Assembly (NCBI GenBank): GCA_038060535.1
Contig: JBBTHA010000021.1
Location: 1,813 to 65,812, forward strand
Origin: Elusimicrobiota bacterium
GTDB lineage: Bacteria > Elusimicrobiota > Elusimicrobia > UBA1565 > UBA9628
DNA length: 64,000 nucleotides
Reading direction: 5' to 3'
Part shown: positions 1 to 64,000 of the stretch, piece by piece
Numbering within the stretch: position 1 is the first letter of the stretch
Layout: the number at the start of each line of letters is the position of its first letter
Notes under the pieces: model-generated
Databases searched by the model: none
What the model was told of the DNA's origin: nothing
The model's input: only the letters and a program-made list of their open reading frames with translations
Made by a program: the position numbers and the translations under genes

Positions 1-549
1 GCCATCGCGGACGGCTTGTGGGACGTGTACAAGGGAATCGAGGCTCGAGGAGACACGCAGGATCAACGCGAGGTCGACGAGTCCTTCCTGGCCGCGGTGC
101 AGGCGGTCTCCGACGGAGTCATGACCGACGTGGGCAGCCGCATCGCGCGCGCCTATTTCTCGATGCTGGGCATCGAGCCCTCTTCGGTTCAGCGGGACAT
201 CATCGTTCAATCCTTCAACGACGTCGCCTTTGCCGTTCCGGCCGAGATCGCGGCCAAAGCGGCCGAGGTGGTGCGGCGCGCGCTGGCCGAGCTCGAGGCT
301 CAGGGGCGACGGGCCGATGAGCGGATCGTCATCGGCGGAGTCAAAGTGAGCGCGGGGGCCTTGATCGTGATTTCCGCCCTGCTGCTCAATCCGGTGACGG
401 GTCCCTGGGTGGCGGCCGGAGCCTCGGTGGTCTATTTGGCGGCGACGGCCTATCAGCACCGCGACAAGCTTCTGGAGGCCTGGGAGGCCGTCAAGCTTTT
501 CTTCTCTTCTTCTACGGAGATCGTACCCTTAGGCGGCGAGCAGCCCTAA
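1..549 (+). CDS. Hypothetical protein, 3' part (ORF open to window start); C-terminal hydrophobic helix
   Basis: Frame is open from nt 1 to the stop at 547-549. Hydrophobic segment GALIVISALLLNPVTGPWVAAGASVVYLAA. No recognisable family. Confidence 0.4.
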   Translation, partial: AIADGLWDVYKGIEARGDTQDQREVDESFLAAVQAVSDGVMTDVGSRIARAYFSMLGIEPSSVQRDIIVQSFNDVAFAVPAEIAAKAAEVVRRALAELEAQGRRADERIVIGGVKVSAGALIVISALLLNPVTGPWVAAGASVVYLAATAYQHRDKLLEAWEAVKLFFSSSTEIVPLGGEQP

Positions 550-1418
550 TCGTCGCGCACGGACGCGCCTTTGGAAGGCGGCAAAAAGACGGACACCGTT
601 TCGCCGCGCGGGCTTTTCGCGATCGTCATGACGATGCGGTCGGACTCGACGAGCAAGGCCGAGGCCAAGCGCAGGGTCAGGGCCTTGGCGCGGGAGGAGG
701 CGAGCTTGTCATGAGTGTTGCGGACGTGGAGCGCGACCTTGTACGTTCCGTCGGGGCGGGGTTCCGAAGTGAGCAGGCGTCCGACGAAGGCGTCGATCCA
801 CCGCTTTGATTCCACCTTCCACGCCGATTTTCCTTCAATGAATAGGAGGCCGGCGTCCGCTTCCAAGAGCGTTTCTCCGCCGTACTCGTGGTGGGAAAAG
901 GAGTTGATAAGCGCGGGATCGCTTTCCACGACGAAAGAGCGGCCCGCGCGGCGTCCCGTGAAACGGTATTGGTAAGAGCGCCCCGTGACGATCGCAGGTT
1001 GGGCGTCATTGCCGGTGCCGTCCCATTCCAGGCGGCCGGTGAGCGCGCCGACCCCGTCGCTGGACCATACGACCGAGCTTTTCGAATCGACGATTTCAAA
1101 AGTCCATTCATCATAAAGGGCTTTGATGTTGGCGGGAGACAGGACCAGAAACGGGGGTTCTGGAAACGGACGCAAGAGGCGGGACATATCCCCCCCCGCG
1201 CGAAAGCGTTCGGGTCCCGCCGCCAAGCCCCGCCCGAACGCCAGGGAGGCCAGCACTTCGTCGACGATGGGTTTAGAGGCCGTCGGGGGCGCGACCTGAA
1301 CCGTCATCGCCGCGGCGCGAGCGCGCACCGTGATGTCCTGGGTCAGCTCCGTCCGGGGTTTGGATGCGGCGGCTTGGGAGACGATGAACGACAGAAGAAG
1401 AGCGGAGGCCGGCATCAT
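546..1418 (-). CDS. Secreted hypothetical protein, last gene of the TonB/ExbBD operon
   Basis: The ORF-track frame 546..1931 is longer; the internal ATG-ATG at 1418 gives a signal-peptide-like N-terminus (MMPASALLLSFIVSQAAAS). It overlaps the upstream exbD stop by 4 nt. No HExxH or other catalytic motif recognised. Confidence 0.5.
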   Translation of the reverse strand: MMPASALLLSFIVSQAAASKPRTELTQDITVRARAAAMTVQVAPPTASKPIVDEVLASLAFGRGLAAGPERFRAGGDMSRLLRPFPEPPFLVLSPANIKALYDEWTFEIVDSKSSVVWSSDGVGALTGRLEWDGTGNDAQPAIVTGRSYQYRFTGRRAGRSFVVESDPALINSFSHHEYGGETLLEADAGLLFIEGKSAWKVESKRWIDAFVGRLLTSEPRPDGTYKVALHVRNTHDKLASSRAKALTLRLASALLVESDRIVMTIAKSPRGETVSVFLPPSKGASVRDD

Positions 1419-1843
1419 CGTCGCGCGGGTTCGGTGGCGAGCGCGATTTGAGGAGCTCCCGCGGATTTGGCCGAGAGAATCAGTCGCTGGATGATCCGGT
1501 ACGGCGTTGCGGCGTCGGCGCGCAGCAAGACGATGCCGCCCCGCTTGCGGTCGATCTCGCGGCGCAGGTCGGATGTGAGATCCTCCCACGAGGAAGGCGA
1601 GGCGCGAACGGACAGCGAACCGTTCTTGAGATAGGTCACGGCGATGGTGAGCTCTTGATTGGGCGGCGTGCCGGCCGCGGGAAGCTCCACCGGGAGCGTC
1701 GGGTAGGCCAGCAAGGGAGCGGTGACGAAAAGAATCACGAGAAGGACCAGGGAGATATCGATGACCGGGATGATGTTGACTTCCGTCACCGGTTCGGGTT
1801 CCGGAGAGCTCGAGCGCATACGCAGCAGGGAGTAGGACGCCAT
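1415..1843 (-). CDS. exbD: ExbD/TolR biopolymer transport protein (second copy)
   Basis: Single N-terminal TM helix IPVIDISLVLLVILFVTAPLL plus an ExbD-like periplasmic domain. The start ATG at 1843 overlaps the upstream stop TGA (ATGA overlap). Confidence 0.8.
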   Translation of the reverse strand: MASYSLLRMRSSSPEPEPVTEVNIIPVIDISLVLLVILFVTAPLLAYPTLPVELPAAGTPPNQELTIAVTYLKNGSLSVRASPSSWEDLTSDLRREIDRKRGGIVLLRADAATPYRIIQRLILSAKSAGAPQIALATEPARR

Positions 1844-2298
1844 CAGCGGTCCTCGTAGTCGGCCATCTGCACGAGGGCGGCGACCGCCCCCGCGTTTTGG
1901 ACCGTTTCGACGGCGTTGACGACGCGACCATGAGAGGCGTCGAGCTCGGGAGCGATGAAAACCTTGCGCTCGGTGCGTCCGGCGAGCGCGGCCCGCAGCC
2001 AATCGGCCAGCTCCAGGGTCGTCGCCAGCACCCGGCCGTCGACGACGAAGCCCCGCGGCGTGACGCCGACGGCCAGCGATTTTTCAGGCTCGCGCTGAGT
2101 CAGTATCTCCGTGCGCATGGGCAAGGCGACCCTGGCTTGGGTCGCCGCGGTGTGGATTTTGAGCATCGACTGGGCGGCCATGGGCGAGAGCACGAGAAGG
2201 ATGATGAGAAGGACGAGGGAGACGTCGGCCAGAGGCACGACGTTGACGTCGGAGATGGGAGCGGGTTCCTCGTTTCTATGGAACGGGTTTGCCGCCAT
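1843..2298 (-). CDS. exbD: ExbD/TolR biopolymer transport protein (first copy)
   Basis: The internal ATG at 2298 gives MAANPFHRNEEP...VVPLADVSLVLLIILLVLSPM, a typical ExbD anchor. Followed by a periplasmic domain. Confidence 0.8.
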   Translation of the reverse strand: MAANPFHRNEEPAPISDVNVVPLADVSLVLLIILLVLSPMAAQSMLKIHTAATQARVALPMRTEILTQREPEKSLAVGVTPRGFVVDGRVLATTLELADWLRAALAGRTERKVFIAPELDASHGRVVNAVETVQNAGAVAALVQMADYEDR

Positions 2299-2911
2299 GA
2301 AAATCTCCCAGCAGCTGCGCCAGCTCAAGCACCCAGAGGTCGGCGGTGCTGAGCCGCTGGCGAGCGGCCATAGTGAAGTAGTTGTAGAGCAGGGCGGCGA
2401 ACACGGCCAAGCCGATGCCGAAAGCCGTGGAGACGAGGGCCTCGGAGATGCCGGCCGCGACGACGGCCGGCCCGCCGGCGCCCGCGGCCGCCAGATCGTG
2501 GAAGGCGCGCATGATGCCAAGAACGGTTCCCATGAGGCCGATGAGCGGAGAAATGAAGCTCGCCGTGCCGAAGAGGCCGACGCGGCGGTTGAGGGAGAGG
2601 CTCAGGCGCTGGCGGTAAAGCTGAAATTCCTCGACAAGCTTTTCGGCGGTCGGCGCTTCCAGCGCGAGCAGGCGGGCGAAAGCCTCTCCCATCAGGGAAT
2701 TGTCGCGCCGCGCCAGGGAAAAAGCGCCCTGAACGTCGCCGACGCCCAGGCGCTCGCGGATCTTTTTCCACAGCTCGTCTGGAAGGCGCTGGGTGTACCA
2801 GAAGGCGTGGATGCGCTCGATTCCTTGGGCGAGGATCACCATGGACAAGACGAGCAGCATGGGCATCGCGATGCTGATGCGCAGCATCTGCACGAGACTC
2901 ATTTCAGGCAC
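2276..2911 (-). CDS. exbB: ExbB/TolQ (MotA/TolQ/ExbB proton-channel family)
   Basis: Three TM helices. Conserved MotA/TolQ/ExbB C-terminal region (FISPLIGLMGTVLGIMRAF...GISEALVSTAFGIGLAVFA). Start is GTG 2911 or ATG 2902. Confidence 0.85.
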   Translation of the reverse strand: MPEMSLVQMLRISIAMPMLLVLSMVILAQGIERIHAFWYTQRLPDELWKKIRERLGVGDVQGAFSLARRDNSLMGEAFARLLALEAPTAEKLVEEFQLYRQRLSLSLNRRVGLFGTASFISPLIGLMGTVLGIMRAFHDLAAAGAGGPAVVAAGISEALVSTAFGIGLAVFAALLYNYFTMAARQRLSTADLWVLELAQLLGDFHGGKPVP

Positions 2912-2965
2912 AGGCGAAGTATAGCGGAGTACGCGTAAACCCGCAAGGCTAAGACCTGGGGCTGG

Positions 2966-5149
2966 CTACAGCGCCTGCCGTCGTTTGCGGGCCGTTTCGA
3001 AAGTCGATCCGCTCTTGTCGGCGAGGTTGATGATTTCATCGTATAAAGGACGGGCCGCCTTGGAATCGTCTTCGAGCTCCAAGAGAAGCGCCAAGCGCAG
3101 CAGGCCCGAGAGGCGCACGGGGTCGCTTTTGGGCGATTGCGATTTCAGGCTCTCGTAGGCCGCCTTCGCCTCCGGGATCTTCTTTCGGCGTTCCTGCACG
3201 AGCCCCAGCCCGTACAGGGATTTCAGGCGTTCGGCGGGGCCCGTCGCCCGCGCGTAGGCCGCGGCCGCGCCGTCCAAATCTCCCCGTTCCTCGCGCAGAC
3301 GCGCGCTTTGCGCCCAGGCCGAGGAGGCTTTTTCGTGGCGCGCGAAGGCCTGGGCAAACGAGCTCCACGCTTTTTCCGCCTCTTGATTCTTTCCGGACTT
3401 GGTCAGGGCCAGGGCCAGGTTGTAGCGGGCTTCGGCGGCGGCGGCTCCGGTTCCCGCGACCAGAGCGTAGGCTTGGGCCGAGCCCGGAAAGTCGCCCGCG
3501 TCAAAGAGCATGCCGCCCAGGTTCATCGCGGCGTCTTGCGCGCGCGGGTGTTTGGGGTGCTCGCGCAGAAACCGCCGATAAGCCTCGGCGGCGTCCTGGG
3601 TGCGATTGAGCTGGCGCAGGCATTCGGCGTGATAGAATCGGGCGTCGGCGAGAGTCTCCGCCCGCGGCGAACTCTCGATGTGCCGGCGAAAAAGATTCTC
3701 GGCGCCGGCCCAATCTCCGCGCGTGTAGGCCTTGGCGGCCAAATCCCATCCAATCCTGGGCACGAGAGGATGCTCCGGGTTGCGCGCGGCCAGGGAAGCG
3801 AGCTCCGGATCGTTTTTATCGGCCTGCCAGAGGGCGGTCAGCAACAGCGCCTCGACTTCGCCGGTTTTGGCGCCCGGGGCCGCGGCGAGGTATTGCCTGT
3901 AGAGCGGGACGGCCTGCTTCCAGTTGTTACTGTTGTAATGGACCTGGGCCATCAGAAGCAGGGATTCGCGCTCGGCGTCGGGAGCCTGAGAGACGCGAGC
4001 CATGAGGCGGTAGTTTTCGAGAGCGAGATCGGATTTCCCCAGCGCGTTGTAGAGCTGGCCGAGCTGCAGGTGGGTGTGCGCGGCGAAGGCGGAGGTCGGG
4101 TGCCTGGCGCCGAGGTCTTTGAACGCCGCGATCGCCTGGTCGATGTCGTTGAGTTTTTTAAGGCACAACCCCCGTTGATACAGGGCCTGGGCGTTCATGG
4201 GGCTCTTGGGAAAGCGCTCGACGAAGCGTTCGTAGGCTTGAGCGGCCTGGGCGTAGTTGTGCGCCTGCATGAGCATGTGCGCGCCCGAGAGCGAGGCGGA
4301 CTCGCGCACGTCGCTGAGGTCCCACTTGGCGGCCTCCTCTTCGGCGCGCTCGAGCGCGTTCCGGGCGCGATCGTGTTTTCCCTGGCGGGCCCAATCCGAG
4401 GCGATCATCGCAAGCGCGTAGGCGCGCGCCGGCGAATTGAGCCCGGAGGCCGAGACGGCGCGGTAATGTTCGGCGGCCGCCGTCTTGCGGCCGAGGCGAT
4501 CCTCGGCCGCGGCCCGCCAGATCTGAGCCAGCGCCAGCCAACGGTCCGTCGCGCTCGCGGAGTCGACTTCCGGAATGACGGCGAGCGTTTCCTCGTCGAG
4601 TCCCAGCGCCGCCATCGCCGCGCCAAGAAGATGCAGGGATTTCGAGCGAACGGCGGGATCTGGGCTTTCGATCAGCGGCATGAGCGCGCCTTGGGCTTTG
4701 GCCGCCTCCCCCCGGCGCAGGTGCAGCGCGGCGACGGCGAGGTCGACCTCGGGGCTCGCGGGATGCGAGGGATATTGACGCTTGAAGTCAGTGGCCTGGG
4801 CCAAGGCGGCGTTCGCGTTTTTATTGGCGATCGCCCCGCGCAGATTTGCCAGCGCGTCGTCGGGAGACTGCGAAGGCGTCGGGGGAACGAAGGGCTCGTC
4901 AGCCTGGATGGACGCGGGGATCGACTCGATTCCCAGCTGGTTCTGAAGCAGGCGCCGCCCGTTGATGGCGGCCTCCGTGAGAGGATAGCGCTGAACCAGG
5001 ATTTCCAGGCTGTGCCGGGCGTCGGCGTACTCCGCCTCGTTGATCGCCGCCTCCGCCTTCCGTAACAGGCTTTGCGCGGCGATTTCGGCGTTGGGAGACG
5101 CCGCGCCGGCCTGGAGGCTGCAGAAGAGGACGATCGCGTTGATGATCAT
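2966..5149 (-). CDS. Large TPR-repeat protein with signal peptide, between tonB and exbB
   Basis: 727 aa. N-terminal signal peptide MIINAIVLFCSLQAGAAS. Many Ala/Leu-rich TPR-like repeats (AxxxYxxAxxxF pattern). Stop codon is TAG. Confidence 0.7.
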   Translation of the reverse strand: MIINAIVLFCSLQAGAASPNAEIAAQSLLRKAEAAINEAEYADARHSLEILVQRYPLTEAAINGRRLLQNQLGIESIPASIQADEPFVPPTPSQSPDDALANLRGAIANKNANAALAQATDFKRQYPSHPASPEVDLAVAALHLRRGEAAKAQGALMPLIESPDPAVRSKSLHLLGAAMAALGLDEETLAVIPEVDSASATDRWLALAQIWRAAAEDRLGRKTAAAEHYRAVSASGLNSPARAYALAMIASDWARQGKHDRARNALERAEEEAAKWDLSDVRESASLSGAHMLMQAHNYAQAAQAYERFVERFPKSPMNAQALYQRGLCLKKLNDIDQAIAAFKDLGARHPTSAFAAHTHLQLGQLYNALGKSDLALENYRLMARVSQAPDAERESLLLMAQVHYNSNNWKQAVPLYRQYLAAAPGAKTGEVEALLLTALWQADKNDPELASLAARNPEHPLVPRIGWDLAAKAYTRGDWAGAENLFRRHIESSPRAETLADARFYHAECLRQLNRTQDAAEAYRRFLREHPKHPRAQDAAMNLGGMLFDAGDFPGSAQAYALVAGTGAAAAEARYNLALALTKSGKNQEAEKAWSSFAQAFARHEKASSAWAQSARLREERGDLDGAAAAYARATGPAERLKSLYGLGLVQERRKKIPEAKAAYESLKSQSPKSDPVRLSGLLRLALLLELEDDSKAARPLYDEIINLADKSGSTFETARKRRQAL

Positions 5150-5152
5150 GGC

Positions 5153-6634
5153 TTAAGAGGTGAAGCGGAAAGTGACTCGTCCCCAATCGTCCTGAGCTCC
5201 GGCGTTGGCCGGCATCGGCTGGAATCTCCATTTGCGTAGAGCGTCGAGAGCCAGGCGGTCGATCTCCGGGAAGCCGGAGGTTTTCTGTATCACGGCGCTC
5301 GGGTCGACGCCGCCGTTGGGCAGGACCTTGAAACGCACGGTCACCGTCAAATCGAGGTTGCGCGTGGCGATCCAATCAGGGCTTGTTGGGGAGACTCGCG
5401 CAAGAATGCGCCGGTCGCCTACGGGACCGTCGACCGCCCAAGAAACCCCCCCCTCCTCCAGGCCCGCCGCGCCGCCGCGGGACCCGGTTTTGAGGGGACT
5501 GTCGCCGCCGTCGCCGGCGGCGTTTCCGGGATTGACGGACTCTGCCAAGGCCGCGGCCGCGCCCGCTTTGCGGGCGGCGGACTGGCGGGCGAGGGCGGCT
5601 GCGGCGTCGCCCTGACCGGAGGAGGGTGACGTCGCGCGAGTCGATGATCCCGAAGAGGCCTTCCCCGCCGACGGGGACGCCGACGCGGCGCCCGCCGAAG
5701 CCCTTTCGGCGGCGGACAGGGCGGAGAGTTCCTGGGTGAGTTCCGCGCGTTTTCGTTCCTTGACGGCCTTGGCTTCGGCGGCCAGGCGCAGGCGTTCGGC
5801 TTCTTGCGCGGCGCGCCGCTCGGCCTCTTCACGCGCGGCTTGCGCCTGAGCTTTCTTGATGACCTCCTGCCGTTCATTTTCCGCGCGGATCTGCTCCTGG
5901 CGGCGTTGTTCCGCGATCCTCGCTTCGGCGGCCAGGCGCTCGCGTTCGGCTTTCTGCGCGGCGCGCCGCTCGGCCTCTTCGCGCGCGGCCTCGATTTTGG
6001 CCTTCTGGAGCGCGTCCTGACGTTCTTTTTTGGCGAGGGCCTGCACCTGGCGGCGTTGCGCCTCGATTTTATTCGCCTCGGCGGCCAGGCGCTCGTGTTC
6101 GGCTTTCTGCGCGGCGCGCCGCTCGGCCTCTTCGCGCGCGGCCTCGGCTTTGGCTTTTTGGAGCGCGTCCTGACGTTCTTGTTCGGCGAGGGCTTGCTCC
6201 TGGCGGCGCTGCGCCTCGATTTTCTTCGCCTCGGCGGCGCGCTCAAGGGCGAGGACGTCGACGGCGGGCCGAGCCGGGGGTTTGGCCATGGGCGGGAGTC
6301 GGGGGCGCTTGAGAGAGGCTCCCGGCTTGTTGATTTTCGAGAGCGCCGCGGCGGGTTTGGGATTTGGCGCGGGTTTTGGCGGCGCGTCGATCGCGCCGAT
6401 TTTGATCGCGTCCCGTTCGGCGCGCGCGGAGGGGCCCGGCGACGCCTCGAGCGCCGGCGGCAGCGGGATTTCCGCGACGAACTCGACGGGAACGATTTTA
6501 TCGGCTAAACGCTCCCCGCTTCCCCAGCGGATGGCGGGGTTGAGGGTGAGCAGGCCCGCGTAGGCGATCAGCGAGGCGAGGTAAAACGGCGCCTCGTGGA
6601 ACCAGTCATATTCGACTTGCTCGCGCCAGGACAT
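5153..6634 (-). CDS. tonB: TonB-family energy transducer with an expanded coiled-coil repeat linker
   Basis: N-terminal TM anchor. Pro-rich segment (PPKPAPNPKP). Three tandem ~50-aa Glu/Arg/Ala-rich repeats (KIEAQRRQEQALA..ERQDALQKAKAEAAREEAERRAAQKAE). C-terminal TonB domain (VTVRFKVLPNGGVDPSAVIQKTSGFPEIDRLALDALRKWRFQP). Confidence 0.7.
   Translation of the reverse strand: MSWREQVEYDWFHEAPFYLASLIAYAGLLTLNPAIRWGSGERLADKIVPVEFVAEIPLPPALEASPGPSARAERDAIKIGAIDAPPKPAPNPKPAAALSKINKPGASLKRPRLPPMAKPPARPAVDVLALERAAEAKKIEAQRRQEQALAEQERQDALQKAKAEAAREEAERRAAQKAEHERLAAEANKIEAQRRQVQALAKKERQDALQKAKIEAAREEAERRAAQKAERERLAAEARIAEQRRQEQIRAENERQEVIKKAQAQAAREEAERRAAQEAERLRLAAEAKAVKERKRAELTQELSALSAAERASAGAASASPSAGKASSGSSTRATSPSSGQGDAAAALARQSAARKAGAAAALAESVNPGNAAGDGGDSPLKTGSRGGAAGLEEGGVSWAVDGPVGDRRILARVSPTSPDWIATRNLDLTVTVRFKVLPNGGVDPSAVIQKTSGFPEIDRLALDALRKWRFQPMPANAGAQDDWGRVTFRFTS
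5781..6240. repeat. 3 x ~150-bp in-frame tandem direct repeats inside the tonB-like gene
   Basis: Units start with gcggccaggcgc[a/t]cg[c/t]gttcggcttt[c]tgcgcggcgcgccgctcggcctcttc.cgcgcggc at about 5781, 5931 and 6081. They encode the reiterated coiled-coil segment. Confidence 0.7.
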
Positions 6635-6693
6635 GCCGCAAGGATAGCTTGCTCGGCCTCGGCGCGCAAGTCTTGAGCGCGGCGCGGCCGTTG

Positions 6694-7638
6694 CTAGGCG
6701 ATGTTTTTGAGGCAGGCCTCGGCGATGCTCGGCGCCGACAGGCCGTAGCGCTCATACAGCTGTTCCGCAGACGCCGACTCGCCAAAGGAGCTCAAGCCCA
6801 TGCGCACGACCGGTACGGCGAGGCCTCGCTCGGCGATCGCCTCGCATACGGCCGAGCCGAGTCCGCCGTGGATGTTGTGATCCTCGACGGCGACGATTCT
6901 TTGTGAGTCAGCCGCCATGCGCGCGACGCCGTCGGCGTCGAAGGGCAGGAGCGTGGAGGCGTTGGCCACGCGCACGGCAAAGCCCTTGGACTCGAGAAGC
7001 TTGGCGGCTTCCAGCGCGTAAGGCACGGGGCCTCCCGAGGCGATGATGGTGGCCTGAACCTTGGCGGGCTTCTTGGAGGGTTCGAAGAGTACGTCGATCT
7101 TGCCGTGCCGCCATTGATAGCCGGGGCCGTGAACGTCGGGCATCTTCTGGCGGGTCAGCCGCAGATAGACGGGTCCTTGGTGGGCCAGCATCCAGCGCAC
7201 GGCCTGCTGGGTCTCGATGTGGTCGGCCGGCTGCAGGATGGTCATGTGAGGAAGGGCGCGCATGGCCGCCACGTCCTCAAGGCCCATCTGCGATGTTCCG
7301 TCCTCGCCGATGCCGATGCCCGCGTGGGTGCCCACGAGCTTGATGTTGGTTTGGTTGTAGGCGGCCGAGACGCGGATCGTCTCCACGCGCCCGATGAGAA
7401 AGCAAGCGAAAGACGTCAGCACCGGCACCTTGCCCGAGAGGGCCAGGCCAGCGGCCATGCCGACCATGTTTTGCTCGGCGATGCCCATTTCGAAATGGCG
7501 CTGAGGAAATTTTTTCAAGAACGGCTGGGTCATCGTGGATTTAGAGAGGTCGGCGTCGAGGACGACGATGTCGGGATTATTCTCGGCGGCCTCAAGAAGA
7601 GTTTCGCCGAAGGATTCGCGGGTCGCTTTAGCGGTCAT
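6694..7638 (-). CDS. Transketolase, C-terminal (pyrimidine-binding) subunit
   Basis: GIAEQNMVGMAAGLALSGKVP and the downstream transketolase C-terminal domain. Start taken at MTAKATRESFGE (ATG 7638), which overlaps the upstream gene by 11 nt. The ORF-track frame extends to 7692. Confidence 0.85.
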   Translation of the reverse strand: MTAKATRESFGETLLEAAENNPDIVVLDADLSKSTMTQPFLKKFPQRHFEMGIAEQNMVGMAAGLALSGKVPVLTSFACFLIGRVETIRVSAAYNQTNIKLVGTHAGIGIGEDGTSQMGLEDVAAMRALPHMTILQPADHIETQQAVRWMLAHQGPVYLRLTRQKMPDVHGPGYQWRHGKIDVLFEPSKKPAKVQATIIASGGPVPYALEAAKLLESKGFAVRVANASTLLPFDADGVARMAADSQRIVAVEDHNIHGGLGSAVCEAIAERGLAVPVVRMGLSSFGESASAEQLYERYGLSAPSIAEACLKNIA

Positions 7639-8464
7639 TTTGGATCTCCAGGCACGCCTTATCGGCGTCTTCTTTCTTGGGGGCGTTGCCATGCCAGGCG
7701 ATGTTATGCTCCATGAACGAGACCCCCTTTCCTTTGATCGTGTCCGCGACGATGACCTGCGGCCTGGAGTTTTTGGCCGCCCAGGCCTTGTCCAGCGCTT
7801 TTTCGACGGCGTCCATGTTGTGGCCGTCGACGCGCTGCACGTCCCAGTTGAAGGCCTTGAGCTTGTCGACGAGAGGGTCGATGTCCATGACGTCCTTGAC
7901 CTGTCCGTCGATTTGCCCGCCGTTGTAATCGACGATCGCGATGAGGTTGTCGAGCATGAATTTAGGGGCGGCCATGAAGGCCTCCCAGCACTGTCCCTCC
8001 TGCAGTTCGCCGTCGCCCAGGACGACGACGGTTTTCCAGGTTTTTTTATCGAGCTTGGCCGCGGCGGCCATGCCCAGACCGACGGACAGGCCTTGGCCGA
8101 GGGAGCCGGTCGAAAACTCGACGCCCGGCAGGCGCAGGCGGTCGGGGTGGCCCTGCAGCGGGCTGGAAAGCTTGCGCAGGCCCAGAAGATCTTCCTTGGG
8201 GAAATAGCCGCGATGGGCCATCACCGCGTACAGCGCCGGGCAGGCGTGGCCTTTGGACAGGATGAATCGATCTCGCTGCGCCCAATTCGGATTCTTGGGA
8301 TCATGCTTGAGAAACTTCCAGTACAGGACGATGAGGATATCGATGACCGACAAGGAGCCGCCGGGGTGGCCGCTGCCGGCCGCCTCGATCATTCGGATGA
8401 TCTCCAGGCGCATGGACTTGGCTAATTGCTTGAGGCTGGCGTCGGTCTTGGTGGTCGTGGGCAT
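7628..8464 (-). CDS. Transketolase, N-terminal (TPP-binding) subunit
   Basis: SGHPGGSLSVIDIL...LSKGHACPALYAV...GSLGQGLSVGLGMA...VVLGDGELQEG. Classic split-transketolase N-terminal section. Confidence 0.9.
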   Translation of the reverse strand: MPTTTKTDASLKQLAKSMRLEIIRMIEAAGSGHPGGSLSVIDILIVLYWKFLKHDPKNPNWAQRDRFILSKGHACPALYAVMAHRGYFPKEDLLGLRKLSSPLQGHPDRLRLPGVEFSTGSLGQGLSVGLGMAAAAKLDKKTWKTVVVLGDGELQEGQCWEAFMAAPKFMLDNLIAIVDYNGGQIDGQVKDVMDIDPLVDKLKAFNWDVQRVDGHNMDAVEKALDKAWAAKNSRPQVIVADTIKGKGVSFMEHNIAWHGNAPKKEDADKACLEIQNDR

Positions 8465-8529
8465 GGGCTGATTCTACAAAAATGGGGAGACGGGTCTATC
8501 GACAAACGTATGTGGTAGAATGGCAAACC

Positions 8530-9360
8530 ATGAAGATCAAGCTTTACATCGGCGCCATCCGCGCGGCCGCCAGGCACATAAAAAAGAAGGCTCCGGGTTT
8601 TCGACCCGACGTCGGCGTCATCTTGGGATCGGGCTTGGCCAAGGCGGTTCCTCGCCTGGAGCGGGCGATCTCCATTCCCTACGGCGACATTCCGGGATTT
8701 CCCCGCACCACGGTCCCCGGCCATGAGGGCAAGCTGCTCTTGGGACGCAGCGCCGGACGCTCGGTGGCGGTCATGCAGGGCCGTTTCCATTACTACGAAG
8801 GCCACGCGATGGAGTCCATCGCTTTGCCGGTGCGCGTTCTGGAATACCTCGGCCTTAAGACGCTGGTCGTCACGGCGGCCGTCGGCTCCATGCGCGAGAA
8901 GGTCAAGCCGGGGCATTTTACCGTTCTCACCGACCACATCAACTTGATGGGACGCAACCCCCTGAGGGCCTTTCATGAGGAGGAATTCGGCACCATGTTC
9001 CCGGACATGAGCGCCGCCTACGATCCGCGCGTGAGCCGGATCCTGACGGCCTCGTGTCGAAAGCGCAAGGTCCCCTCCCATCGCGGCGTGTACGTCGCCG
9101 TGGGAGGACCTTCCTACGAAACACCAGCCGAAATTCGCGCCTTCCGCGCGCTGGGCGGCGACGTGGTCGGCATGTCGGTGGTGCCCGAGGTCGTCGTCGC
9201 GCGTCAAATGGGAATCGCCACGGGCGCGCTGGTGTGGACATCCAACATGGCCGCCGGCCTACCCGGATCCATTCAAAATCACGGCGACGTGCTGGCGCTC
9301 GGCGCCCGAGTCTGCGACGACTTGCGCGCGGTGCTTGGCGACGTGATCGCCGCTCTTTAA
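8530..9360 (+). CDS. Purine nucleoside phosphorylase (PNP-I / inosine-guanosine phosphorylase family)
   Basis: MKIKLYIGAIRAAARHIKKK...VGVILGSGLAKAV...VGMSVVPEVVVARQMG. Start at the internal ATG 8530 of ORF 8482..9360. Confidence 0.85.
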   Translation: MKIKLYIGAIRAAARHIKKKAPGFRPDVGVILGSGLAKAVPRLERAISIPYGDIPGFPRTTVPGHEGKLLLGRSAGRSVAVMQGRFHYYEGHAMESIALPVRVLEYLGLKTLVVTAAVGSMREKVKPGHFTVLTDHINLMGRNPLRAFHEEEFGTMFPDMSAAYDPRVSRILTASCRKRKVPSHRGVYVAVGGPSYETPAEIRAFRALGGDVVGMSVVPEVVVARQMGIATGALVWTSNMAAGLPGSIQNHGDVLALGARVCDDLRAVLGDVIAAL

Positions 9361-9364
9361 ACCC

Positions 9365-10672
9365 ATGCTGTTTCTCGACCTCATCGCCAAGAAGCGCGAC
9401 GGCGGACGCCATACCCCCGAAGAGATCGACTTCATCGCGCGCGCGGCGGCCAAGGGCTTGGTCCCGGATTACCAGCTGTCGGCTTGGCTGATGGCCGTTC
9501 TATGCCGCGGGATGGACGAAAAAGAAACCGTGGCCTTGACCCGGTCCATGGCGCGTTCCGGGGACATGCTGCGTCTGGGGTCTTTCGGGCGGCCGAAGGC
9601 CGACAAGCACTCCACCGGTGGAGTGGGAGACGGCGTGTCCCTGGCGCTGGCTCCTTTGGCGGCCGCCTGCGGCCTGGCCGTTCCCATGATGTCTGGCCGG
9701 GGCCTGGGCCATACCGGAGGCACTCTCGACAAGCTGGAATCTATCGACGGGTTTCGAGTCCGCCTGGAGCTGCCTGAAATTCGCGAGCAGGTCCGCCGTC
9801 TTGGACTGTGCCTCTTCGGACAAACCGGCATGCTGGCTCCCGCCGACCGGACGCTCTACGCCCTGCGCGACGCGACGGCCACCGTTCCGGCGCGTTCGTT
9901 GATCGTGAGCAGCATCCTTTCCAAAAAAGCGGCCGAGGAGCTGGACGCGCTCGTTCTCGACGTCAAAGTCGGTTCCGGGGCGATATTCCGCGACGCGAAA
10001 AGCGCGCGCGAGCTTGCGCGCGCCTTGGTCAAGACCGCCAAAGGCCTGGGCATTCCCTCCGTCGCGGTGCTGACGGCCATGGACGAGCCGTTGGGCCGTT
10101 TCGTGGGCAACGCCCTCGAGGTCCGGCAGGCGGTCGACATCCTGCGCGGCGATCGAACCGCGGCCGACTACCGCGAGTGCCTGCTGTGCCTGGGAGGCTG
10201 GATGCTCAAGCTCGCCGGAGTGGCCAAGACCCAGGCCGCCGGAGAGCGGATGATCGCCCAGCGCATCGACGACGGCTCTGGCTTCGAGCTGTTTTGCCGC
10301 GCGGTCAAGGCCCAAGGCGGCAACGAGGCGGTCGTGCGCAATCCGGACCTGCTGCCCAAGGCCAAGATGTCGCGCACGGTGCTCGCGCCCAAGTCGGGGT
10401 ACGTCTCGATTCTCGACGCGCGCAAGATAGGCCATGCGGCGGTGATGCTGGGAGCGGGCCGCGCGTTCATGGAGGCCGAGCTCGATTACGGCGCCGGGCT
10501 CGAGCTTCTCAAAAAAGTCGGCGATCGGGTGGACAAGGGGGAGCCCGTCGCCATTCTTTACGCCGCCGACAACGCTCGACTGGATCTTGGCGAGCGCGAA
10601 TACCGCGACGCGCTCGTCGTGGCTTCGAAGTCCCCCCGCGCCCGGCCGGTCGTGCTCGAGGTCATCCGCTAG
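9365..10672 (+). CDS. Thymidine / pyrimidine-nucleoside phosphorylase
   Basis: DKHSTGGVGDGVSLALAPLAAACGLAVPMMSGRGLGHTGGTLDKLESI. Glycosyltransferase family 3 plus C-terminal PYNP domain. Confidence 0.9.
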   Translation: MLFLDLIAKKRDGGRHTPEEIDFIARAAAKGLVPDYQLSAWLMAVLCRGMDEKETVALTRSMARSGDMLRLGSFGRPKADKHSTGGVGDGVSLALAPLAAACGLAVPMMSGRGLGHTGGTLDKLESIDGFRVRLELPEIREQVRRLGLCLFGQTGMLAPADRTLYALRDATATVPARSLIVSSILSKKAAEELDALVLDVKVGSGAIFRDAKSARELARALVKTAKGLGIPSVAVLTAMDEPLGRFVGNALEVRQAVDILRGDRTAADYRECLLCLGGWMLKLAGVAKTQAAGERMIAQRIDDGSGFELFCRAVKAQGGNEAVVRNPDLLPKAKMSRTVLAPKSGYVSILDARKIGHAAVMLGAGRAFMEAELDYGAGLELLKKVGDRVDKGEPVAILYAADNARLDLGEREYRDALVVASKSPRARPVVLEVIR

Positions 10673-10686
10673 CCATAGGAGGAGTC

Positions 10687-11310
10687 ATGCCCAAACTTTT
10701 CGTCAGCGACCATCCCCTCGTGTCGGACAAGCTCGCTCGCCTGCGCGACAAAAACACCGATCCGCAGGCGTTCCGCAGCCTGATGGCGGAGGTGTCCATG
10801 CTCATCGGCTGCGAGGTCCTCAAGGGCGTTCGAAATAGAAAGTCGATCGTGCAGACGCCGTTGAAAGCTTCGCCCGCGGTCATGTTGGACCAACCTTTGA
10901 CGTTCGTCGCGATTTTACGCGCGGGCCTGGGCATGATCCCCGGCCTGCTTGAGCTCGCCCCGAAGGCGGCCATCGGCCATATCGGCCTTTATCGCGACGA
11001 GAAGACGCTCAACCCGGTCCGCTACTACGTCCGTTTGCCGAAGAAAATCTCCAGTCACTTCGTGGTTTTATGCGACCCGATGCTGGCCACCGGAGGCTCG
11101 GCGTCCGAGGCGATTCACATCCTCAAGACCGACGGAGCCAAGGACATCGCCCTGCTGACCCTGCTGTCTTCCAAGCAGGGAGTGGCGCGCATCCACCGCG
11201 ACCATCCCGGCGTTCCCGTCTACACCGCGGCGGTCGACGCCGTGCTCAACGGCCAAGGCTACATCGTCCCAGGCCTGGGCGACGCCGGCGACCGTCTTTT
11301 CAATACCTGA
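10687..11310 (+). CDS. upp: Uracil phosphoribosyltransferase
   Basis: MPKLFVSDHPLVSDKLARLRDKNT...VVLCDPMLATGGSA...IVPGLGDAGDRLF. It lies inside the long artefactual frame 9808..11310; the true start is ATG 10687, which follows GGAGG. Confidence 0.9.
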   Translation: MPKLFVSDHPLVSDKLARLRDKNTDPQAFRSLMAEVSMLIGCEVLKGVRNRKSIVQTPLKASPAVMLDQPLTFVAILRAGLGMIPGLLELAPKAAIGHIGLYRDEKTLNPVRYYVRLPKKISSHFVVLCDPMLATGGSASEAIHILKTDGAKDIALLTLLSSKQGVARIHRDHPGVPVYTAAVDAVLNGQGYIVPGLGDAGDRLFNT

Positions 11311-11359
11311 CCTGACCCGAGACACGCGGATGTTGGGCCTAGGCACGGCGTCCGTGACT

Positions 11360-11396
11360 TTGAAAAAAAAGACGGCCCCCGAAGGCCGGGGGCCGG
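11360..11396 (-). terminator. Rho-independent terminator for the minus-strand fnr / small-ORF transcript
   Basis: On the minus strand: GC hairpin CGGCCCCCGGCCTTCGGGGGCCG followed by TTTTTTTT (plus strand shows the A8 run at 11363-11370). The hairpin is not T-followed on the plus strand, so it is orientation-specific. Confidence 0.55.
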
Positions 11397-11421
11397 GTCT
11401 AGGCGCTTGGTCGAAGACGCC

Positions 11422-11601
11422 CTAGAGGGTCGAAGCCGGGGTGCTCACGCAGATGTTGGGCCACACGCAAGGCTTGAACTGCGCGAGCGTCTGCACGGGC
11501 TGCTCCAGGCAGATGTTGGGCCACACGCAAGGCTTGAACTGGGCGGTCTGAAGCGCGGGCTGCACGTTGAAGAGCGAGAGAGTCATAATGAGGTTAATCA
11601 T
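11422..11601 (-). CDS. Small ORF (~59 aa from ATG 11601) with duplicated Cys motif AQFKPCVWPNIC x2; speculative small secreted or disulfide peptide
   Basis: ORF-track 11422..11685. Hydrophobic N-terminus MINLIMTLSLF, then two copies of FKPCVWPNIC. Located between the fnr stop and the terminator. Coding status unproven. Confidence 0.3.
   Translation of the reverse strand: MINLIMTLSLFNVQPALQTAQFKPCVWPNICLEQPVQTLAQFKPCVWPNICVSTPASTL
11450..11541. repeat. Tandem duplication of a 32-bp perfect core (cagatgttgggccacacgcaaggcttgaactg), period 60 bp
   Basis: Copies at about 11450-11481 and 11510-11541, with diverged flanks. This underlies the peptide repeat. Confidence 0.8.
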
Positions 11602-11705
11602 GGGGACAGTGTAGCGTTCGCGCGGCGTCGCCGCGATGAGAGCAGTCAAGCGCTCGCTTTGACGCCTCTCATTGATCTGCGTCAACGATTGGGAAGGCCG
11701 GGGGC

Positions 11706-12413
11706 TTACGCCGCGACGCCCGACAGCGCGCGCAGCGCCGACTCGTTGATTATGAGAAGGTCTTTTTCCTTCTTCTGCAGAATGTCCCGCTCCTCGAAAT
11801 CTTTGAGCAGGCGCACGGTGGTCTCGATGGTCAGCCCCGCCATTTCGGCCAGATCGCGGCGCTTGATGCCGGCGACCAGGGCATGGGGTTTATGGGACTG
11901 CATCATGCGCAACAGCGTGTCGGCCAGGCGTCCGCGCGCGGGCTTGAAGGCGATGTCTCGCGCCTTGTTCTCTCCGCGGCGCACGTCTCGGGCGAGTTCC
12001 CGCATCAAGGCGAAGGAGGCGACGGGATATTTGGCGAGAAAATTGAAAAACGTCCGGGTGTCGATCATGGACACGACGCTCGGCTCGAGGGTTTCGCCGG
12101 TGCCGGTGTACTGCCCTTCATTGGCCAGAAGAGCGACGTGGCCGAGCAAGTCGCCGGGAGACTCGATGCGCGTGGTGAGCTGCTGACCGGTCCGGCTCGA
12201 TTTGTAGACCTTGACCTTGCCCGTGCACACGACGTAGAGCCCGGGCGGCATCGATCCTTCGTGAAAGACCACCTCGCCGCGCTTGAAGGGGTTGGCTAGG
12301 CGTATCTCCCGCCAGGCTTTCTTGGATTCCTTCGTGCCGAGGAGTTCGTAAAAGCAATTCTTCTTGTGCGGGCACCACTCGCAGTTGGGAGCATCGCGTT
12401 TAGAGTATGGCAT
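11706..12413 (-). CDS. Crp/Fnr-family transcription factor, FNR-like with N-terminal Cys cluster
   Basis: N-terminal C-x2-C-x5-C (CEWCPHKKNC), identical spacing to the FNR [4Fe-4S] ligands. cNMP-binding-like beta-roll. C-terminal HTH (RRDLAEMAGLTIETTVRLLKDFE). Confidence 0.8.
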   Translation of the reverse strand: MPYSKRDAPNCEWCPHKKNCFYELLGTKESKKAWREIRLANPFKRGEVVFHEGSMPPGLYVVCTGKVKVYKSSRTGQQLTTRIESPGDLLGHVALLANEGQYTGTGETLEPSVVSMIDTRTFFNFLAKYPVASFALMRELARDVRRGENKARDIAFKPARGRLADTLLRMMQSHKPHALVAGIKRRDLAEMAGLTIETTVRLLKDFEERDILQKKEKDLLIINESALRALSGVAA

Positions 12414-12463
12414 CGCTTCGTCATTGTAGCAACTTTGGAAGCTAGGCGCCCGAAAGGGGCTTG

Positions 12464-13699
12464 TCAGCGCATCGCGATGCGATTGCCGTACTGGGCGATG
12501 ACGGCGCCAAACCCGCGAGCGCCTCGCAGCCCGGTGAGGTCGAGGTCGCTTTTCGACTGCATGACCAGGCGGCGCAGGTCGGAGGCGGAGGCGCAGGAGT
12601 CGAGTGAAACCCGCAGCGAGTTGAGGGCCGCGACGTTTCTCCCGGTCAGAGCGTAGGAGACGGCGACTTGATAGCGCGCCTGGACATTCAGGGGGTTGAG
12701 CGTCAGGGCCTTGCGCAAAAAGGGCAGGGCCTCGTCGGCCTGGCCGATCTTGTTGAACGCGGTCCCGATCTTTTCGTTCAGAGTCCCGATTTGTCCGGAC
12801 CCGAGAGTCGGGCGCTCTTCGTCCATTTCGAGCGCTCGTCTGTAGGCCGAGAGGGCGCTCTCGTAGCGGCGGAATTTAAACTCCATGTTGCCTTCCGCGA
12901 TCTTCGCGAGCACCGCCTGGTCCTGGGCGGGAGGTGCGGGAGCCGCCGCCGTGTCTCGGACGGAATCGCGCATCTCCTCGGAGCGGACATCAATAGAAGC
13001 GATCACAACGTCCTCGGCGCTGACTCCGAGCTTCTCGCGGGCCTCGGCGTCGGCGAGCAGGGAGGCGAACACGGGGTCGCGCCGGGAGGCGTCTCGAAGA
13101 GAGTGTTTGGCCGCCGCGCTTCCCGCTTTGGTCAATGCGAGCTTGATATTGGCAAGGGCTTTGGTGTTGTCGTTCATTTTCAGCCGAAGGCGGGCGGCGT
13201 GCAGAGGGATCAGGGCGTTGCGCGGCGAGGCGCGCAGGGCCGACTTGTAGGATTCGAGCGCCTTATCGTAGGCCATGACGGCCTCTTGGCACAGAGCCAT
13301 GCTGAGGTGAAGGCGCGAGGCGTTGGGAAGCTCCTTGAGCGCGGGGTCGATGGCAAGCGCCATCGCGTAGGCGTCGATCGCGGACTGGGCGTCGTCGCGA
13401 TTGGCGGTTTCGGTCGCGCCGAGCTTGAAGGCGCGTTGGGAGTGGGCCCAACCCAGCAAAAAGTACGTGGACACGCTTCCCTGTTTGCCCACGGCCTTGT
13501 TGAACGCCTTGATCGCAGCCGATGGGCGGCCTTGTTTCAAGTCGGCCAGGCCTTCGGCCATCCAGAGCCGTGCGAAGTGGTTCATCTTAGGATGGGAGGC
13601 GCGGCGAATTTTCGAGGCGATGGCCGGAGGGGTGAAGAGAAGGACGGCCATCGCCAAAGTCAGGGCGGTTCTGCTTGCAGTCATGGTGGTTACCTTCAT
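12464..13699 (-). CDS. Secreted TPR-repeat protein
   Basis: Signal peptide MKVTTMTASRTALTLAMAVLLFTPPAIAS. Multiple TPR-like repeats (AxxAxxxAxxLxP...). Confidence 0.65.
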   Translation of the reverse strand: MKVTTMTASRTALTLAMAVLLFTPPAIASKIRRASHPKMNHFARLWMAEGLADLKQGRPSAAIKAFNKAVGKQGSVSTYFLLGWAHSQRAFKLGATETANRDDAQSAIDAYAMALAIDPALKELPNASRLHLSMALCQEAVMAYDKALESYKSALRASPRNALIPLHAARLRLKMNDNTKALANIKLALTKAGSAAAKHSLRDASRRDPVFASLLADAEAREKLGVSAEDVVIASIDVRSEEMRDSVRDTAAAPAPPAQDQAVLAKIAEGNMEFKFRRYESALSAYRRALEMDEERPTLGSGQIGTLNEKIGTAFNKIGQADEALPFLRKALTLNPLNVQARYQVAVSYALTGRNVAALNSLRVSLDSCASASDLRRLVMQSKSDLDLTGLRGARGFGAVIAQYGNRIAMR

Positions 13700-13812
13700 G
13701 TCTCCAGTATAGCCTTGTCGAAACGCGGTGCCGAGGGCCCAGCGGCCTTGGTTTTTCTAGGTCCAAAGGCCTAGAAGTCCCGCCCGGAGAAAACTGGTAT
13801 AATGCCGCCTTC

Positions 13813-13890
13813 GGTGGCCGTAGCTCAGCTGGTTAGAGCGCAGCGCTGTGAACGCTGAGGTCGGGGGTTCAAGTCCCCTCGGTCACCCCA
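13813..13890 (+). tRNA. tRNA-His (anticodon GTG) with encoded G-1 and encoded CCA
   Basis: Hand-folded cloverleaf: G-1 then acceptor GTGGCCG/CGGTCAC, D-arm GCTC/GAGC, anticodon stem CAGCG/CGCTG with loop CTGTGAA, T-arm GGGGG-TTCAAGT-CCCCT, discriminator C, CCA. Confidence 0.85.
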
Positions 13891-13904
13891 GACTTGACGT
13901 GTCA

Positions 13905-13945
13905 AGAGCCGGGGCCAATGTGTCAAGGCCCCGGCTCTTTTTTTG
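13905..13945 (+). terminator. Intrinsic terminator after tRNA-His
   Basis: Stem AGAGCCGGGGCC / GGCCCCGGCTCT with a 10-nt loop, followed by T7. Confidence 0.7.
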
Positions 13946-13969
13946 GCGCGAGTCCGCCGCGTCACGTTT

Positions 13970-14857
13970 TTACCAGCGCCCGCCGAGGCTGAAGCGGTGC
14001 GCGCGCCCGAGCTCGCCGGAAGCGAGCACGGCGTAGTCGAGACTCCAGGTCGCGCCGCGAAAGCCCAGGCCCATCGCCAAACCACGCGCAGCGTCGAAGC
14101 CCGAGCCGCCGGCGGCCGTTTGCGTCGCATAGCCCGCGCGCAGATAGAGATGCGAGACCGCCTGGTACTCGCCTCCCAAGGCCGCCTGCGTCCCCGCCCC
14201 GCGCGGGCCGTTGATGAGCTCGACAGCGGCCGAATGTCCGCCCTCCGACGTGTACGCCGCGCCCAGGGCCAGCCTCAGGGGCAAATCGTCGCGCCTATCG
14301 GCGAATTTAAGACCCGCGCCCAGATTGCGCAGCGCCGCACCCAGGCTGAGCCGCTCGAAGCGGCGCTGGGCGCCGAGGTCGAGGGCGACGCCCTGCGCCT
14401 CTGAAGACCCGATATGGCTGCGGATGTATTTGACGCCGACGCCGACGCGGGCGAACTCGAGGGCGCGCCCGTAGCCCAGGCTGAGCGCCGCGTCCGAGGC
14501 GTTGTAGCCTGGGGCTGGACGTCCGAGAGCGTCGCGCCCCTCGATTCGGGCTTGGCTTAAGTAGGTCACCCCCCCCGAGAACGTTCCCCGGCTCGTGGGC
14601 TGGGCGTAAGTCAGGGAGTCGAGGCGGGTGCTCTCGAAAAGTTCGGCGTGGCCCGCGGTAAATTCGCGTTTTTCAAGCGCCGCCAGCCCAGCGGCATTCC
14701 AGTGCAGGGCGTTGGCGTCGTCGGCCAGCGCCGTATAGGCTCCACCCAGTCCCAAGGCCCTCGCGCCCGCGCCGATATTCAAAAACGCCGCGCCCTCGGC
14801 CGCCCGGCAGTCCGGGCGGCCAAGAAAGAGCAACGCGGCGAGCAGGAGCGTTCTCAT
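13970..14857 (-). CDS. Outer-membrane beta-barrel protein, PorV/PorQ-like (family assignment tentative)
   Basis: Signal peptide. N-terminal Gly-rich motif AAFLNIGAGARALGLGGAYTA, remembered from PorV/UPF0164-type FadL-like barrels. Alternating amphipathic strands and C-terminal aromatic residue. Starts 1 nt after the stop of the ORF carrying a T9SS-type C-terminal domain. Confidence 0.5.
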   Translation of the reverse strand: MRTLLLAALLFLGRPDCRAAEGAAFLNIGAGARALGLGGAYTALADDANALHWNAAGLAALEKREFTAGHAELFESTRLDSLTYAQPTSRGTFSGGVTYLSQARIEGRDALGRPAPGYNASDAALSLGYGRALEFARVGVGVKYIRSHIGSSEAQGVALDLGAQRRFERLSLGAALRNLGAGLKFADRRDDLPLRLALGAAYTSEGGHSAAVELINGPRGAGTQAALGGEYQAVSHLYLRAGYATQTAAGGSGFDAARGLAMGLGFRGATWSLDYAVLASGELGRAHRFSLGGRW

Positions 14858-14858
14858 G

Positions 14859-15767
14859 TTATTTCACGACCCCGACCTTGCCCGTCTTGCGGATATCCGC
14901 GCTTCCGGCTTTTTTGGCCGTGAGCGTGTACGTATAGACTCCCGAGGCCACGCCCGAGACGTCCCAGGAGTGGTCGTATGTGTTTTGATTGCCTTTGCCG
15001 TTTCCGTCGTCGAGCAGGCTGAAGCGGAAATCCGAGGAGGAATGGACCTTGCGGCCGGAGGCGTCGTAGATTCGGACTTCGACCGAGTCGGCCCTGCCGG
15101 GCTGGAGGCGCAAGGTCACCGCCGCGCCGCCTCGCGAGGGACTGGGGAAAGCGTAGGCGTCGCGAAGCGAGAACTCGTCGAGCGCCGCCGCCGTGCCGAT
15201 GCCTCCGCCGGGGCCCATCACCTGATAGACCGAGAAGTGCTGGGTCTGGGCGCTAAGCGTTTGATTCTGCTTATCGACTGCCGAGGCCAGCGCCTGCCAG
15301 TCTTGGAGCGAGGCGTTCCAGTAATGGATCTTGAGATCGTCCTCCTTCAGGCCCCGCGCGGCGCTCAGGTGGACGTCATAGGGCAGCGTCAGCGTCACCA
15401 GCGTATTGAATACCGTCCCCTCGGGGCCGAAGCGGACTTCCGGGCCGGCGGCCGTCAACCGCCTGTCGCGGCGCTTGGCTTCCTTGGAGGCCGTGTCCTG
15501 ATTCTCATCGGGCTCATCGACCGTGATCTCGAGGTCCGTGCCGAGGGCGCCCTGGGGCACCCAGACGCCCGCGCCGTCGTCGCGCTCGACGGAGGCGCCG
15601 TCGGCGGCCTCGACGAAGCGGCGCGCGCTTTGCAGAGGCTCGACGGCGACGCTGTCGCCGCCGACCGAGAGGGCGGCCACGCCCGAACCGGCCGCCAAGG
15701 GCAGGGTGTAGCGCACGACGCGGTCGCGTCCTGAATCGGTGATCCAAAGCGAGCCATCCGGGCCCAT
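14859..15767 (-). CDS. NHL-repeat segment plus T9SS-type C-terminal sorting domain; probably the 3' portion of the upstream giant gene
   Basis: No signal peptide. Begins MGPDGSLWITDSGRDRVVRY (NHL-like). Ends VEVRIYDASGRKV...SWDVSGVASGVYTYTLTAKKAGSADIRKTGKVGVVK, which matches the Por_Secre_tail pattern. Same reading frame as 15792..21449 and separated from it only by TAG. Confidence 0.6.
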   Translation of the reverse strand: MGPDGSLWITDSGRDRVVRYTLPLAAGSGVAALSVGGDSVAVEPLQSARRFVEAADGASVERDDGAGVWVPQGALGTDLEITVDEPDENQDTASKEAKRRDRRLTAAGPEVRFGPEGTVFNTLVTLTLPYDVHLSAARGLKEDDLKIHYWNASLQDWQALASAVDKQNQTLSAQTQHFSVYQVMGPGGGIGTAAALDEFSLRDAYAFPSPSRGGAAVTLRLQPGRADSVEVRIYDASGRKVHSSSDFRFSLLDDGNGKGNQNTYDHSWDVSGVASGVYTYTLTAKKAGSADIRKTGKVGVVK

Positions 15768-15791
15768 GGCCGCGTCGTTAGGCGCGGTTAG

Positions 15792-18700
15792 CTAGCGGAC
15801 GGCGAGCTTGTCGGCGCGGGAAAGCCCCGCCGAGCTGCCGAAAGCGAGCAGGCCTTTGCCCTGCGCGTCGAACTTCTGCACGCGGTTGCGGTTGGTCTCG
15901 ACTGTGTACACGGACCCCAGGCGGTCGGCGGCCACGCCCCGCATCCGCGAGAGTTCCCCGATCGCCGAATCCGCGCCGCCGATGGACCGAATCAAAGTTC
16001 CCGCGCGGCTGAACAGGAACAGGCGCTGGCGCTCGTGATCCGACACCCAAAGGCCTTCCGGGGCCAAGGCGATGCCTCGTATATCGTCATGGGAGGAGAG
16101 CACTCCCGTGCCGAAGCGGCGCAGAAAGGTCCCCGAGGAGTCGTACACCTGGACGCGGTGTTTGCCCGAGTCGGCGGCGTAGACGTCGCCGATTAAGTCG
16201 ACGGCCACATCCCGCGGCGAGCACAGACCCTTGAGCTCGCGCAGGACTTGCGCGCCGTCGGGGGAAAAGACCACGATACGGTCGTTGCCGATGTCGGCGA
16301 CATAGACGTTGCCGGCGCCGTCGAGCGCCAAGCCCTGGGGTTTTTTCAGGCGCCGGCCGTGCCCCTCGACGGTCGCGGCCACGCCCCCCGCGGGTGTGAG
16401 CAGAAGCAAGGCGTCGTCGACGGCGACCCAAATCCTTCCATCCGGGCGCACCGCGATTCCCGTGGGGTTTTTAAGTCGTTTGACGATGGCATTCGCGTTT
16501 CGGCGGCCGATGGCGAAGGACATGACGGGCCGGCCGACGTAGACTCCCGCCGTCGTCGCGGCCGCGTTGCCAAAGGCGTCGACGGCGCGCAGCCGCAGCG
16601 TGCGGTGGCCCGAGAGCGCCGACGTGTTCCAGGCCGCGATCTGCCCCGTGCGCTGGCCCGAGCCGGACGCGATCGTCGTAAATCCGCTTGTGGCCGTGGC
16701 GCCGGGAGCCGACTCGAGCGTCCAGCTGACCGCGCTATCGTCTGACACCGCGCCGCGCACGTTGACGACGCCCCCCACCGCGCGCTCCACGCCGAGGGCC
16801 GAGGAAGCGGGAAAATCCAGTCGCACCAACGGCGGGACATGATCGGAGGAGGGCCCTGCGACGGATATCTCGAAGCGCCGAGGATCCTCGCGGTTGAGCG
16901 CGCGGTCCACGCTGAAAAAAACCAAGGAATGCGCGCCCGCACCGAGGCTGAACGTCGAGACGAAGACCGTCTCGGTCGCGCCGTCGATGGAAAAGCGGGT
17001 CTCAAGCGCGCCCGTACCCGCGTCTGAGGCGGCAAAGCCCAAGGAGTCGGTCGAGACCAGAACCAGGCTTGTCGCCGAGACGCCCAGGCCGTTGACTTGA
17101 AGCGTCGTGACGGGAGGCAGGCTGTCGATGAAGAACACGGCGCTTGCCGTAGACGTGTTGCCGGCCGCATCCGACACCGAGGCCGTAAGGGTGTGGGCCC
17201 CTTGGTCGAGCGGGGCCGCGGGCGTGAAGGCCGCCTCGGAGGCGGAGATGGCCGCCAGGGAGGTTTTATCCGCGCCGTCAAGGCTCAGGCGCACTGAGGT
17301 GGTGGCGATTCCCACCCCTAGATCGGCGTACGTCGCCAGCAGCGTCGGCACGGCGGTCGTGACCGTGCTGCCGTCAACGGGCGATAAAGCCAGGCTGGGC
17401 GGGACGTGATCTACGGGCGGCGCGGCGACGGCGATTGACACGGTCTTGGCCGGCTCGGCGTTGCCGACGTTATCGATACTCTGGAAGACCAAGGAATGCG
17501 TGCCTATCGAGAGTGAAAACGTCGAGACAGCTACAGTGGTCGCCGTGCTTCCATCGAGGGCGTACAGGGTCTGGGCAACGCCCGATCCGGAGTCGGATTT
17601 TAAGAAGGAGAATTCGGTCGTCATGCTCACGACAAGCGTCGCCGATGAAGAAATCACATTGTCGACCAGGAGCTTGGTGACAGGGGGCGTCGAGTCTAGG
17701 ATGAGATTGCGCGTCTGAGGCGCTTCGGCGTTGCCGATCAGATCGACGCTGTGGAACGTGACGCTGTGCGGCCCCTCTCCAGTCAGTACAATCGAAGACA
17801 CAAGGGGTATGGACGATCCGTTATCGATCGAGACGAACGTTTGCGCAACGCCAACTCCCAGACCGTCGCCAACGGTGGTTTGGTCGTCCGTGGCCGATAA
17901 AGAAACGTTTGTCTGAGAACTCACATAGAGCGGATCGTTGCCGTAGCTCGGTGTTTCGGCGATAAGGGACGTCCTCGGCGCAAGAACATCGAGACTGACC
18001 TGAAAAGCTTGCGTCTCCAGAGCGGAACTGTTTCCGGCCCAATCCGAGGCGCGCACGACAAGCTTCCAGCTCCCCTGGGATAGTGACGAGGCGGGAATCG
18101 AGGTTCCGTTGGCCGCGGCTATGGATTGCCCCCCATCCAGCGATATGAAATAGGCCGTGGCGCCCGGAGCCAAGTCCGCATTGTCATGGACCGTAAAGCT
18201 CACCCCGATCGATGCCGCCCCGGAAAATGTCTCCCCTCCATTCGGGGATGTTATCGCGATCGCGGGGGCGACGTCGTCTATCAGGTCCAGGGACCCCGTG
18301 CTGAGCGCGGCCGCATATCGCGAGTCCCCATCAAAACGGGCTCGCAGCGGCCATCTGAGCTTGAGCGGTTGGGGAAGCGCGAATTGGAAAGCGACCGTCG
18401 CGCCCGCCAGGAGCGATGAGGCCAGCGGTATAGCCGTGCCGGAGGCGTCGAGCGTTTCAAGAACGACGGTCTTGGGCTCCTGCGTTTGCCGCTGGAGCGT
18501 TTGGGCCTGCTCATCGGTCAGGGTCAAGACAAGATGAACTGTATCCGTGGGACGAGCGGAAGCAAAGGGCGCTTGAAGGTGAGTGGCCCGTGTTGTGAGC
18601 GTAAAAGGGGTATTGGCGGAGCTGGGTAAGTAGAAGAAATTGTCGCCGGCATAGTTCATCGTGAGGTTGTAATTGCCGGCGGCCGATGAAAGGAAAATCG

Positions 18701-21449
18701 AAGCTGCGGCCATGCCGGTTGAACCCGTTCTCGCGTTCTGGGTGAGGCCGGCGAGTTGGAAGCTGACCGGTTGGCGCAAGGCCGGGCCGTTATCCGTGGT
18801 CAAACGCGCGGCCAAAGCCGCCGTGTCCAGGAACGCCACGCTTGAGACGCCCACATATGAGAACCGGGTTTCCAAAGGGACGGCCGAGATCACGGTATTG
18901 GTCGGGGTGATCGTTTGCAAGGCGTTGGGGAAGTAGACCAGCGCCTGGTTGCTGACGACCGTGCCCGGGGGCGAGGTCGACTTGAGGCGTGTCTCAATGA
19001 CGAAGCTCCCACCGTGATGAGGCCCCGCGTTGCCGGTCAGGACGGTGACGGTTCTCGTTTTGAGGTCGTAGGACCAGGGGAAATTGGCGGGGGTCGTCGA
19101 GATGGGAACATCATCGACGAAAACGTGGGTGTTCATGTCGCGCACCGTCAGAATAGAATCATCCAAGTTGGGGTCCAGGACATCCTTGATAAAGACGCCC
19201 AACGCCGTGCCGTCGCCCACGTTCTCGAACTCAAGGGTATAGGTCATGAGTTGGCCCGGGGTCACCGAGCCCTCTGGACCGTACAGGTGGTTGGGGTCGC
19301 CGGGCACGAGGAATTGGGTCGGCGGATAGAAAATCGAGGGCGGCCAATCGGCGGGAGCCCCCGCACCCGGACCGCCGGGAACGTTGGGCGGCAAGGTGCA
19401 GCTCGCCACGCCGGAAACGAGACAGGGCGGCTGCGGGGTCGATGGAGGATGAGGAGGAGGCCTTGAGCCGCCGGGACCCGCCCCGGGGCCGGGCGGCTTC
19501 TCCCCGCCGGGAGGGACCATAACGAAGCTGCTCTGCGAGCAATTGTCCGCCACGCTGCACGCCTGGGCCCAGTACCAAACGTTTTCCTCAAGGGTGAAGC
19601 CGAGCGAGGCGCCTCCCGGACCGGCTTGGGCGACGGGGGACGCGTAGTCCGTGTCGAGAAAGACCGAGAGGCTTTTCATCGGCGCGTTGGACGGGGGCGG
19701 CGTGGCGCTGATATTGACCCAGCCGTTTTGCGTGTCGTCGGTGTCGTTGAGCACCTTGCCCGCGCCGTCGATGACCCATAATGTCGGCGGGGTTGCGTCG
19801 ATTGAGAAATTCACCAGTGTAGCCCTTGCCCTCAATGATGCGGCAGTTGATTGAAGGCTCCGCTGGTCGGGGAGGAATGTGTCGTACGTGCCATTCTCAT
19901 CCTTGATCTGCGCCAAGAAGGCGTAGAAGCCATCCTGTAAACCGAGAAGCTCGGTGTCGATGAGGAGCTCCAGTCCGTCTAAAGGGGTCGCGTCCTCGCT
20001 AACAATGGTCCAGTTGCTCAGGTCCTGAAGGCGCGCGTCGATAAAGGCATCGCTATCGCCGCCAGGTAAAGCCTCGTTCAGGATCAAGAGCCTGGCCCCA
20101 CTCGTGTTCTCTGGAGTCGCCCCGAGGTTCAGCTCGCTGGCGAGAAACGGCTGGATTCGAACCTTGGCCTTCTTGCCGATGCTGTCCGAGGACGTTGGGG
20201 TACTGAAATTACCATCGAGCTTCTTGTCGACCCCCGACACTTTCGCACGAGAATAGACGATCCCATGTGTCTCGCTGATTTTCCTAAACGCCTCCTTCTT
20301 GACCGTGGGGCTTCTCGCCATGTACGCGTCCCAGAACTCCTTGAAGTTTGACGGCCTCGCCTGCGAGACGGCTGCCCAAAGGGTCGCGAAGTCAGAGGAT
20401 ATGCCATCATCATCGGCTGGGTCCGCGATATCCCAGAGCACGCTGGCGACAGCGCCCTCCACGCTTTCTCCGGAGTGACTCAGGCCGGAGGCCGCCGGAT
20501 CGAAGCTTCCTTTCCAGAACGTGTTCGCCTCGAGCGTCATGGTGGTGCCTGGATTGCCGATGAACTGAAGATTACTCGCTACGGCGTCCATCATGAAGTT
20601 CGACCAGCCTTCGAGCCAGGCGAAGATTGGCTCTGAAATGGTTATGAAGGTGTGCGGCTGCGCGAAAGAGCTCGTCGGGAGGTGATTCCCATAGATCGAG
20701 AACATGACCGCGTGCGCGTACTCGTGATAAATCGCTTCACGCATGAACATCAACGGCTTGCCGAAACGGAGCTCTCCGTCGACGCCGAAGAATCCCAGGA
20801 AGTTGTTGAACTCGAAGCCGGTTGCCATCGTATCAGGATCGATCTCTGCGTCAAGTTGCACCCGGCTGACATAGGCCGGAATTCGGTCATGAAGCCATTT
20901 GTCCATGACGTAGACTTCTTTCAGGACGTTTGCCCCGCCGACCTCAAGGTCGCTCGCCGTCTGAGGGATCGTGATGTCATTCGAGTACGTGCCGCTGATT
21001 CCCGGGATCACGTCGGTGTTGTAGATGATAGTGGAGGCAGAGCCCTGAGGCGTCGCCAAGACCAGGCTCGTCACCAAGGGAACCTCAAAAACGAGGTCGA
21101 AGGAGGTGAAATCACCGTTGTCAATAGTCCCCTGTATCCTTCCCGCAGAGTCGGTTGTAAGTTCTCCGAGGAGGATGTCCCCGAACAACTGATGATGGTA
21201 GACGCGGACGGTCACGCCGGGAGGAAATGTCTTGATCGAGGGCGCGTTGTCCAGCGACTGCGACAAGAAAGAAAGGCCGGACACGTTGCCTTTGTTGTGG
21301 ACCTTGACGACGCTGTTGATCGTCACCTGGCCGGCGGCAGCGCTCAGAGGGCAGCAGATGAGCAGGGCGCACAGGCCAGAGCTTCTTATGGCTCCACCCC
21401 ATCGTGCCATCGCGCGTTCGACCACGTTGATCATTCTCAATGCTGCCAC
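15792..21449 (-). CDS. Giant secreted surface protein: HExxH metalloprotease-like N-domain, Pro-rich linker, Ig-like/DUF11-like repeats, NHL beta-propeller
   Basis: 1885 aa. Signal-peptide-like MARWGGAIRSSGLCALLICCPLSAAAG. REAIYHEYAHAV zinc-binding motif. PPGPGAGPGGSRPPPHPPSTPQPP linker. Repeated beta-sandwich-type segments. C-terminal NHL repeats (VYVADIGNDRIVVF, VYAADSGKHRVQVYD, VYTVETNRNRVQKFD). Start codon ambiguous: GTG 21449, or ATG at M6 or M14. Confidence 0.8.
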   Translation of the reverse strand: MAALRMINVVERAMARWGGAIRSSGLCALLICCPLSAAAGQVTINSVVKVHNKGNVSGLSFLSQSLDNAPSIKTFPPGVTVRVYHHQLFGDILLGELTTDSAGRIQGTIDNGDFTSFDLVFEVPLVTSLVLATPQGSASTIIYNTDVIPGISGTYSNDITIPQTASDLEVGGANVLKEVYVMDKWLHDRIPAYVSRVQLDAEIDPDTMATGFEFNNFLGFFGVDGELRFGKPLMFMREAIYHEYAHAVMFSIYGNHLPTSSFAQPHTFITISEPIFAWLEGWSNFMMDAVASNLQFIGNPGTTMTLEANTFWKGSFDPAASGLSHSGESVEGAVASVLWDIADPADDDGISSDFATLWAAVSQARPSNFKEFWDAYMARSPTVKKEAFRKISETHGIVYSRAKVSGVDKKLDGNFSTPTSSDSIGKKAKVRIQPFLASELNLGATPENTSGARLLILNEALPGGDSDAFIDARLQDLSNWTIVSEDATPLDGLELLIDTELLGLQDGFYAFLAQIKDENGTYDTFLPDQRSLQSTAASLRARATLVNFSIDATPPTLWVIDGAGKVLNDTDDTQNGWVNISATPPPSNAPMKSLSVFLDTDYASPVAQAGPGGASLGFTLEENVWYWAQACSVADNCSQSSFVMVPPGGEKPPGPGAGPGGSRPPPHPPSTPQPPCLVSGVASCTLPPNVPGGPGAGAPADWPPSIFYPPTQFLVPGDPNHLYGPEGSVTPGQLMTYTLEFENVGDGTALGVFIKDVLDPNLDDSILTVRDMNTHVFVDDVPISTTPANFPWSYDLKTRTVTVLTGNAGPHHGGSFVIETRLKSTSPPGTVVSNQALVYFPNALQTITPTNTVISAVPLETRFSYVGVSSVAFLDTAALAARLTTDNGPALRQPVSFQLAGLTQNARTGSTGMAAASIFLSSAAGNYNLTMNYAGDNFFYLPSSANTPFTLTTRATHLQAPFASARPTDTVHLVLTLTDEQAQTLQRQTQEPKTVVLETLDASGTAIPLASSLLAGATVAFQFALPQPLKLRWPLRARFDGDSRYAAALSTGSLDLIDDVAPAIAITSPNGGETFSGAASIGVSFTVHDNADLAPGATAYFISLDGGQSIAAANGTSIPASSLSQGSWKLVVRASDWAGNSSALETQAFQVSLDVLAPRTSLIAETPSYGNDPLYVSSQTNVSLSATDDQTTVGDGLGVGVAQTFVSIDNGSSIPLVSSIVLTGEGPHSVTFHSVDLIGNAEAPQTRNLILDSTPPVTKLLVDNVISSSATLVVSMTTEFSFLKSDSGSGVAQTLYALDGSTATTVAVSTFSLSIGTHSLVFQSIDNVGNAEPAKTVSIAVAAPPVDHVPPSLALSPVDGSTVTTAVPTLLATYADLGVGIATTSVRLSLDGADKTSLAAISASEAAFTPAAPLDQGAHTLTASVSDAAGNTSTASAVFFIDSLPPVTTLQVNGLGVSATSLVLVSTDSLGFAASDAGTGALETRFSIDGATETVFVSTFSLGAGAHSLVFFSVDRALNREDPRRFEISVAGPSSDHVPPLVRLDFPASSALGVERAVGGVVNVRGAVSDDSAVSWTLESAPGATATSGFTTIASGSGQRTGQIAAWNTSALSGHRTLRLRAVDAFGNAAATTAGVYVGRPVMSFAIGRRNANAIVKRLKNPTGIAVRPDGRIWVAVDDALLLLTPAGGVAATVEGHGRRLKKPQGLALDGAGNVYVADIGNDRIVVFSPDGAQVLRELKGLCSPRDVAVDLIGDVYAADSGKHRVQVYDSSGTFLRRFGTGVLSSHDDIRGIALAPEGLWVSDHERQRLFLFSRAGTLIRSIGGADSAIGELSRMRGVAADRLGSVYTVETNRNRVQKFDAQGKGLLAFGSSAGLSRADKLAVR

Positions 21450-22090
21450 CGGTGTTTGAGCCGCTTCCAGAGGGACCCAAAGTCCCAGTCTTCGACTCTT
21501 CCGACATCCTCCCGAACCTTCACATAGAGCGAAGGGGGCATGAACGCGAGTGCGTCCTCCACGATCTTTAGGCTCTGTCCGGTTCGCACAAACTCCTGCT
21601 GGCGGCGGATCGCGTCGGCATCGGCTCCTTGAAGGTCCGGGATGTTCTTGGCGACCTCTTCTTGGAGACCCTGAAGATTGGCTGAGTCGTCTCGAAGGAG
21701 GCTGATCTTTCCAGAAAGGTGGTAGAAGCCCGGCCTTGTCAGCTTAAAGCGAATCGCCCATTCTTTCCGTTCGGTTTGCAGACCCTTCCAATGCGCGACG
21801 ATGGAACCGGGGGCGCTTTGCCGATCCAACTCGATGTCCGAATGAACTATCTCGCTGTCCGCCGGGAGCGAATAACGTAGTTCCAGCGGAACGGGGGCCT
21901 TGCCGGGAAACTCCAGAGTCAGAGTCAAGGTCATCTCTGAACCCAATCGAGGTGCCGGGGCCGAAAGCTTCACTCGGCCCCGCGGAGGCGGCGAGGAGAT
22001 CATGTCTCCAAGGCTAGGCGACCACAACCCTGCCAGCAGTAGGGCCGCAAGGACGGGTCTGGCGACGGCTAGTAGCTGGCGATTTTCCAT
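21437..22090 (-). CDS. Secreted hypothetical protein
   Basis: ATG start. Signal peptide MENRQLLAVARPVLAALLLAGLWSPSLG. No recognised domain. Visibly lower G+C than the flanking regions. Confidence 0.55.
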   Translation of the reverse strand: MENRQLLAVARPVLAALLLAGLWSPSLGDMISSPPPRGRVKLSAPAPRLGSEMTLTLTLEFPGKAPVPLELRYSLPADSEIVHSDIELDRQSAPGSIVAHWKGLQTERKEWAIRFKLTRPGFYHLSGKISLLRDDSANLQGLQEEVAKNIPDLQGADADAIRRQQEFVRTGQSLKIVEDALAFMPPSLYVKVREDVGRVEDWDFGSLWKRLKHRWQH

Positions 22091-22869
22091 ACTTCTCTGT
22101 CCCGGACCATCTTGAAGAAGAAGCTCCGAGGCTGTGCGCTGGCTCTAGATTCCGCTGCGCTGACAATCGCGGTTGCCTTTGCCTCTGCGCCAGAGACCTG
22201 TATCTCGACGATTTGCGGCTCCATCGATGTAATCTTGCTGGTAGGAAGCTGACGTTCGATTTCCTTCATCTGCTTCGTTGGGAACTGAGACGAGAGAGTG
22301 CTCTTTAGCGCCGGGAGGTCCCGCGCGACGATTGCTCGCATGAAGTCGTCGACCGTCTGCCGAATGGCGCGGCGCGATGGGGTATCCTGTCTATGCCGCG
22401 CAATGTCTTTCCTGCGCTCGACCAATTCACGTTCCCCCATTTCCGTTGAACGACTACTTCCTCTGACTTGACCCTCGATGAATCGCTCGGCCCCCTCGTA
22501 CTTTCCGCTCTCCAAGAGCGCGAAAAATATGCCTTGCCGAGCCTTTCGGACGAGCGCCTTATCCGAAGACCCCTCCAGTACCTTCTTAAATTCCTGAACA
22601 GCCTCCTCGTTCCGCTGCTGTCTAGCGAGAAGGCCACCAAGTTGCATACAGGCGTCCGCCTCATCTCCGGTTGACGGCATTCCGGGAAGGGCTTTCCGGT
22701 AGGCGTCTATAGCCTTCGAGATCTCATTCCGTCCAACAAGCTCTCGCGCATGTCGGAACGCCCCTTCCCGCTGCGATTCTCCGCCAAAACCTGTGCTGGC
22801 ACAGACAGCCATGGCAAGCGCACAGGAGACAGGCAGTCGGATACGCCGACTCCTAATGTCTGTGTTCAT
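22069..22869 (-). CDS. Secreted hypothetical protein with TPR-like N-terminal half
   Basis: Start at the internal ATG (MNTDIRSRRIRLPVSCALAMAVCAST, signal-peptide-like). The ORF-track frame extends to 22956, where ATGATGA overlaps the upstream stop. Confidence 0.5.
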   Translation of the reverse strand: MNTDIRSRRIRLPVSCALAMAVCASTGFGGESQREGAFRHARELVGRNEISKAIDAYRKALPGMPSTGDEADACMQLGGLLARQQRNEEAVQEFKKVLEGSSDKALVRKARQGIFFALLESGKYEGAERFIEGQVRGSSRSTEMGERELVERRKDIARHRQDTPSRRAIRQTVDDFMRAIVARDLPALKSTLSSQFPTKQMKEIERQLPTSKITSMEPQIVEIQVSGAEAKATAIVSAAESRASAQPRSFFFKMVRDREVWKIASY

Positions 22870-22952
22870 CTGCACCCCTTCTCCCTCACCGCCTTCGAAG
22901 GATTCGATAACAATAACTCGGCGCGTTTTAACAGCTAATCCATCTGACAGCA

Positions 22953-25900
22953 TCATGGAGTCCCCCCGACGGGATAGTGCGCGAAGACCTGATCAGCCCA
23001 AGCTTTGCTCAGAAGTTCCACGTGCCCTCCCGTAAGAAATTCGTGCGGCTGCGGTCCGCCAGGGGCCATGAGCCGGAAGCGAGCTTGGTAGTTCAGCTTG
23101 ACGGCGCTTCGCGGCGGTATCTGCGCAATATCCCAACGCACGAACGGGGTCGGGGAGTAAAGCTTGGTATTGCGCCAGGAGGCGACATTGTAGACGACGT
23201 AGGAGCCCGAAGCCGAGACAAAATCCGCCCAATCCGTTAAGCCCACGACGACCGACACCCCGGTTGCCGCCGCGAAGCCGTCGTTGCGGATGGTAATGAG
23301 GTGCGATTCCACGGCGCCCGGAAACGCGACATGGGGATGGGTGGTCAATACGCTGAGCAGAGGCTGGATCGGCGCGCCGACGTCGAGCCGCTCCAGCGTG
23401 AGGAGCAGCGATCTCGGCGCCTTGGCGACCAGGATCCCCTCGAAGCGGCTCCGAATCGGCTGATCGTAGAGGCCGCTAAGACGCGCGACCTGGCTGTAGT
23501 TGGCGACCGCATAAGCCCAGCCGACGCCCGTGCCAAAGGTCGAGGAATATGTGGGTAGGAAGAAACCCTCGCCGTTGTAAGGGTTGCCGGGGCTGTTTAC
23601 GGTGACCAAGGTGAAGGTGTTCTCAAGAGGACCGACTTCATAGCCGCTTGTCTGACCAGTCAGCGATGACTGTCGAAGGTTCAGAGCGGTCCCAGGATAT
23701 TGGGTCGACTGCGGGGCCGGAGCGCTGCCGCTGAAGTGGAGGCGGCTGGCACCGAACTGATTGCCGATCTGCGTCGCGCCGCAAGACAGCGACATGCGGT
23801 CGAAGTTGCCGCTGCCGGGCACGGACTCGGTCAGGACGCCTTCCAGTACGCCGCGGATGCCGCCTGCGAGGACTCCTTTGAGGACCATCCGCCGAGGCGC
23901 CTGCGTCAAGAACGCGGCGCCCTGCCAGAGGCCCGACAGGAAGGCCCCGTCAGCGAGACCCAAGGTCCATGCGCCTCGGAAGAAGCCGTTGCCCGCCAAT
24001 GAGCCGCTCTGAAGCGTGACCAACCGCATCTGCGCCTGGCTGAAGGTTCCCGGTGTGACGCCGGTGGACGTTGCTCCGGAGAAGTCGAGTGCCTGAGCCG
24101 AAAGCGTTTCGGTCAGCGACTGGCTGGCCGATAATGTCTCCTGCAATTGGGAAAATGTCACCGTTGGAGGGCTGTTGGTGTTGCTGAAACCGACGAGTTG
24201 ATTGTTATCTAAAATAGTTCCAGCATTGCCGTTTCCAGTTCCCGTGCCACCGGCGACGAGGAGCGCGTATGATGCTGTCTTGGCGCCATAGGATAAGGCG
24301 ATCCTCCCTCCGCCGCCTCCCGAGCCACCCACACTGGTGCCTCCCCCGCCATTTGCCCTGAGTACTCCCGTTCCCGCAAGAGCGGCTGCATTGATGTTGA
24401 TAGTGCCGCCGCCGCCCCCTCCTCCGCCGGTTCCGTAATAGGGCTCAGGAGCGCCGGCCACGCCATTGGCTGAAATCAAACCGTCGAGCGTGAGTGTACC
24501 GCCGACCTGCAGGAGCACCGCGCCTCCGCCGGCTCCGCCGGCGATTCCCCCACCAGCGGTGCTGCCGCCGCCCTGAGACCCCAATTCGGTAGGGAAAAGT
24601 GCGCTGTCGTATGTCGCTTCGCCCGAACTGCCTTCGGATCCCGCTCCCCCAGCACCCCCGTGCCCGCCGCCGCCCCCGGAACGATATCCCTTACCGCCGC
24701 CGCCTGGCCCGGCGCCGACCTGATTCCCACCATACCGTGTATATCCTTTGCCATCCACCGAGATGGCCGAGCCCGACTGCACGATCATATTTCCGCTCAC
24801 GTTGAGATTTAGAATGGAAGATTGTGTCAGGCCGTTGGGTCGGTGAGTTATTTGAGCGCCGGGATCCATTCTGATCGATGTGAAATTTAAAGGCAATGAG
24901 CTCTCCTGCTCAAACAATCCTCCGTTGCGGACGATAAGATTGACATTCGACAGGGAGCCCTCTGACCACGTTAAGATCCCACCCGTACGAATTTCCAGGG
25001 GATTGTTTCCGAGGGTCAGGTCGCCGAACGCCGCCGTCATTGTGCCCTGGATGACAAGTGATCCCGCAATGAGACTTGGCGCCTTTAATGTCGCCGAACC
25101 GATCACGACGAGGGAATCGACGGATGTTGAACTCCCTGTAAAGATGAGTGTCGCGTTGGTCAGCGAGACCGCGGCCAAAGTCAGCGGCGAGTCAGTCACT
25201 GGAGTGTGCGCCTGCGGGATGCGAGTCGAACTTCCGACGGTCAGGCTGCAATGAGTCGCTCCGGGGTTCTTCTCCACGATCGTGCCGGCTCCGCCGTTGA
25301 TTCCTGTGGATCCGCCGCCATTCCCAGAGAGTGCCGCAATGCTCAGGCTCGCCGCATGGCTTTGCGTGACATTCAGCGCGATTCGGCCCCCTCCTCCTCC
25401 CGAGCCACCCACACTGGTGCCTCCCCCGCCATTTGCCCTGAGTACTCCCGTTCCCGCAAGAGCGGCTGCATTGATGTTGATAGTGCCGCCGCCGCCCCCT
25501 CCTCCGCCGGTTCCGTAATAGGGCTCAGGAGCGCCGGCCACGCCATTGGCTGAAATCAAACCGTCGAGCGTGAGTGTACCGCCGACCTGCAGGAGCACCG
25601 CGCCTCCGCCGGCTCCGCCGGCGATTCCCCCACCAGCGGTGCTGCCGCCGCCCTGAGACCCCAATTCGGTGGGGAAAAGTGCGCTGTCGTATGACGTTTC
25701 GCCCGAACTGCCTTCGGATCCCGCCCCCCCAGCGCCCCCGTGCCCGCCGCCGCCCCCGGAACGATATCCCTTACCGCCGCCGCCTGGTCCGGCGCCCACC
25801 TGATTTCCGCTTGATCCCGTATAGCCAAGCCCATCAGCTATTATGGTCGCTCCAGCGGGGAGATTGAAATCGTCCGTCACGTTGAGATTAAGGACAGACG

Positions 25901-27482
25901 AGCGACTCGTTGAATTGATTCCATGTCTCATGGTCCCGCCGGGATGAACCATGACGGAAGTAAAGGTTAAGGGAGTCGTGTTGATTTGAACGAATGTGCC
26001 GCCGCTGTTCACCATCAATGGACCATTGCTTGAGGTCGCTGCCATTTGAAATACCGCGCCAGGCATAACGATCGCGTTAGCGTTCCACGAAATCGAAGCC
26101 GCCTTGAGTGAGGCCGTTCCGACAATCACCAAATTATCGAGCGATACAACGCTGCCGGAATCGAAATTAATGGCGCTGTTGTTGAGCGTCATGAGGCCGA
26201 ATGAGAGATTCGTTCCATGAATCGGGGTCATCGCTTGCGGCGCAACGGATAAACCTGCTGATAGTCCGCCGAGAACTAAATCGAAGTTTGGCTTAGTTCC
26301 GCTGCGAGTCGCGGCGATCCCGGCGCCGCCGGCGGCAGAGCCGCCCGCGCCAGAGCCTCTGTTTGCCTGTACGGAAAGATTCGAGGTATTTTGATCGGTG
26401 ACTCTGATGCTAACGATGCCCCCGCCCCCCCCGCCGCCCCCCACGCCCCCCGAAATCGCTCCCGGCCCTCCATTTGCATGGATGGATCCCGTTCCGCTCA
26501 GGCTACCCGCTGTAATTTTGACCGTGCCGCCCGCGCCGCCGCCGCCGCCGCTGTCACCGTCAAAACCGCCGGCTGGATGACCTGGGAGACCGTCAGCGGT
26601 AATTGTTCCGTTGAGTACCAGCGTTCCTCCGATCGAAATCAACACGGTTCCGCCGCCATACCCACCGAGACCATCGACGCAGCCTTGTGACCGTCCTCCC
26701 CCTCCGCCCGAACCTAAATCCGTGGGATCGATGTAATTGTCATACGACGCGCCGCCATTGATCGGGTTGCTGGGTTGGCCGGTGTTCGCGTTTTCTCCAT
26801 TGCCTCCCATTCCGGCATGCCCGCCGCCCCCGCCGCCCAACGGGAGAACGCCGGGTCCCGCGCCAGTAGCGCCGGTTCCACCCCCGCCTGGTCCATAACC
26901 CGACGTGTGGGTCGAACAGGGCATTCCGCCTGCGTAGCCCAAGCCATTGACCACGATCGTTGCGCCCGCCTGGAGATTGAAGTCGCCGATCACGTTTAAA
27001 TTGACAAGGGAAGAGAGGGTCGATGAATTCGGAGTGTGAGTGATCACGCCGCCGGGCATCAGATTCATCTCGCCCAGGCTTATTTGTTGGGTTGTATCCT
27101 GCTGGAGTTTCGCTCCCGAGTATACAGTGACCGCGCCGTTTGTTGTTTGGGCGGCCGATAGGCGCAGCGTAGGAGAGAAATTCCCAGCGGCATCACCGAG
27201 CGTCAAAGTTGCGAATGCGATGGATGAACCCCCACCAGCGGTGATGGTTGCGTTATTGTCGATGACGACATTGTCGGCAGAGGAGGGGACCCGGGCGGCA
27301 GACCAGTTGCCCGCAACGAACCAATTGCCATCTACGCTGCCCGTCCAGGTCAGAGTGGATGCGCTCACGTTTAGGGCGATCGTCGAGAGAGATAAAACGA
27401 CCGCAACAACGGCCGCCACAAAAAGACGGGGAGACCTGAGTAAATTTCTTTGCGACGAAGATGGTGTGTCTATTGCAACCAC
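22953..27482 (-). CDS. Giant Gly-rich beta-helix-like surface protein with C-terminal DUF11-like domain
   Basis: 1509 aa. N-terminal hydrophobic anchor or signal. Reiterated NxxxxGxxxxxG beta-helix-like rungs (TWTGSVDGNWFVAGNWS...). Long poly-Gly tracts. A ~150-aa segment is duplicated almost exactly. C-terminal segment ITIRNDGFAAATGVSVVVGLTD resembles a DUF11 conserved repeat domain. Confidence 0.75.
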   Translation of the reverse strand: MVAIDTPSSSQRNLLRSPRLFVAAVVAVVLSLSTIALNVSASTLTWTGSVDGNWFVAGNWSAARVPSSADNVVIDNNATITAGGGSSIAFATLTLGDAAGNFSPTLRLSAAQTTNGAVTVYSGAKLQQDTTQQISLGEMNLMPGGVITHTPNSSTLSSLVNLNVIGDFNLQAGATIVVNGLGYAGGMPCSTHTSGYGPGGGGTGATGAGPGVLPLGGGGGGHAGMGGNGENANTGQPSNPINGGASYDNYIDPTDLGSGGGGGRSQGCVDGLGGYGGGTVLISIGGTLVLNGTITADGLPGHPAGGFDGDSGGGGGAGGTVKITAGSLSGTGSIHANGGPGAISGGVGGGGGGGGIVSIRVTDQNTSNLSVQANRGSGAGGSAAGGAGIAATRSGTKPNFDLVLGGLSAGLSVAPQAMTPIHGTNLSFGLMTLNNSAINFDSGSVVSLDNLVIVGTASLKAASISWNANAIVMPGAVFQMAATSSNGPLMVNSGGTFVQINTTPLTFTSVMVHPGGTMRHGINSTSRSSVLNLNVTDDFNLPAGATIIADGLGYTGSSGNQVGAGPGGGGKGYRSGGGGGHGGAGGAGSEGSSGETSYDSALFPTELGSQGGGSTAGGGIAGGAGGGAVLLQVGGTLTLDGLISANGVAGAPEPYYGTGGGGGGGGTININAAALAGTGVLRANGGGGTSVGGSGGGGGRIALNVTQSHAASLSIAALSGNGGGSTGINGGAGTIVEKNPGATHCSLTVGSSTRIPQAHTPVTDSPLTLAAVSLTNATLIFTGSSTSVDSLVVIGSATLKAPSLIAGSLVIQGTMTAAFGDLTLGNNPLEIRTGGILTWSEGSLSNVNLIVRNGGLFEQESSLPLNFTSIRMDPGAQITHRPNGLTQSSILNLNVSGNMIVQSGSAISVDGKGYTRYGGNQVGAGPGGGGKGYRSGGGGGHGGAGGAGSEGSSGEATYDSALFPTELGSQGGGSTAGGGIAGGAGGGAVLLQVGGTLTLDGLISANGVAGAPEPYYGTGGGGGGGGTININAAALAGTGVLRANGGGGTSVGGSGGGGGRIALSYGAKTASYALLVAGGTGTGNGNAGTILDNNQLVGFSNTNSPPTVTFSQLQETLSASQSLTETLSAQALDFSGATSTGVTPGTFSQAQMRLVTLQSGSLAGNGFFRGAWTLGLADGAFLSGLWQGAAFLTQAPRRMVLKGVLAGGIRGVLEGVLTESVPGSGNFDRMSLSCGATQIGNQFGASRLHFSGSAPAPQSTQYPGTALNLRQSSLTGQTSGYEVGPLENTFTLVTVNSPGNPYNGEGFFLPTYSSTFGTGVGWAYAVANYSQVARLSGLYDQPIRSRFEGILVAKAPRSLLLTLERLDVGAPIQPLLSVLTTHPHVAFPGAVESHLITIRNDGFAAATGVSVVVGLTDWADFVSASGSYVVYNVASWRNTKLYSPTPFVRWDIAQIPPRSAVKLNYQARFRLMAPGGPQPHEFLTGGHVELLSKAWADQVFAHYPVGGTP
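24319..24725. repeat. Intragenic near-identical direct repeat, copy 1 (~407 bp)
   Basis: Near-identical to 25399..25805 with a few mismatches seen by eye. It encodes VGAGPGGGGKGYRSGGGGGHGGAGGAGSEGSSGE...GGGGGRIAL twice. Confidence 0.8.
25399..25805. repeat. Intragenic near-identical direct repeat, copy 2 (~407 bp)
   Basis: See copy 1. The spacing between copies is 1080 bp. Confidence 0.8.
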
Positions 27483-27577
27483 TGGCGGCCCGCCATGACG
27501 CTGCTTTTCTGCCTAAATTGTACCAATCCACAAGTAAGAAATGTAAACCGATGGCAAGATGGCAAGGCGGGCAGTTG

Positions 27578-28486
27578 TTAATGCAGCTCGAGCACAAAAG
27601 TCATATCTGGGTGATCGCCGTAGGAATAGGGCTTTTCAAACCACAGCTTCATGGAGATTTTCGCCGGGAGGTCTTTGACGGTGAACCGGAAGTTCCGAGA
27701 GGGCGCCGGGCTCATATTGTTGCAGCAAGAGGCCGGATTTCCGCAGCTTCCTCCGCAATGGATGTACTGAGGAATTTGAATGGCGTGAACGCTGTCGCTT
27801 TGCCAGGCGATGTTTTTTGAATTGGCTCCGTCTACCCAAAGGTAGTTTAAACCAAAGTCCCGTGCGTTGTATCCGATAAGCTCAAGTTCACGGTCGAATC
27901 CGCTTGCCGTGCGGGACAGAAAGTCGAAATATTTTCCAACTTCATAACGAGCCGCCGCTTGGGCGGAGTCGCTGCGCCATTCCAGGGAGGACGGCAGCAG
28001 GTGCGGCGGATCTTCACCATTGACGCCTAAGAGATTCCATAGAATGTAGTGTTCGCTCAATCCTACAAGCAAAAAAGGATTATTGATAAACCGCGAATGA
28101 GTGGAAATGCCCTCATTGCTTTTCGCGCCCGGTCCGTGATGATCCCACCCACCGAAGCCCCACCAAGGTTTCCCATCTTCGATTGATTCGAATACGCGGC
28201 TTGGTTCGTAATCGGCGGCCGCAAGATCGGGATGTCGAAGGACGAATTCTTTTCGGAGCCCGTACAAATCCCGGCGCGCCTTCCCATTTAAGTCCGAGGG
28301 CGGATTTATGCCCACGCTGCGGAAGCCGCCGAATTTGGCTTCCCCCTTCAAATAAAGGTGATTCGATGTTGGCCTTGCTCTTTTTTTAGAAAGAGGTTCG
28401 CCTTCGCAGCCGCACATCATGATGGCTAATAGGGCAAATCCGAGCCTAATGCCCGGAGTGAAATAATGGATCAAGTTCATCGCCAT
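27578..28486 (-). CDS. Hypothetical lipoprotein in a lower-G+C region
   Basis: Lipobox-like LAIMMCGC after a hydrophobic N-terminus. Cys-rich C-terminal segment (HCGGSCGNPASCCNN). No family recognised. The region is visibly AT-richer than the genome background. Confidence 0.55.
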   Translation of the reverse strand: MAMNLIHYFTPGIRLGFALLAIMMCGCEGEPLSKKRARPTSNHLYLKGEAKFGGFRSVGINPPSDLNGKARRDLYGLRKEFVLRHPDLAAADYEPSRVFESIEDGKPWWGFGGWDHHGPGAKSNEGISTHSRFINNPFLLVGLSEHYILWNLLGVNGEDPPHLLPSSLEWRSDSAQAAARYEVGKYFDFLSRTASGFDRELELIGYNARDFGLNYLWVDGANSKNIAWQSDSVHAIQIPQYIHCGGSCGNPASCCNNMSPAPSRNFRFTVKDLPAKISMKLWFEKPYSYGDHPDMTFVLELH

Positions 28487-28643
28487 CGCCGATCGATCAG
28501 GCGGCCCACTGATTTCTTTTAGCTCGGTACAAGGGCGCTCCAGCTTGCTCCGAATAAAGCCATTATACTGACTAAAGTCGGGAACTCTAACACTTTATTT
28601 CGGTTATATCGAGATTTAATTTGATTCCCCGCCCGATTGTCGC

Positions 28644-28907
28644 TTACGGGAATCGCTCGGGAACATTGTCGAGCGTGAAGGCGAGTCTGAGTCGCTTAAG
28701 GATGGTTCGATCGGGCCGCGAAACATCGGCTTCATATCGGATCACCGTGAACGGCCGCACCTTTAGCGAGCGCGCCAAGTCCTTGAGCTTAAGACCGCGT
28801 CGCATCCTCAGGTTCTTGAGCCAGCCGCCGAACGTCGTGGGCGGGATCAGTAAGTCATAGGGGTCCCCCTTCGCCCCGGGAAACGCCTCCTTGAAGGGGT
28901 CGGCCAA
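28644..28907 (-). CDS. XRE-family HTH regulator (as called from its TTG start); the frame is open upstream to 29174 and encodes a second XRE HTH with no ATG/GTG/TTG start
   Basis: HTH2 is WLKNLRMRRGLKLKDLARSLKVRPFTVIRYEADVSRPD. The in-frame upstream region encodes HTH1 (LRFLRHKAGLSLDALAEKSGLQRNILSRLERDK) but has no canonical start before TTG 28907. Possible pseudogene or non-canonical initiation. Confidence 0.4.
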   Translation of the reverse strand: MADPFKEAFPGAKGDPYDLLIPPTTFGGWLKNLRMRRGLKLKDLARSLKVRPFTVIRYEADVSRPDRTILKRLRLAFTLDNVPERFP

Positions 28908-29224
28908 GAATGGGAGAATTCGTCCAAGGACCCAGGGGAGGTTAGCTTCGCGGCCCTTGTCGCGCTCGAGCCGGGAGAGGATGTTTCGCTGAAGTCCGCT
29001 CTTCTCGGCCAGGGCGTCGAGGCTCAGGCCGGCCTTGTGGCGAAGAAAGCGGAGCCGAACGCCGAGAGAGGCCTTGCCCGGGTCGGGGAGCAGGAAAGAA
29101 ACGGGTTTGACCGGTTTAAAGCGTCTTTTCAGCCCGAATTCTGTCCCCGCTACATCCCCTATGGGACCCCAGCTTTAATGAGACGGCCTCGGTCGTTGCA
29201 AGTAAAAGTTAGACTAACAGCCGC

Positions 29225-31456
29225 ATGATCTTCTGGCTGGCCTTCGCGACGCTCCTCTACGAAATCGTTCTGAGCCGCATCTTCGCGTACATCCTGCCGT
29301 ATCATTTCATTCCATTAGCCGTCTCTCTGGCGATGCTGGGCTTGGGGCTGGGCGCCTGCCTCAGCATCTTTTGGCGAAGACTGGAGGGCCCAGACGGCTC
29401 GGCGGCGGCGCTCGCCGCGCTTTCCATTGCGCTGCTCGCGTTCATTGCCGAGCTGTTTGTCCACTGGGGCTTCGTGCTGATCGTCGCGTCGGCCTTTCCC
29501 CCCCTATTAGTGCTGGGCACGCTGATGGCTCGGATTTACGGAGCGTCGGCTCGCCCCGAGAGGACCTATGCGTTGGACTTGATCGGCGGCTCGGTCGCCT
29601 GCTTGCTCGCGTTCCGGCTCTTCGATCGCTTCGGCCCGATCACAATCTTGCTCGCTCTGGCCTGCGCTTTCGGCATCGCCGCCGCCGCCGTCGCCTCGTC
29701 TCGACGGTTTCGTCTTATCGGCGTCATGGCGGCGGCGCTGTCCGCGGGGGCGGCTATCGCTTGGATGGCCGGCCTGGTCCCCAACCTCGGCATATCTCCA
29801 CCGTGCGGAGCCGACAAGCCCATGTATGAGGCCATGCGCCGCGAAAACGGCCGGATCACGGATTTCATCTGGGGTTCGGCCGGCCGTGCGGATTTGTACG
29901 AACATCCGGTTTTTAAGAACATCAAATGGATTTACAACGACGCCACCAATTCCTCCTACCTGGTTCACGATCCTGACACGCCCGCGAGGAAGGATTTCCT
30001 GCGCGGCCTCGCGCTTAACATTCCTTTCGCTCTGCAGCAGCCGCACCGAGTCTTGATCATCGGTTCGGGCGGCGGCCTCGAGATCCAATTGGCGGGATTG
30101 GCCGGCGCCGCCGAGATTGATGCGGTGGAGGTCAACCCGGCGACTGTCGCGCTTGTTCGCCGGTCAGCGGAATTTGCCGGCCGGATTTACGATGTTCCAG
30201 CCGTCAATCTGCATATCGAGGAAGGACGCCGATTTCTCTCATCCATGCAGCGTCCGTACGATCTGATCCAGATGTCGTTGGCCTTTACCAGCACCGCGAT
30301 GTCCGGCAGCTTCACGCTCGTTGAAGGCTATCTCAACACCGTCGAGGCTTACCGCCTTTATCTCTCTCGTCTCGCCCCGAAAGGGCTTCTCGCCGTGCTC
30401 GACGACTCGCGTGAACGCTCCTTGCGCGGCGTGTTGACTGCCGTCGCCGTTTTCGAAGAAAAAGGGCTCTCATCGGCGCAGGCGCTGCGCCGGATCGCGG
30501 TTGTTGGAAATTCCGTAGACGGCACGGGCTACGCCTATCTCGTGATCGTGTCTCCGGAGGAGCTTACCGTCTCAATGCGCCGACGACTGATGGCGTTGTG
30601 CCGCAAGCGAGGCTTCAAGCCTCTGTGGGTCCCGGAATTTTCCGCTGAGGAGCCTTTTATCTCGCTGCTGAGCGCGGGTCGAGAAGATTTTAGCGCTCGA
30701 CAGCCTCTGGACTTCGGCCCGCGCACGGACGACCGCCCTTACTTCTTCTATTTTGGGAAAGGGTGGATCTCTCTGTGGCAAACGTTGAGGCCGATAGCGC
30801 TGCTGTGTCTTGTCTCACTTTTGTTCGCGCTCGTGACGGCGCGAATCCTGAGGACTGCGGAGAAGCACACGCTGCGGCCTGCCGCGCTCTCCGCGTTGTG
30901 CGGCGTGTCATTCATGCTTGTCGAATCCGGCCTCCTGCAGAAGCTGATGTTGGCAACCCGTTCTCCGGCGCAAGTTCTATCCCTGCTTCTCTTCTCGCTG
31001 CTGTTCTGGTGCGGGGTCGGCAGCCGCTTGGCCGAATTTCTTCAACGGCGTCGCCGATTTCAATTGTGGGGCGCCTTCGCGGCCGCTGCCGCCGCAACGG
31101 CCGCCGCCGCTATTTTCCTTGACCACCGCGCATTGGAAGGCGTTCCCTCGGAGATGCAGCGTCACGCGCTCGTCTTCTTGTTCCTGGCGCCGGTTGGCTT
31201 AAGCTTAGGAATGCCCTTTCCTCTTTTGCTGAAGCAGCAGGCGAGTCGACCGCGCGTCAACGCCCTGCTTTGGGGGATCAACGGCTTCGCTTCGGTCGGC
31301 GGCGCGTGCCTGGCCTTGATGATCTCTTTCGTCGTCGGAATACGCATGTCGATGCTGGCGGGAGCGGTCGGCTACTTGGCCGCCGCCCTGTTATCCTATC
31401 GGTCGCAAGCCAGCGCCCGCCGTCAAGAGGTAGGTTCTAACGCCGTCTCAGCCTAG
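29225..31456 (+). CDS. Spermidine-synthase-like (aminopropyltransferase fold) protein fused to N- and C-terminal polytopic membrane domains
   Basis: Multiple N-terminal TM helices. Central [40 protein letters not shown] (SAM-dependent spermidine-synthase fold). C-terminal TM helices. Confidence 0.7.
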
Positions 31457-32727
31457 GTTCTGCGGGTCTTGCGTGGCGAGAAGGTCGGCTGGGGCAGCCC
31501 GGCCACCGCGCGGAAGGCGTCGCGCGCGATGAGGAGCTCCTCGTTGGTGGGGATGACGAGGATCTTCACCCGCGAGGCCTTCGTCGAGACCTCCCCCGTC
31601 TGCCCGCCCTTGAGGGCGGTGTTGCGCGCCGCGTCGAGCTCGATGCCCAGGGCCTCGAGACCCGCGCAGATGCGCTTGCGGATCGCGGGCGAATTCTCGC
31701 CGATGCCGCCCGAGAAGACCAACGCGTCGGCCCCGCCCATCTCCGCCAGGTAGGAGCCGATGCGGCGGCGGGCGCTGGCGCAGAATACGTCGATGGCCAA
31801 GGTCGCGCGACGGTCTCCGTTGTCCTTCTCCTCCTCCAGCAGCTCGCGCATGTCGCTGGTCAGGCCCGACAGGCCGAGCAGGCCGGACTGCTTGTTGAGC
31901 ATCGTGATCATGTCGGGAAGGCTCAGGCCTTCCTTGTGGGCCAGATATTCAATGACCGAGACGTCGACGTCGCCCGCGCGCGTGCCCATCACCATCCCCT
32001 CGAGCGGGGTGAACCCCATGCTGGTGTTGACGGAGCCTCCGCCCTTGATGGCGCACGCCGAGCAGCCGTTGCCCAGGTGCAAGGTGATGATGTCCACTTT
32101 TTCCTTCGGGATGTTCTTCAGGACGCGGTAGCGGTAGGCGAGGTAGCGGTGCGAGGTGCCGTGGAAGCCGTAGCGGCGGATCTTGTAGCGGCGGTAGAGA
32201 TGATAGGGGATGCCGTAGAGGTAGGCGGTCTCCGGCATGGTGGCGTGGAAGGAGGTGTCGAAGACGGCCACCTGGGGCACGCCCCGGCCGAAGACCTCGG
32301 CGGCGGCGCGGATGCCGCGGATATTGGCGGGGTTGTGCAGGGGTGCCAGCTCGATGCAGTCCTCGATGCCCTCCAGGACCTCGGCGTTGATGACCGTCGA
32401 GGAGCGGAACTTCTCCCCCCCGTGGACCACGCGGTGGCCGATGATGTGGATGTCGGCCATCGACTTGATGCCCTCGATGCCGGACTCCGGCGAGATGACC
32501 CAGCGCACGATGCGGTCGAGCGCGCAGCGGTAGTCCCGCAGGGGCGCGTCCTCCTTGAGCGGCGGACGGCCGGTGGCCTGGAAGTGCACCAGCGCCAGGC
32601 TGCCGATGCGCTCGACCTGGCCTTTGGCCAGGCAGCGGTCGCCGTCGCGGGCGATGAGGTCCTGGTCGGTCTTCACGACCTGGAACTTGATCGAGGAGGA
32701 GCCGGAATTCAGTACGAGGATGTTCAT
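31453..32727 (-). CDS. ackA: Acetate kinase
   Basis: [17 protein letters not shown]...IGHRVVHGG...[12 protein letters not shown]...[14 protein letters not shown]...SGGIGENS. Convergent with the upstream plus-strand gene, with a 4-nt overlap. Confidence 0.9.
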
Positions 32728-32975
32728 GGGGATAGGATGCTATAAATTGGAGAGGCCGAACAATCGCCGAGCGTCGCGCTCAACGAGCGCGCGTCCGCGA
32801 CCAGGGCATGGATTGCTTCGTCGTCCATGGGGCCCATAGAAGGATGTCCAGTGCGAAGCATGTGGCCGCGATTCTCATGGAGGATGAGCCTCAGCCGCTC
32901 GCCGTATTTAGGCAAGTGGGTCTTGGCGAAGTCAAACTCCGAAGCAGCGGGATTAAGCCTGTCTCATCGCGCACT

Positions 32976-33080
32976 ATGATGTAGCACTTTATGTGAATAA
33001 ATTTTAGACATATATTTATATTTATGTATTTTTTTAAATGATTTATTTAAATACAAATGTAGCATTGACAAGTAGCACCA
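32976..33080. promoter_or_regulatory. ~100-bp extremely AT-rich island with three ATGTAGCA-like motifs and a TTGACA hexamer
   Basis: gatgtagcactttatgtgaataaattttagacatatatttatatttatgtatttttttaaatgatttatttaaatacaaatgtagcattgacaagtagcacc. Stands out in a high-G+C genome. Upstream of ackA and a small ORF on the minus strand. Confidence 0.4.
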
Positions 33081-33213
33081 ATCGCTTCGCGTCTTCGCGG
33101 CTCAAACGGCGTTGAACACAATAATCCACGCGTTCTCATCGCTGATGATTTCAAACTGAAGATTTTCGGTTAACGAGTCCTTCGCCGGCGCGCTCTTTGA
33201 ATCGCTCCGGACC

Positions 33214-33375
33214 CTACCATGTCCACCATATGAACAGCAGCAAAATTGGACATAGCACGAGCATCATCTGCTCCTGGAGGATCCCCGCCGGAATGTCCAA
33301 ATAGCCGGGCAGAGACTGGGCCGCCAGGACCGTCAGGAGCATGATGGCGATGAAGACGACGGTGTCTTTTCGCAT
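33214..33375 (-). CDS. Possible small hydrophobic protein (MRKDTVVFIAIMLLTVLAAQSL...)
   Basis: Internal ATG of ORF 33214..33537. Two predicted TM helices. Overlaps the PGPGW ORF in another frame. Low confidence. Confidence 0.2.
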   Translation of the reverse strand: MRKDTVVFIAIMLLTVLAAQSLPGYLDIPAGILQEQMMLVLCPILLLFIWWTW

Positions 33376-33581
33376 TCCATCCCCCCGTCCCGTTTCGAAC
33401 GCAGGGACTCCCTCAGCCTGTCCATCAGCCTGCGCGCCCAGGCCGACTCGCGAGACAAGACCGTCAATCCGCCAAGGATAACCAACAGTCCCGGCCCCGG
33501 GAGCGGAATCAGAATGATTCCCGCTATCAACAGGCACCAGCCCGCGGCTGCGCGCAGAACCCGCTTGGTCGTCTCGATCAC
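33333..33581 (-). CDS. Small membrane protein with PGPGW motif
   Basis: WCLLIAGIILIPLPGPGLLVILGGLTVLS. Transmembrane PGPGW-family hallmark. Confidence 0.5.
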   Translation of the reverse strand: MIETTKRVLRAAAGWCLLIAGIILIPLPGPGLLVILGGLTVLSRESAWARRLMDRLRESLRSKRDGGMECEKTPSSSSPSCS

Positions 33582-33614
33582 GTTAAGTTCGCTGCGCAGC
33601 CGCCTCTCGAGGGG

Positions 33615-34133
33615 TCATTGCCGGGCACGAGCCATGACATCCTCGTACAAACGGGTCTTCCCCATGAGGAGTTCGTCGAGCATCCCCTCGATCTGTCCGG
33701 CCTCCTGGGGTATCACTTCGCGGACATGCCTGAGCCAATCGGGCAGCTGCTCTACGAGTTCTCTCTCAAGAGATGAGTCGTAGCCGAGCCCTCTCCTCTC
33801 AATGAGGGTTCTTCGGAACGCCAACGAGACCAAAAAGGCGTCATCAAGATAGCCGAAGAGCCCGTTGTGCTCCTCAGGCAGGATGTCTCTGGGGTGATAG
33901 AGGTAGGTGAGAACAAATCCCTGAAGCCTGCGCAACTCGGTGCTCATGCCGGGTTCCTCCATCCACGCCCGTATCTGCATCAGCATCTCCGGCATGACCA
34001 GAATCATATTGCGCAGCGGCTGCTCATGGCGGATCGCTTCTTGGGCGCCGACCCGGCGGCGGAGGTGATCGGCAAAGGCGTCCGTGGGGTCCATCGCCAT
34101 CAACTTCAACTGGCTCTTGAATGCTCGCAGCAT
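33615..34133 (-). CDS. Hypothetical cytoplasmic protein
   Basis: ATG 34133 preceded by AAGGAG. 172 aa. No confident family match; the GLFGYLDDAFLV segment is only vaguely DUF1232-like. Confidence 0.6.
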   Translation of the reverse strand: MLRAFKSQLKLMAMDPTDAFADHLRRRVGAQEAIRHEQPLRNMILVMPEMLMQIRAWMEEPGMSTELRRLQGFVLTYLYHPRDILPEEHNGLFGYLDDAFLVSLAFRRTLIERRGLGYDSSLERELVEQLPDWLRHVREVIPQEAGQIEGMLDELLMGKTRLYEDVMARARQ

Positions 34134-34240
34134 TTTTTTCTCCTTGGCCGGCAGACGTCTTCGATCAACACCAAAAGTCTAACAGCCCGGTCTATGATCG
34201 GTCAAACAGATAATATGGTATAAGTTATTCGTATAAACAA

Positions 34241-35128
34241 ATGATACCTCTCAACTACCACCACCTTTACTACTTCTACGTGGTCGCCACGGAAGGCAGC
34301 ATCGTGAAGGCCAAGGAAAAGCTGCTCTTGGCCCAGCCCACGATCAGCGGCCAGATACGCGAGTTGGAGTCGCAGTTGGGCAGACAGCTCTTCGAGCGCA
34401 AGAAGCAGCGTCTCTACCTGACCGAGGAAGGGCGGCTCGTCCTTGAGTATGCTCAGCGCATCTTCGACCTAGGACAGGAGATGTCGGACTCCCTCAAGGA
34501 CCGCCCGCCCGAGGGGCGCCTGCGGGCGCAGGTCGGCCTTGTGACCGGTACGCCTAGGGCCATCGCGCAGGCGTTGGTGGACCATCTCTTCGCGTCATTT
34601 CCCAAGGCGCATCTGACCGTGCGGGAAGATAACCTGGGAGACCTTGAGGCGGAGCTTCGAGCCCATCGGCTCGACCTGATCCTTTCCGACGCCGCCCTTT
34701 CCGGAGAAGAATCTGAGGAATTCATCTCTCGCCTGGCAGGACGCGTCCCGGTCGTTTTGGCCGCGGCTCCCAAGCTGGCGCGCAAACTGGGTCCGCTGCC
34801 GCGGGCGCTCGACGGCGCGCCGATGATCCTGCCGGCCCATCCGAGCCAGGTCTATCATCAGGTGCTCGAGCTCTTCGGCCGCTGGAAGGTCAAACCGGAC
34901 GTGGTGGCGGAAGTGCAGGACGTGGAGCTGGCCCGGCGGCTCGCCGTCGCCGGCCGAGGCATTGTCCCTCTTGACCAGGAGACGCTCAAGGCACGCCATT
35001 CGATTGGAACGCTTGTCGCCCTGCCTTCGAAGCCGTTGGGGGTCTACGAGCCAGTCTATCTCATCGCGCGCCAGCGCCGCTGGCTCAACCCCATGGCTGA
35101 GCGGGCTCTGGACCGGTTCCGGCTTTAG
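34241..35128 (+). CDS. LysR-family transcriptional regulator (NhaR-like N-terminus)
   Basis: MIPLNYHHLYYFYVVATEGSIVKAKEKLLLAQPTISGQIRELE, a LysR HTH resembling NhaR. C-terminal LysR substrate-binding domain. Confidence 0.85.
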   Translation: MIPLNYHHLYYFYVVATEGSIVKAKEKLLLAQPTISGQIRELESQLGRQLFERKKQRLYLTEEGRLVLEYAQRIFDLGQEMSDSLKDRPPEGRLRAQVGLVTGTPRAIAQALVDHLFASFPKAHLTVREDNLGDLEAELRAHRLDLILSDAALSGEESEEFISRLAGRVPVVLAAAPKLARKLGPLPRALDGAPMILPAHPSQVYHQVLELFGRWKVKPDVVAEVQDVELARRLAVAGRGIVPLDQETLKARHSIGTLVALPSKPLGVYEPVYLIARQRRWLNPMAERALDRFRL

Positions 35129-35241
35129 TTGCCTCGCTCACAGAAGCCTAACGCGAATCTGCCAGTTGACCGCGTCCCTTTGGAGGTAGTACTCTTCCGG
35201 TTGCAATGACAGTCCTGGCGTTCATTGGTCAACGGGCCAAT

Positions 35242-35430
35242 ATGAAAAAGATCGCCTTCTGCGTCCTGTTGGCATCGCTGGCGTCATGCAGGCGCCCAGC
35301 AGAGAGTGAGCGGCCCACTGAGCTGATATGCACTGCAGAGGCGAAGATGTGCCCGGACGGTTCCGCGGTGGGCCGGGTCGGACCACATTGCGAGTTCGCC
35401 CCCTGCCCCGCTCAATCCCCCTCTCGCTGA
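35242..35430 (+). CDS. Small Cys-rich lipoprotein (62 aa)
   Basis: MKKIAFCVLLASLASC lipobox. Four further Cys residues (CTAEAKMCPDG...HCEFAPCP). Internal ATG of ORF 35206..35430. Confidence 0.45.
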   Translation: MKKIAFCVLLASLASCRRPAESERPTELICTAEAKMCPDGSAVGRVGPHCEFAPCPAQSPSR

Positions 35431-35544
35431 GTCGCGGCGTGGCTCCAAGCCAAGCCGCTCAGTCGGCAGCTAGACTCAAGGCCCGTCTTTCTTGCTCCAA
35501 GAACCTCTGGAATCTCGGGGCAAAAGAAGAAGCCTAGCGCGAGA

Positions 35545-37116
35545 TCAGGATCTGCCGGGCGCGAAGGCCGGTTGGCGGATAAAATATCTCACGACGGCCA
35601 AGAAAGCCGCCCTGGCCGTGTCTCGCACCTCACGCACCAGAGCGAGATCAACACGCTGCTTGCCGGCGAGTTGGAGGGCCTTCAGTCGCTCACGCGGAGA
35701 GACGAGGCGTTGGTTCACCTCGATCAACTGGGCCAGCTGGGGCGCCAGCAAACTGGCGGCGGCCGCCGCGATCTGCTCCTGGATTGTAGGATCATCGAGA
35801 TCGTATTGCAGGACCTTGTCGAGGGCGAACTTCACGCGGGCGCTGTAGCGTCCGTTGCCGATGAAAACTGGGAAGATGTTCGCACGTGCGGCTTCCTCGT
35901 CGTCGAACTGCCCGCGCGTGAGGAACCGCACCGTGAGTTGCTCGTTCTTGCCCTCGCGAACGACCGCTTCGTAGAAGCCGTGATCTTTCTTGGCGTTTTC
36001 CTCAACCTCGCCGGCGTAAGGGATCGAGCCATTGAAGCGGTGGTAGGTCTTCTTGAATTTCTTTCCCTGCAGACCGGTCCGCGCCAAATCCTGGACTCCG
36101 GAGATCAGGCTGGCCGACATCTCCTCCACTGATTCCGAGAGGAAGAGAGGGTTATCGATCCACCTCAAAAGACGCTGGACCTCCTGCGGCGCATCTTCGT
36201 AGGCGGAGCCCGTCCAGTCGCCGGGCGTCTTGCCGTATTCCTCGGCGATGCCCATGGCCCGGTGATAGACCGTGTGGAAGTTCGTCAGAATCTCATCGGA
36301 CTGGAAGTCTCCCGACATGGAATAGCCGTTGTCCTTGTAAACGTCCGCCTTGGGCAGTGACCACCAACCCGCATCGATGAAAGAAAGCCTCAGAGGAGCG
36401 AACTGCCTCGAGTACTTGCCGCGGTCAACGTAGGCGTGCAAGAATTCATGCAAGAGCTCGGCGTTGGGTTTGGTCAAGAGCGGCCCGAAATTGTCGGCCC
36501 ACAACCAGCCGCTCGATGAGTACCCGGCGCCCCGATTAAGGTTATGGTTCGAGAGCGGACTCCACAGCAGGGTCACGCCCAGGTTCCGCTCCAAACCCCG
36601 TGCCCAGCGATTAATCCAACTCCCGCCCCCCCCGGGAATGACGAGGACGCCGTCGCTCTTCTTCGGCCGCTGGAGGGTCACATTCGCGGCCTCGGCGACT
36701 TCCAGTTGCGCCTTATTGAGCGTCGCACCGTCGAAGGGAGAACCCCACGAGACCGAGAGCTCTTCCATCATCTCCCTGTAGCGGCGCATCGCCGGGTGGT
36801 CCGTGCGCGCGGCGAAGTGCTCGCTGAAGGAGCGAGGCAATTCTGGCTTTTTTGTCTTCTCCGAGGCAGGCGTTGCGGAAGGGGCGATTGTCTTCGTCCC
36901 ATGCGGAACTGTCCGAGCGGGACTCGCAAGCACGGGCTCGGCAAGCACCGACACGGACAGGGGTTGCAGGGAGGAGACAGCCGAAAAGGGCGAGACGACC
37001 ACGGCCGGGAGCATCGGAAAGCCGCCAAGCGGCGTTTCGAGTCGCGGCACGACGGACTTCTGCGCGCCTGCCGGCAACGCCAGAACGACGAATAAGACCA
37101 AACCTCGCCAGAACAT
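35545..37116 (-). CDS. Secreted hypothetical protein with HExxH motif (putative zinc metallopeptidase)
   Basis: Signal peptide MFWRGLVLFVVLALPAGAQ. AELLHEFLHAYVD motif. ~520 aa. Divergent from arsR. Confidence 0.6.
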   Translation of the reverse strand: MFWRGLVLFVVLALPAGAQKSVVPRLETPLGGFPMLPAVVVSPFSAVSSLQPLSVSVLAEPVLASPARTVPHGTKTIAPSATPASEKTKKPELPRSFSEHFAARTDHPAMRRYREMMEELSVSWGSPFDGATLNKAQLEVAEAANVTLQRPKKSDGVLVIPGGGGSWINRWARGLERNLGVTLLWSPLSNHNLNRGAGYSSSGWLWADNFGPLLTKPNAELLHEFLHAYVDRGKYSRQFAPLRLSFIDAGWWSLPKADVYKDNGYSMSGDFQSDEILTNFHTVYHRAMGIAEEYGKTPGDWTGSAYEDAPQEVQRLLRWIDNPLFLSESVEEMSASLISGVQDLARTGLQGKKFKKTYHRFNGSIPYAGEVEENAKKDHGFYEAVVREGKNEQLTVRFLTRGQFDDEEAARANIFPVFIGNGRYSARVKFALDKVLQYDLDDPTIQEQIAAAAASLLAPQLAQLIEVNQRLVSPRERLKALQLAGKQRVDLALVREVRDTARAAFLAVVRYFIRQPAFAPGRS

Positions 37117-37210
37117 CGCCTTCAATATGGCTTTCCTGGGTGATATCCAGCATGAGGCTTTCGGTCTTTTCCGCAAGGCCAAAGGACCTGGACCGGAAAA
37201 GTGCTGCGTG

Positions 37211-37239
37211 TTGACATGCAGGACGGGGTGGGATAATAT
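37211..37239 (+). promoter_or_regulatory. Sigma70-type promoter for the ars operon (TTGACA - 17 nt - TAATAT)
   Basis: ttgacatgcaggacggggtgggataatat. Near-consensus hexamers with 17-nt spacing, ~17 nt upstream of the arsR ATG. Confidence 0.55.
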
Positions 37240-37256
37240 ATTCGTATAAACGAATA
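37237..37256 (+). promoter_or_regulatory. Dyad operator ATATTCGT-ATAA-ACGAATAT overlapping the -10 and the arsR start (putative ArsR site)
   Basis: Inverted repeat seen directly. A closely related 17-mer occurs immediately upstream of lysR at 34226-34243. Confidence 0.5.
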
Positions 37257-37597
37257 TGAATGATCAGCGAGTGAGCGGGATGTTTCGGGCCTTCGCCGAC
37301 GAGACTCGGCTGCGCATCCTGCATCTCCTAACCAAAGGCGAGCTGTGCGTCTGCGACATCATCTCCGTCCTTGAGGTCCCGCAGCCGAAGGTTTCCCGGC
37401 ACTTGAGCACCCTGAAGCGGGCGGGCCTGGTGGCTGACCGCCGAGACGGCCGGTGGAAGCACTACTCCTTGGCCCAGGCCAAGGGCGACTTTCATCATCG
37501 GCTGATCGCCTGCGTCGGAAGCTGCCTGGACGAAGCCCCGACCCTCAAGCGCGATGCCGGCAAGCTTGTGTCGATCAAGAAGGCGCGGTGTCGATGA
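37256..37597 (+). CDS. arsR: ArsR/SmtB-family metalloregulator
   Basis: ELCVCDIISVLEVPQPKVSRHLSTLKRAGLV. Metal-binding CVC in the first helix of the wHTH. Confidence 0.85.
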   Translation: MNDQRVSGMFRAFADETRLRILHLLTKGELCVCDIISVLEVPQPKVSRHLSTLKRAGLVADRRDGRWKHYSLAQAKGDFHHRLIACVGSCLDEAPTLKRDAGKLVSIKKARCR

Positions 37598-37647
37598 TTT
37601 TTTGAGTCGATATATCTACCTAAACGCATGTGCATAGAGGAGAACGC

Positions 37648-38079
37648 GTGACGAAAGAAAAGGTGTTGTTCATCTGCATCCACAACTCCGGCCGCAGCCA
37701 GATGGCCGAGGCCTTGCTCCGTCATCTGGGCGGCGACCGTTTTGAAGTCGAGAGCGCTGGTTTCGAGCCTGGGACCCTGAACCCGGTGGTCGTTGAGGCC
37801 CTCAAGGAGATCGGCATCGACATCTCGAATGCCAAGACTCAGAGCGTTTTCGAGCTGCACAAGCAGGGCCGGTCCTACCAGCGCCTCGTCACGGTGTGCG
37901 ACGAATCGAGCGCCGAGCGCTGCCCCCTCTTTCCCGGGCTCGTTGGCGACCGCATGCACTGGAGCTTCAAGGATCCCGCCGCATTCAAGGGCTCGGCGCA
38001 AGAGCGCCTGGCCCAGACGCGCGTCGTGCGCGACGAGATCAAGGGCCGGATCGAGCGCTTTCTTAAGGAGGGCGCATGA
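37648..38079 (+). CDS. arsC: Arsenate reductase, LMW protein-tyrosine-phosphatase type
   Basis: [18 protein letters not shown]-loop (CX5R). Start taken at GTG 37648, 6 nt after GAGGAG; an alternative ATG is at 37630. Confidence 0.85.
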
Positions 38080-39170
38080 GGTCCCCCTGCTGCGAGCGCT
38101 CGGTCACGAGCCGCCTCGGCTTTCTCGACCGCTATTTGACCGGCTGGATTTTCGGGGCCATGACCCTGGGGGTCGCCTTGGGCTATTTCCTTCCGGGAGT
38201 TCCCGCCTTCGTCAATCGATTCCAGTCCGGGACGACGAACCTGCCGATCGCCATCGGGTTGATCCTGATGATGTACCCCCCTCTCGCCAAGGTCCGCTAC
38301 GAGGAACTCGGCGACGTCTTCCGGGACAAGAAAATCCTGAAGCTCTCTTTGCTGCAGAACTGGGTGATCGGGCCCGTGCTCATGTTCGCGCTGGCCGTGA
38401 TCTTCCTGCGGGGCTATCCCGAGTACATGGTGGGCCTCATCATGATCGGACTGGCGCGGTGCATCGCCATGGTGGTCGTCTGGAACGACCTGGCCGGCGG
38501 CGACGCCGAGTACGCAGCGGGACTGGTCGCCTTCAACAGCGTATTCCAAGTCCTCTTCTACAGCCTCTACGCCTACGTCTTCGTCACGGTCCTCCTGCCG
38601 CTCTTGGGCCTATCGGGAGCGGCCGTGTCGGTGAGCATGTGGCAGATCGCTGAGAGCGTCCTAATCTACCTCGGTATTCCGTTCTTCGCGGGCGTGCTCA
38701 CGCGCTTTGTGTTCGTGCGGGCGAAGGGCCGCGACTGGTACGAGCGGGAGTTCATCCCCCGGATCAGCCCGGTCACCCTTCTCTCGCTGCTCTTTACGAT
38801 CGTGGTCATGTTCAGCCTCAAAGGCGAGACGATCGTGCGCATCCCCCTGGACGTCGTGCGCATCGCCGTGCCGCTCTTGATCTATTTCGTGGTCATGTTC
38901 CTGGTCAGCTTCTGGCTCAGCGCCCGCGCCGGCGCCGATTACCCCAAGACGGCCACGCTTTCGTTCACGGCGGCGAGCAACAATTTCGAGCTCGCCATCG
39001 CCGTGGCCGTCGCCGTTTTCGGCATCAACTCGGGCCAGGCGTTTGCCGCCGTCATCGGGCCGCTCGTCGAGGTCCCCGCGCTCATCGGCCTCGTCAACGT
39101 CGCGCTTTACTTCCGTGATCGTTGGCCCAAGGCCGCGGCCGCGCCGGTCCCCGAGACCGCCGCGCTCTAG
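38076..39170 (+). CDS. acr3: Arsenite efflux permease, ACR3 family
   Basis: 10-TM protein. [18 protein letters not shown]...[25 protein letters not shown] overlap with arsC. Confidence 0.9.
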
Positions 39171-39176
39171 GAGGAC

Positions 39177-42100
39177 TTAAGCGGGCGGGCATTGCGCCGA
39201 CGGCGTTTTGGTCCTCGGCCGGCCGAAGCGATAATAGAGGACCGGGACCACCAGCATATTGAGCACGGTCGAGCTGGCCAGGCCCCAGATGATGACTACG
39301 GCCATCGGGGTTTGGATCTCGTTGCCCGGCTTGCCGCCGCCGAGCGCGAGGGGGACCAGGGCCAGGCCCGCGCAGAGCGCTGTCATCAGGATCGGAGAGA
39401 GCCTCTCCAGACTGCCGCGCACGACCGCCTCCCGGAAGTCCCGGACGCCCTCGTGCTCCATCAGATGGTGGATGTGCGAGATCATCATGATGCCGTTGCG
39501 GGTGGCGATGCCGAAGAGCGTGATGAAGCCGATCATCGAGGCGACCGAGAGCACGCCTCCCGAAAGGAACACCCCCGCCACGCCGCCGATGAGGGCCAGC
39601 GGCAGATTGAGCATGATAAAGAGGGCGTCGGCGACCGAACCGAAGGCCATGTGGAGGAGCAGGCCTATGCCTAGGATGACGAGGGCGCCGAGGATGAGCA
39701 AGCGGCGCGAGGCCTCCTGCTGCGCCTCGAACTGCCCCCCGTAGTCGATGAAGTACCCTTCGGGCAGCTTCACCTCGGCCGAGATCGCCTCGCGCACGTC
39801 GCGCACCACGCTGCCGATGTCGCGCCCCGCGGCGTTGCACATGACGACGATCTTCCTCTGAACGTTCTCCCGGGAGATGAGGTTGGGCCCGGAATCGCGC
39901 ACGACCTCGGCCACGAGCTTGAGCGGGATCTTGGTTCCCGCGGGGGTGTCGATGAGGATGTCGCCGAGCTGGTCCGGCCGCGACTTGAGCGAGTCCTTGT
40001 AGCGCACCAGGAGCTCGAAGGCGTTGCGGCCCTCGAGTATCTGACCCACGACGCGCCCTTGCAAGGCGGTTTCGAGGGCGTCGGAGACCCCGCCCGGGTT
40101 GAGTCCGAAGCGGGCCAGAGCCCGGCGGTCGTAGCTGACCCGCAGGATTGGAATATCGGTCTGCTGCTCTACGGAAAGGTCGGCCACGCCTTGAACCCCC
40201 GACATCGTCTGCCGGACTTCCTCGGCCAGGCGCCTGAGCTCGTAGAGATCCTCGCCGAATATCTTGACCGCGAGGTTGGCCTTCGTTCCCGAGAGCATAT
40301 GGTCGATGCGGTGGGAGATGGGCTGGCCGATGGTCACGTTCGTCCCGGGAATGAGCGAGAAGGAGCGCCGAAGAGCTTTGAAGAACTCCTCCTTGGAGCG
40401 CTTGCCCCTCTTGAGGCTCACGTCGAGTTCGGACGCCTCGACGCCCTGGACGTGCTCGTCGAGCTCGGCGCGGCCCGTGCGCCTGCCCACGGAAAGCACC
40501 TCGGGCTCGGCCAAAAGCGCCTCCTCGACTTGGCGCCCGAGGCTGTCGGACTCCGGCAGGGAGGTGCCCGGCAGGGTGACGGCCGAGATGGTCAGCGCTC
40601 CCTCGTTGAACTCGGGCAAGAAGGCCCGGCCGGCGAAGGCCAAGGCGAGCGCGGCCGCCAGCGTGAGCGCTGCGGCGGCAAAGGCGGTCGGCAGGGGATG
40701 CGCCAAGGAGGTTTCGAGAAGCGGCCGGTAGGCCGCCTTGAGCCTTCGCACGACTCCGCTTTCTTGCCCGCGCAAGATGACCTTCGATCCTGGAAGCAGG
40801 AACGAGCAAAGGGCCGGCGTCACGATGAGCGCCACGACCAGGGAAACGAGGATCGAGACGACGTAGGCGAACCCCAAGGGCTTGAGCAGACGGCCCTCGA
40901 CGCCGCTCAAGAAGAACAGCGGCAGGAACACCAGGACGATGATGACGGTGGCGAACACGATGGAGGAGCGGATTTCCTGGGTTGCCCTCAAGATCACCTT
41001 GAGCGGGGGCTGGCGCGAGTCCTGAGGCCGAGAGGCGTTCTCCCTGAGCCGCCTGACGACGTTCTCCACGTCGATGATGGCGTCGTCGACCAGGGCGCCG
41101 ACTGCGATGGCCATGCCGCCAAGAGTCATGGTGTTGATGGTGGCTCCGATGGCCTGGAGCCCGAGGGCCGCCGCGACGAGCGAGAGCGGGATGGCCGTCA
41201 GGGTGATGAAGGTGGCGGGAAGGTTCGCGAGGAACAGGAGCAGGATGATCGCGACCAGGATCGCTCCATCGCGCAGCGCCGCCAGCACGTTGCGCACCGC
41301 CACCGAGATGAACTCCGCTTGGCGGAAGAGGCGGCGCTCGATGCGAATTCCTTCTGGAAGGCTTTTCTCGATCTCATCCAACACCCTATCGAGGGCTTCG
41401 GTCAGGACGAGCGTGTTCGTTCCGGGCTGCTTCTGGATGCCGATGATGACGGCCGGGCGGCCTTTGAAGGAGCCTTCCCCGCGCTTCAAGCCCGGTCCGA
41501 TCTGAACTTGAGCCAGATGTCCCAGCAGAACCGGCTGGCCGTTGCGCATCGCCACGACCGCCGATTGGATTTCCTCGACGTCGCGGAAGCGGCCGATCCC
41601 CCGGAGCAGATACTCCTGCCCGCCCGAGATCAGGAAGCCCGCCGAGGCATTCCGGTTCGCCTCTTTGACGGCCTCCAGCACTTCTTGGTTGGACACCTTG
41701 TAAGCGGCCATCTTCGCTGGCTCCAGCAGGACCTGGTACTGCTTCTCCTCGCCGCCGATGGTCGTCACCTGGGCTACGCCGGGCAAGGAGAGCAGGCGCC
41801 TGCGGATCGTGTAGTCGGCAAGAACCCGCAGGTCCATGGGGTCGCTTTTCTCCGACGTCAGGGCCAGGAACATGATTTCGCCCATGATGGAGGAAATGGG
41901 GGCGAGCACCGGGCGCTCGGCCTCGGGAGGAAGGCTCGCGGCCACGAGCTGCACCTTCTCGCTGACCACCTGGCGCGCGGCGTAGATGTCGGTGCCCCAT
42001 TCGAACTCCACCCAGACCACGCCGATGCCGGCCGCGGTGGCCGAGCGTACCCGTCGCACCCCCGAGGCGCCGTTCAAGGCCGCCTCGATGGGAAAGGTCA

Positions 42101-42293
42101 CCAAGGACTCGAACTCCTGCGGGGCCATCCCCGGGGCCTCGGTGATGACCGTGACGGTGGGTGCGGTCAGGTCGGGGAAAACGTCCACCGCCATGCGGCT
42201 GGCCGCCCAGCCGCCGAAGACGAGCAGAATGGCCGAGGCGATGAGCACGAGCACCCGGTTCCTCAGGGACCAATCGATGATGTGGCCGACCAT
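39177..42293 (-). CDS. Heavy-metal efflux RND permease (CusA/CzcA family)
   Basis: 1038 aa, 12 TM. MVGHIIDWSLRNRVLVLIASAILLVFGGWAASRMAVDVFPDLTAPTV... Typical HME-RND. Confidence 0.9.
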   Translation of the reverse strand: MVGHIIDWSLRNRVLVLIASAILLVFGGWAASRMAVDVFPDLTAPTVTVITEAPGMAPQEFESLVTFPIEAALNGASGVRRVRSATAAGIGVVWVEFEWGTDIYAARQVVSEKVQLVAASLPPEAERPVLAPISSIMGEIMFLALTSEKSDPMDLRVLADYTIRRRLLSLPGVAQVTTIGGEEKQYQVLLEPAKMAAYKVSNQEVLEAVKEANRNASAGFLISGGQEYLLRGIGRFRDVEEIQSAVVAMRNGQPVLLGHLAQVQIGPGLKRGEGSFKGRPAVIIGIQKQPGTNTLVLTEALDRVLDEIEKSLPEGIRIERRLFRQAEFISVAVRNVLAALRDGAILVAIILLLFLANLPATFITLTAIPLSLVAAALGLQAIGATINTMTLGGMAIAVGALVDDAIIDVENVVRRLRENASRPQDSRQPPLKVILRATQEIRSSIVFATVIIVLVFLPLFFLSGVEGRLLKPLGFAYVVSILVSLVVALIVTPALCSFLLPGSKVILRGQESGVVRRLKAAYRPLLETSLAHPLPTAFAAAALTLAAALALAFAGRAFLPEFNEGALTISAVTLPGTSLPESDSLGRQVEEALLAEPEVLSVGRRTGRAELDEHVQGVEASELDVSLKRGKRSKEEFFKALRRSFSLIPGTNVTIGQPISHRIDHMLSGTKANLAVKIFGEDLYELRRLAEEVRQTMSGVQGVADLSVEQQTDIPILRVSYDRRALARFGLNPGGVSDALETALQGRVVGQILEGRNAFELLVRYKDSLKSRPDQLGDILIDTPAGTKIPLKLVAEVVRDSGPNLISRENVQRKIVVMCNAAGRDIGSVVRDVREAISAEVKLPEGYFIDYGGQFEAQQEASRRLLILGALVILGIGLLLHMAFGSVADALFIMLNLPLALIGGVAGVFLSGGVLSVASMIGFITLFGIATRNGIMMISHIHHLMEHEGVRDFREAVVRGSLERLSPILMTALCAGLALVPLALGGGKPGNEIQTPMAVVIIWGLASSTVLNMLVVPVLYYRFGRPRTKTPSAQCPPA

Positions 42294-42294
42294 G

Positions 42295-43587
42295 TCAGTG
42301 CGCGTGCCCGTGCTCGGGGATCCGTGAAGAGGCCGCCGCCAAGCGGATGAGGTAGGCTCCCTCGGTCGCGACCCGTTCGCCGGACCGTACGCCCTCCAGG
42401 ACGCGGAGGTGGTCGCCCTCGCGCGTGCCCAGCCGCACGGCGCGGCGCTCGAAGCTCTCCCCCTCGACCTGAACGTAGACGACCGGCTTGCCGTCCTCGT
42501 CGATTACGGCGGAGGCGGGGAGCACGGGGCCGCGGGGGCTTTGCCTCGTGACGATGTCGACGCTGAGCACCGCTGCGAGCTTGAGCCTGCCGCCGGGGTT
42601 GGGGAACGCGAATAGGACCTTGGCCGTGCGCGAGGCGGCGTCCATCGTTCCCTGCTGGCCCAGGAACTTGGAGGAGGCCAGCCGCCCCCCTCCAGGGAGC
42701 TCGATGGTGGCGCGCGCCTGGGGCGGCACCTTGGGCAGATCCGGCTCGTAGACGTTGGCCTCGACCCAGATTGTGGCGAGGTTCACTAAGTCGAAGAGCG
42801 GCGCTCCCTTCTCGACCCGGTCCCCGGGGGTGGCGTAGGCTACGGCGACCGCGCCGGAGATCGGCGAGGCCACCGGCACGCGCCCCGAGCCGGTTTCGAT
42901 GACGCCGATGCCCTGCCCTTCGGCGACCGAGGCGCCGATGACGGGATAGACGGACTCTCCGGGCTCAAAGACGCCCGACGCGGGGGCCGCGACCTTGATA
43001 GAGCGGCCGAGCGGGGCCCGGACCTGGCCTTGCGCGCGCAGGCTCTCGGCGAGTTCGCGCTGCTGGACCTCCACCACGGAGAAGCCGCCCTTCCACTGCT
43101 GTTCCTTGAGGAAAGAGATCCGCCCCGACGGCTCTGGCTCCTCCGGGTTCTCCGCGCGCGCCGCTTCGACCGACGGGTACACTTGGACCTCTCCCAGCTC
43201 GTGCGCATCCCGCACCTGCGTTCCCAGCACGACCAGTTTCCAGCGGAACCGTCCCGCCGGGAGCTTGACCACCGGCCTGAAGATGCCGGGACTCGACGGA
43301 GCCTCGGCTCGGAAGTCTGAGCGGCCGCCTGTTCCTTCGAACTCCAGCGCGACCGAGCCTTGGATCACGGGCTTGAAGCCCGCGAGCTCGGTGAGATGCA
43401 CCGCCAACGAGGTCTCCCGGTCCGCGACCAGACGCTGGTGCTCCATGAAGAGTTCCGAGCGCTCCGTCCAGCGTGTGACCGCGGTTCCGGGCGGGCCTTC
43501 ATCCTTGCCGCCGGACTGATCGTGGTCGTGCCGGCCGCAGGCGGCCAAGGCCAGGGCGGCCAGTCCGATCGCCGCGAAAGTTTTCAT
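42295..43587 (-). CDS. RND efflux membrane-fusion (periplasmic adaptor) protein with extra N-terminal domain and His-rich C-terminus
   Basis: Lipobox LAACG. Biotinyl/lipoyl-like and beta-barrel adaptor motifs. Terminal EHGHAH. Confidence 0.85.
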   Translation of the reverse strand: MKTFAAIGLAALALAACGRHDHDQSGGKDEGPPGTAVTRWTERSELFMEHQRLVADRETSLAVHLTELAGFKPVIQGSVALEFEGTGGRSDFRAEAPSSPGIFRPVVKLPAGRFRWKLVVLGTQVRDAHELGEVQVYPSVEAARAENPEEPEPSGRISFLKEQQWKGGFSVVEVQQRELAESLRAQGQVRAPLGRSIKVAAPASGVFEPGESVYPVIGASVAEGQGIGVIETGSGRVPVASPISGAVAVAYATPGDRVEKGAPLFDLVNLATIWVEANVYEPDLPKVPPQARATIELPGGGRLASSKFLGQQGTMDAASRTAKVLFAFPNPGGRLKLAAVLSVDIVTRQSPRGPVLPASAVIDEDGKPVVYVQVEGESFERRAVRLGTREGDHLRVLEGVRSGERVATEGAYLIRLAAASSRIPEHGHAH

Positions 43588-44840
43588 GGGATATCTCCTT
43601 CAAGAGGTTTGCCTAGTACGCGCTCCAGGTCGATCCTGTCCAGCCGGGCGTTGAGAGCGAGTTCGAGCTCTTTGACGCGGGCCGACGTGCCGCCCCTATA
43701 AGCGTCGATGAGCTCCAGCAGGCCCAGGCGGCCCTCCAAGTACGCCAGGCCGGCCATCTGCTCGAGCCGCTCCGCCTGGGGGATGGCGGCCGCTCTGTAG
43801 GAAGCGAGGGCTTCGCCGGAGATCCGAGCTCGGGCGTCAGCGGCTTCAAGGGCGACGCGCGCTTTGCGAGAGTCGCCCTCCAGGGCGCTTTCGGCGGCGC
43901 GCAACTCAGCCGACTTGACGTCGCGCGCGGCTTGGCCCCTGTCGAAGACGGGAAGCTCCAGCCCGACGCCGGCCACGACGCCGGAGCCGGATTGGCCCGC
44001 CGCCCGGCTGGACTTCAGGCCCAGGCCTAAGCCCAGGTCGGGAGCCCAGAGCCGTCGGGCGAGCTTGAGTTCGGCGGCGGCCCGGTCCTGTTCCTTGCGC
44101 AGCGAGGCGAGGACGGGCTGTTCGGCCTCCAGGCGGTCGCGCAGCGCCGCCAGCTCGGGCAGCGGCCTCTCGGGCGCAAGCGTCCCGGAAAGCCTGAGGG
44201 CGAGAGGATCGCTCTCCCATGCGACGAGCTCGGCGATCTTGACCTTGAGCCCGGCCAGCTCGCGCTCAAGAAGGGACGCCTCGGCTTCGGTCTCGGCCCG
44301 CTCGCGTTCAAGCCGCGTCCGGTCGTACTCGGAGGCCTGGGCGCCCCGGCCGCGGACCGATTCGATGAACACTTTGAGGCGGCGGGTGCTGGCTCCCATC
44401 ACCCTTTGACGTTCCTGGGCCTCCAGGACTCCATAGAAGGCGGTCCGGGCGTCCGCCCGCAGGGCGTTGAGATCGGCGCGCGCGGACTCCTTGATGGAGT
44501 CGAGCGCAGCCTGAGCCGCCGAGCGTCTCAGCGAGCGGCGGCCGCTGACGTCCAACGCCATGCCCACCTCCACGAATGTGTCGGACTGCGTGTCGCCGCC
44601 AAGGCGCACCTGCTCCCTTCGCAGCTCAAGGGACGGATTGGGCAGTAGGCCGGCGGCCCGTCGAGCCCCGGCGGCGGCGGACACTCTCGCCTGGATGCCC
44701 TTGGATCGGGGGCTTTGCTCCAGGACATGGCGCAGGAAATCGGGCTCAGTGATGACCAACTCGCCTTTCGATGGAGCCTGAGCCTCCGACGCGTGGCATC
44801 GGGTGGCGAACGCGAGCACGAACAGCAGACGTGACATCAT
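43584..44840 (-). CDS. TolC-family outer-membrane efflux channel
   Basis: Signal peptide. Two repeats of the alpha-helical/beta-barrel OEP pattern. Confidence 0.85.
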   Translation of the reverse strand: MMSRLLFVLAFATRCHASEAQAPSKGELVITEPDFLRHVLEQSPRSKGIQARVSAAAGARRAAGLLPNPSLELRREQVRLGGDTQSDTFVEVGMALDVSGRRSLRRSAAQAALDSIKESARADLNALRADARTAFYGVLEAQERQRVMGASTRRLKVFIESVRGRGAQASEYDRTRLERERAETEAEASLLERELAGLKVKIAELVAWESDPLALRLSGTLAPERPLPELAALRDRLEAEQPVLASLRKEQDRAAAELKLARRLWAPDLGLGLGLKSSRAAGQSGSGVVAGVGLELPVFDRGQAARDVKSAELRAAESALEGDSRKARVALEAADARARISGEALASYRAAAIPQAERLEQMAGLAYLEGRLGLLELIDAYRGGTSARVKELELALNARLDRIDLERVLGKPLEGDIP

Positions 44841-44952
44841 TTCTGGATCACCTTGGTGGGGCCATCAACGCAGTCGTACGACGGTCCGGCCGCCGAAACG
44901 CGATAGGCGGGCGGAGGCTACCGGTGGAGCGGAGCAAAAACGCTCCGCGGCA

Positions 44953-45351
44953 TCAGGCCGGCGGGGCTCTGTCAGAGGGTGTACGGGAGAAGTGAAGTCC
45001 GACCGCGGCCGTCGGCGGGCCCGCGTCGAAAAACATGGAAAGAGCGGCGGCCGGCAGAGTGCCGGCGTTTCGGATATCGGCGGCCACGAACCGACCGAGG
45101 TCTTGCTTTGAGGGGGCGAGCTGCACGGAGGCCATCGGCGCGGCTGGCTGCGCGTCGGCTTGGATCAATTCGTGCTGATGGTCGGAATCGTGCTCATGGC
45201 GATGGGAGTCGTCATCGTGCGCGTGAGCGTGACCGTCCTCCAGGGCGTGGACGGCGGCGTGCAGGAGCGCGGGACGTCCCGGACCTGACAAAGCCAAAGC
45301 CAGGGCGCACGCTCCCGCAAGAGGTCCGAGCATCGTCCTCATCTGGCGCAC
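44953..45351 (-). CDS. Secreted His-rich (putative periplasmic metal-binding) protein
   Basis: Signal peptide, then HALEDGHAHAHDDDSHRHEHDSDHQHE. Sits between the P-type ATPase and the TolC-like gene. Confidence 0.6.
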   Translation of the reverse strand: MRQMRTMLGPLAGACALALALSGPGRPALLHAAVHALEDGHAHAHDDDSHRHEHDSDHQHELIQADAQPAAPMASVQLAPSKQDLGRFVAADIRNAGTLPAAALSMFFDAGPPTAAVGLHFSRTPSDRAPPA

Positions 45352-45357
45352 AGTTTA

Positions 45358-48018
45358 TCATTTCAACTGATTTCTCGCCAGGCGACCCCGGCGCTTGAAG
45401 TATTTTTCCATCTCCACCGCCGCAAAGACGGAAGACGACAGAACGAGCGTGAGGGCCAGTTCATTGAGCGAGAGCGGCTTGGTCTTGAAGATGGGATTGA
45501 GGAACGGAACGTAGATCGTCGCCAACTGAAGAATGAAGGTGAACAGAGTCGCGCCCAGAAGGGGCTTATTGGTGAGCAAGCCCTGAGTGAAGAGAGACTC
45601 CCGGTCGGAGCGGATCGCCAGGACATGCGCCATCTGGCTGAGGCAGAGCACGGTGAAGACCATGGTCTGCCAGTTGGCGCGTCCCGTCGTCATGGACCAG
45701 GCCTGGGTGATGATGGCCACGGCCGCGATGAACAGGCCGACCCAGACGATATGGAAGCCGAGACCGTGAGCGAAGATGCTTTCCTGGGGATGGCGCGCAG
45801 GCCGGTTCATGATGTCCGCGTCGGCGGGCTCTGCGGCCAGCGCCAATCCGGGCAGGCCGTCGGTGACGAGGTTGACCCAAAGAATGTGGATGGGCAGCAG
45901 CGGGATCGGCAGCCCGAGGAAGGGCGCGAGGAAGATGGTCCAGATTTCGCCGGAATTTCCCGTCATGGCGAACTTGATGAACTTGCGTATGTTGTCGAAG
46001 ATCCGACGGCCCTCCTTGACCGACTTCACGATGGTGATGAAGCTGTCATCGAGCAAAATCATAGAGGCCGCCTCTTTGGAGACCTCCGTGCCGGAAATCC
46101 CCATGGCGACGCCGATGTCGGCGCGCTTGAGCGCCGGAGCGTCGTTGACGCCGTCACCCGTCATCGCCACGAACTGTCCCCGGTTCTGCAGCGCCTTGAC
46201 GATCTTGAGCTTCTGCTCGGGCGCGACTCGCGCGTAGACTCGGACATGATCCACGCGCTCTTGGAACTCCTCGAGCGGGAGTTCTTCGAGCTCCCGCCCT
46301 GTCATGACCGAGCGTGGGCCATCGCCGTCTGCGACGATTCCGATCCGTTTGGCGATCGCTCGCGCCGTCAGAGGGTGATCGCCGGTGATCATCACGGTCT
46401 GGATGCCGGCGGCCCTGCAAAGCGCTACGGCCTCGCGCGCCTGCGGCCGGGGCGGGTCCATCATGCCGACGAGGCCGAGCAGGACCAGGTCCGTCTCCAC
46501 GTGCTGCGACGTCAAGATTTCGGGGAGCGCGTCCCAGAAGCGGAACGCGAAGCCCAAAGCCCGCAGGCCGTCTCCCGCGATCCGGTCCGTCACCTGCTGC
46601 ATCGTCTGCAGATCCAGGTCGGACTCCCCCCGGGAGGTCAGGACCTTGCGCGAGCGTTCCAACACGTTCTCCATCGCGCCTTTCGTTAAGGAAATGATTT
46701 TCCCGTCGCCCCGCCGGTGGAACGTCGTCATGAGCTTGCGGTCGGAATCAAAGGGAAGTTCCGCGACGCGCGGGAACTCGCGTTCCAGCTCGGTCTTGTC
46801 GAATCCGCTTGTCCGCGCCGCCTGAAACAGGGCGACTTCGGTCGGATCGCCTAGGATGCCTCCGTCGGCGCCGGCGCGGGCGTCGTTGGAGAGGGCCAGA
46901 GCGCGAAAGAACAGCGTGCGCGCCTCGCTCGCCCGTTGGCTCGGGGCCGCGAACTCCGCAGCGCGCACGAGGTCTCCGTCCACCCACGCTTCCTCCACCG
47001 TCATCTTGTTGAGCGTGAGCGTGCCGGTTTTGTCCGAGCAGATATAGGTCACCGAGCCCAAGGTCTCGACGGCGGGCAGCTTGCGGATGAGCGCGTTGAG
47101 TTTCGCCAGCTTCTGCGCGCCCAAGGCCAGCGAGATCGTGATGATCGCCGGCAGGGCCTCTGGGATGGCCGCGACCGCCAGCGAGATGGCCGTCAACATC
47201 ATCAGCAGAGCGGGCTCCCCTCGGATGACGCCGGCGACGAAGACGACGGCGCAGATCGCCAGGATCGCGACGGTGAGTGTTTTGCCGAAGGCGGTCATGC
47301 GCTTCTGCAGCGGGGTTTTGACCTCGTCACCGTCTTGGAGCATTGCGGCGATGTGTCCCAGCTCGGTCTTCATGCCCGTGGCCACGACGACGGCCGTCGC
47401 CCGGCCGTAGGTGGCGAAGGTGCCCTTGTAGGCCATGTTCTTGCGGTCGCCGAGGGCCCGGTCCGCGCCGGGAAGAGCGGAGGTCTGCTTCTCCACGGGA
47501 ACCGATTCGCCCGTGAGCGCCGCCTCCTCGACCGTGAACCGGGCCGCCTCGATGAGGCGCAGATCAGCGGGCACGACATCCCCGGCCTGCAGGATCACCA
47601 CGTCGCCCGGCACCAGATCCGACGCCGGGATCGTGGTCGCCGTCCCGCCGCGAAGAACCGTCGCCGACGCGGCGGCGAGTTTTTTGAGCGCCGCCATGGC
47701 CTTTTCAGCCCGGTATTCCTGGCTGAAGCCGAGCGCGGCGTTTAAGACGACGATCACGGCGATGGCGACGGCGTCCTCGGGATCGCCCAGGACGCCGGAG
47801 ATGACCGCCGCCGCGATCAGGACCAGGATCATGTAATCCTTGAACTGGTCGAGGAACATGGACAATAGGCCGCGCTTCTTCTTTTCTATCAGCTCATTGG
47901 GCCCATGGAGGGCACGGCGCGCTGCGGCCTCTGCCTCGGAAAGGCCGGCGGGCGAGGTCGAATGCCCCGCCAAGACCTCGGCGATGCTCTGCCGATGGGG
48001 CTGGCCCTGTTCGGTCAT
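45358..48018 (-). CDS. P-type ATPase, P2 (Ca2+/Mg2+-type) family
   Basis: Start at the internal ATG (MTEQGQPHRQSIAEVLAGHS), which coincides with the stop of the upstream gene. CSDKTGTLTLN, MTGDGVNDAPALK, PEALP motifs. No CPx motif, so not P1B. Confidence 0.9.
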   Translation of the reverse strand: MTEQGQPHRQSIAEVLAGHSTSPAGLSEAEAAARRALHGPNELIEKKKRGLLSMFLDQFKDYMILVLIAAAVISGVLGDPEDAVAIAVIVVLNAALGFSQEYRAEKAMAALKKLAAASATVLRGGTATTIPASDLVPGDVVILQAGDVVPADLRLIEAARFTVEEAALTGESVPVEKQTSALPGADRALGDRKNMAYKGTFATYGRATAVVVATGMKTELGHIAAMLQDGDEVKTPLQKRMTAFGKTLTVAILAICAVVFVAGVIRGEPALLMMLTAISLAVAAIPEALPAIITISLALGAQKLAKLNALIRKLPAVETLGSVTYICSDKTGTLTLNKMTVEEAWVDGDLVRAAEFAAPSQRASEARTLFFRALALSNDARAGADGGILGDPTEVALFQAARTSGFDKTELEREFPRVAELPFDSDRKLMTTFHRRGDGKIISLTKGAMENVLERSRKVLTSRGESDLDLQTMQQVTDRIAGDGLRALGFAFRFWDALPEILTSQHVETDLVLLGLVGMMDPPRPQAREAVALCRAAGIQTVMITGDHPLTARAIAKRIGIVADGDGPRSVMTGRELEELPLEEFQERVDHVRVYARVAPEQKLKIVKALQNRGQFVAMTGDGVNDAPALKRADIGVAMGISGTEVSKEAASMILLDDSFITIVKSVKEGRRIFDNIRKFIKFAMTGNSGEIWTIFLAPFLGLPIPLLPIHILWVNLVTDGLPGLALAAEPADADIMNRPARHPQESIFAHGLGFHIVWVGLFIAAVAIITQAWSMTTGRANWQTMVFTVLCLSQMAHVLAIRSDRESLFTQGLLTNKPLLGATLFTFILQLATIYVPFLNPIFKTKPLSLNELALTLVLSSSVFAAVEMEKYFKRRGRLARNQLK

Positions 48019-49097
48019 TAGGGCCCGTGGTATTCTTCGCGGAATATCCTGGCGAAAGCGATGACGAGCGTGATGAGGATCGGCCCGATGAATATCCCTG
48101 ACCAGCCGAAGGCCCTTATCCCGCCGACGGCGCCGAGGAAAATGAGAGGGATGGGAAGACGCGCCTTCGTGCCGATCACCAGGGGGCGGACCAGGTTGTC
48201 GGAGAGGCCCACCAAAAGCCCGAACCACAGGGCCAGGGCCAGGGCTTTCGTCGCGCTCCCGGAGACGGCCGTTGCGACGGCGATCGGGACCCAGATTAAG
48301 GCCGGTCCCAGAAAAGGAATGGGCGAGGTCAGCAGGCACAGCGTTCCCAGCAGGGCGGGGAACGCAATCCCGAAAAGCGCGAAGCCCGCCCAAGAGAGCA
48401 GGCCCTGGACCAGAGCCGCCGCGAAAAGACCGTATACGACGGCGTCGAGCACTTCCTTGACCCGCTCGAGCAGCGCGTGCTTGCGCGTCGCGGCCATGGG
48501 CACGAGTTCGAGGCCGCTCGCGAGGATGAACGGCCCGTCGCGCAGAAAGAAGAAGAGGCTGACGACGACGAGAACGATATTGAGGAGCAGCAAGGCGGTG
48601 TTCTTGAGCAGCGCGCCGAGCGCGTCGCTGGTCTGCATGCCGATCTCATCGAGGTGCTCGAGGACCTTCTCCTTGACGCTGAACTGACGGGCCTCCAAGA
48701 AGCCGCGCCCCCCGGCCCACAGCCGCACCCACGGCCCCGCGGAGCCGGGGTCCGGGGAGATCGTTTCGACGCGTTTGAACCAGTCGCGGGCCTCGGGATA
48801 AAAGCGGGTCGCCTCCCTCGACAACATCCAACCCGCTAGAACCAGGGGAAGGACGACGAGCAGCACCAAGGCCCCGGTCGTCAAGGCCGCCGCGGTCGTG
48901 GGACGGCGCAGCCGCGCCTGAAGCCGGGCATGCAGGGGGTGGATCATGATCGCCAGTATCGCGGCGGCCAGCAGCGCGCCCGATAACGGCGCCAGCAGAC
49001 GAACGGCCGCGTACAGAACGAGGACAAAAGCCGCGAGGAAGAACCATTTCGCGAGGCTCGCTCGGGACGCCGGATCAATGGGGACGTTCTTGTTCAT
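48018..49097 (-). CDS. AI-2E family transporter (PerM/YhhT/TqsA-like, UPF0118)
   Basis: Start at the internal ATG 49097 (MNKNVPIDPASRASLAKWFF). 8 TM helices. Conserved C-terminal IGPILITLVIA. Confidence 0.8.
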   Translation of the reverse strand: MNKNVPIDPASRASLAKWFFLAAFVLVLYAAVRLLAPLSGALLAAAILAIMIHPLHARLQARLRRPTTAAALTTGALVLLVVLPLVLAGWMLSREATRFYPEARDWFKRVETISPDPGSAGPWVRLWAGGRGFLEARQFSVKEKVLEHLDEIGMQTSDALGALLKNTALLLLNIVLVVVSLFFFLRDGPFILASGLELVPMAATRKHALLERVKEVLDAVVYGLFAAALVQGLLSWAGFALFGIAFPALLGTLCLLTSPIPFLGPALIWVPIAVATAVSGSATKALALALWFGLLVGLSDNLVRPLVIGTKARLPIPLIFLGAVGGIRAFGWSGIFIGPILITLVIAFARIFREEYHGP

Positions 49098-49378
49098 GTC
49101 GGATCCCTTTGAGGTGCGGGGTTGATATTGAGTTGTAGCATGGTCGTGTGTCGTTGAGCAAACCCGCTTGGCGTTAAGCCGTTTAAGCTCATTGAGGCTG
49201 AACGTAGGTGTCCGAGGCTGATGGGGCGCGGTTTCTGGATTTCTGCCGCCGCGCGTTTCCGATTTTCGAGAGCATCGGCTCTCGCGGTCGGCGAGGTTCG
49301 CGGGCTTGTATTCAGGCGAGCCAAGTTCTAACATTGCCAGCCGGGAAATCAAATTTCCTCTGAGCACGCTCTCGCGCG

Positions 49379-50266
49379 ATGGCCACCAGCCTTCTTGCCC
49401 TTCTCGACGATATCACGACCGTCCTTGATGACGTCGCCGTGTTGTCTAAGCTCGCCGCCAAGAAGACGTCCGGGGTGCTGGGCGACGATCTGGCCCTCAA
49501 CGCGCAGCAGATCGCCGGCGTCCAGGCTCAACGCGAACTTCCCGTGGTCTGGGCCGTGGCCAAAGGATCGATCCGGAACAAAGCCATTCTGGTGCCCGCG
49601 GCTCTGCTGTTGAGCGCGCTGGCGCCTTGGGCCGTCACGCCGCTGTTGATGCTCGGCGGCCTCTATCTTTGCTACGAAGGCGTCGAAAAGATCGCCCATA
49701 AGTTTCTGCATGCCCCGGCCGAGCGCGAGCGGGAGCGCGCGGCTTTGGTCAAGGCGGCCGCCGAGCCGGGTATGGACATGGTCGTCTTCGAAAGGGATAA
49801 GATCGCCGGGGCCGTGCGCACCGACTTCGTCCTGTCGGCCGAGATCGTCGCCATCACCTTGTCCGGCGTCGCGGGGACGACGTTCGCCGTGCGCGCGGGC
49901 GTCTTGACGGCCGTTTCGGCGTTCATGACCATCTTCGTTTACGGCTTCGTGGCGTGTGTAATCAAGCTCGACGACCTCGGCCTGCACCTCAGCAACAAAA
50001 GGAATGGCGCCGCTGTCGGCCGGGCCATCCTCTTGGCCGCGCCCTGGCTGATGAAGACCCTCTCGGTGGTCGGCACCGCCGCCATGTTTCTCGTGGGAGG
50101 CGGTATCCTGGTTCACGGCCTGCCCCGCGTCGGCCAGGCTGTCCATGACCTCGCCCATGCGGCCGGTCCTCTGGGCTTCTTGCTGAGCGCCGCCGGCGAC
50201 GCGGCAGTCGGCGTCATCGCCGGCGCGCTGGCGCTCGCCGTTTCTCGCGCGGTCGCGAAGTCTTAA
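49379..50266 (+). CDS. DUF808 (YedI-like) inner-membrane protein
   Basis: MATSLLALLDDITTVLDDVAVLSKLAAKKTSGVLGDDLALNAQQ. Canonical DUF808 N-terminus. Confidence 0.75.
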   Translation: MATSLLALLDDITTVLDDVAVLSKLAAKKTSGVLGDDLALNAQQIAGVQAQRELPVVWAVAKGSIRNKAILVPAALLLSALAPWAVTPLLMLGGLYLCYEGVEKIAHKFLHAPAERERERAALVKAAAEPGMDMVVFERDKIAGAVRTDFVLSAEIVAITLSGVAGTTFAVRAGVLTAVSAFMTIFVYGFVACVIKLDDLGLHLSNKRNGAAVGRAILLAAPWLMKTLSVVGTAAMFLVGGGILVHGLPRVGQAVHDLAHAAGPLGFLLSAAGDAAVGVIAGALALAVSRAVAKS

Positions 50267-53037
50267 GAGCACCCCATCGCATTGCCGCAGTTGAGGCACT
50301 TGTAGCAGCTTCCCGAGCGCACGGTGACATGGCCGCAATGGGCGCAGAACGGGGCGTCTCCCATGAGTCGTGAAAGGTGCGCGTCTGGCGAGTCCTTGCG
50401 CATGGCGGGGCTTGCCGCCGCCGCGAGCTCCTTGACCGGCGCCGGCGGGGCGACGTGAGCCAGATCGGCGCGGCCCAGGTAATCCAAGCCCAGAACCCGG
50501 AAGATCAGGTCCACGATCGAGCTCGCCTGCTTGATGTGGGGATGGCGGACCGGACCGCTGGGCTCGAAGCGAGTGAAGGTCAGCCGGTCGACCAAGTCCT
50601 CCAGCGGCACGCCGTACTGCAGGCCCAGCGAGACGGCGATCGACAGGCAGTTCAGCATTTCTTGGACGGGCGAACCCGGCTTGCCGAAGTCGAGGAAAAG
50701 CTCGCCCAGGCGGCCGTCGGGATATTCGCCCGTGCGGATGTAGAGCTTCTGTCCGTTGAGCGCCGTCTCGACCGTGTGTCCCGACCGCTTTTGGGGCAGG
50801 TAGCGCCGCTCCAGTATCCTGCCCGCCATCGCGGCCTCGGCGTCGCCGGCCGCGTCTTTTTTCTGCATGACGGACAAGGGCTGGGACAGCTTGCAGCCGT
50901 CTCGGTACAGCGCCACGGCTTTGAGTCCCAGCTTCCAACTTTCGATATAGGCGCTTTCGATGTCGGCCACGGTCGCCTGGTGGGGCATGTTGATCGTCTT
51001 TGAAATCGCCCCGGAGAGGAACGGCTGCGCCGCCGCCATCATGCGCGCGTGGCCCAGCGGAGCGATGAATCGCCCCCCCTCCACGGCGGGATTGGCGCAG
51101 TCGAAGACCGGCAGGTGCTCCTCGCGCAAGCCGGGGGCCGCCTCCGCGCTTCCCGTCTCCAGAATGTGGGCGACGATTCGCTTGGCCTGCGCGGGTTCGT
51201 AGCCGAGACGGAGCAGGGACTTCTCCACCGAGTCGTTGACGATTTTGAGCGTGCCGCCGCCGGAGAGCTTCTTGAATTTGACCAAGGCGTAGTCGGGCTC
51301 GATGCCGGTGGTGTCGCAGTCCATCAAGAGGCCGATGGTGCCCGTCGGAGCGAGGACGGTGGCCTGCGCGTTGCGAAAGCCGTGAGCCTCACCCGCGGCC
51401 AGCGCCGCGTCCCAGGCCTGCCTGGCCGCCTCTAGAAGCTCTTGGGGGCAGCCGTTCTCGAGCGTCTCGAGGGCCTGGCGGTGGCGCCGCAGGACGGCCA
51501 GCATCGGCTCGCGGTTGGCGGCAAATCCCTCGAAGGCGCCGCGCGCGGCGGCGAACTCGGCCGAGGCGCGGTAGGCCGTTCCCGTCATGAGGGCCGTCAC
51601 GGCCGCCGCCCAGCCGCGCGCGCGCGCCGAGTCGTAGGGCAGGCCGAGGATCATCAGCAGGCAGCCCAGGTTCGCGTAGCCCAGCCCTAAGGGGCGATAG
51701 GCGTGGGTGTTCTCGGCGATTTTTCGGGTCGGATAGCTCGAGAGGTCCACCAGGATCTCTTGCGCCAGGAAGACCAGGCGCGTCGCGTGGCCAAAGGCCG
51801 CGGCGTCGAAGCGGCCGTCTTCGCGCAGGAACTTGACGAGGTTGAGCGAGGCGAGGTTGCAGGCCGTGTCGTCGAGGAACATGTACTCCGAGCAGGGGTT
51901 GGAGGCGTGGATGCGGTCGGTGTTCGGGCAGGTGTGAAAACGGTTGATCGTCGTGTCGAACTGCAGGCCCGGGTCGGCGCACGACCAGGCCGCCTGGGCG
52001 ATCAGCTTCATGAGTTTGCGCGCGCTCAGCGTCTCGTGGACCTGGCCGTTGGTGCGCAGCGTCGTCGACCAAGGAGCGTCGTCGAGGACGGCTTGCATGA
52101 ACTCGTCGGTGACGCGGATCGAGTTGTTGGAGTTCTGGCCGCTGACCGTGCGGTAGGCTTCCCCGTTGAAGTCCGAGTCGTAGCCCGCGGCCACCAGCAC
52201 GGCCACTTTCTTCTCCTCGCGCTGCTTCCACTGGATGAAGTCCTCGATCTCCGGGTGGTCGGCGTCGAGGCAGACCATCTTGGCGGCGCGCCGGCCGATG
52301 CCGCCGGACTTGATGGCCCCCGCCCCCTTGTCGAGCACCTCCAAGAAGAACATCAGGCCCGAGGGAGAGCCGCCGGTCGACAGCTTCTCGTGGCGGCTTC
52401 GGATGCGGGAAAAATTCGTTCCCGAGCCCGAGCCGTACTTGAAGATGCGCGCCTCGTTCTTGGACAGCTCGAAGATCGAGGTCAGGCTGTCGTCGAGAGC
52501 CTGGATGAAGCAGGCCGAGACCTGGGGGCGGCTGTAGGCGTCGGCGCACTCTTTCGCGCGTCCGGTCGGGCGATCGAAGGCCCAGTTCCCCCCTTGGCCC
52601 TTGAGGCCGTATTCATGGTGCAGCCCGCAGTTGAGCCAAACCGGCGTGTTGAAAGCGGCGTATTGGTTGATGAGAAGGAAGGCGAGTTCATCCTCGAACG
52701 CCGCCGCGGCCGCGGCGTCGGTGAAATATTTTCCCTCCTCGCCGGCTTTGCGGATCGTGCGCGCCACTCGCCCGACGACCTGGCGGGCGCTGTTCTCGCG
52801 CAGGGAGGCGTCGGCGCTCATCGGGCGGCAGTACTTGGAGGCGAGGATGTCGGTCGACAGCTGAGACCAGCCTTCGGGAACTTCCACGTCCCGCATCTCG
52901 AAGACGGTTGAGCCGTCCGCGTCGGCGATGCGCGAGGAGGTCCTCTTGTATCGGATTTCGTCGAGAGGATTTTTATCAGGCGTTGTGAAGATTCGCTCGA
53001 CGGGAAGACCTTTCGTCTTGGATGGTGGGCGTGTCAT
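50263..53037 (-). CDS. nrdJ: Ribonucleotide reductase, class II (adenosylcobalamin-dependent)
   Basis: Start ATG 53037 preceded by GGAGG. NPCSEYMFLDDTACNLASLNL active-site region. C-terminal Cys-rich tail CAHCGHV...CYKCLNCGN. Confidence 0.9.
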   Translation of the reverse strand: MTRPPSKTKGLPVERIFTTPDKNPLDEIRYKRTSSRIADADGSTVFEMRDVEVPEGWSQLSTDILASKYCRPMSADASLRENSARQVVGRVARTIRKAGEEGKYFTDAAAAAAFEDELAFLLINQYAAFNTPVWLNCGLHHEYGLKGQGGNWAFDRPTGRAKECADAYSRPQVSACFIQALDDSLTSIFELSKNEARIFKYGSGSGTNFSRIRSRHEKLSTGGSPSGLMFFLEVLDKGAGAIKSGGIGRRAAKMVCLDADHPEIEDFIQWKQREEKKVAVLVAAGYDSDFNGEAYRTVSGQNSNNSIRVTDEFMQAVLDDAPWSTTLRTNGQVHETLSARKLMKLIAQAAWSCADPGLQFDTTINRFHTCPNTDRIHASNPCSEYMFLDDTACNLASLNLVKFLREDGRFDAAAFGHATRLVFLAQEILVDLSSYPTRKIAENTHAYRPLGLGYANLGCLLMILGLPYDSARARGWAAAVTALMTGTAYRASAEFAAARGAFEGFAANREPMLAVLRRHRQALETLENGCPQELLEAARQAWDAALAAGEAHGFRNAQATVLAPTGTIGLLMDCDTTGIEPDYALVKFKKLSGGGTLKIVNDSVEKSLLRLGYEPAQAKRIVAHILETGSAEAAPGLREEHLPVFDCANPAVEGGRFIAPLGHARMMAAAQPFLSGAISKTINMPHQATVADIESAYIESWKLGLKAVALYRDGCKLSQPLSVMQKKDAAGDAEAAMAGRILERRYLPQKRSGHTVETALNGQKLYIRTGEYPDGRLGELFLDFGKPGSPVQEMLNCLSIAVSLGLQYGVPLEDLVDRLTFTRFEPSGPVRHPHIKQASSIVDLIFRVLGLDYLGRADLAHVAPPAPVKELAAAASPAMRKDSPDAHLSRLMGDAPFCAHCGHVTVRSGSCYKCLNCGNAMGCS

Positions 53038-53122
53038 TGGATAATCCTCCGGAAATGGGCGCAAATGGGACGAACATTCTACCTCCAGCCGGCGTGCGCA
53101 CGGCGCGCGCCGGTCGCGATCG

Positions 53123-53147
53123 GTCACGAGTCGTGACAGGTTGTGAC
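53123..53147. promoter_or_regulatory. Dyad GTCACGA-G-TCGTGAC plus a third GTGAC half-site in the nrdJ / NACHT divergent intergenic region
   Basis: Perfect 7-bp inverted repeat seen directly. Function unknown; does not fit the remembered NrdR box. Confidence 0.3.
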
Positions 53148-53180
53148 CGGGAGGCCGCGCGATGCGGTAAAATAGCGGGC

Positions 53181-55460
53181 ATGGAACTTCACCGCGTCGA
53201 GCTGGCTCGCCTGTTCGGCCCGGTCCAAAGCGGCAGGCTTTGGCGCCACCGCGTCACCGAGAGGCTGTCCAAGCTCAACCGCCTGGGAGGCCGGCACGGC
53301 GTTAGCTTGCGGGCCGATTGGACGGACCTTAGGCTGCTCATTTACCACTCGGGTCGCCGGCGTCTGGAGGAGTTCCGTCTCGAGCTTTCCAAGGGCAACG
53401 GAGCCGTTCAGAGGGCCCTGTCTTTGGCTTTGGACACAGGGGGCCCGCGCGAGCCGGATGGCGGCGGCCCGTCTCTCAAGGGATTGGTCAGGCTCCAGCT
53501 GGGAGAGCTTTCCGCGGGAGCCTCTCGGTCCGTGCCCTTCGCCGCGGGCGATGCGAGCGGAGCCCTGTTCGTGGATTCGCCCTACCGTCTCCATCTGTCT
53601 CCGGGAACCCCCGGACCGCTGCGCTCCTGCGCGGCGGGCTTCTTGCTCGACTCCTTGAGGTCGTCGAAAATCTTCCACGGCTGGGTTCTCTCGGAGCCCG
53701 GAGGCGGAAAGACGACTTTGCTCGATCATGTCTTCCAGGAATGCTGCCGCCTCTTCCTGGCCGGAGACCTTGCGCTTTTGCCCGTCCGCTTCCCCGCGGT
53801 TCACGCCGAGATACGGCAGGGCCGCGTGTGGGGGTGGAGTGCCGCGGCCGAGGCGACCCTGCGCGAAAATCCGGAAGCCGCCGCGGCCCTGCGCGAGTTC
53901 GAGCTCGCCGGCAAGATCGTCTTTTTCATCGACGGGTTGGATGAGAACGCCGATGTGGCGGACGTCTCGCGCCTGGAGGTTCTCAGGGCGTGGCAAAGCG
54001 CCTTGCGCAGCCGCTGCGTTTTCAGCTGCCGGTCTCGCTTCTACGCGCAGCAGATCGAGGGCGGAGGCTTCGAGCGCTTGGCCCCGGGGCGCGAGCTGAT
54101 GTCCTTGGCCGAGTGGGGTCACGCCGAAGCCCGGGTGCTATTTCGCCGCCTGGCACTGCGCCGGCCGGCTTCGCCGACGGAGCCGGCCGGCCTGTCGCCC
54201 AAACTCAGGGACGCCTTCGCCCATCTCGCCGATTTGCCCGCCAGGGACCTGACGGCGCGGACCGCGGCCTTTCGCAAGACGCCGCTGAACTTGCGGCTCT
54301 ATACATTGTTCGTCGCCGCCAACCGCGCGCATTTTCCCCGCAATGAGTACGAGCTCCTCGAGTTCGTCTTCCAATCCCTCTGTCGCTGGCAGACGGCCAA
54401 GCGCGGACGCGTCCTGTCGCCTCAAGCCGCGGCGGGCCTGCTGACGAGGCTCGCTTGGGAGGGCTACGCCGCGGGGCGCGGCGGGGCGCGGCGCTTCTCT
54501 CCTCCCGCGGAGTTGTCGCGCCTGCTTGAGGAGCGCGGCGCTTGCCCGCGGCAGAAAAGGGAGCAAGCGCTCTTGGAGCTCGAGACCAATCCCCTGCTCG
54601 AATGCGACCAAGAAAGCGGCGTCCTATCCATCGATCCGCACTTTATGGATTTTCTCGCGGCGAGGCAGTTGATCCAGACCTTGCTGCTTGCCGACGTCGC
54701 GCAGGCCCGCGAGCAGTTTTCCAAGCCCGTGCTCTGGGACGTGGCCCGTTGCCTGGACGAGGGCACGGAGCTTTTGAGCGGGGAGCAGAGGCGCGACACC
54801 GCGCAATGCCTGATCGGCGCCTTCAAGGCCCGCGAGCGGGAGTACGCCCGCAAGCGCGATTTCGCCTCGGCGTTGGCGCTCAATCAGATCGGCTACCATC
54901 TCGGGAAAATGGGCGAGCCCGCCGGGCGCGAGTTCCTGCACGGCGTCTTGAAGAAGCCAAGCCCGGCCCTGCGCGCCGAGATGTGCTATTGGGCCATCGT
55001 CATCGGCTTAGCGTTTTCCGGCGACACCGAGCCCCTGGAACATTACATCGACCGCCTCGAAAAACGGCCGCGGGTCCCCCCGCCCAACATGGCCTACTGC
55101 CAGGTGTATTATTTGGACAAGAGGGTCGACGAGGGCGATTTGAAGACGGCGCTCAAGGAGATCGGCCCCACCTGGGAGAAGACCTGCGACCGCCTTCTGG
55201 GCCAGCTCGCCTCGAAGAACTTCCTTGGCATCCGCCTGATGGACATCTTCCTGCTTCGGCGCTATTTGGAGGTGCTGGGACCGGCGCCGTTCCTGGCCGA
55301 CGGCGAGCGCGAGCGCCAAGACGCTTTGCGCCGCCTCCTTCCCCGCCTGGCCCTCGAGTGCGCCGGCCAGCCGCGCGCCCGCCTTCAGTTGGCGCGCTTG
55401 GAAAAAACCTTGGCTTCTCTCGGTCTCGCCGCGAAAGAAAGTTCCGCCCTCGCTTGTTGA
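53181..55460 (+). CDS. NACHT-family STAND NTPase with uncharacterised ~190-aa N-terminal region and helical C-terminal region
   Basis: Walker A GWVLSEPGGGKTTLLDHV. Walker B KIVFFIDGLDE. Start at the internal ATG 53181, preceded by TAAAAT. Confidence 0.75.
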   Translation: MELHRVELARLFGPVQSGRLWRHRVTERLSKLNRLGGRHGVSLRADWTDLRLLIYHSGRRRLEEFRLELSKGNGAVQRALSLALDTGGPREPDGGGPSLKGLVRLQLGELSAGASRSVPFAAGDASGALFVDSPYRLHLSPGTPGPLRSCAAGFLLDSLRSSKIFHGWVLSEPGGGKTTLLDHVFQECCRLFLAGDLALLPVRFPAVHAEIRQGRVWGWSAAAEATLRENPEAAAALREFELAGKIVFFIDGLDENADVADVSRLEVLRAWQSALRSRCVFSCRSRFYAQQIEGGGFERLAPGRELMSLAEWGHAEARVLFRRLALRRPASPTEPAGLSPKLRDAFAHLADLPARDLTARTAAFRKTPLNLRLYTLFVAANRAHFPRNEYELLEFVFQSLCRWQTAKRGRVLSPQAAAGLLTRLAWEGYAAGRGGARRFSPPAELSRLLEERGACPRQKREQALLELETNPLLECDQESGVLSIDPHFMDFLAARQLIQTLLLADVAQAREQFSKPVLWDVARCLDEGTELLSGEQRRDTAQCLIGAFKAREREYARKRDFASALALNQIGYHLGKMGEPAGREFLHGVLKKPSPALRAEMCYWAIVIGLAFSGDTEPLEHYIDRLEKRPRVPPPNMAYCQVYYLDKRVDEGDLKTALKEIGPTWEKTCDRLLGQLASKNFLGIRLMDIFLLRRYLEVLGPAPFLADGERERQDALRRLLPRLALECAGQPRARLQLARLEKTLASLGLAAKESSALAC

Positions 55461-55521
55461 ATGGAAGGTGCTCAAAGAGGCTTATTTTGGACCCCAGGTG
55501 GAGACTGTCTCCGGGGCGCTC

Positions 55522-56673
55522 TCAAATGCGGGAGCGTGCGGCCCAAGCGGTCGGATCGCAGACTGTGAACTCAAGTCCGGCCAAACGGCGGACAGAGCCG
55601 TCGCCGGCGACCGGGCTGATGACGTAGTTTTTCCCGTTGGGATGAAGGGCGCGGAAAGCCTTCAGCCCGGCAGGATCGAAGTCACTGGAGTTCCACTTGC
55701 ATTCCAGGACATCGACGCGATCGCGGCCGTGAGGCAGGACGAAATCCAGTTCCCGACCGGCCTTGTCCCTCCAATAGCGTATATCCTCGTCGGGCCGACG
55801 CGCTTGCAGGTATTCAAGGGTCAGATGCTCCCAGAGCGCCCCGCAATCATCCGCACGGAGCGTGTCCCAGCCTCGTGTAAAACAGACGAAGCCGGTGTCG
55901 AAGGCGTAGACCTTCGGTGTCTTCACGAGTTCTTTTTGGCCGTTGCCGAAGAACGGACGCAGGATCGTCACGGCCTGAGTGATCTCCAGCGCGCGCAGAT
56001 GGGCGGTGATAGTGGGGCGGCTGATGCCGAGACCGGAAGCGGCCTTGGCCGCCTCGAAGAGGCCGCCGCTTTGGCGCAGGAGATACTCGAAGAGCGCGTT
56101 GAATTTTTCGGGGGCGTGGAAGGCGAAGAGACCTTGGACGTCGCGACTGAAGAAGGAATCGAGCCACTCCCGGTAGAAGCCCGGGTCCAACGTCTCGGCG
56201 AGCAAGGGCTGGGGAAGTCCGCCGTGAAGGAGGCGCTTCTTTAGGGTGGCTGCGCCAAAGTCTCCGAGTTCATCGAAAGCGACGGGGGTCAGGTGGACGG
56301 TTCTCTTGCGCCCCGTCAGCGTGTCGCGGAACTTGCGCGTGGCCGCGAGAGTGGAGGAGCCTGTGGCGAGAATTTTCAGCTTGGGGAACGCATCCGCGCC
56401 GATTTTAAGCACTCGGCTCGGGTCCTCGAGCTGATGGATCTCGTCGAAAACCACGATCTCGCGGCGGCATTCGCGGTAGAACAGTTCTGGATCGCGCAGC
56501 ATCTGTACGCTGGCCGGCAGATCGCAATTGACATAGTGGACGGATTCCGCGGGCAGGTCGCGCGTGAGCGTCGTCTTGCCCGAACGGCGCACCCCGCAAA
56601 GCCAAACAATCGGGGCCTTGGCCCAACTCTCACGGATGCGGGTGCTCCAAAGAGGTCTTTTTACCATAACCAT
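55522..56673 (-). CDS. AAA-domain ATPase with C-terminal DUF4143
   Basis: LCGVRRSGKTTL Walker A...VVFDEIH Walker B. C-terminal DUF4143-like region. Confidence 0.8.
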   Translation of the reverse strand: MVMVKRPLWSTRIRESWAKAPIVWLCGVRRSGKTTLTRDLPAESVHYVNCDLPASVQMLRDPELFYRECRREIVVFDEIHQLEDPSRVLKIGADAFPKLKILATGSSTLAATRKFRDTLTGRKRTVHLTPVAFDELGDFGAATLKKRLLHGGLPQPLLAETLDPGFYREWLDSFFSRDVQGLFAFHAPEKFNALFEYLLRQSGGLFEAAKAASGLGISRPTITAHLRALEITQAVTILRPFFGNGQKELVKTPKVYAFDTGFVCFTRGWDTLRADDCGALWEHLTLEYLQARRPDEDIRYWRDKAGRELDFVLPHGRDRVDVLECKWNSSDFDPAGLKAFRALHPNGKNYVISPVAGDGSVRRLAGLEFTVCDPTAWAARSRI

Positions 56674-56865
56674 ACTTTACATTTAGTCGTTAAAAAAGTA
56701 AAGTGCGATTACTCGTGGCCATCATGAGGTGCAGCTGGAAATCGAACATGGATAAATCTCAGAAGAGGGAGCGTTTCAATTGATTCGTAATCAAGAAGCT
56801 AAAATATAGTGTCGTTCGGCCATGGACCATGGATTGGATGTCGTTGTGATTGCTTGGAGGAAAAA

Positions 56866-56985
56866 ATGATGGTACGGCGCAGCGTGCTCGTCACCGCAAT
56901 CGTGGGAATTGCCGCGTCTTGGTCGTTGGCGGGAGCATCGGGCCGCACCCGGCGTCTATTCCTAAGACTGCCGCGGCGACGGTGA
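56866..56985 (+). CDS. Possible 39-aa membrane micro-protein (MMVRRSVLVTAIVGIAASWSLAGASGRTRRLFLRLPRRR)
   Basis: Not in the ORF track (<60 aa). GGAGG 6 nt upstream of ATG-ATG. Single hydrophobic helix plus Arg-rich tail. Confidence 0.3.
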   Translation: MMVRRSVLVTAIVGIAASWSLAGASGRTRRLFLRLPRRR

Positions 56986-57063
56986 TTTTTTATATTCTAA
57001 CGGCGCATGCTTGCGAGCAAGGATAATCCAACTCCCTCGTCGCGGAGAAAAAAGGGGCGGCGG

Positions 57064-57789
57064 ATGGGAGGCAAGGGCCTCCTTCTTGCGTCGGTCGCCG
57101 GGTTTTTCGCGCTGAATTTCGTCGTGCAAATCGTCCGCAAGCCGACCGAAATCCTGCGTTTCGCCGGCTTGGGCCGGGGCAGGTCTCCCGGCGGGACGTG
57201 GAGCGAATTCGGCGCCGACTGCCTGCGTTACGAGGGCGGAGCGATCACCGCCGAGTATCTCGCGGCGCTGATCCAAGTGGAAAGCTCCGGAGACCGCTTC
57301 GCCGCTCCGCCGTGGAGGTGGAGGTGGTCGCTCGACCCCTGGAGGGTGTACGCTCCCCCCTCGAGCGCTGTGGGGGTGCTGCAAATCACGAAGGGAAACC
57401 TCGGGGCCGCTCGCTCGATGGTCGGGCGAGACGACGACTCCGACGGTTGCGCGATCATGGGACAATGCATTCGTCTCATCGGGTCCGACTCCATCGCCAT
57501 GACCTCGGCGTTTCTGCAGTCCCGGGTACGGGCCTCGCTCGCGGGCCAGGGGCGGCAGGCGTCCGTGCGGGACAAGCAAGTGCTGGCGGCCGTCATTCAC
57601 CTGTGCGGTCCCAATAAAGGCCCCGCCCTCGTGCGCGCCAATTTCGATCCGGATTCCCTGGGAACCTGCGGGGGCCAGTCCGTGGGCTCCTATGTGCGTC
57701 TTGTGATGAAGTACCGCGAGCAATTCTCGCGTTTGGCGCTCGTCGACAAGAACCAAGCCGCGCGCGCGCGCGGATCAGGAATGGGGTGA
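57064..57789 (+). CDS. Membrane-anchored lytic transglycosylase (SLT domain)-like protein
   Basis: Start at the internal ATG (MGGKGLLLASVAGFFALNFV). ALIQVESSGDRF...VGVLQITKGN resembles the SLT catalytic ES...GLMQ motif. Confidence 0.6.
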   Translation: MGGKGLLLASVAGFFALNFVVQIVRKPTEILRFAGLGRGRSPGGTWSEFGADCLRYEGGAITAEYLAALIQVESSGDRFAAPPWRWRWSLDPWRVYAPPSSAVGVLQITKGNLGAARSMVGRDDDSDGCAIMGQCIRLIGSDSIAMTSAFLQSRVRASLAGQGRQASVRDKQVLAAVIHLCGPNKGPALVRANFDPDSLGTCGGQSVGSYVRLVMKYREQFSRLALVDKNQAARARGSGMG

Positions 57790-57835
57790 CCATGAAATCC
57801 GCCATCATCGCGCTCATCGCGGCGCTGGACTAGCC

Positions 57836-57860
57836 CGGAAACGGCTGTGTTTCCGTCTTT
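57836..57860 (+). terminator. Possible intrinsic terminator (CGGAAAC-ggctgt-GTTTCCG then TCTTT)
   Basis: 7-bp stem with a short weak T tract. Confidence 0.3.
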
Positions 57861-57998
57861 GGACTCGAGAAACATCCTCGGTGAATGTCCAGCGGGCCGT
57901 TGGGAGCACCGACGGGTCATGGCAATGCGGCCGCCAAGAATGATACGGTTTGCGTGACGGTGTCGTTGGGCGGCTGAACGTTATGGAAGGGGGTTTCT

Positions 57999-58325
57999 AT
58001 GATGCATCCGATGGGCGGCGGTTGCGGTCACATGAGCGGCGCGTTGATGGCGGCGACGGCCGCGTTGGGCTGGTGGATCTTGCGCCAGGCTGAAAAGGAT
58101 GCTTCCCTGACGCGCTGGGCGGGACGCGCCGTGGGCTGGGCGCTGGCCATAGTCGGCTTGGGCGGCTTTCTCTGCGCGGCGGCCAATCACGCCAAGCGTT
58201 TGAGCTCCTGCGGAGGCCAATCGACGTCGAAATGCGCTCACCATGGGCGAATGGGCGACGGCTTGCCCCCCGGACATCCTCTGGTCGAGAGCCTGCCCGC
58301 CGAGGTTGGCAAGCACGGCAAATAG
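57999..58325 (+). CDS. Small hypothetical membrane protein
   Basis: GGAAGGGGG RBS-like sequence before ATG. Two hydrophobic helices. His/Cys-rich loop. Confidence 0.4.
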   Translation: MMHPMGGGCGHMSGALMAATAALGWWILRQAEKDASLTRWAGRAVGWALAIVGLGGFLCAAANHAKRLSSCGGQSTSKCAHHGRMGDGLPPGHPLVESLPAEVGKHGK

Positions 58326-58333
58326 CCTCAGGC

Positions 58334-59104
58334 ATGCTCCCGCGAGAGCACGGCGCATGGGCGGTTCTCATCGCGCCGGTGTTGTTGGGCCTTTTTTCAA
58401 CCGGCGCGGCTGATATCCCGGCGGCGGTCCTGTTTTGCATCGGCGCCTTGGGGGCTTTTTTGACGCGGCCGGCCCTGCTGGCCTTGTTGCGGCCCGCGCC
58501 TGATCCCAAAGCCCGCGCCTGGTTGGCGGCTTACGCCGCCCTCGCGGCGGCCGGGTTCATCCCCCTGGTTCTCGTGTATGAGCGGACGCTGCTTCTGGCT
58601 TTCGCGGCGCCGGCGGCGTTCTTGCTGGCCGCCGATGTTCGCGCCCAGCTCGCGCGGCGCGCGCTCAGCTTGACTAATGAGCTCGGCGGAGTGGCGGCGC
58701 TGAGCATGGGCGCGGCGGCGGCGCGCTACGCCGCGCAGGGGACGCTGGATTTTCGGGCCTGGTCGTTGTGGGCGCTGAGCGCGCTGTTTTTTTGCGGACC
58801 GATCTTCTACGTCAAGATGGTCGCTCTGGCGCACCGCGCCTGCTCGGACCCCTCCCAGGGCGCGCGTTTGGAGCGCGCGCGGCGGCTGGCGCTCGTCTAT
58901 CACCTCGCCGCGCCGCTGGCCGTTTTCGCCCTGCCTCTCGATTTTCCGCGGCTGAGCCTCCTGCCGTTTGCGGCGGCCTTGGTCAAGACGGTGCTGCGCG
59001 CTCTGCGCCCGCCCGAGAAGGTGAACTTTCAAAGTCTGGGTTATCGGGAAGTGGCGTATTCGGCGCTGTTTGTGGCCGCCGTGCTGGTGGGTTATCGCGC
59101 GTAA
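58334..59104 (+). CDS. Polytopic membrane protein, YwiC-like
   Basis: Start at the internal ATG (MLPREHGAWAVLIAPVLLGL). ~7 TM helices. The family call is from memory only. Confidence 0.5.
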   Translation: MLPREHGAWAVLIAPVLLGLFSTGAADIPAAVLFCIGALGAFLTRPALLALLRPAPDPKARAWLAAYAALAAAGFIPLVLVYERTLLLAFAAPAAFLLAADVRAQLARRALSLTNELGGVAALSMGAAAARYAAQGTLDFRAWSLWALSALFFCGPIFYVKMVALAHRACSDPSQGARLERARRLALVYHLAAPLAVFALPLDFPRLSLLPFAAALVKTVLRALRPPEKVNFQSLGYREVAYSALFVAAVLVGYRA

Positions 59105-59125
59105 ACGGACGCACAGGAGGATGTC

Positions 59126-60166
59126 ATGACGCTTCAAGAATTGGGCAGGCTGCTGGGATTTGAGATCAAGGGCGACGCCGGGTACCTCGTCAAGGGCTTG
59201 CGCGATATCGAACGGCTGTCGAGCGGCGCTCCGCTTGAGGAAAACTATCTGTACTTCGTCGAGTCCAAGGCGGTGTTCAAGCGGCACGCCGGCGGTTTCG
59301 ACACGGGCGCCGTTCTGACGACGGCCGAGCTGGCCGTCAATTTTCCGCGCGCCTTGATCGCGGGAACGGACGCCCGGTTGGCCTTTTTCGCCGTGCTCGC
59401 GCACTTCGACCGCGCGCCGAAGTTCGCGCCCGGGGTGTCCCCCCGCGCGATCGTCGATGCCTCCGCGGAGGTCGCGCCGACGGCCAGCATAGGGCCGGGT
59501 GCCGTCGTGATGGAAGGCGCGCGCATCGGCCAACGCGCCGTGATCTACCCCGGAGCCGTCATCGAGCCCGGGGCCGTCGTCGGCGCGGACTCCGTGATTC
59601 ATTCAAACGCGGTGATCGGCCACGGCTGCGTCGTGGGCCAGCGCTGCATCATCCACGGCGCAACGGTCATCGGCGCCGACGGCTTCGGCTTTTACGACCG
59701 CCCCGGCGTGCGCCACAAGGTCCCTCACATCGGGAACGTGGTCATCGATGACGACGTGGAATTGGGCGCGTCCTGCACCGTCGACCGCGCGGTCATCGAG
59801 AGCACGACCATCGGCGCTCACACCAAGCTCGACGACCAGGTCCATGTCGGGCACAACTGCCGGGTCGGACGCTACGTTTACATCGTCGGCAACAGCGCGT
59901 TGGGCGGATCCGTCATCGTTGAGGATGGGGCGATGCTCTCGGGCATGGTCATCGTCAAGGATCACCTGAAAATCGCGGCGGGCTCGATCGTCATGGGCAT
60001 GTCGGCCGTCGCCCAGGACACCGAGGCGCGCCAGCATTATTTCGGCATTCCCGCGCGGCCGGCGCGCGAGATGCATAAAATGAACGCGGCTCTGACGCGC
60101 CTGCCGGAGATGCTCGGAAAGATGCGCGAGGTCGAAGCCCGCCTGGCCGAGGCCGGCGCCAAATAG
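59126..60166 (+). CDS. lpxD: UDP-3-O-(3-hydroxyacyl)glucosamine N-acyltransferase
   Basis: Left-handed beta-helix hexapeptide repeats. LpxD N-terminal domain. Catalytic-His region HSNAVIGHGCVVG. Confidence 0.9.
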   Translation: MTLQELGRLLGFEIKGDAGYLVKGLRDIERLSSGAPLEENYLYFVESKAVFKRHAGGFDTGAVLTTAELAVNFPRALIAGTDARLAFFAVLAHFDRAPKFAPGVSPRAIVDASAEVAPTASIGPGAVVMEGARIGQRAVIYPGAVIEPGAVVGADSVIHSNAVIGHGCVVGQRCIIHGATVIGADGFGFYDRPGVRHKVPHIGNVVIDDDVELGASCTVDRAVIESTTIGAHTKLDDQVHVGHNCRVGRYVYIVGNSALGGSVIVEDGAMLSGMVIVKDHLKIAAGSIVMGMSAVAQDTEARQHYFGIPARPAREMHKMNAALTRLPEMLGKMREVEARLAEAGAK

Positions 60167-60227
60167 GGCCCTCGACAGGAGGGCCGGGATGTGTGCTAGG
60201 ATGAGTGACTAACCGGTCAGTCACCTT

Positions 60228-60845
60228 ATGGCGCACATGCCCACCATCAAACCCGTCACGCGCGACCCTGACTCCAAAAAGAGGATGATTTTGGCCGCGG
60301 CCTTGCGCCTGCTCGTCAAGCGAGGCTTTCAGGACATCGTGCTCGACGACGTCGCCCATGAAGCGGGCGTGGCCAAGGGGACGCTGTTCTTGCATTACAA
60401 GAGCAAGGAAGAGCTGTTGAGCGCGGCCTTCGCGGACTTGGTCGACGGTCTTGGCCTGGAGCTCGAGTCCCTGGCCAAGGCGGGATTGAGCGGCAAGGAG
60501 CTCCTGGTCGCCACGGCCAAGGTGGTGCTCAATCATTTCGACCACAGCCGGGATTTCATGGCGCAGTTCAGCACCGGGCGTTTCCCCGGCTGCGGAGTGC
60601 GTTCCTGCGGCAAGTTGATGGACAAATACAGAGCCAACCAGGCTCGCCTGCGCTCGCTGCTGGCTTTGGCTTCCAAGGATGCGGGCCGATCGGTCGGCGA
60701 CTTGGACTTCGCCGTCGGAGCTTTTTTCGGCCTGTGCCGCGCCGCGACGATGCGCAAAATATTGGACAATCACGACCGGCCGTTGGAACAAGAGGGCGAG
60801 CGCGTCGTCGGCTTCTTTCTCGAGGGAAGCGGGTTGTCGATATGA
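60228..60845 (+). CDS. TetR/AcrR-family transcriptional regulator
   Basis: KKRMILAAALRLLVKRGFQDIVLDDVAHEAGVAKGTLFLHYKSKEEL. Confidence 0.85.
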   Translation: MAHMPTIKPVTRDPDSKKRMILAAALRLLVKRGFQDIVLDDVAHEAGVAKGTLFLHYKSKEELLSAAFADLVDGLGLELESLAKAGLSGKELLVATAKVVLNHFDHSRDFMAQFSTGRFPGCGVRSCGKLMDKYRANQARLRSLLALASKDAGRSVGDLDFAVGAFFGLCRAATMRKILDNHDRPLEQEGERVVGFFLEGSGLSI

Positions 60846-62101
60846 AATATCTTCTACTGGCCGCCGCGTGTCTTTTCTCCCCCCGCGCCCTGGGCGCGAC
60901 GCGGACGCTGACCCTGTCGGAGGCGTATCGCTTGGCGTTGGCCCACAGCGAGCAGGTGGCTCTGAGCGCGGAAAACCACGAGGAGCTCGTCGCCAAGGCC
61001 GAGGAGATATTTTCCAACATCCTGCCGCGCGTTTCGGTCATGGGCTCTGAGACGCTCCAGCACGTTCCCTCGGGACAGTCGAATCAGTTCATCCAGGGAC
61101 ACCGCGAGCAGGGCTGGATCTCCGCCCACCAGCCGCTGTTCGCCGGGTTCCGGGAGTTTCTCGCCTATCGCGCCTCCAAGATGCAGGGAGAGTCCGGCGA
61201 GCTCATGCTGGAGCGGGTCAAGCATCTGCTGTATTTGGACGTGGCGCGCTCATTTCTGGACCTGCGCGGAGCGCAAAATGAGATTGAATTGCGCCAGGCG
61301 CTGGTCGGGGTGACCCGGGACCGCATCAAGGAGCTGACCTCGCGCATCGCGGTCGGCCGGTCGCGGCGCGGGGAACTCTTGGCCGCCGAATCGGCGCTGG
61401 CCTCGGCGCTGGCGTTCGTCGAGCAGGCCCGCGCCAAGGAGCGGGCCGCGCTGTCTCGATTGTGTTTTTTGACCGGCACGGAGGAGACCGAGCTCGTCCC
61501 CGTCGAACCCTCCTTGGCGCGCGAGGTTCCCGACCTCGACGCCCTATTGCGCAGGGCCCGCGCGCGTCCGGACGTGGCCGCCAAGAAGGCCGAGGCTCGG
61601 GCCGCCGAGCTGGCCGCGACGATCGTGTCTCGCCGGCGATGGCCGAGCCTCGCGCTCGACGCGAACTATTACCTTCACCGTCCCCCCAGCTTCACCGACC
61701 GGGTGAAATGGGACGCGGCGATCACCGGCTCGCTTCCTCTCTACGCGGGCGGTGAAATATCGGCCCAGACGCGCCAGCAGGCTGCCAGGCTGCGGGCGGC
61801 CAAGCAGGCGTTGGCTTTGGCCGAGCGCACGGCCGAGCTCGAGGCGCGCATCGCGCGCGAGGATCTCAAGACGTCGGCGCGGGTCGTGTCGTCTCTGGCC
61901 GCGGCCGCCGACGCCGCGCAAGCCGACGCCAAGTCCCAGGCCGAGGATTACCGTCTGGGGCAGGTGAGCAACCTCGACGTTTTCGCCAGCCTCAACGCGC
62001 TGTGGCAGACGCGGCTGGGCCTCGATCAAGCGCGCCTGGAGTCCACCTGGGCGCGCGTTCGCTTGGAAGTCGCGGCGGGCTCTCCCGGAGGTCCTCTATG
62101 A
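60842..62101 (+). CDS. TolC-family outer-membrane efflux protein
   Basis: Start at the internal ATG 60842 (MKYLLLAAACLFSPRALGA), which overlaps the tetR stop (ATGA). OEP repeats. Confidence 0.85.
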   Translation: MKYLLLAAACLFSPRALGATRTLTLSEAYRLALAHSEQVALSAENHEELVAKAEEIFSNILPRVSVMGSETLQHVPSGQSNQFIQGHREQGWISAHQPLFAGFREFLAYRASKMQGESGELMLERVKHLLYLDVARSFLDLRGAQNEIELRQALVGVTRDRIKELTSRIAVGRSRRGELLAAESALASALAFVEQARAKERAALSRLCFLTGTEETELVPVEPSLAREVPDLDALLRRARARPDVAAKKAEARAAELAATIVSRRRWPSLALDANYYLHRPPSFTDRVKWDAAITGSLPLYAGGEISAQTRQQAARLRAAKQALALAERTAELEARIAREDLKTSARVVSSLAAAADAAQADAKSQAEDYRLGQVSNLDVFASLNALWQTRLGLDQARLESTWARVRLEVAAGSPGGPL

Positions 62102-64000
62102 TCCTCTCCGATCTTTCGATCAAGAACCCCGTTTTCGCCTGGATGCTGATGTTCAGTCTCATGATTTTCGGCTGGATCAGTTTCGGCCGCATGGGTGTGA
62201 GCCAGATGCCCGACGTCGATTTCCCCATCGTCAACATCGCCGTGACCTGGGAAGGCGCGGCGCCGGAGATCATGGAAGCGGAGGTCGTCGACGTCATCGA
62301 GGACGCGGTGACCGCCGTTCAGGGAGTCAAGGAGATCACCTCTTCGTCCAAACAGGGGCAGGCCTCGATCACCGTCGAGCTCGATCTCGACCGCGACGTG
62401 GACGTCGCCCTGCAGGACATCCAAACCAAGATCGCCCAAGCCCAGCAGCGCCTGCCTCGGGAGATCGATCCTCCCATCGTGACCAAGGTCAACCCGGAGG
62501 ACAACCCGATCATGTGGCTTGCCTTGTCCGGGGACGTGCCGGTCAAAGACATCATGGTCTACGCCCAAGACGTGTTGAAAGCCAAGTTCCAGACCGTCGC
62601 GGGGGTGGGCGACATCATTCTCGGAGGCCTGGTGCCTCGCAATTTGCGCGTGTGGGTGGACGGCGAAAAGCTCAGACGCTATGAAATCACCGTCGAGGAC
62701 GTGCTGGCCGCGATTGGCCGCGAGCATGCCGAGGTCCCCGCCGGGCAAATCGAGACCGCGCAGAAAGAGTTCAATGTCCGCACCCTGGGAGAAATCTCGG
62801 ACCCGGCGCAGTTCGGGGAACTTTTGATCACGCAGCGCGGCGGCGCGGTGATCAACGTTCCCATTCCTCTCAAGGCCGTGGCGCGCATCGAAGACGGCTT
62901 GGCCGACATGCGCCGCATCTCCCGCGTCAACGGCAAGCGCGCGGTGGGATTGGGCATACGCAAGCAGCGCGGCGCCAACGCCGTCGAGATCGCCGAGCGC
63001 GTCAAGAAGAAAATGAAGGAAATCGAGCCGACTTTGCCCAAGGGCATGAGCCTGGGCGTCAATTTCGATTCGACGCGCTTCATCAAGCAGTCCGTTTCCG
63101 AGCTCGCGCATCACCTGGTGCTGGCCGCCTTGCTGACCTCCCTGGTGTGTTGGGTGTTCCTGGGTTCATGGTCGTCGACGGTCAACGTGCTCTTGGCGAT
63201 TCCGACGTCCGTGCTGGGCACGTTCATCGTGACCTACTTTCTGGGCTTTACCCTCAACAGCTTCACTTTGCTCGCGCTGACGCTGTCGATCGGCATCGTC
63301 GTCGACGACGCGATCATGGTCCTGGAAAACATCGTGCGCTACGCCGAAAAAGGGCGCGACCGCGTCTTGGCGTCGGTGATCGGCGCGCGGGAAATCTCGT
63401 TTGCCGCCATGGCGGCCACGGTGGCGGTGCTGGCGATTTTCATCCCGGTCGTTTTCATGAAAGGGATCATCGGAAAGTTCTTTTTCCAATTCGGGGTCAC
63501 GATCTCGGCGGCGGTGAGCTTCTCCCTATTGGAGGCCCTGACGCTGACCCCCATGAGATGTTCGCGGTTTTTGGAGACATCCGGCCACGGCAACGCGTTG
63601 ATTCGAAGGGTCGACGGCCTGTTCAGGGCCTTGGCCCGCTCCTACTCGGCCGCTCTGGAGCGCGCGCTCGACCGTCGCTGGACGGTCGTGGCCCTGGGCG
63701 CTTTGTTTTTCGGTTTGTCCCTGATTTCCGTCAAGTACCTCAAAAAAGAATTCGTGCCTCCGCAGGATCAATCGATGTTCTTGATGCGCCTGCAAACTCC
63801 GGTGGGTTCATCCATGGAATTCACGAGCGAACGCTTCAAGGAGGCCGAGAGCTGGCTGATGTCCCAGCCCGCGGTGGCCCGGTATTACGGCGCGGTCGGC
63901 GGTTTCGGCGGCGGAGAGGTCAACGCGGGCATGATGTTCGTCACGATGAAGCCCCTCGAGGACCGCCCCAGGAAGCCGGACGGATCCAAGGTCACCCAGG
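62098..64000 (+). CDS. RND efflux permease (AcrB/HAE1-like), 5' portion, open to the window end
   Basis: Not in the ORF track (no stop in window). GGAGG-tcctct-ATG overlaps the TolC-like stop. MILSDLSIKNPVFAWMLMFSLMIFGWISFGRMGVSQMPDVDFPIVNIAVTWEGAAPEIMEAEVVDVIEDAV is a classic RND N-terminus. Confidence 0.85.
   Translation, partial: MILSDLSIKNPVFAWMLMFSLMIFGWISFGRMGVSQMPDVDFPIVNIAVTWEGAAPEIMEAEVVDVIEDAVTAVQGVKEITSSSKQGQASITVELDLDRDVDVALQDIQTKIAQAQQRLPREIDPPIVTKVNPEDNPIMWLALSGDVPVKDIMVYAQDVLKAKFQTVAGVGDIILGGLVPRNLRVWVDGEKLRRYEITVEDVLAAIGREHAEVPAGQIETAQKEFNVRTLGEISDPAQFGELLITQRGGAVINVPIPLKAVARIEDGLADMRRISRVNGKRAVGLGIRKQRGANAVEIAERVKKKMKEIEPTLPKGMSLGVNFDSTRFIKQSVSELAHHLVLAALLTSLVCWVFLGSWSSTVNVLLAIPTSVLGTFIVTYFLGFTLNSFTLLALTLSIGIVVDDAIMVLENIVRYAEKGRDRVLASVIGAREISFAAMAATVAVLAIFIPVVFMKGIIGKFFFQFGVTISAAVSFSLLEALTLTPMRCSRFLETSGHGNALIRRVDGLFRALARSYSAALERALDRRWTVVALGALFFGLSLISVKYLKKEFVPPQDQSMFLMRLQTPVGSSMEFTSERFKEAESWLMSQPAVARYYGAVGGFGGGEVNAGMMFVTMKPLEDRPRKPDGSKVTQ

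Follow-up and report, generated by a model that had tools for sequence, protein, structure and literature searches.

A TAG-interrupted copy of a probable cargo/barrel cassette with T9SS-type parts in groundwater Elusimicrobiota

The described systems closest to the locus presented here belong first of all to the T9SS. In the type-A cargo/PorV system of the Bacteroidota (SprA-PorV, 6H3I), the cargo combines an N-terminal Sec signal peptide with a C-terminal β-sandwich domain (CTD) of ~100 aa, and PorV is a FadL-like barrel of the PorV family; the same parts recur in a gene cluster of an Elusimicrobiota MAG from a Hainich groundwater assembly, analysed here within a 64-kb window, i.e., the whole stretch of DNA under study. 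Besides its occurrence in another phylum, the Elusimicrobiota system differs in having a barrel that scores under the PorV and PorQ equivalog thresholds, in the lack of any T9SS core seen in the window, and in the number of barrels: PorV occurs once per genome, whereas the Elusimicrobiota barrel occurs once per cargo, directly downstream of it. The PorZ-PorQ and PorU-PorV pairs of Porphyromonas gingivalis, which are not known to be generally encoded by adjacent genes, are machinery components, whereas the partners of the barrel are here diverse enzyme or adhesin cargos. With respect to the general logic, a dedicated barrel encoded next to each cargo and devoted to surface anchorage is also found for the type-B CTD and its PorP/SprF-like barrel, e.g., SprB-SprF of Flavobacterium johnsoniae, and Gorasia et al. 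are said to have described in 2022 type-B CTD cargo with such a cognate barrel. The CTD of the window, in contrast, is type-A-like and its barrel belongs to the PorV/PorQ family. Specialised T9SS shuttles are treated in PMC12618676.

Two other groups of proteins share the predicted autoproteolytic side of the system. The microbial GAIN (MAIN) proteins (Brogan and Rudner, bioRxiv 2026, doi 10.64898/2026.05.12.724683), such as YfkN of Bacillus subtilis, are large proteins that possess, like the cargo described here, a signal peptide, enzymatic or adhesion domains, an autoproteolytic β-sandwich with an HFS motif, and a surface anchor. F/S cleavage at HFS was demonstrated for Firmicute proteins only, the vast majority of the anchors consist of sortase motifs, cell-wall-anchoring domains or SLH domains, and the T9SS goes unmentioned in that paper. 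The likeness is one of HFS motif and architecture, and the anchor differs, consisting here of a T9SS-type CTD and a cognate barrel in a diderm. The ZU5 releasing peptidases of bacterial polymorphic toxins and surface proteins (Zhang et al. 2012, PMC3482391) similarly associate a ZU5-superfamily autopeptidase with β-propellers and interchangeable enzymatic domains in large secreted proteins. However, ZU5 is typically N-terminal and the toxin domains C-terminal in these toxins of the RHS/TcdB type, whereas in the Elusimicrobiota cargo ZU5 adjoins the C-terminal anchor and it is the N-terminal domain that varies.

A literature search returned no published description of the module. On balance, the cluster is probably one copy, broken by a TAG codon, of a conserved cassette of (groundwater) Elusimicrobiota, with a two-gene core made of a cargo and its barrel, as proposed below.

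Layout and base composition of the cluster

All genes from 13970 to 29174 run in the same direction on the minus strand, as stated in a preliminary description of this DNA, and the stop codon of the PorV-like gene lies 80 nt from the 3′ end of tRNA-His. Counting outward from the tRNA, the first junction leaves 1 nt between the ORFs and the second 24 nt, in frame; the next three are overlaps of 13, 22 and 4 nt, and farthest upstream the ORFs are separated by 95 and 157 nt. The features are as follows:

13814..13890, plus strand: tRNA-His (GTG), left neighbour of the cluster (ARAGORN)
13906..13945, no strand assigned: G+C-rich hairpin with a 12-bp stem, between tRNA-His and the stop codon of the PorV-like gene (read from the sequence)
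13970..14857, minus strand: PorV/PorQ-family outer-membrane β-barrel, 295 aa (NF033709 and Pfam UPF0164)
14859..15767, minus strand: 302-codon ORF comprising a fragment of the last NHL blade, a ZU5/GAIN-like domain, a Gly-rich linker and a type-A-like CTD
14862..15170, minus strand: T9SS type-A-like CTD, about aa 200-302 of the 302-codon ORF (HMMs, fold model)
15207..15635, minus strand: ZU5/GAIN-like domain, about aa 45-187 of the same ORF (Pfam ZU5)
15231..15239, minus strand: codons of H177-F178-S179, predicted autoproteolytic site with F/S cleavage (motif conservation and model)
15792..15794, minus strand: in-frame TAG inside the last NHL blade, splitting the cargo gene (frame reading)
15792..21449, minus strand: passenger ORF, 1885 codons (Pfam and NCBIfam domains)
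21437..22090, minus strand: lineage-specific secreted hypothetical protein, 217 aa (no family)
22069..22956, minus strand: 295-aa protein with weak TPR matches, every one below cutoff
22953..27482, minus strand: 1509-aa Gly-rich (21% Gly) β-strand-repeat protein with a signal peptide (homologue names)
27578..28486, minus strand: 302-aa protein with a membrane or lipid anchor, member of a widespread but uncharacterised family (~245-aa domain)
28644..29174, minus strand: open frame with two XRE-type HTH domains (HTH_31 and HTH_3, in two stretches)

The hairpin close to the tRNA has a T-run after its stem on the plus strand and an A-run before it on the minus strand, and possibly serves as a bidirectional terminator. 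The automatic scan of the cluster for consensus promoters and terminators gave no signal higher than in shuffled sequence, and this exact hairpin is absent from its output.

Upstream of the cargo, the 217-aa protein matches no Pfam or NCBIfam family and has no homologue among the other loci. The position of the 295-aa TPR-like protein is taken by HEAT_2 proteins in four of them (L005, L006, L010 and the P0007 locus). The 1509-aa protein consists of three Gly-rich modules, of which aa 547-711 are almost the same as aa 907-1071, its gene containing a 300-nt repeat of 98% identity, followed by a family-specific C-terminal region of 430 aa common to only about 25 proteins and ending in a DUF11/CLIPPER-like domain. 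The DUF11 assignment made previously falls under the threshold (18.8 bits vs 24.6). Homologues of the protein bear the name "beta strand repeat-containing protein [Elusimicrobiota]", and no PDB match was found; both a CTD and a recognisable outer-membrane export signal are missing from it, which counts against the reading preferred here. The protein at 27578..28486, formerly called a lipoprotein, does possess Cys residues after an N-terminal hydrophobic helix but, as read from its sequence, no canonical lipobox; its ~245-aa domain contains the conserved motif H-x-GGSCG-x(3)-G-x-CNNMSP. The proposed tandem-HTH regulator has two HTH domains in frame but no ATG, GTG or TTG ahead of HTH-1, the earliest canonical start, a TTG at 28907, yielding HTH-2 alone. 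No tblastn match to this frame occurs in the other loci, and Response_reg genes occupy its position upstream of the module in L006, L009, L010 and the P0007 locus.

The preliminary description regarded the cluster as a genomic island put in at tRNA-His by horizontal transfer, an origin we consider doubtful. The dips in G+C that it relied on are real, with values of 0.57 (22-23 kb) and 0.54 (27-29 kb) for a flanking-gene mean of 0.646, and GC3 in the four genes at 21.4-28.5 kb is 2.6 to 4.1 SD lower than in 33 flanking genes (z -2.6 to -4.1). The flanks, moreover, differ in every related locus, which also counts in favour of mobility, and genes associated with mobility occur near several of these loci, e.g., an integrase, an excisionase and a methyltransferase (L005), an IS (L017), a Y1 transposase (L010), and ParB and RadC (L006). 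However, the low composition does not extend to the genes that really abut the tRNA: PorV, the CTD ORF and the C-terminal part of the giant (13.97-20 kb) all display a native, host-like GC3 (z -0.3 to +0.7). No integrase or recombinase adjoins the cluster or occurs among the flanking genes of the window, no att-like direct repeat of the 3′ end or half of tRNA-His was detected in the window with up to 3 mismatches allowed, and no other related locus sits beside a tRNA-His, so that acquisition at this site is at best weakly indicated. The low GC3 could instead stem from weak expression, or from an exchange of the upstream half alone at a later time.

The barrel and the C-terminal module of the cargo

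The link to PorV suggested by the preliminary description is borne out by the NCBIfam model NF033709 (PorV/PorQ family), which matches residues 22-292 of the barrel over model positions 3-323 of 326 with 158.1 bits (cutoff 90), and Pfam UPF0164 is matched with 34.7 bits (cutoff 21.4). The N-terminus of the protein is signal-peptide-like, and its sole sequence match in the PDB is PorV of F. johnsoniae (6h3i_F, E=1.6e-5). The equivalog models are not reached, neither that of PorV (NF033710, 75.1 bits vs 250) nor that of PorQ (NF033711, 95.9 bits vs 220), nor is the PorV2 model (67.5 bits vs 325), and the PorP/SprF family is absent among the NCBIfam matches of the barrel.

The CTD of the window scores 22.8 bits with TIGR04183 (cutoff 23) and 25.9 bits with PF18962 (Por_Secre_tail; cutoff 27), and remains below the cutoff of the type-B model CHU_C (19.1 bits vs 27). 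Among its homologues, 26 of 37 match PF18962 at E<=1e-3, and three (P0132, P0140 and P0142) have been named "T9SS type A sorting domain-containing protein" by NCBI. As modelled, the domain adopts the β-sandwich fold of the solved T9SS CTDs and superposes on the CTD of mirolase. Combined with the barrel, this type-A-like CTD supports the earlier view of a cell-surface module with T9SS-type parts.

Upstream of the CTD and its Gly-rich linker, the ZU5/GAIN-like domain is matched by Pfam ZU5 in 34 of the 37 homologues and, with 21.1 bits, in the window protein (cutoff 21). The HMM scores of both window domains, CTD and ZU5, are at or slightly below the curated cutoffs, which counts against the preferred reading. 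None of the 37 homologues departs from F178 or S179, at least 90% of them keep H177, and the extended motif HFSxYQ is present in 54/54 metagenomic loci that reach this region. In the predicted structure, HFS occupies the turn that joins the two final strands (E170-177 and E180-186) of the ZU5-like domain. By analogy with the HFS domains of other proteins, the domain would cleave itself between F and S. The top structural match of the model is ankyrin, a point also counted against the preferred reading, and the ZU5 of ankyrin is not known to be autoprocessing.

The association of this CTD subtype with a PorV-like gene is nearly obligate: the gene occurs directly downstream in 64 of 67 metagenomic loci, at a spacing of 0-93 nt except for one at 348 nt, as well as in L006, L009, L010, L012 and L017-L020, and two cargo/barrel pairs have been found on a single contig. 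This pairing, the ZU5/GAIN-type domain and the in-frame TAG had all been overlooked in the preliminary description.

The locus could also be that of an ordinary T9SS substrate, with the full T9SS encoded elsewhere, the giant being a type-A CTD cargo and the barrel its PorV/PorQ. The family membership of the barrel, the type-A signal of the CTD in the window protein and its homologues, and the modelled CTD fold all agree with such an interpretation. It is nonetheless unlikely: the barrel misses both equivalogs widely, and it is not a single-copy protein, each cargo having its own, whereas Bacteroidota rely on one general PorV shuttle. Furthermore, the T9SS reports retrieved are confined to Bacteroidetes or the FCB group, and none on Elusimicrobia was found in the literature search. 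The preferred reading, a barrel dedicated to each cargo, has against it that no gene for SprA, PorK/L/M/N or PorU occurs within the 64-kb window; GldK/L/M/N, PorW and PorT are not found there either. A weak PorW/SprE hit in the window (55 bits vs 250) was rejected, since it falls in a TPR protein that has a YbgF-type match.

Conserved gene order and exchangeable heads

Comparison of the Elusimicrobiota loci confirms that relatives keep the gene order as a unit. The recurrent succession consists of a Gly-rich giant, a HEAT/TPR protein, one or more small ORFs, the giant cargo and the PorV-like gene, inside differing flanks. The N-terminal heads of the cargo vary with the locus and are non-homologous, on a stalk that is conserved: depending on the locus, they correspond to M14 (Peptidase_M14, 117.7 bits), Amidase_6 (49 bits), M23 or NlpC/P60 (both borderline), or to Kelch. 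In the window, the head is an orphan containing the HExxH motif.

These heads invite an interpretation as a weapon for interbacterial antagonism or peptidoglycan scavenging, provided with swappable cell-wall hydrolases and with small secreted ORFs acting as periplasmic immunity or inhibitor proteins. The M14, Amidase_6, M23 and NlpC/P60 families, which we take to be cell-wall hydrolases, their exchange on a conserved stalk, and the secreted, lineage-specific nature of the ORFs that separate the cargo from the Gly-rich gene speak for it, as does the role of ZU5 domains as releasing peptidases in polymorphic toxins (PMC3482391). The variable domains of toxins, however, are usually C-terminal with the immunity gene downstream (PMC3482391 and established knowledge), no co-variation between head type and upstream ORF could be demonstrated among the loci compared, one head is a Kelch propeller, i.e., a non-enzyme, and that of the window has an HExxH motif only, all of which makes such a weapon rather improbable. 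Display of diverse cargos by a cognate barrel, with release by autoproteolysis, is the reading retained here.

The interrupted cargo gene and the proposed mechanism

The ~2200-aa protein of the preliminary description corresponds actually to two ORFs of 1885 and 302 codons, separated by the TAG. The passenger ORF has a signal peptide, with a likely ATG start at 21410, and successively comprises an orphan N-terminal region, a DUF7619/DUF11-like region, Ig-like domains of the OmpL47-type and Big_13, and NHL repeats. It is conserved in the other loci from about residue 545 on, and its N-terminal 612 aa have neither a homologue nor a PDB match. The protease function formerly attributed to it had as its sole basis the HEYAH motif at aa 242-246 of this region and finds little or no support: the search for zincin homology beyond HExxH gave, as its only match, a SprT-like one over 21 residues (E=0.14), and no peptidase family.

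Where the window cargo has TAG, its relatives carry Tyr, Phe or Trp. The codon is an ordinary stop, used by 11 of the 41 window genes, and the surrounding 111 nt recur unchanged in two further assemblies, the sequence around the TAG being identical in L001, L002 and L003. The NCBI annotation of the MAG likewise gives the 302-aa ORF as a protein of its own (100% identical, "Elusimicrobiota bacterium"); as a separate frame, it begins in the middle of an NHL blade and is devoid of a signal peptide. Signal peptide and CTD are consequently not on one polypeptide in the window, whereas uninterrupted homologues (L006 and L009) have both. The truncated passenger would lose its ZU5-CTD part and the ZU5-CTD ORF would have no signal peptide; the cargo copy of the window has most likely been inactivated recently, or relies at best on rare readthrough. 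That the TAG is programmed for readthrough or recoding, or that passenger and ZU5-CTD ORF form a functional split, is very improbable, for although the codon is fixed in several independent assemblies, both ORFs retain a coding-like GC3 (0.77 and 0.84), some ZU5-CTD proteins (about 350 aa) do stand alone, and one other locus (L017) is frameshifted in the same cargo region, TAG is a normal stop in this DNA, the stand-alone members have their own signal peptide and a different N-terminus in place of a start inside an NHL blade, the homologues are nearly all uninterrupted, and the split of L018 is merely a 100-N scaffold gap.

In the mechanism proposed for the intact cassette, the first core gene would encode a Sec-exported multidomain cargo built up from a variable enzymatic head, a DUF7619/Ig-like stalk, an NHL propeller, the ZU5/GAIN-like domain, a Gly linker and the T9SS type-A-like CTD. 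The second core gene, immediately 3′ of the first, would provide the cognate PorV/PorQ-family outer-membrane barrel, which, by analogy with PorV-CTD, PorQ-PorZ and PorV-PorU, would bind the CTD and keep the cargo on the cell surface. Once the ZU5/GAIN-like domain had cut itself between F and S of H-F-S, the passenger would be held only non-covalently and could be released. The accessory genes that accompany the core pair, i.e., the Gly-rich giant, the HEAT/TPR protein, the small secreted ORFs and the 302-aa anchored protein, may correspond to an additional surface fibre and to helpers in the periplasm. With its cargo gene interrupted, the organism of the window may lack a working version of this mechanism altogether. 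At the level of the phylum, in which no T9SS has been described, the cassette is best read as a surface enzyme system made from T9SS-type parts, which would be anchored by its barrel and releasable by autoproteolysis.

Gene content of the cluster beside tRNA-His

The window comes from a 66-kb contig of a Hainich groundwater metagenome and contains a single tRNA gene predicted by ARAGORN, tRNA-His(GTG) (13814-13890, + strand), which is followed at 13906-13945 by a G+C-rich hairpin with a T-run. The stop codon of the first cluster ORF, encoding the barrel, is located 80 nt from the 3' end of the tRNA. Since eight minus-strand ORFs extend from this point, the gene map of the preliminary description is essentially correct, whereas its interpretation is only partly right: the observation is real but calls for several corrections. 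The ORFs are as follows:

13970-14857, minus strand, PorV/PorQ-family barrel, 295 aa
14859-15767, minus strand, ZU5-CTD ORF, 302 aa
15792-21449, minus strand, passenger ORF, 1885 aa
21437-22090, minus strand, small ORF, 217 aa
22069-22956, minus strand, TPR-like ORF, 295 aa
22953-27482, minus strand, Gly-rich giant, 1509 aa
27578-28486, minus strand, anchored protein, 302 aa
28644-29174, minus strand, open frame with two HTH domains

The first two junctions are gaps of 1 nt and of 24 nt (in frame), the following three are small overlaps, and the last two are spaced by 95 and 157 nt. Beyond the cluster, a gene on the + strand begins at 29225, and the flanking housekeeping genes comprise acetate kinase, NrdJ, a TolA/YbgF-like pair, nucleoside phosphorylases and a split transketolase. 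No second copy of the module was found within the window, and a consensus scan for promoters and terminators gave no excess over shuffled sequence. A perfect TATAAT (in ...gtcagtataatgg...) lies within the 157-nt AT-rich spacer at 28487-28643, 5' of the anchored-protein gene; it lacks a good -35 hexamer under the rules of the scan and is a possible internal promoter. Outside the cluster, the ORFs at 29225-31456 (+), 35545-37182 (-) and 53022-55460 (+), of 743, 545 and 812 aa, respectively, match no NCBIfam family at E<=1e-5, and the first two match no Pfam family at E<=1e-3 either; the 743-aa ORF encodes a polytopic membrane protein, in which a methyltransferase-like GxGxG segment is embedded.

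The Gly-rich giant (21% Gly) contains three Gly-rich modules and is devoid of a CTD. It belongs to no Pfam or NCBIfam family, the DUF11 domain previously ascribed to it being a sub-threshold match, and no PDB entry was matched by sequence or by profile. Residues 547-711 are almost identical to residues 907-1071 (165-aa segments), and a direct repeat of 300 nt with 98% identity and a spacing of 1080 nt occurs within the gene (24298-24597 and 25378-25677); this repeat could reflect a recent intragenic duplication, gene conversion, or the collapsing or expanding of copies during short-read assembly. Many proteins are partial relatives of the giant, and its C-terminal 430 aa are common to only about 25 proteins, this domain occurring in just 6 of 185,579 species-representative genomes. 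Named homologues of both the Gly-rich giant and the CTD ORF come almost all from Elusimicrobiota. The anchored protein belongs to a large uncharacterised family (627 representatives) matched by no Pfam model, and its domain of about 245 aa has no match among solved PDB structures. Both this domain and the 430-aa C-terminal domain of the Gly-rich giants are worth a structural look.

As for the presumed tandem-HTH regulator of the XRE type, both HTH domains are present, but no ATG, GTG or TTG start precedes HTH-1, upstream of which the choice is limited to CTG or ATA codons. The frame offers no canonical start until a TTG at 28907, which would yield HTH-2 alone (87 aa), and the gene may be 5'-damaged or rely on a rare start codon.

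The barrel, the ZU5-CTD protein and the interrupted cargo gene

The PorV-like character of the barrel was upheld by its match to NF033709, the PorV/PorQ family model (158 bits against a cutoff of 90). Its scores fall far under the PorV, PorQ and PorV2 equivalog cutoffs, and its sole PDB sequence match is PorV of F. johnsoniae.

The 302-aa CTD ORF gave a confident AlphaFold2 model (37 homologues, mean pLDDT 85.4) consisting of two domains with a Gly linker of low confidence between them. Of these, the first is ZU5/GAIN-like, and Pfam ZU5 is matched by 34 of the 37 homologues, in which F178 and S179 are invariant and H177 is conserved in at least 90%. The corresponding HFSxYQ motif is present in each of the 54 metagenomic loci extending into this region, and the model places the HFS position in a turn between the last two strands of the ZU5-like domain. 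The second domain is modelled as a β-sandwich. The CTD of the window sequence scores just below the curated HMM cutoffs, and the CTD HMM is matched by 26 of the 37 homologues, three of which are labelled by NCBI as T9SS type A sorting domain proteins.

The protein of about 2200 aa previously described at this place corresponds in fact to two ORFs of 1885 and 302 codons, sharing the same frame and separated by a single TAG at 15792-15794. Translation across this codon (...ADKLAVR*LTAPNDAAMGPDGSLWITDSGRDRVVRY...) locates the stop within an NHL blade, at a position occupied by Tyr, Phe or Trp in relatives. Recoding of TAG was rejected, since 11 of the 41 window genes terminate with TAG, which is thus not reassigned. 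The 111 nt surrounding the TAG are also present in two further assemblies from other runs, and an Elusimicrobiota bacterium MAG annotated by NCBI carries the 302-aa CTD ORF as a separate, 100% identical protein. The homologues are uninterrupted single ORFs, those of the related loci L006 and L009, for instance, being 2381 and 2050 aa long. Taken together, the retained meaning of TAG, its recurrence in further assemblies and the uninterrupted homologues identify this codon, at the sequence level, as a genuine premature stop in this population. As it parts the signal-peptide-bearing passenger from the ZU5-CTD portion, it probably disables the cargo in this genome.

Recurrent splitting of the cargo gene across loci was considered and rejected. 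The split in L018 is a 100-N gap, the cargo of L019 is cut off by the contig end, and the frameshift in L017 is seen in a single assembly. Among the 28 metagenomic ORFs bounded by an upstream stop, stalk homology 5' of the bounding stop occurs in only one other case (L071, a 1.4-kb contig). In L017 (GCA_964623465.1), the giant shifts frame in the NHL region at about 9680-9704, is annotated as 2363 + 413 aa, and has an IS (HTH_Tnp_1 + rve) directly on its 5' side; the frame change may reflect either an assembly error or a second disruption that arose independently.

Related loci, exchanged heads and possible mobility

The complete module comprises, in order, the Gly-rich giant, a HEAT/TPR protein of about 300 aa, one or more small ORFs, a giant cargo of the DUF7619/Ig/NHL/ZU5/CTD type, and the PorV-like barrel. 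This order is present in L006, L009, L010, L012 and the P0007 locus, and partially in L005, L007, L014 and L018. A response regulator usually lies upstream of the module; in the window, the anchored protein and the XRE frame stand there instead. Homologues of the anchored protein occupy other positions of the module, following the giant in L005 and PorV in L019 and L035.

A metagenome scan with the ZU5-CTD alignment retrieved 73 loci. A PorV-like gene lies 0-93 nt 3' of the CTD (348 nt in one case) in 64 of the 67 loci offering at least 700 nt on that side, and a single contig can bear two such pairs. The 28 ORFs with a bounding stop on their 5' side show a bimodal distribution of cargo size: 11 are stand-alone proteins of 282-439 aa made of a signal peptide, a helical segment, ZU5 and CTD, 12 are giants ranging from 929 aa to over 2300 aa, and the remaining 5 are shorter and located on small contigs. 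In L020, a tmRNA gene (3870-4227) situated about 740 nt 3' of the PorV-like gene of a stand-alone pair is another small-RNA neighbour of such a pair.

The passenger of the window (15792-21449) combines DUF7619/DUF11-like, OmpL47-type and Big_13 Ig-like domains with NHL repeats, and its first 545 or so residues contain a HEYAH motif and have no detectable relative. A homologue search with the 612-aa head returned no match, not even the protein itself, and so counts as weak negative evidence; the head has no PDB sequence match, and relaxed Pfam searching gave only a 21-residue SprT-like match. The protease formerly proposed thus retains its HEYAH motif but neither relatives nor a peptidase family, and is a guess at the motif level. 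The heads of the giants, compared over the N-terminal 350-400 aa of the cargo genes of L009, L010, L018, L007 and L017, are non-homologous from locus to locus.

Heads of the giant cargo proteins, by locus
L018: Peptidase_M14
L010: Amidase_6
L009: M23, borderline
L007: NlpC/P60, borderline
L017: Kelch propeller
L005, L006 and L012: shared unknown head
Window: orphan HExxH head

Most of these exchanged families are cell-wall-hydrolase families, and the heads thereby hint at antagonism or peptidoglycan scavenging. When the ORFs located between cargo and Gly-rich gene were considered as candidate immunity genes, their co-variation with head type yielded nothing usable. Just 5' of the giant of L006 (17232-18100), two near-identical 87-aa membrane ORFs accompany a 113-aa ORF in which the giant's signal peptide and the beginning of its head are duplicated; the arrangement looks like the outcome of a local tandem duplication where the cargo gene encodes its head.

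The lower G+C content formerly attributed to the whole cluster applies to half of it. Relative to the 33 flanking genes (GC3 0.805 +/- 0.054), GC3 is depressed in four upstream genes, namely the anchored protein (z = -4.1), the TPR-like ORF (-3.7), the Gly-rich giant (-2.75) and the 217-aa ORF (-2.6), but is native-like in the C-terminal part of the cargo giant (-0.3), the CTD ORF (+0.7) and PorV (+0.2). Compared with the PorV end, the low-GC3 upstream half may be the product of a more recent replacement. Acquisition at tRNA-His, as once suggested, is not supported, since the window contains no integrase, the 3' half of the tRNA matches nothing in the window except the tRNA itself with up to 3 mismatches allowed, and the tRNA-proximal half is native-like. 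Direct repeats in the 13-34 kb region are confined to the Gly-rich gene or are short chance matches, and none of the other loci lies at tRNA-His. Mobility of the module as such is plausible, owing to flanks that differ in every locus, to mobility genes near several of the related loci, and to the low-GC3 upstream half.

Comparison with known systems and significance

The locus is built from parts of known kinds, i.e., a T9SS CTD together with a PorV-family barrel, an autoproteolytic release domain of the ZU5/GAIN type, and heads that can be swapped, and this combination is found in a phylum without an earlier description of any of them. The T9SS is reported as restricted to Bacteroidetes or the FCB group. 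A literature search for a T9SS in Elusimicrobia gave nothing relevant, and none of the T9SS core genes occurs within the 64-kb window. By analogy with PorV-CTD binding and with the barrel-held PorZ and PorU, the barrel would hold the CTD at the outer membrane; the ZU5-like domain is then predicted to cleave itself, as in the microbial GAIN autoproteolytic (MAIN) domains, whereupon the passenger could be shed. Cleavage of MAIN domains between F and S of the HFS motif was demonstrated biochemically, the fragments remaining associated (Brogan and Rudner, bioRxiv 2026, doi 10.64898/2026.05.12.724683), and releasing peptidases of the ZU5 superfamily had earlier been predicted in bacterial surface proteins (PMC3482391). 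MAIN proteins similarly possess a signal peptide, enzymatic and adhesion domains, an HFS β-sandwich and a surface anchor (doi 10.64898/2026.05.12.724683), but their anchors are mostly sortase motifs, cell-wall-anchoring or SLH domains, whereas a T9SS-type CTD and a dedicated barrel occur here. Pairs of type-B CTD and PorP/SprF likewise associate one cargo with one barrel; in contrast, the CHU_C score of the window sequence is below cutoff and its barrel is of the PorV/PorQ type.

An unlikely, though more far-reaching, interpretation is that of a self-contained anchoring system of CTD and barrel that is independent of the T9SS and uses GAIN-type release. In such a system, the pair would act in Elusimicrobiota and some neighbouring phyla as a surface-anchoring, perhaps export, device operating without the SprA/PorKLMN machinery; every cargo would have its own barrel, to which the CTD would remain bound, and self-cleavage of the GAIN/ZU5 type would replace PorU sortase processing as the release step. 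If true, it would represent T9SS cargo handling in a minimal or ancestral form, as well as the first class of microbial GAIN-domain proteins that is diderm and anchored by a barrel, its swappable heads being cell-wall hydrolases directed at neighbouring cells.

The interrupted cargo gene leaves the locus with little practical importance in this particular genome. More generally, the T9SS cargo-handling parts, CTD and PorV-family barrel, occur in Elusimicrobiota as a gene pair that is tightly linked and has been duplicated repeatedly; should the pair work without the remaining T9SS, it would bear on the evolution of this system and on the minimum needs of outer-membrane display. The joining of a MAIN-type domain to an outer-membrane anchor offers a testable model of how giant surface enzymes of an uncultured phylum from groundwater might be shed in dependence on force or a trigger.

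Follow-up and report, generated by a model that had tools for sequence, protein, structure and literature searches.

A lineage-specific in-frame TAG, probably a nonsense allele, divides the gene for a giant Elusimicrobiota surface protein

Several described systems offer points of comparison for the locus analyzed here. In programmed readthrough and recoding, as in the phage Qbeta A1 protein and pyrrolysine decoding of UAG, the stop is kept across relatives, often with a defined context or dedicated machinery. In the T9SS of Bacteroidota, cargo carries a type A C-terminal domain (CTD), and one PorV is common to all cargo; in Porphyromonas gingivalis, for example, PorQ retains PorZ on the cell surface.

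Among the pseudogenes, or 'pseudo-pseudogenes', of Salmonella, low-level readthrough is reported most frequently where C follows UAG (Feng et al. 2022, PMC9122581), and across bacteria there are many reports of in-frame stops under purifying selection (Belinky et al. 2021, PMC7918605). The present locus is like these cases in having a single in-frame stop, in the UAG-C context, within an otherwise intact and conserved gene; it differs in belonging to an uncultured Elusimicrobiota MAG. It also resembles programmed readthrough in that a core protein and its functional C-terminal extension lie on either side of an in-frame stop. Here, however, the stop is present in none of 20 homologous loci, and no stimulatory structure was found.

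The window, the whole 64-kb stretch of DNA that was analyzed, carries two same-frame ORFs on its minus strand, parted by a single TAG and 24 nt (Table 1). This arrangement, proposed in the initial annotation, is confirmed by direct reading of the sequence. The upstream ORF ends in GSSAGLSRADKLAVR-TAG, and the TAG creates a GCTAGC palindrome. An ATG at 15767 opens MGPDGSLWITDSGRDRVVRY, and the frame closes with TAA at 14861-14859. Read across the stop, the junction peptide would be LAVR-X-LTAPNDAAMGPDGSLWITDSGR, where X is the TAG position. The TAG end first given for the upstream ORF stands, whereas the GTG at 21449 is probably not its start: the ATG at 21434, which both the public assemblies and NCBI use, is the more probable one. 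NCBI annotates the locus as two CDSs, the upstream one being MEK7388431.1, 'Ig-like domain-containing protein'.

Table 1. Positions of the features of the divided gene and its neighbor, numbered along the window
Feature	Position	Strand	Evidence
In-frame TAG in place of a conserved codon for an aromatic residue (Tyr)	15792..15794	(-)	sequence; homologue codons; contigs L003-L008
In-frame stretch between TAG and ATG, 24 nt, LTAPNDAA, start of NHL blade 6	15768..15791	(-)	translation; homologues
Upstream ORF, 1,880 aa: signal-peptide-like N-terminus, HExxH+E motif, DUF7619/DUF11, Big_13/OmpL47-type Ig-like, NHL blades 1-5	15795..21434	(-)	translation; Pfam; NCBIfam
HEYAH...AWLEGWSNF (HExxH+E) motif	20595-20726	(-)	motif coordinates
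NHL beta-propeller blades 1-5, with an N-terminal 'velcro' strand predicted to complete blade 6	15795..16535	(-)	PF01436; AF2
Orphaned 302-aa ORF: rest of NHL blade 6 (residues 1-30), low-confidence linker, ZU5-fold, Gly-rich linker, C-terminal beta-sandwich	14859..15767	(-)	Pfam; blade match; Foldseek
H-F-S triplet, putative autoproteolysis site (HF/S), in the turn between the last two ZU5-fold strands	15231..15239	(-)	conservation; model
C-terminal sorting/anchoring domain, T9SS type A CTD-like	14862..15161	(-)	PF18962; TIGR04183; model
PorV/PorQ-family outer-membrane beta-barrel gene	13970..14857	(-)	NF033709

The same TAG, with identical flanks, is found in six further contigs, which come from two deposited ENA assemblies and from four Logan assemblies of separately sequenced runs. 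All TAG-bearing contigs are ~100% identical to each other. A TAC or TAT allele was found neither on contigs carrying the neighboring gene nor in JGI metagenomes, so that in every available sample of this groundwater Elusimicrobiota population TAG is the sole allele observed. An allele apparently fixed in all available samples could be tolerated or even advantageous, and not simply decaying. A search for relatives at 90% identity or above returned none.

Comparison with more distant relatives points to the ancestral codon. Aligned end to end and without gaps, the two ORFs match single proteins of about 20 Elusimicrobiota, with 50-65% identity, a correspondence beyond what chance would give. Because the ORFs are collinear with these uninterrupted proteins, the pair is supported as one gene, and the 302-residue ORF, as had been proposed, appears to be the severed C-terminus of the giant protein, a view with which the AlphaFold model agrees. 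The counterpart of LTAPNDAA in the homologues is LTQPIDAA. At the column of the TAG, every one of the 20 homologous loci has a sense codon (TAC in ten, TAT in seven, TTC in two and TGG in one) and none terminates; the alignments of these loci contain no in-frame stop elsewhere. TAC, TAT and TGG are each one substitution away from TAG.

The stop interrupts the fold of a beta-propeller. The NHL repeats first noted in the upstream ORF are borne out by PF01436 (72.2 bits against a cut-off of 20), and the suggestion that the sequence past the TAG is a further blade also holds: in the six-bladed Pizza6 designer propellers, each blade matches residues 4-29 of the downstream ORF. In an AF2 model of the fused 558 residues (pLDDT 84.9), five four-stranded blades precede residue 248, and blade 6 is predicted to be assembled from residues 252-277 and the N-terminal strand 4-10. 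The model thus predicts a six-bladed propeller with a closed ring, in which the TAG separates blade 5 from blade 6.

Only the upstream ORF has a signal-peptide-like N-terminus, in which a basic stretch precedes a hydrophobic stretch ending AAA/GQ; the initial annotation was correct that the 302-residue ORF has no signal peptide. Past the propeller, residues ~45-186 of the latter form a ZU5-fold domain (PF00791, 21.1 bits against a cut-off of 21), with Foldseek matches to the ZU5 domains of ankyrin and UNC5b (E 3e-7 to 1e-4; TM about 0.6, normalized to the isolated ZU5 domain). The fold is that of described bacterial ZU5 domains (Zhang et al. 2012, PMC3482391). The HFS triplet occupies residues 177-179, between strands 170-175 and 180-186, and T175, H177, F178, S179 and Y181 are invariant. 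Of 53 related loci, 49 have HFS, among them every locus that also bears the CTD, and three have HFT. Its conservation and its place in the model make this a putative self-cleavage site. Consistent with this proposal, HFS cleavage has been demonstrated by experiment for bacterial MAIN domains (Brogan & Rudner 2026, bioRxiv 10.64898/2026.05.12.724683), where the order of parts is similar: signal peptide; adhesion or enzymatic domains; HFS beta-sandwich; and surface anchor. The anchors stressed for MAIN proteins in that study are sortase motifs, cell-wall anchoring domains and S-layer homology domains, whereas the candidate anchor here is the CTD with the PorV-like barrel of a diderm, and cleavage is putative.

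The last ~100 residues of the protein form this CTD. The model contains a beta-sandwich of seven to eight strands at residues ~203-302 (pLDDT about 85-95), for which Foldseek returns generic Ig-like sandwich matches only. The domain had been called a T9SS-type sorting domain; its C-terminal location is upheld, while its scores lie just below the curated cut-offs (PF18962, 25.9 against 27; TIGR04183, 22.8 against 23), so that the label is a near-threshold sequence call. Precomputed PF18962 matches are present in four homologues (P0009, P0010, P0012 and P0013).

Of the origins that had been considered for the TAG, a recent nonsense mutation fits all of the evidence. Most probably, the TAG is a lineage-specific nonsense allele, a recent loss of function (pseudogene or 'pseudo-pseudogene') that involves no special decoding. 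The proposed sequence of events begins with a single gene of ~2,190 codons, which would have encoded: a signal peptide; an HExxH region; Ig-like/OmpL47 domains; a six-bladed NHL propeller; the ZU5-fold HFS domain; and the T9SS-like CTD. At the first residue of blade 6, one base substitution would have turned a Tyr codon (TAC or TAT) or, with less likelihood, a Trp codon (TGG) into TAG. Normal RF1-type termination would then give a 1,880-residue product that lacks blade 6, the HFS module and the CTD. Because blade 6 is missing, the propeller cannot close. In intact homologues, the CTD probably directs the protein to the outer membrane, or anchors it there, via the adjoining PorV/PorQ-like barrel, and loss of export or anchoring is anticipated for the truncated product. 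With all three elements absent from this product, the allele is most likely a loss-of-function copy within a family whose members number several per genome in related MAGs. At most, adventitious low-level readthrough of UAG-C may produce traces of the full-length protein.

The region past the stop has not decayed. All 310 codons after the TAG are intact and are conserved as well as the upstream part: departures from otherwise invariant columns number 4 of 56 upstream and 4 of 75 downstream, all of them conservative, and GC3 is 0.84 on both sides. The lack of decay implies either that the mutation is recent or that low-level leakage preserves the gene. As judged from these alignments, a recent event and continued selection through readthrough would account for it equally well, and continued selection would likewise leave the 310 codons intact and equally conserved.

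Functionally exploited leaky termination (a 'pseudo-pseudogene', or regulatory readthrough) is accordingly the alternative that survives best, though it is unlikely. Here, most ribosomes would stop at the UAG and a small fraction would insert Tyr, Gln or Trp; the exportable full-length protein so made would allow selection to keep the downstream part, with the stop strongly limiting the amount of a surface protein that is costly or dangerous. The UAG-C context, the precedent of purifying selection on bacterial genes with in-frame stops, the undecayed downstream ORF and the status of TAG as sole allele in all samples are each in keeping with this proposal. Against it, homologues do not share the stop; recency explains the missing decay as well; four genuine TAG stops of the window are also followed by C; and the RNA 3' of the TAG has no significant structure (z = -1.72, with 12 of 200 shuffles folding as well). 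Of these, the unshared stop, the ordinary RNA structure and the common TAG-C context are the missing signatures that weigh against programmed readthrough, one of the options first raised, and meaningful readthrough is probably absent. A more specific version, which we regard as a long shot, has UAG-C maintained to throttle translation. Occasional near-cognate readthrough would restore the aromatic residue in a small, regulated full-length pool; this pool could undergo export, attachment to the dedicated PorV-like barrel and release by HFS self-cleavage, while the bulk of the product would be truncated. If true, an uncultured phylum would have a natural dosage switch, with two isoforms, for a giant surface protein.

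It is very improbable that the ORFs are two separate functional genes, with the 302-residue ORF translated from ATG 15767 by reinitiation or from an internal start and functioning without the 1,880-residue protein. The proposal draws on the two CDSs annotated by NCBI and on the presence of an ATG 24 nt after the stop. Its product, however, would start partway through a propeller blade and carry an export/anchoring domain with no signal peptide. Met 15767 is an ordinary internal residue, shared by two uninterrupted homologues (P0004 and P0005) in a column that is otherwise variable (A, L, I, V or M), and no promoter-like or Shine-Dalgarno-like sequence precedes this ATG. No relative has the same split; the sole apparent case is a 10-N scaffold gap.

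Still less credible, with nothing positive in its favor, is the decoding of TAG as an amino acid, whether by code reassignment, an amber suppressor tRNA or pyrrolysine. TAG terminates 12 of the 36 ORFs in the window, including the Pfam-validated, full-length genes for acetate kinase, thymidine phosphorylase, LysR, SBF and transketolase. The TPR gene, cited at the outset as evidence that TAG is a genuine stop, does end at TAG 2966-2968, with a separate MotA/ExbB gene following. In addition, an in-frame TAG interrupts no other gene of the window; a search of the 64 kb for a tRNA with a CUA anticodon found none, tRNA-His being the only tRNA there; and the Tyr expected at this site is structural and unremarkable rather than catalytic.

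Sequencing or assembly error, with TAC or TAT as the true codon, was also among the options first listed and might be suspected from low coverage (cov_5 and cov_6 in the contig names) and from the several paralogues of this surface-protein family per genome in related MAGs, which could confuse assembly, but it is effectively excluded because six other contigs share the identical TAG: at least four sequencing runs underlie the window and these contigs, which different assemblers built; a k-mer that no read contains cannot be produced by a De Bruijn assembler; and neither composition nor identity is discontinuous at the site.

The gene directly following the 302-residue ORF, which starts 1 nt past its stop, scores 158.1 bits against a cut-off of 90 for the PorV/PorQ family (NF033709) and falls under the equivalog cut-offs for PorV (75 against 250) and PorQ (96 against 220). 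Components of the T9SS core machinery (SprA/Sov, PorK/L/M/N and PorU) were not found among the window proteins scanned. The likeness to the Bacteroidota T9SS lies in the C-terminal beta-sandwich, which resembles Por_Secre_tail, and in a PorV/PorQ-family barrel above its curated cut-off. The differences are that the phylum is Elusimicrobiota, that the CTD lies just under its cut-offs, and that cargo genes are each followed immediately by a PorV-like gene of their own, as found in 47 of 47 related loci. This conserved cassette of HFS-bearing ZU5 domain, CTD and dedicated PorV-like gene is a by-product of the analysis more notable than the stop itself.

The giant surface protein gene is interrupted by a single in-frame TAG, as the initial annotation had proposed, and reading of the minus strand bears this out exactly. 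The upstream ORF ends ...ADKLAVR-TAG, and the 24 nt that follow translate as LTAPNDAA in an unchanged frame. The ATG at 21434 is most probably the upstream start, because it was chosen both by gene callers on public contigs and by NCBI; this gives a protein of 1,880 aa, with an N-terminal basic stretch and then a hydrophobic stretch ending in AAA, immediately before GQ. The downstream ORF has no signal peptide, again in agreement with the earlier description. In NCBI the upstream half is entered as MEK7388431.1 ('Ig-like domain-containing protein') and the downstream half, separately, as MEK7388430.1 ('hypothetical protein'); no cluster mate at ≥90% identity exists for either.

Profile searches place NHL repeats (PF01436, 72 bits), Big_13/OmpL47-type Ig-like domains and DUF7619/DUF11 in the upstream ORF. 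The NHL blade proposed to follow the stop is borne out, as all blades of the six-bladed designer propellers Pizza6 are matched by residues 4-29 of the downstream ORF. This blade is followed by a ZU5 domain (PF00791, 21.1 bits vs a cut-off of 21) and a C-terminal domain (CTD). The latter had been called a T9SS-type sorting domain; its scores as such (type A) fall just below the curated cut-offs (PF18962, 25.9 vs 27; TIGR04183, 22.8 vs 23), with Foldseek returning only generic Ig-like sandwiches for the CTD part. When the 302-aa ORF is modelled alone (pLDDT 76.5), Foldseek matches the ZU5 domains of ankyrin and UNC5b (E 3e-7; TM ~0.6 for the isolated domain). In an AlphaFold2 model of a 558-residue stretch of the fused protein that includes the stop (mean pLDDT 84.9), five four-stranded blades precede the stop position, and blade 6 comprises residues 252-277 together with the N-terminal strand 4-10. 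This puts the TAG (residue 248) exactly between blades 5 and 6, and a propeller stopped here would, on this model, be unable to close.

Relatives were collected by protein search with the fused sequence and by a scan of GTDB species genomes. The family was located in MAGs of Elusimicrobiota, where a genome carries several paralogues, and homologues without interruption align over 100% of the fused query, with 50-65% identity. The orthologue comparison envisaged in the initial annotation finds a sense codon in all 20 loci that span the site: TAC in 10, TAT in 7, TTC in 2 and TGG in 1. None of these 20 alignments contains an in-frame stop. The TAG is thus a single substitution away from the Tyr (or Trp) codon of the consensus, and it is unique to this lineage. 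An apparent parallel split in MAG GCA_964623465.1 (2,363 aa + 413 aa) is an annotation artefact, in which a 10-N scaffold gap mimics a split gene.

The likely reading, with good confidence, is a nonsense mutation: a Tyr-to-amber allele, a truncated product, and a 302-aa remainder that is no gene of its own. A Tyr-to-amber substitution would account for the sole allele observed in the groundwater population, and termination at the TAG would yield a 1,880-aa periplasm-directed protein. Such a product would have an unclosed propeller and neither the HFS module (the ZU5-fold domain with its putative autoproteolysis triplet) nor the C-terminal domain, so that it would presumably fail to reach, or to stay at, the cell surface. 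Over the 310 codons downstream of the stop there is no sign of decay; departures of the window from otherwise invariant columns number 4/56 upstream and 4/75 downstream, all conservative, and GC3 is unchanged across the TAG. This intact downstream part fits a very recent mutation and would also fit continued selection via low-level leakage. The available contigs are all identical.

Leakage at the stop would have its parallel in Salmonella, where pseudogenes with in-frame stops show low-level translation, mostly via UAG and most commonly when C follows; purifying selection on genes with in-frame stops is also widely reported (Feng et al. 2022, PMC9122581; Belinky et al. 2021, PMC7918605). A readthrough product here would carry the junction X-LTAPNDAAMGPDGSLWITDSGR, where X is Y, Q, W or K. 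Signs of programmed readthrough are lacking: the stop is conserved in 0/20 homologous loci, folding around it is not significantly better than that of shuffles (z = -1.72) and so gives no indication of a readthrough-stimulating RNA structure, and the TAG-C context is common to four genuine terminators in the window. Exploited leakage is thus regarded as unlikely, and the proposal that selection has kept UAG-C leakage as a translational throttle as distinctly improbable.

Three further explanations, namely sequencing or assembly error, a change of code, and an independent downstream gene, retain only a slim chance between them. Eight public contigs carry the exact 302-aa ORF, and six of them were examined: two from ENA assemblies named Hain_H41 (replicates R2, R3) and four from Logan assemblies (runs ERR3858137, ERR3858138, SRR32696707 and SRR32696686). 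These are 99.9-100% identical to the window, and all six contain GTCCGCTAGCTAACCGCGCC. A TAC or TAT version is absent from the six, as it is from contigs bearing the neighbouring PorV-like gene, and a pattern scan of JGI metagenomes gave 0 matches. The identical TAG in six other contigs, with no TAC/TAT version, therefore effectively excludes sequencing or assembly error.

Nor, judged from the window, does TAG appear to be specially decoded. It closes full-length, Pfam-validated genes for acetate kinase, thymidine phosphorylase, LysR, SBF and transketolase, and, as previously described, it ends the TPR gene at 2966-2968. The shared frame of this TPR gene and the following ORF would have hinted at genome-wide TAG readthrough; this ORF proves to be a MotA/ExbB gene in its own right, with a start of its own. 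Stop usage in the window (64% GC) is TAG 12, TAA 12 and TGA 12 of 36 ORFs, a TAG fraction that is unusually large for a bacterium. The window contains no other interrupted gene, and its only tRNA, in 64 kb, is tRNA-His. CTAG is scarcer than expected in the window (29 observed vs ~55 under a Markov model), and the nonsense codon makes a GCTAGC palindrome.

What lies downstream, the 302-aa ORF, is a severed part of the giant protein rather than a gene that stands alone. No internal promoter-like or Shine-Dalgarno-like sequence was found for it, and the Met at its 'start' is an ordinary variable position among uninterrupted homologues. Ribosome hopping or frameshifting at the stop can be dismissed, as inspection shows that the alignment keeps the zero frame and stays collinear before and after the stop, and the 24 nt that follow the TAG offer a single CGC landing codon, which would run straight into TAA.

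Joining the halves reveals a strictly conserved Elusimicrobiota cassette: a large cargo; a ZU5-fold HFS domain; a CTD; and a dedicated PorV/PorQ-like barrel. The ZU5-fold domain that precedes the CTD ends in an invariant T-x-H-F-S-x-Y-Q. Of the related loci, 53 are aligned across the motif; 49 of these have the HFS, down to 30% identity and including all that also have a CTD, and three, from the outgroup, carry HFT. In PIDD, Nup98 and GAIN-type domains, self-cleavage occurs at HFS, between the F and the S. Bacterial ZU5 domains of large surface proteins have been predicted to self-process (Zhang et al. 2012, PMC3482391), and in bacterial 'MAIN' domains cleavage between F and S of HFS has been shown (Brogan & Rudner 2026, bioRxiv 10.64898/2026.05.12.724683). 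In MAIN proteins a signal peptide is followed, in this order, by adhesion or enzymatic domains, the MAIN domain and a surface anchor (same preprint). The fused Elusimicrobiota protein has the same domain order, with a CTD-like domain as the anchor. The motif suggests that the cargo may be nicked and become sheddable from its CTD anchor.

A PorV/PorQ-family gene lies directly 3' of the CTD gene, on the same strand, in 47/47 related loci with the ZU5-CTD module (loci L001, L002 and L009-L054), at a spacing that is mostly ~0-15 nt and at most 111 nt. Several cargo-barrel pairs occur per genome. As a PorV-like gene follows every CTD gene, each cargo paralogue has its own barrel. In contrast, Bacteroidota share a single PorV. 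The CTD may dock the cargo on its dedicated barrel, and an HFS nick may permit shedding; the nonsense mutation would delete both the HFS module and the CTD/barrel docking.

By itself the split gene carries little weight, being a further case of a well-known kind, a nonsense-disrupted gene cut in two by annotation. The practical gain is a corrected annotation, in which the 302-aa 'protein' is not taken as an independent gene. The TAG allele also offers a clean natural test of 'pseudo-pseudogene' readthrough outside model organisms, because it is the sole allele seen in several groundwater samples and UAG-C is the leakiest context reported in enterobacteria. The cargo-ZU5(HFS)-CTD-PorV-like cassette, which carries the recently described MAIN/GAIN release architecture, with putative self-cleavage, over to a diderm anchoring device, merits study of its own.

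Positions of the split gene, its neighbours and related features (window coordinates unless a locus is named)
Feature	Position	Strand	Remark
Interrupting TAG	15794-15792	-	
302-codon downstream ORF	ATG at 15767 to TAA 14861-14859	-	direct reading
HFS motif	15231-15239	-	
PorV/PorQ-family gene	13970..14857	-	NF033709, 158 bits vs cut-off 90; start 1 nt after 302-aa ORF stop
HEYAH...AWLEGWSNF	20595-20726	-	
TonB_C-domain protein, 727-aa TPR protein, MotA/ExbB protein	2276-6634	-	packed same-strand run
TPR-like protein	22069-22956		weak sub-threshold Pfam matches
ORF without family match	22953-27482	-	1,509 aa
ORF without family match	27578-28486	-	
ORF without family match	29225-31456	+	
ORF without family match	35545-37182	-	
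ORF without family match	53022-55460	+	
300-nt direct repeat	24298-24597 and 25378-25677		98% identical, 1,080 nt apart
10-N scaffold gap, GCA_964623465.1	L002 9682-9691 / L019 4171-4180		mimics split gene

The idea that the TAG marks a recombination or cassette junction, prompted by the contig start of the homologue P0010, finds no support: GC3 is 0.84 before and after the TAG, identity to relatives shifts smoothly, and there are no flanking repeats. The 3.6-kb contig of P0010 (L001 1-10) opens 1 nt ahead of the Tyr codon homologous to the TAG, and the N-termini of the partial homologues P0009 and P0011 begin within 3 residues of each other. Contig ends of partial homologues seem to cluster at the most conserved stretches, for which assembly breaks at k-mers shared between paralogues are the probable cause.

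In the N-terminal part of the giant protein, HEYAH is followed 30 residues on by AWLEGWSNF, an HExxH+E arrangement that recalls gluzincin/M1-type metallopeptidases; the region is matched by none of the Pfam or NCBIfam models. Five sizeable ORFs of the window (302 to 1,509 aa) likewise have no Pfam/NCBIfam match with the thresholds applied. Two sit immediately upstream of the operon of the giant protein, beside the TPR-like protein and a 165-aa protein. The largest, itself without a family match, contains both copies of the 300-nt repeat. The window differs from each ENA contig at 7 positions, 6 of them at 25551-25626 within this repeat, a cluster that suggests repeat-mediated variation or assembly ambiguity.

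What the first reader, a model, noticed from the sequence alone, without database searches (positions are those of the whole stretch)
53181..56673. NACHT-family STAND NTPase with an unassigned N-terminal region next to a DUF4143 AAA ATPase: candidate defence locus
Bacterial NACHT proteins (bNACHT) have been shown to be antiphage sensors whose N-terminal domains act as effectors. Here ~190 aa precede the Walker A motif (GWVLSEPGGGKTTLLDHV) with no motif I recognise. A long helical C-terminal region follows the NTPase. The gene is wedged between nrdJ and a convergent DUF4143 ATPase, a family frequently seen in defence islands.
Basis: partly seen in the sequence, partly recalled or inferred. Interest (0 to 1): 0.6.

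Follow-up and report, generated by a model that had tools for sequence, protein, structure and literature searches.

The report
Lineage-specific NACHT switch protein beside nrdJ
The gene is a real, divergent NACHT-type molecular switch found only in Elusimicrobiota. It is inherited together with the neighbouring ribonucleotide reductase gene and is not paired with the DUF4143 ATPase, so "defence locus" is not the best-supported reading.

Summary
The described features are there. A 759-aa ORF (53181-55460, +) carries Walker A GGGKT (K177) and the NACHT Walker B signature DGLDE. Its predicted core is NLR-like, and two HEAT-like repeats sit in an all-helical C-terminus. The basic N-terminal domain (~115 aa) matches nothing in Pfam or PDB. 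A convergent AAA_14+DUF4143 gene and a divergent nrdJ flank it.

The two-gene defence reading fails. No DUF4143 homologue occurs in 24 related loci, and the STAND protein hits no PADLOC model.

The protein belongs to a tiny family whose named members are all Elusimicrobiota, and the N-terminal domain is conserved family-wide. All six close-relative loci keep it divergent from nrdJ while the outer flanks differ. Its dN/dS (0.17-0.23) is close to nrdJ's (0.15-0.16), and the C-terminal region is among its best-conserved parts.

Deeper relatives sit in a co-diverging cassette: STAND, MFS exporter, SagB-family dehydrogenase, sometimes with a family-5 solute-binding protein. The window lacks these partners.

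Best reading: an orphaned, vertically inherited ligand-gated NTPase switch with unknown output. The DUF4143 gene is an independent PDC-S01-type candidate. Antiphage function is not excluded (about 0.27).

The parts
53181..55460 (+). STAND/NACHT-clade NTPase gene, 759 aa
   Evidence: ORF with GC3 0.81. Start supported by homologue alignment A1. AlphaFold model pLDDT 85.7, pTM 0.78. Foldseek top hits are NOD2, NLRC4, NAIP5 and NLRP3.
53181..53522 (+). Family-specific basic N-terminal region: compact beta-alpha-alpha-beta-beta-alpha-alpha domain (aa 1-86) plus a long helix (aa 93-114). Conserved W-HR..ER.SK.N and G.VQR motifs.
   Evidence: Secondary structure and pLDDT 76-93. Conserved across 21 members. 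pI 9.8-11.7 in all 20 members scored. No Pfam or PDB match and no other architecture found.
53523..53582 (+). Low-confidence, variable linker (aa 115-134)
   Evidence: Residues 115-125 have pLDDT <50. This is the least conserved segment, 57-63% identity.
53583..54116 (+). Nucleotide-binding domain (aa 135-312). Walker A SEPGGGKTT at 53691-53717 (K177). Walker B IVFFIDGLDEN at 53916-53948 (D251, D254, E255).
   Evidence: Sequence. G176, K177 and D251 are invariant or near-invariant. D[GAS]hDE is the published NACHT signature. Profile hits to NLRP3, NLRP1 and an 'NLR family protein 1' chain.
54117..54860 (+). Helical domain 1 (aa 313-388), winged-helix domain (aa 389-485), then helical domain 2 (aa 486-560). 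The DPHFMDFLAA motif (His487) at 54633-54662 spans the boundary between the last two.
   Evidence: AlphaFold elements. Foldseek alignments of 497-666 columns to NLR structures. Domain borders are my reading of the secondary structure.
54861..55457 (+). C-terminal helical solenoid with two HEAT-like (alphaRep/PBS-lyase type) repeats around aa 561-630; presumed sensor
   Evidence: Profile against PDB: alphaRep/HEAT repeat proteins, E = 3e-17. All-helical in the model. 86% and 78% identity in the two close relatives compared, against 80% and 74% for the whole protein.
53038..53180 (.). 143-bp divergent nrdJ/STAND control region. It holds the nrdJ ribosome-binding site (53045-50, minus strand), a nrdJ -10-like TAGAAT (53076-81, minus strand), the palindrome GTCACGAGTCGTGAC (53123-37) with a third half-site GTGAC (53143-47), and a STAND -10-like TAAAAT (53168-73) 7 nt before the ATG.
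   Evidence: Five-way alignment A5 shows conserved blocks separated by a variable stretch. L003 carries the same symmetric change in all three half-sites. No NrdR-box core is present.
50263..53037 (-). nrdJ, class II B12-dependent ribonucleotide reductase, 924 aa. It is the only conserved neighbour of the STAND gene in the close clade.
   Evidence: NCBIfam NF005122, 1239 bits. 85% and 83% identical to the L001 and L003 copies. Adjacent in L001-L004, L007 and L008.
55522..56673 (-). AAA_14 + DUF4143 ATPase, 383 aa. An independent PDC-S01-type candidate gene, not a partner of the STAND gene.
   Evidence: Pfam and PADLOC PDC-S01, E ~ 1e-49. GC3 of 0.74, the lowest among neighbouring genes. AT-rich upstream region. 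Absent from all 24 related loci.

Best explanation
The gene encodes a vertically inherited, divergent NACHT-clade STAND NTPase, known so far only from Elusimicrobiota MAGs. It is not half of a two-gene defence locus.

Shown: an intact P-loop and DGLDE Walker B, a predicted NLR-like core (nucleotide-binding, helical and winged-helix domains), a C-terminal helical solenoid with HEAT-like repeats, and a family-specific, strongly basic ~115-aa N-terminal domain.

Inferred mechanism, by analogy with solved NLRs: the C-terminal solenoid binds a conserved ligand, nucleotide exchange releases autoinhibition, the protein oligomerises, and the clustered N-terminal domains deliver the output.

In deeper branches of the family the gene sits in a co-diverging cassette with an EntS-like MFS exporter and a SagB-family FMN dehydrogenase, sometimes with a family-5 solute-binding protein. 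I therefore infer that the family's original role is to control or scaffold a small-molecule or peptide handling module. The window's clade has lost these neighbours, is fixed divergently next to nrdJ, and evolves as slowly as nrdJ. That points to a conserved cellular signalling or regulatory role, possibly through nucleic-acid binding by the basic domain, rather than an arms-race sensor.

The DUF4143 gene is a separate, probably horizontally acquired, PDC-S01-type ATPase-nuclease candidate.
For: - Architecture.
- Rarity and phylum restriction: 5 close relatives among 5.8e9 clusters, and 71 hits (18 below 1e-30) among 1.84e9 representatives. All named core members are Elusimicrobiota.
- N-terminal domain: aligned from position ~5 in most full-length members and not found in other architectures.
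- Synteny: nrdJ and STAND are adjacent in all 6 close loci, while both outer flanks differ in three configurations.
- Selection: dN/dS is 0.17 and 0.23 for STAND against 0.15 and 0.16 for nrdJ. The C-terminal region is 86% and 78% identical against 80% and 74% overall. GC3 is host-like.
- Cassette: STAND-MFS-SagB occurs in 7 loci on several deep branches, and the partners are themselves diverged (MFS 24-36% identity, SagB-like 35-52%). Two paralogous copies occur in one genome.
- No PADLOC model matches either the window protein or the L005 homologue.
- DUF4143 is absent from all 24 related loci.
Against: - Bacterial NACHT proteins are often antiphage (Kibby et al. preprint).
- Some relatives have defence-like or mobile surroundings. 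L005 abuts DrmD-like, LmuB-like and DUF4297-HerA genes. L006 lies 2.6 kb from a reverse transcriptase. The L022 cassette follows integrase, ParA and ParB, and precedes a patatin gene.
- By my count, 2 of 17 loci lie near known defence genes. Against a 1.5% background this gives P ~ 0.03.
- The loci were found through the STAND gene itself, so presence/absence polymorphism at nrdJ could not be tested.
- All data come from metagenome-assembled genomes (MAGs).
Confidence: 0.5

Rival explanations
1. Single-gene bNACHT/Avs-like antiphage sensor. The HEAT-like solenoid recognises a phage protein or an infection cue, oligomerisation follows, and the novel basic N-terminal domain acts as an abortive-infection effector, for example on nucleic acid or membrane.
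For: NACHT-clade core with the tripartite layout typical of bNACHT proteins. A relative lies next to a defence island (L005), and others lie near a reverse transcriptase or on an integrase island. Mild enrichment near defence genes, P ~ 0.03. The strongly basic N-terminal domain could target nucleic acid. A PDC-S01 candidate gene is adjacent in the window.
Against: No PADLOC model hit and no recognisable effector domain. The N-terminal domain is fixed across the family instead of being swapped. The family is restricted to one phylum. The gene is stably syntenic with nrdJ, and its dN/dS is close to nrdJ's. The sensor is not a fast-evolving segment; it is 86% and 78% identical against 80% and 74% for the whole protein. 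The conserved partners in relatives are an exporter and a dehydrogenase.
Confidence: 0.27
2. STAND-type transcription factor. The basic N-terminal domain binds the conserved palindrome between the divergent promoters and controls nrdJ and/or its own gene in response to a ligand sensed by the C-terminus.
For: Divergent arrangement with a 143-bp shared control region, conserved in all close relatives. The 15-bp palindrome plus third half-site shows a symmetric substitution in L003. No NrdR box lies upstream of this nrdJ. The N-terminal domain has pI ~11.6, with conserved basic residues along helix 19-37. STAND regulators such as AfsR exist.
Against: No HTH or other DNA-binding domain was detected. 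The palindrome is absent upstream of STAND genes in all other clades, although the N-terminal motif is conserved there. The site therefore tracks nrdJ, not the STAND family. At 47% identity (L009) the nrdJ linkage is already lost.
Confidence: 0.12
3. Two-gene defence system in which the STAND sensor works with the DUF4143 ATPase-nuclease.
For: The two genes are adjacent, with 61 bp between their convergent stop codons. DUF4143 matches the candidate PDC-S01.
Against: The genes are convergent, so they are not co-transcribed. No DUF4143 homologue occurs in any of 24 related loci; PagP, P450, MFS or other genes take its place. PDC-S01 is described as a single-gene candidate. The gene's GC3 is lower and its upstream flank is AT-rich, which suggests separate acquisition.
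Confidence: 0.03

Closest known systems
Bacterial NACHT (bNACHT) antiphage proteins (Kibby et al., bioRxiv 10.1101/2022.07.19.500537) and animal NLRs (NOD2, NLRC4, NAIP5, NLRP3)
   Same: P-loop and the D[GAS]hDE Walker B signature. Predicted core of nucleotide-binding, helical and winged-helix domains. Tripartite layout: N-terminal output domain, NACHT module, C-terminal repeat sensor. HEAT repeats are a listed bNACHT sensor type.
   Different: Below the Pfam NACHT threshold and no PADLOC model hit. The N-terminal domain is unassigned and fixed across the family rather than being a swapped known effector. The family is restricted to one phylum and vertically inherited, and relatives have MFS and SagB-like partners. 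No phage-defence data exist.
NACHT + HEAT-repeat proteins found as distant profile hits (e.g. P0078, Nitrosomonas MAG; P0079)
   Same: NACHT module followed by HEAT-type repeats.
   Different: Only the NTPase or repeat regions align (E = 1e-8 to 1e-14). They are longer, have many more repeats, and lack this family's N-terminal domain.
STAND transcription regulators (AfsR, MalT / LAL type)
   Same: A non-immune STAND switch that couples ligand sensing to an output domain. Chromosomal and conserved, sometimes divergent from the target gene (otherwise from general knowledge).
   Different: Those proteins carry recognisable DNA-binding domains (SARP or LuxR-type HTH) and belong to other STAND clades. 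None is detectable here.
PADLOC candidate PDC-S01 (for the DUF4143 neighbour)
   Same: AAA_14 ATPase plus DUF4143, a PD-(D/E)XK-superfamily domain. Full-length HMM match, E ~ 1e-49.
   Different: PDC-S01 is only a 'putative defence candidate' awaiting validation. It shows no linkage to the STAND family.
SagB-related 'peptide maturation dehydrogenase' systems (NCBIfam TIGR04511 / TIGR03605). Relevant to the cassette in relatives, not to the window.
   Same: The cassette's 'nitroreductase' passes the SagB-family domain cut-off (97-124 bits against 78.4) and resembles TIGR04511.
   Different: Below the TIGR04511 cut-off (139-158 bits against 240). No cyclodehydratase or conserved precursor peptide was seen. 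The window contains no homologue.

Membership tests
NACHT clade of STAND NTPases | Walker A GxxxxGK[ST] | tested here: met
   SEPGGGKTT, with G176 and K177 invariant or near-invariant.
NACHT clade of STAND NTPases | Walker B signature D[GAS]hDE, as stated by Kibby et al. | tested here: met
   D251-G-L-D-E255. Most family members have DG[LIV]DE, and some deviate.
NACHT clade of STAND NTPases | Winged-helix extension after the AAA+ core; overall NLR-like fold | tested here: met
   AlphaFold model with pLDDT 85.7. The Foldseek top hits are NOD2, NLRC4, NAIP5 and NLRP3 (E = 3e-8 to 1e-6, 497-666 aligned columns). This rests on a prediction, not a solved structure.
NACHT clade of STAND NTPases | Pfam PF05729 score at or above the gathering threshold | tested here: not met
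   17.4 bits against 26.7; the L005 homologue scores 18.7 bits. The family is divergent. NCBI labels two members 'NACHT domain-containing'.
bNACHT / Avs antiphage systems | Match to a defence-system HMM (PADLOC-DB v2) | tested here: not met
   0 families at E <= 0.1 for the window protein and 0 at E <= 0.001 for the L005 homologue. The NCBIfam EruA hit is only 15.8 bits against a cut-off of 1000.
bNACHT / Avs antiphage systems | Recognised effector domain at a terminus (nuclease, TIR, protease, transmembrane segment, etc.) | tested here: not met
   No Pfam or PDB match for residues 1-118, by sequence or by profile. Comparisons with RelE and a KH domain were negative. A domain-level fold search was not possible.
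bNACHT / Avs antiphage systems | Significant enrichment next to known defence genes. The criterion in PMC13581612 is a binomial test against a 1.53% background with P <= 1e-4. | tested here: inconclusive
   About 2 of 17 distinct loci (L005, L006) give P ~ 0.027. The sample is small and was annotated with PADLOC rather than DefenseFinder.
bNACHT / Avs antiphage systems | Protection against phage, dependent on the Walker A lysine | not testable with these tools
   Requires an experiment.
Two-gene STAND + DUF4143 system | Conserved co-occurrence of the two genes | tested here: not met
   tblastn with the DUF4143 protein found no hit in 24 related loci.
PDC-S01 (DUF4143 neighbour only) | Full-length match to PDC-S01 HMMs; AAA_14 + DUF4143 architecture | tested here: met
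   PDLC04789 E = 2e-48 over residues 3-353. Pfam AAA_14 E = 4e-22 and DUF4143 E = 7e-29.
STAND transcription regulators (AfsR / MalT type) | Recognisable DNA-binding domain | tested here: not met
   No HTH, SARP or LuxR domain in Pfam or NCBIfam. The only support is a basic N-terminal domain.
NrdR regulon (for the intergenic palindrome) | Two 16-bp NrdR boxes with conserved C4, A6, A8, T9, T11, G13, spaced 15-16 bp apart (PMC13584703) | tested here: not met
   No core match with <= 1 mismatch in 53038-53180. The palindrome is 15 bp long with a GC-rich centre.

The most novel reading that the evidence does not exclude
The window gene is an orphaned member of an undescribed Elusimicrobiota NACHT family. 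The family's ancestral form would be a STAND-controlled small-molecule or peptide module: NACHT switch + EntS-like MFS exporter + SagB-family FMN dehydrogenase, sometimes with a family-5 solute-binding protein. This could be a new kind of chemical defence or signalling system. In the nrdJ-linked clade the switch would have been rewired to nucleotide metabolism, acting through the conserved non-NrdR palindrome in the shared divergent promoter region via a new type of basic nucleic-acid-binding domain.
Probability: 0.15. Interest if true: 0.7.

Novelty: new variant of a known kind. Interest (0 to 1): 0.38.

Why it matters
Adjacency to a "defence-flavoured" gene is weak evidence. Here a NACHT protein behaves like a conserved core gene of its lineage, with slow evolution, fixed synteny with nrdJ and restriction to one phylum. 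It adds a concrete case to the recent view that defence and non-defence STAND clades are interspersed (PMC13581612).

If followed up, the family offers three things:
- a new, small, basic output domain for NLR-like switches;
- an apparently undescribed conserved NACHT-MFS-SagB cassette in a poorly studied phylum;
- a candidate non-NrdR control site for a class II ribonucleotide reductase.

None of these is established yet.

Tried and rejected
- **First AlphaFold run.** The run on 6 close sequences was poor (pLDDT 59). It was replaced by a 31-sequence run.
- **N-terminal domain by sequence.** The N-terminal profile against PDB, Pfam and the 5.8e9-cluster protein collection found nothing beyond the family.
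- **Topology leads.** The beta-alpha-alpha-beta-beta-alpha order recalled a type-I KH domain or RelE. They remain untested leads only.
- **Precursor peptide.** No conserved small ORF was found between the STAND and MFS genes.
- **Operator in other clades.** The GTCAC-N5-GTGAC site was searched upstream of STAND genes in other clades and is absent there. This weakens the idea that the STAND protein binds it.
- **NrdR box.** Not met.
- **RNA elements.** Rfam found no riboswitch or other RNA near nrdJ; the only hit in the window is tRNA-His at 13814.
- **Possible paralogue.** The 743-aa ORF at 29225-31456 is unrelated.
- **Metagenome locus search.** It was redone with A7.
- **My own error.** My first nrdJ coordinates (…53036) were out of frame. 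This produced misleading BLAST fragments. It was corrected to 53037.
Full report
**1. Observation**

The window is GC-rich (about 64%). The ORF 53022-55460 (+) has GC3 of 0.81, like its neighbours. Four homologues begin with M/V-E-[ILA]-[LV]-R, aligned to the ATG at 53181, so the protein is 759 aa. The quoted motif GWVLSEPGGGKTTLLDHV is residues 167-184.

The neighbour at 55522-56673 (-) is a 383-aa AAA_14 + DUF4143 protein, and the two genes are convergent. The upstream divergent gene is a class II B12-dependent ribonucleotide reductase. Alignment of the intergenic region places the nrdJ start at the ATG at 53037, behind a GGAGGA ribosome-binding site, not at 53127. This leaves a 143-bp control region.

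**2. Anatomy of the protein**

Pfam reports NACHT only below threshold (E = 0.004; 17.4 bits against 26.7). PADLOC reports nothing. Other evidence supports the NACHT assignment:
- The Walker B region reads IVFFIDGLDEN. This fits the D[GAS]hDE signature that Kibby et al. give as separating NACHT from other STAND proteins.
- A family profile hits NLRP3, NLRP1 and related NLR chains over the NTPase region (E ~ 2e-5). It also hits designed alphaRep/HEAT repeat proteins over profile positions ~551-629 (E = 3e-17).

AlphaFold on six close sequences was poor (pLDDT 59). With a 31-sequence family alignment it reached pLDDT 85.7 and pTM 0.78. Foldseek against the PDB then returned NOD2, NLRC4, NAIP5 and NLRP3 as top hits, with 497-666 aligned columns.

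My reading of the model:
- aa 1-86: compact beta-alpha-alpha-beta-beta-alpha-alpha domain
- aa 93-114: long helix
- aa 115-134: weakly predicted linker
- aa 135-312: nucleotide-binding domain
- aa 313-388: helical domain
- aa 389-485: winged-helix domain, followed by the DPHFMDFLAA motif containing His487
- aa 486-560: second helical domain
- aa 561-750: helical solenoid containing the two HEAT-like repeats

The N-terminal ~118 aa match nothing in Pfam or PDB, even as a 20-member profile. A profile search of 5.8e9 protein clusters found them in no other architecture. The region is strongly basic in every member (pI 9.8-11.7), while the rest of the protein is mostly near neutral. Conserved residues W22, H23, R24, E27, R28, S30, K31 and N33 lie along helix 19-37.

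**3. Family and distribution**

The family is very small. There are 5 close relatives (73-80% identity) among 5.8e9 clusters. An exhaustive HMM scan of 1.84e9 representatives gave 71 hits at E <= 1e-3 and 18 at E <= 1e-30.

Most full-length hits (about 700-790 aa) align from profile position ~5 to ~715. The N-terminal domain is thus part of the family's fixed architecture. All core members that carry a source name come from Elusimicrobiota MAGs. More distant hits are ordinary NACHT+HEAT proteins.

**4. Context of the close clade**

In all six loci of the close clade (L001-L004, L007, L008) the STAND gene lies divergent from nrdJ, about 145 bp away. The gene beyond nrdJ differs between loci: DUF808, a response regulator, or a DUF748/AsmA protein. 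So does the gene beyond the STAND gene: DUF4143, PagP, or a P450. The pair is therefore the only conserved unit.

| Measure | L001 | L003 |
|---|---|---|
| nrdJ identity to window | 85% | 83% |
| STAND identity to window | 80% | 74% |
| nrdJ dN/dS | 0.15 | 0.16 |
| STAND dN/dS | 0.17 | 0.23 |
| STAND C-terminal solenoid identity | 86% | 78% |

The C-terminal solenoid is thus better conserved than the protein as a whole. This is not the pattern expected of a fast-evolving, mobile defence sensor. At 47% identity (L009) the nrdJ linkage is gone.

One caveat applies. The loci were found through the STAND gene itself, so I could not test whether some related genomes lack it.

**5. The control region**

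Five-way alignment shows conserved blocks separated by a variable stretch:
- A TAGAAT-like -10 element for nrdJ on the minus strand (53076-81).
- A perfect 15-bp palindrome GTCACGAGTCGTGAC (53123-37), plus a third GTGAC half-site 10 bp further on.
- A T-A-[AG]-A-A-T element exactly 7 nt before the STAND ATG. This implies a leaderless transcript.

In L003 all three half-sites carry the same change (ATCAC / GTGAT), which argues for a real protein-binding site.

The palindrome is not an NrdR box. The published core positions C4, A6, A8, T9, T11 and G13 are not matched, and there is no second box. The palindrome is also absent upstream of STAND genes in other clades, whereas the "GG[CT]TAGAAT-N7-ATG" arrangement recurs in the P0007 clade. 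The palindrome therefore tracks nrdJ and is not evidence that the STAND protein binds DNA.

**6. Context of deeper relatives**

Seven loci carry STAND followed by an EntS-like MFS transporter and a ~320-380-aa "nitroreductase": L005, L012, L013, L014, L020, L022 and L024. The nitroreductase passes the NCBIfam SagB-family dehydrogenase cut-off. The partners have diverged as deeply as the STAND gene (MFS 24-36% identity, SagB-like 35-52%). Two paralogous cassettes occur in one genome.

A family-5 solute-binding protein is adjacent in L006, L017, L019 and L024. On a neighbour-joining tree the cassette-bearing lineages occupy several deep branches. The window clade and the P0007/P0010 clade are "solo" lineages, the latter with neighbours such as NUDIX, SecG, PGK and GAPDH.

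The cassette is thus plausibly ancestral and the window gene an orphan. The 64-kb window holds no MFS or SagB homologue of this type. I found no paper linking NACHT proteins with SagB-like genes.

**7. Defence signals that remain**

- L005's copy abuts a DrmD-like SNF2 helicase (709 bits), an LmuB-like ATPase and a DUF4297-HerA pair.
- L006 has a reverse transcriptase 2.6 kb upstream.
- L022's cassette follows integrase, ParA and ParB, and precedes a patatin gene.

Counting two of 17 loci near known defence genes against a 1.53% background gives P ~ 0.03. The background comes from the Nature 2026 STAND survey. This is suggestive but far from that paper's 1e-4 criterion.

**8. The DUF4143 gene**

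The gene matches PADLOC PDC-S01 over its full length (E ~ 1e-49). PDC-S01 is an ATPase fused to a PD-(D/E)XK-superfamily domain. It is described as a very common single-gene "putative defence candidate" whose validation is pending.

In the window the gene is convergent with the STAND gene. It has the lowest GC3 among neighbouring genes (0.74) and an AT-rich 330-bp upstream flank. It is absent from all 24 related loci. It is best seen as an independent insertion in a variable spot downstream of the STAND gene.

**9. Verdict**

- **Best explanation (about 0.5).** A vertically inherited, divergent NACHT switch specific to Elusimicrobiota. The ligand-gated oligomerisation mechanism is inferred from the NLR fold. 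The output runs through a novel basic N-terminal domain. The family was ancestrally tied to an exporter/dehydrogenase module. In this clade the gene is orphaned beside nrdJ, with a conserved cellular role.
- **Rivals.** A single-gene antiphage sensor with a new effector (about 0.27); a regulator of nrdJ (about 0.12); a STAND+DUF4143 pair (about 0.03).
- **Classification.** A new variant of a known kind. It is of moderate interest, mainly for the unassigned output domain and the undescribed cassette in relatives.

Noticed in passing
L005 9932-14710; L012 1095-6221; L013 442-5170; L014 48-4904; L020 3-3295; L022 8001-12851; L024 1903-8260: Deeper relatives of the STAND protein sit in a conserved, co-diverging cassette: STAND, then an EntS-like MFS transporter, then a SagB-family FMN dehydrogenase. 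In L024 a family-5 solute-binding protein follows. In L006 and L017 that protein lies directly upstream with a 4-5 bp gap. Two paralogous cassettes occur in one genome (GCA_042563375.1). I found no description of this in the searched literature.
   Followed up: partly
window 53123-53147 (also L001 9942-9956, L008 4013-4027, L003 ~6915-6945): A conserved 15-bp palindrome GTCACGAGTCGTGAC plus a third GTGAC half-site lies between the divergent nrdJ and STAND promoters. L003 carries the same symmetric substitution in all three half-sites. It is not an NrdR box, and no NrdR box is present upstream of this nrdJ.
   Followed up: partly
window 53168-53183; L010 ~3051-3071; L019 ~7941-7961; L021 ~4704-4724: STAND genes of two clades have a 'GG[CT]TA[GA]AAT' -10-like element exactly 7 nt before the ATG and no ribosome-binding site. 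This suggests leaderless mRNAs.
   Followed up: partly
L005 1197-9573: A defence island lies next to a distant family member: HerA (587 bits) + DUF4297, an LmuB-like SMC ATPase, and a DrmD-like SNF2 helicase (709 bits).
   Followed up: partly
L022 1-7708 and 17231-18361: The cassette in this Elusimicrobia MAG follows a phage-type integrase, ParA, ParB and several unknown genes, and is followed by an 820-aa patatin-domain protein. It looks like an integrated mobile island.
   Followed up: no
window 56674-57006: An AT-rich ~330-bp stretch lies upstream of the DUF4143 gene. It contains a promoter-like TTTACA-17-TAAAGT, a 39-aa ORF (56866-56985) with a ribosome-binding site and a hydrophobic-then-Arg-rich product, and a terminator-like hairpin with a T-run (56969-56994).
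   Followed up: no
window 20000-38000: A lower-GC stretch (0.58-0.63 against ~0.65) holds large ORFs with no Pfam match: 22953-27482 (1509 aa), 27578-28486, 29225-31456 (743 aa) and 35545-37182. It lies next to a 1885-aa NHL/Big-domain surface protein (15792-21449). The 743-aa ORF is unrelated to the STAND family.
   Followed up: partly
L016 3216-7955: A 1579-aa protein with a C-terminal ATP-grasp / L-amino-acid-ligase module ends 10 bp before the STAND gene of a 'solo' clade member. A 586-aa convergent gene with no Pfam match overlaps the STAND stop codon; convergent ORFs sit in the same position in L010 and L011.
   Followed up: no
window 50263-53127: The longest nrdJ ORF overextends by 30 codons into the intergenic region. 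The conserved start is the ATG at 53037. The protein ends with a Cys-rich CxxC...CxxC tail after the TSCPD domain.
   Followed up: yes
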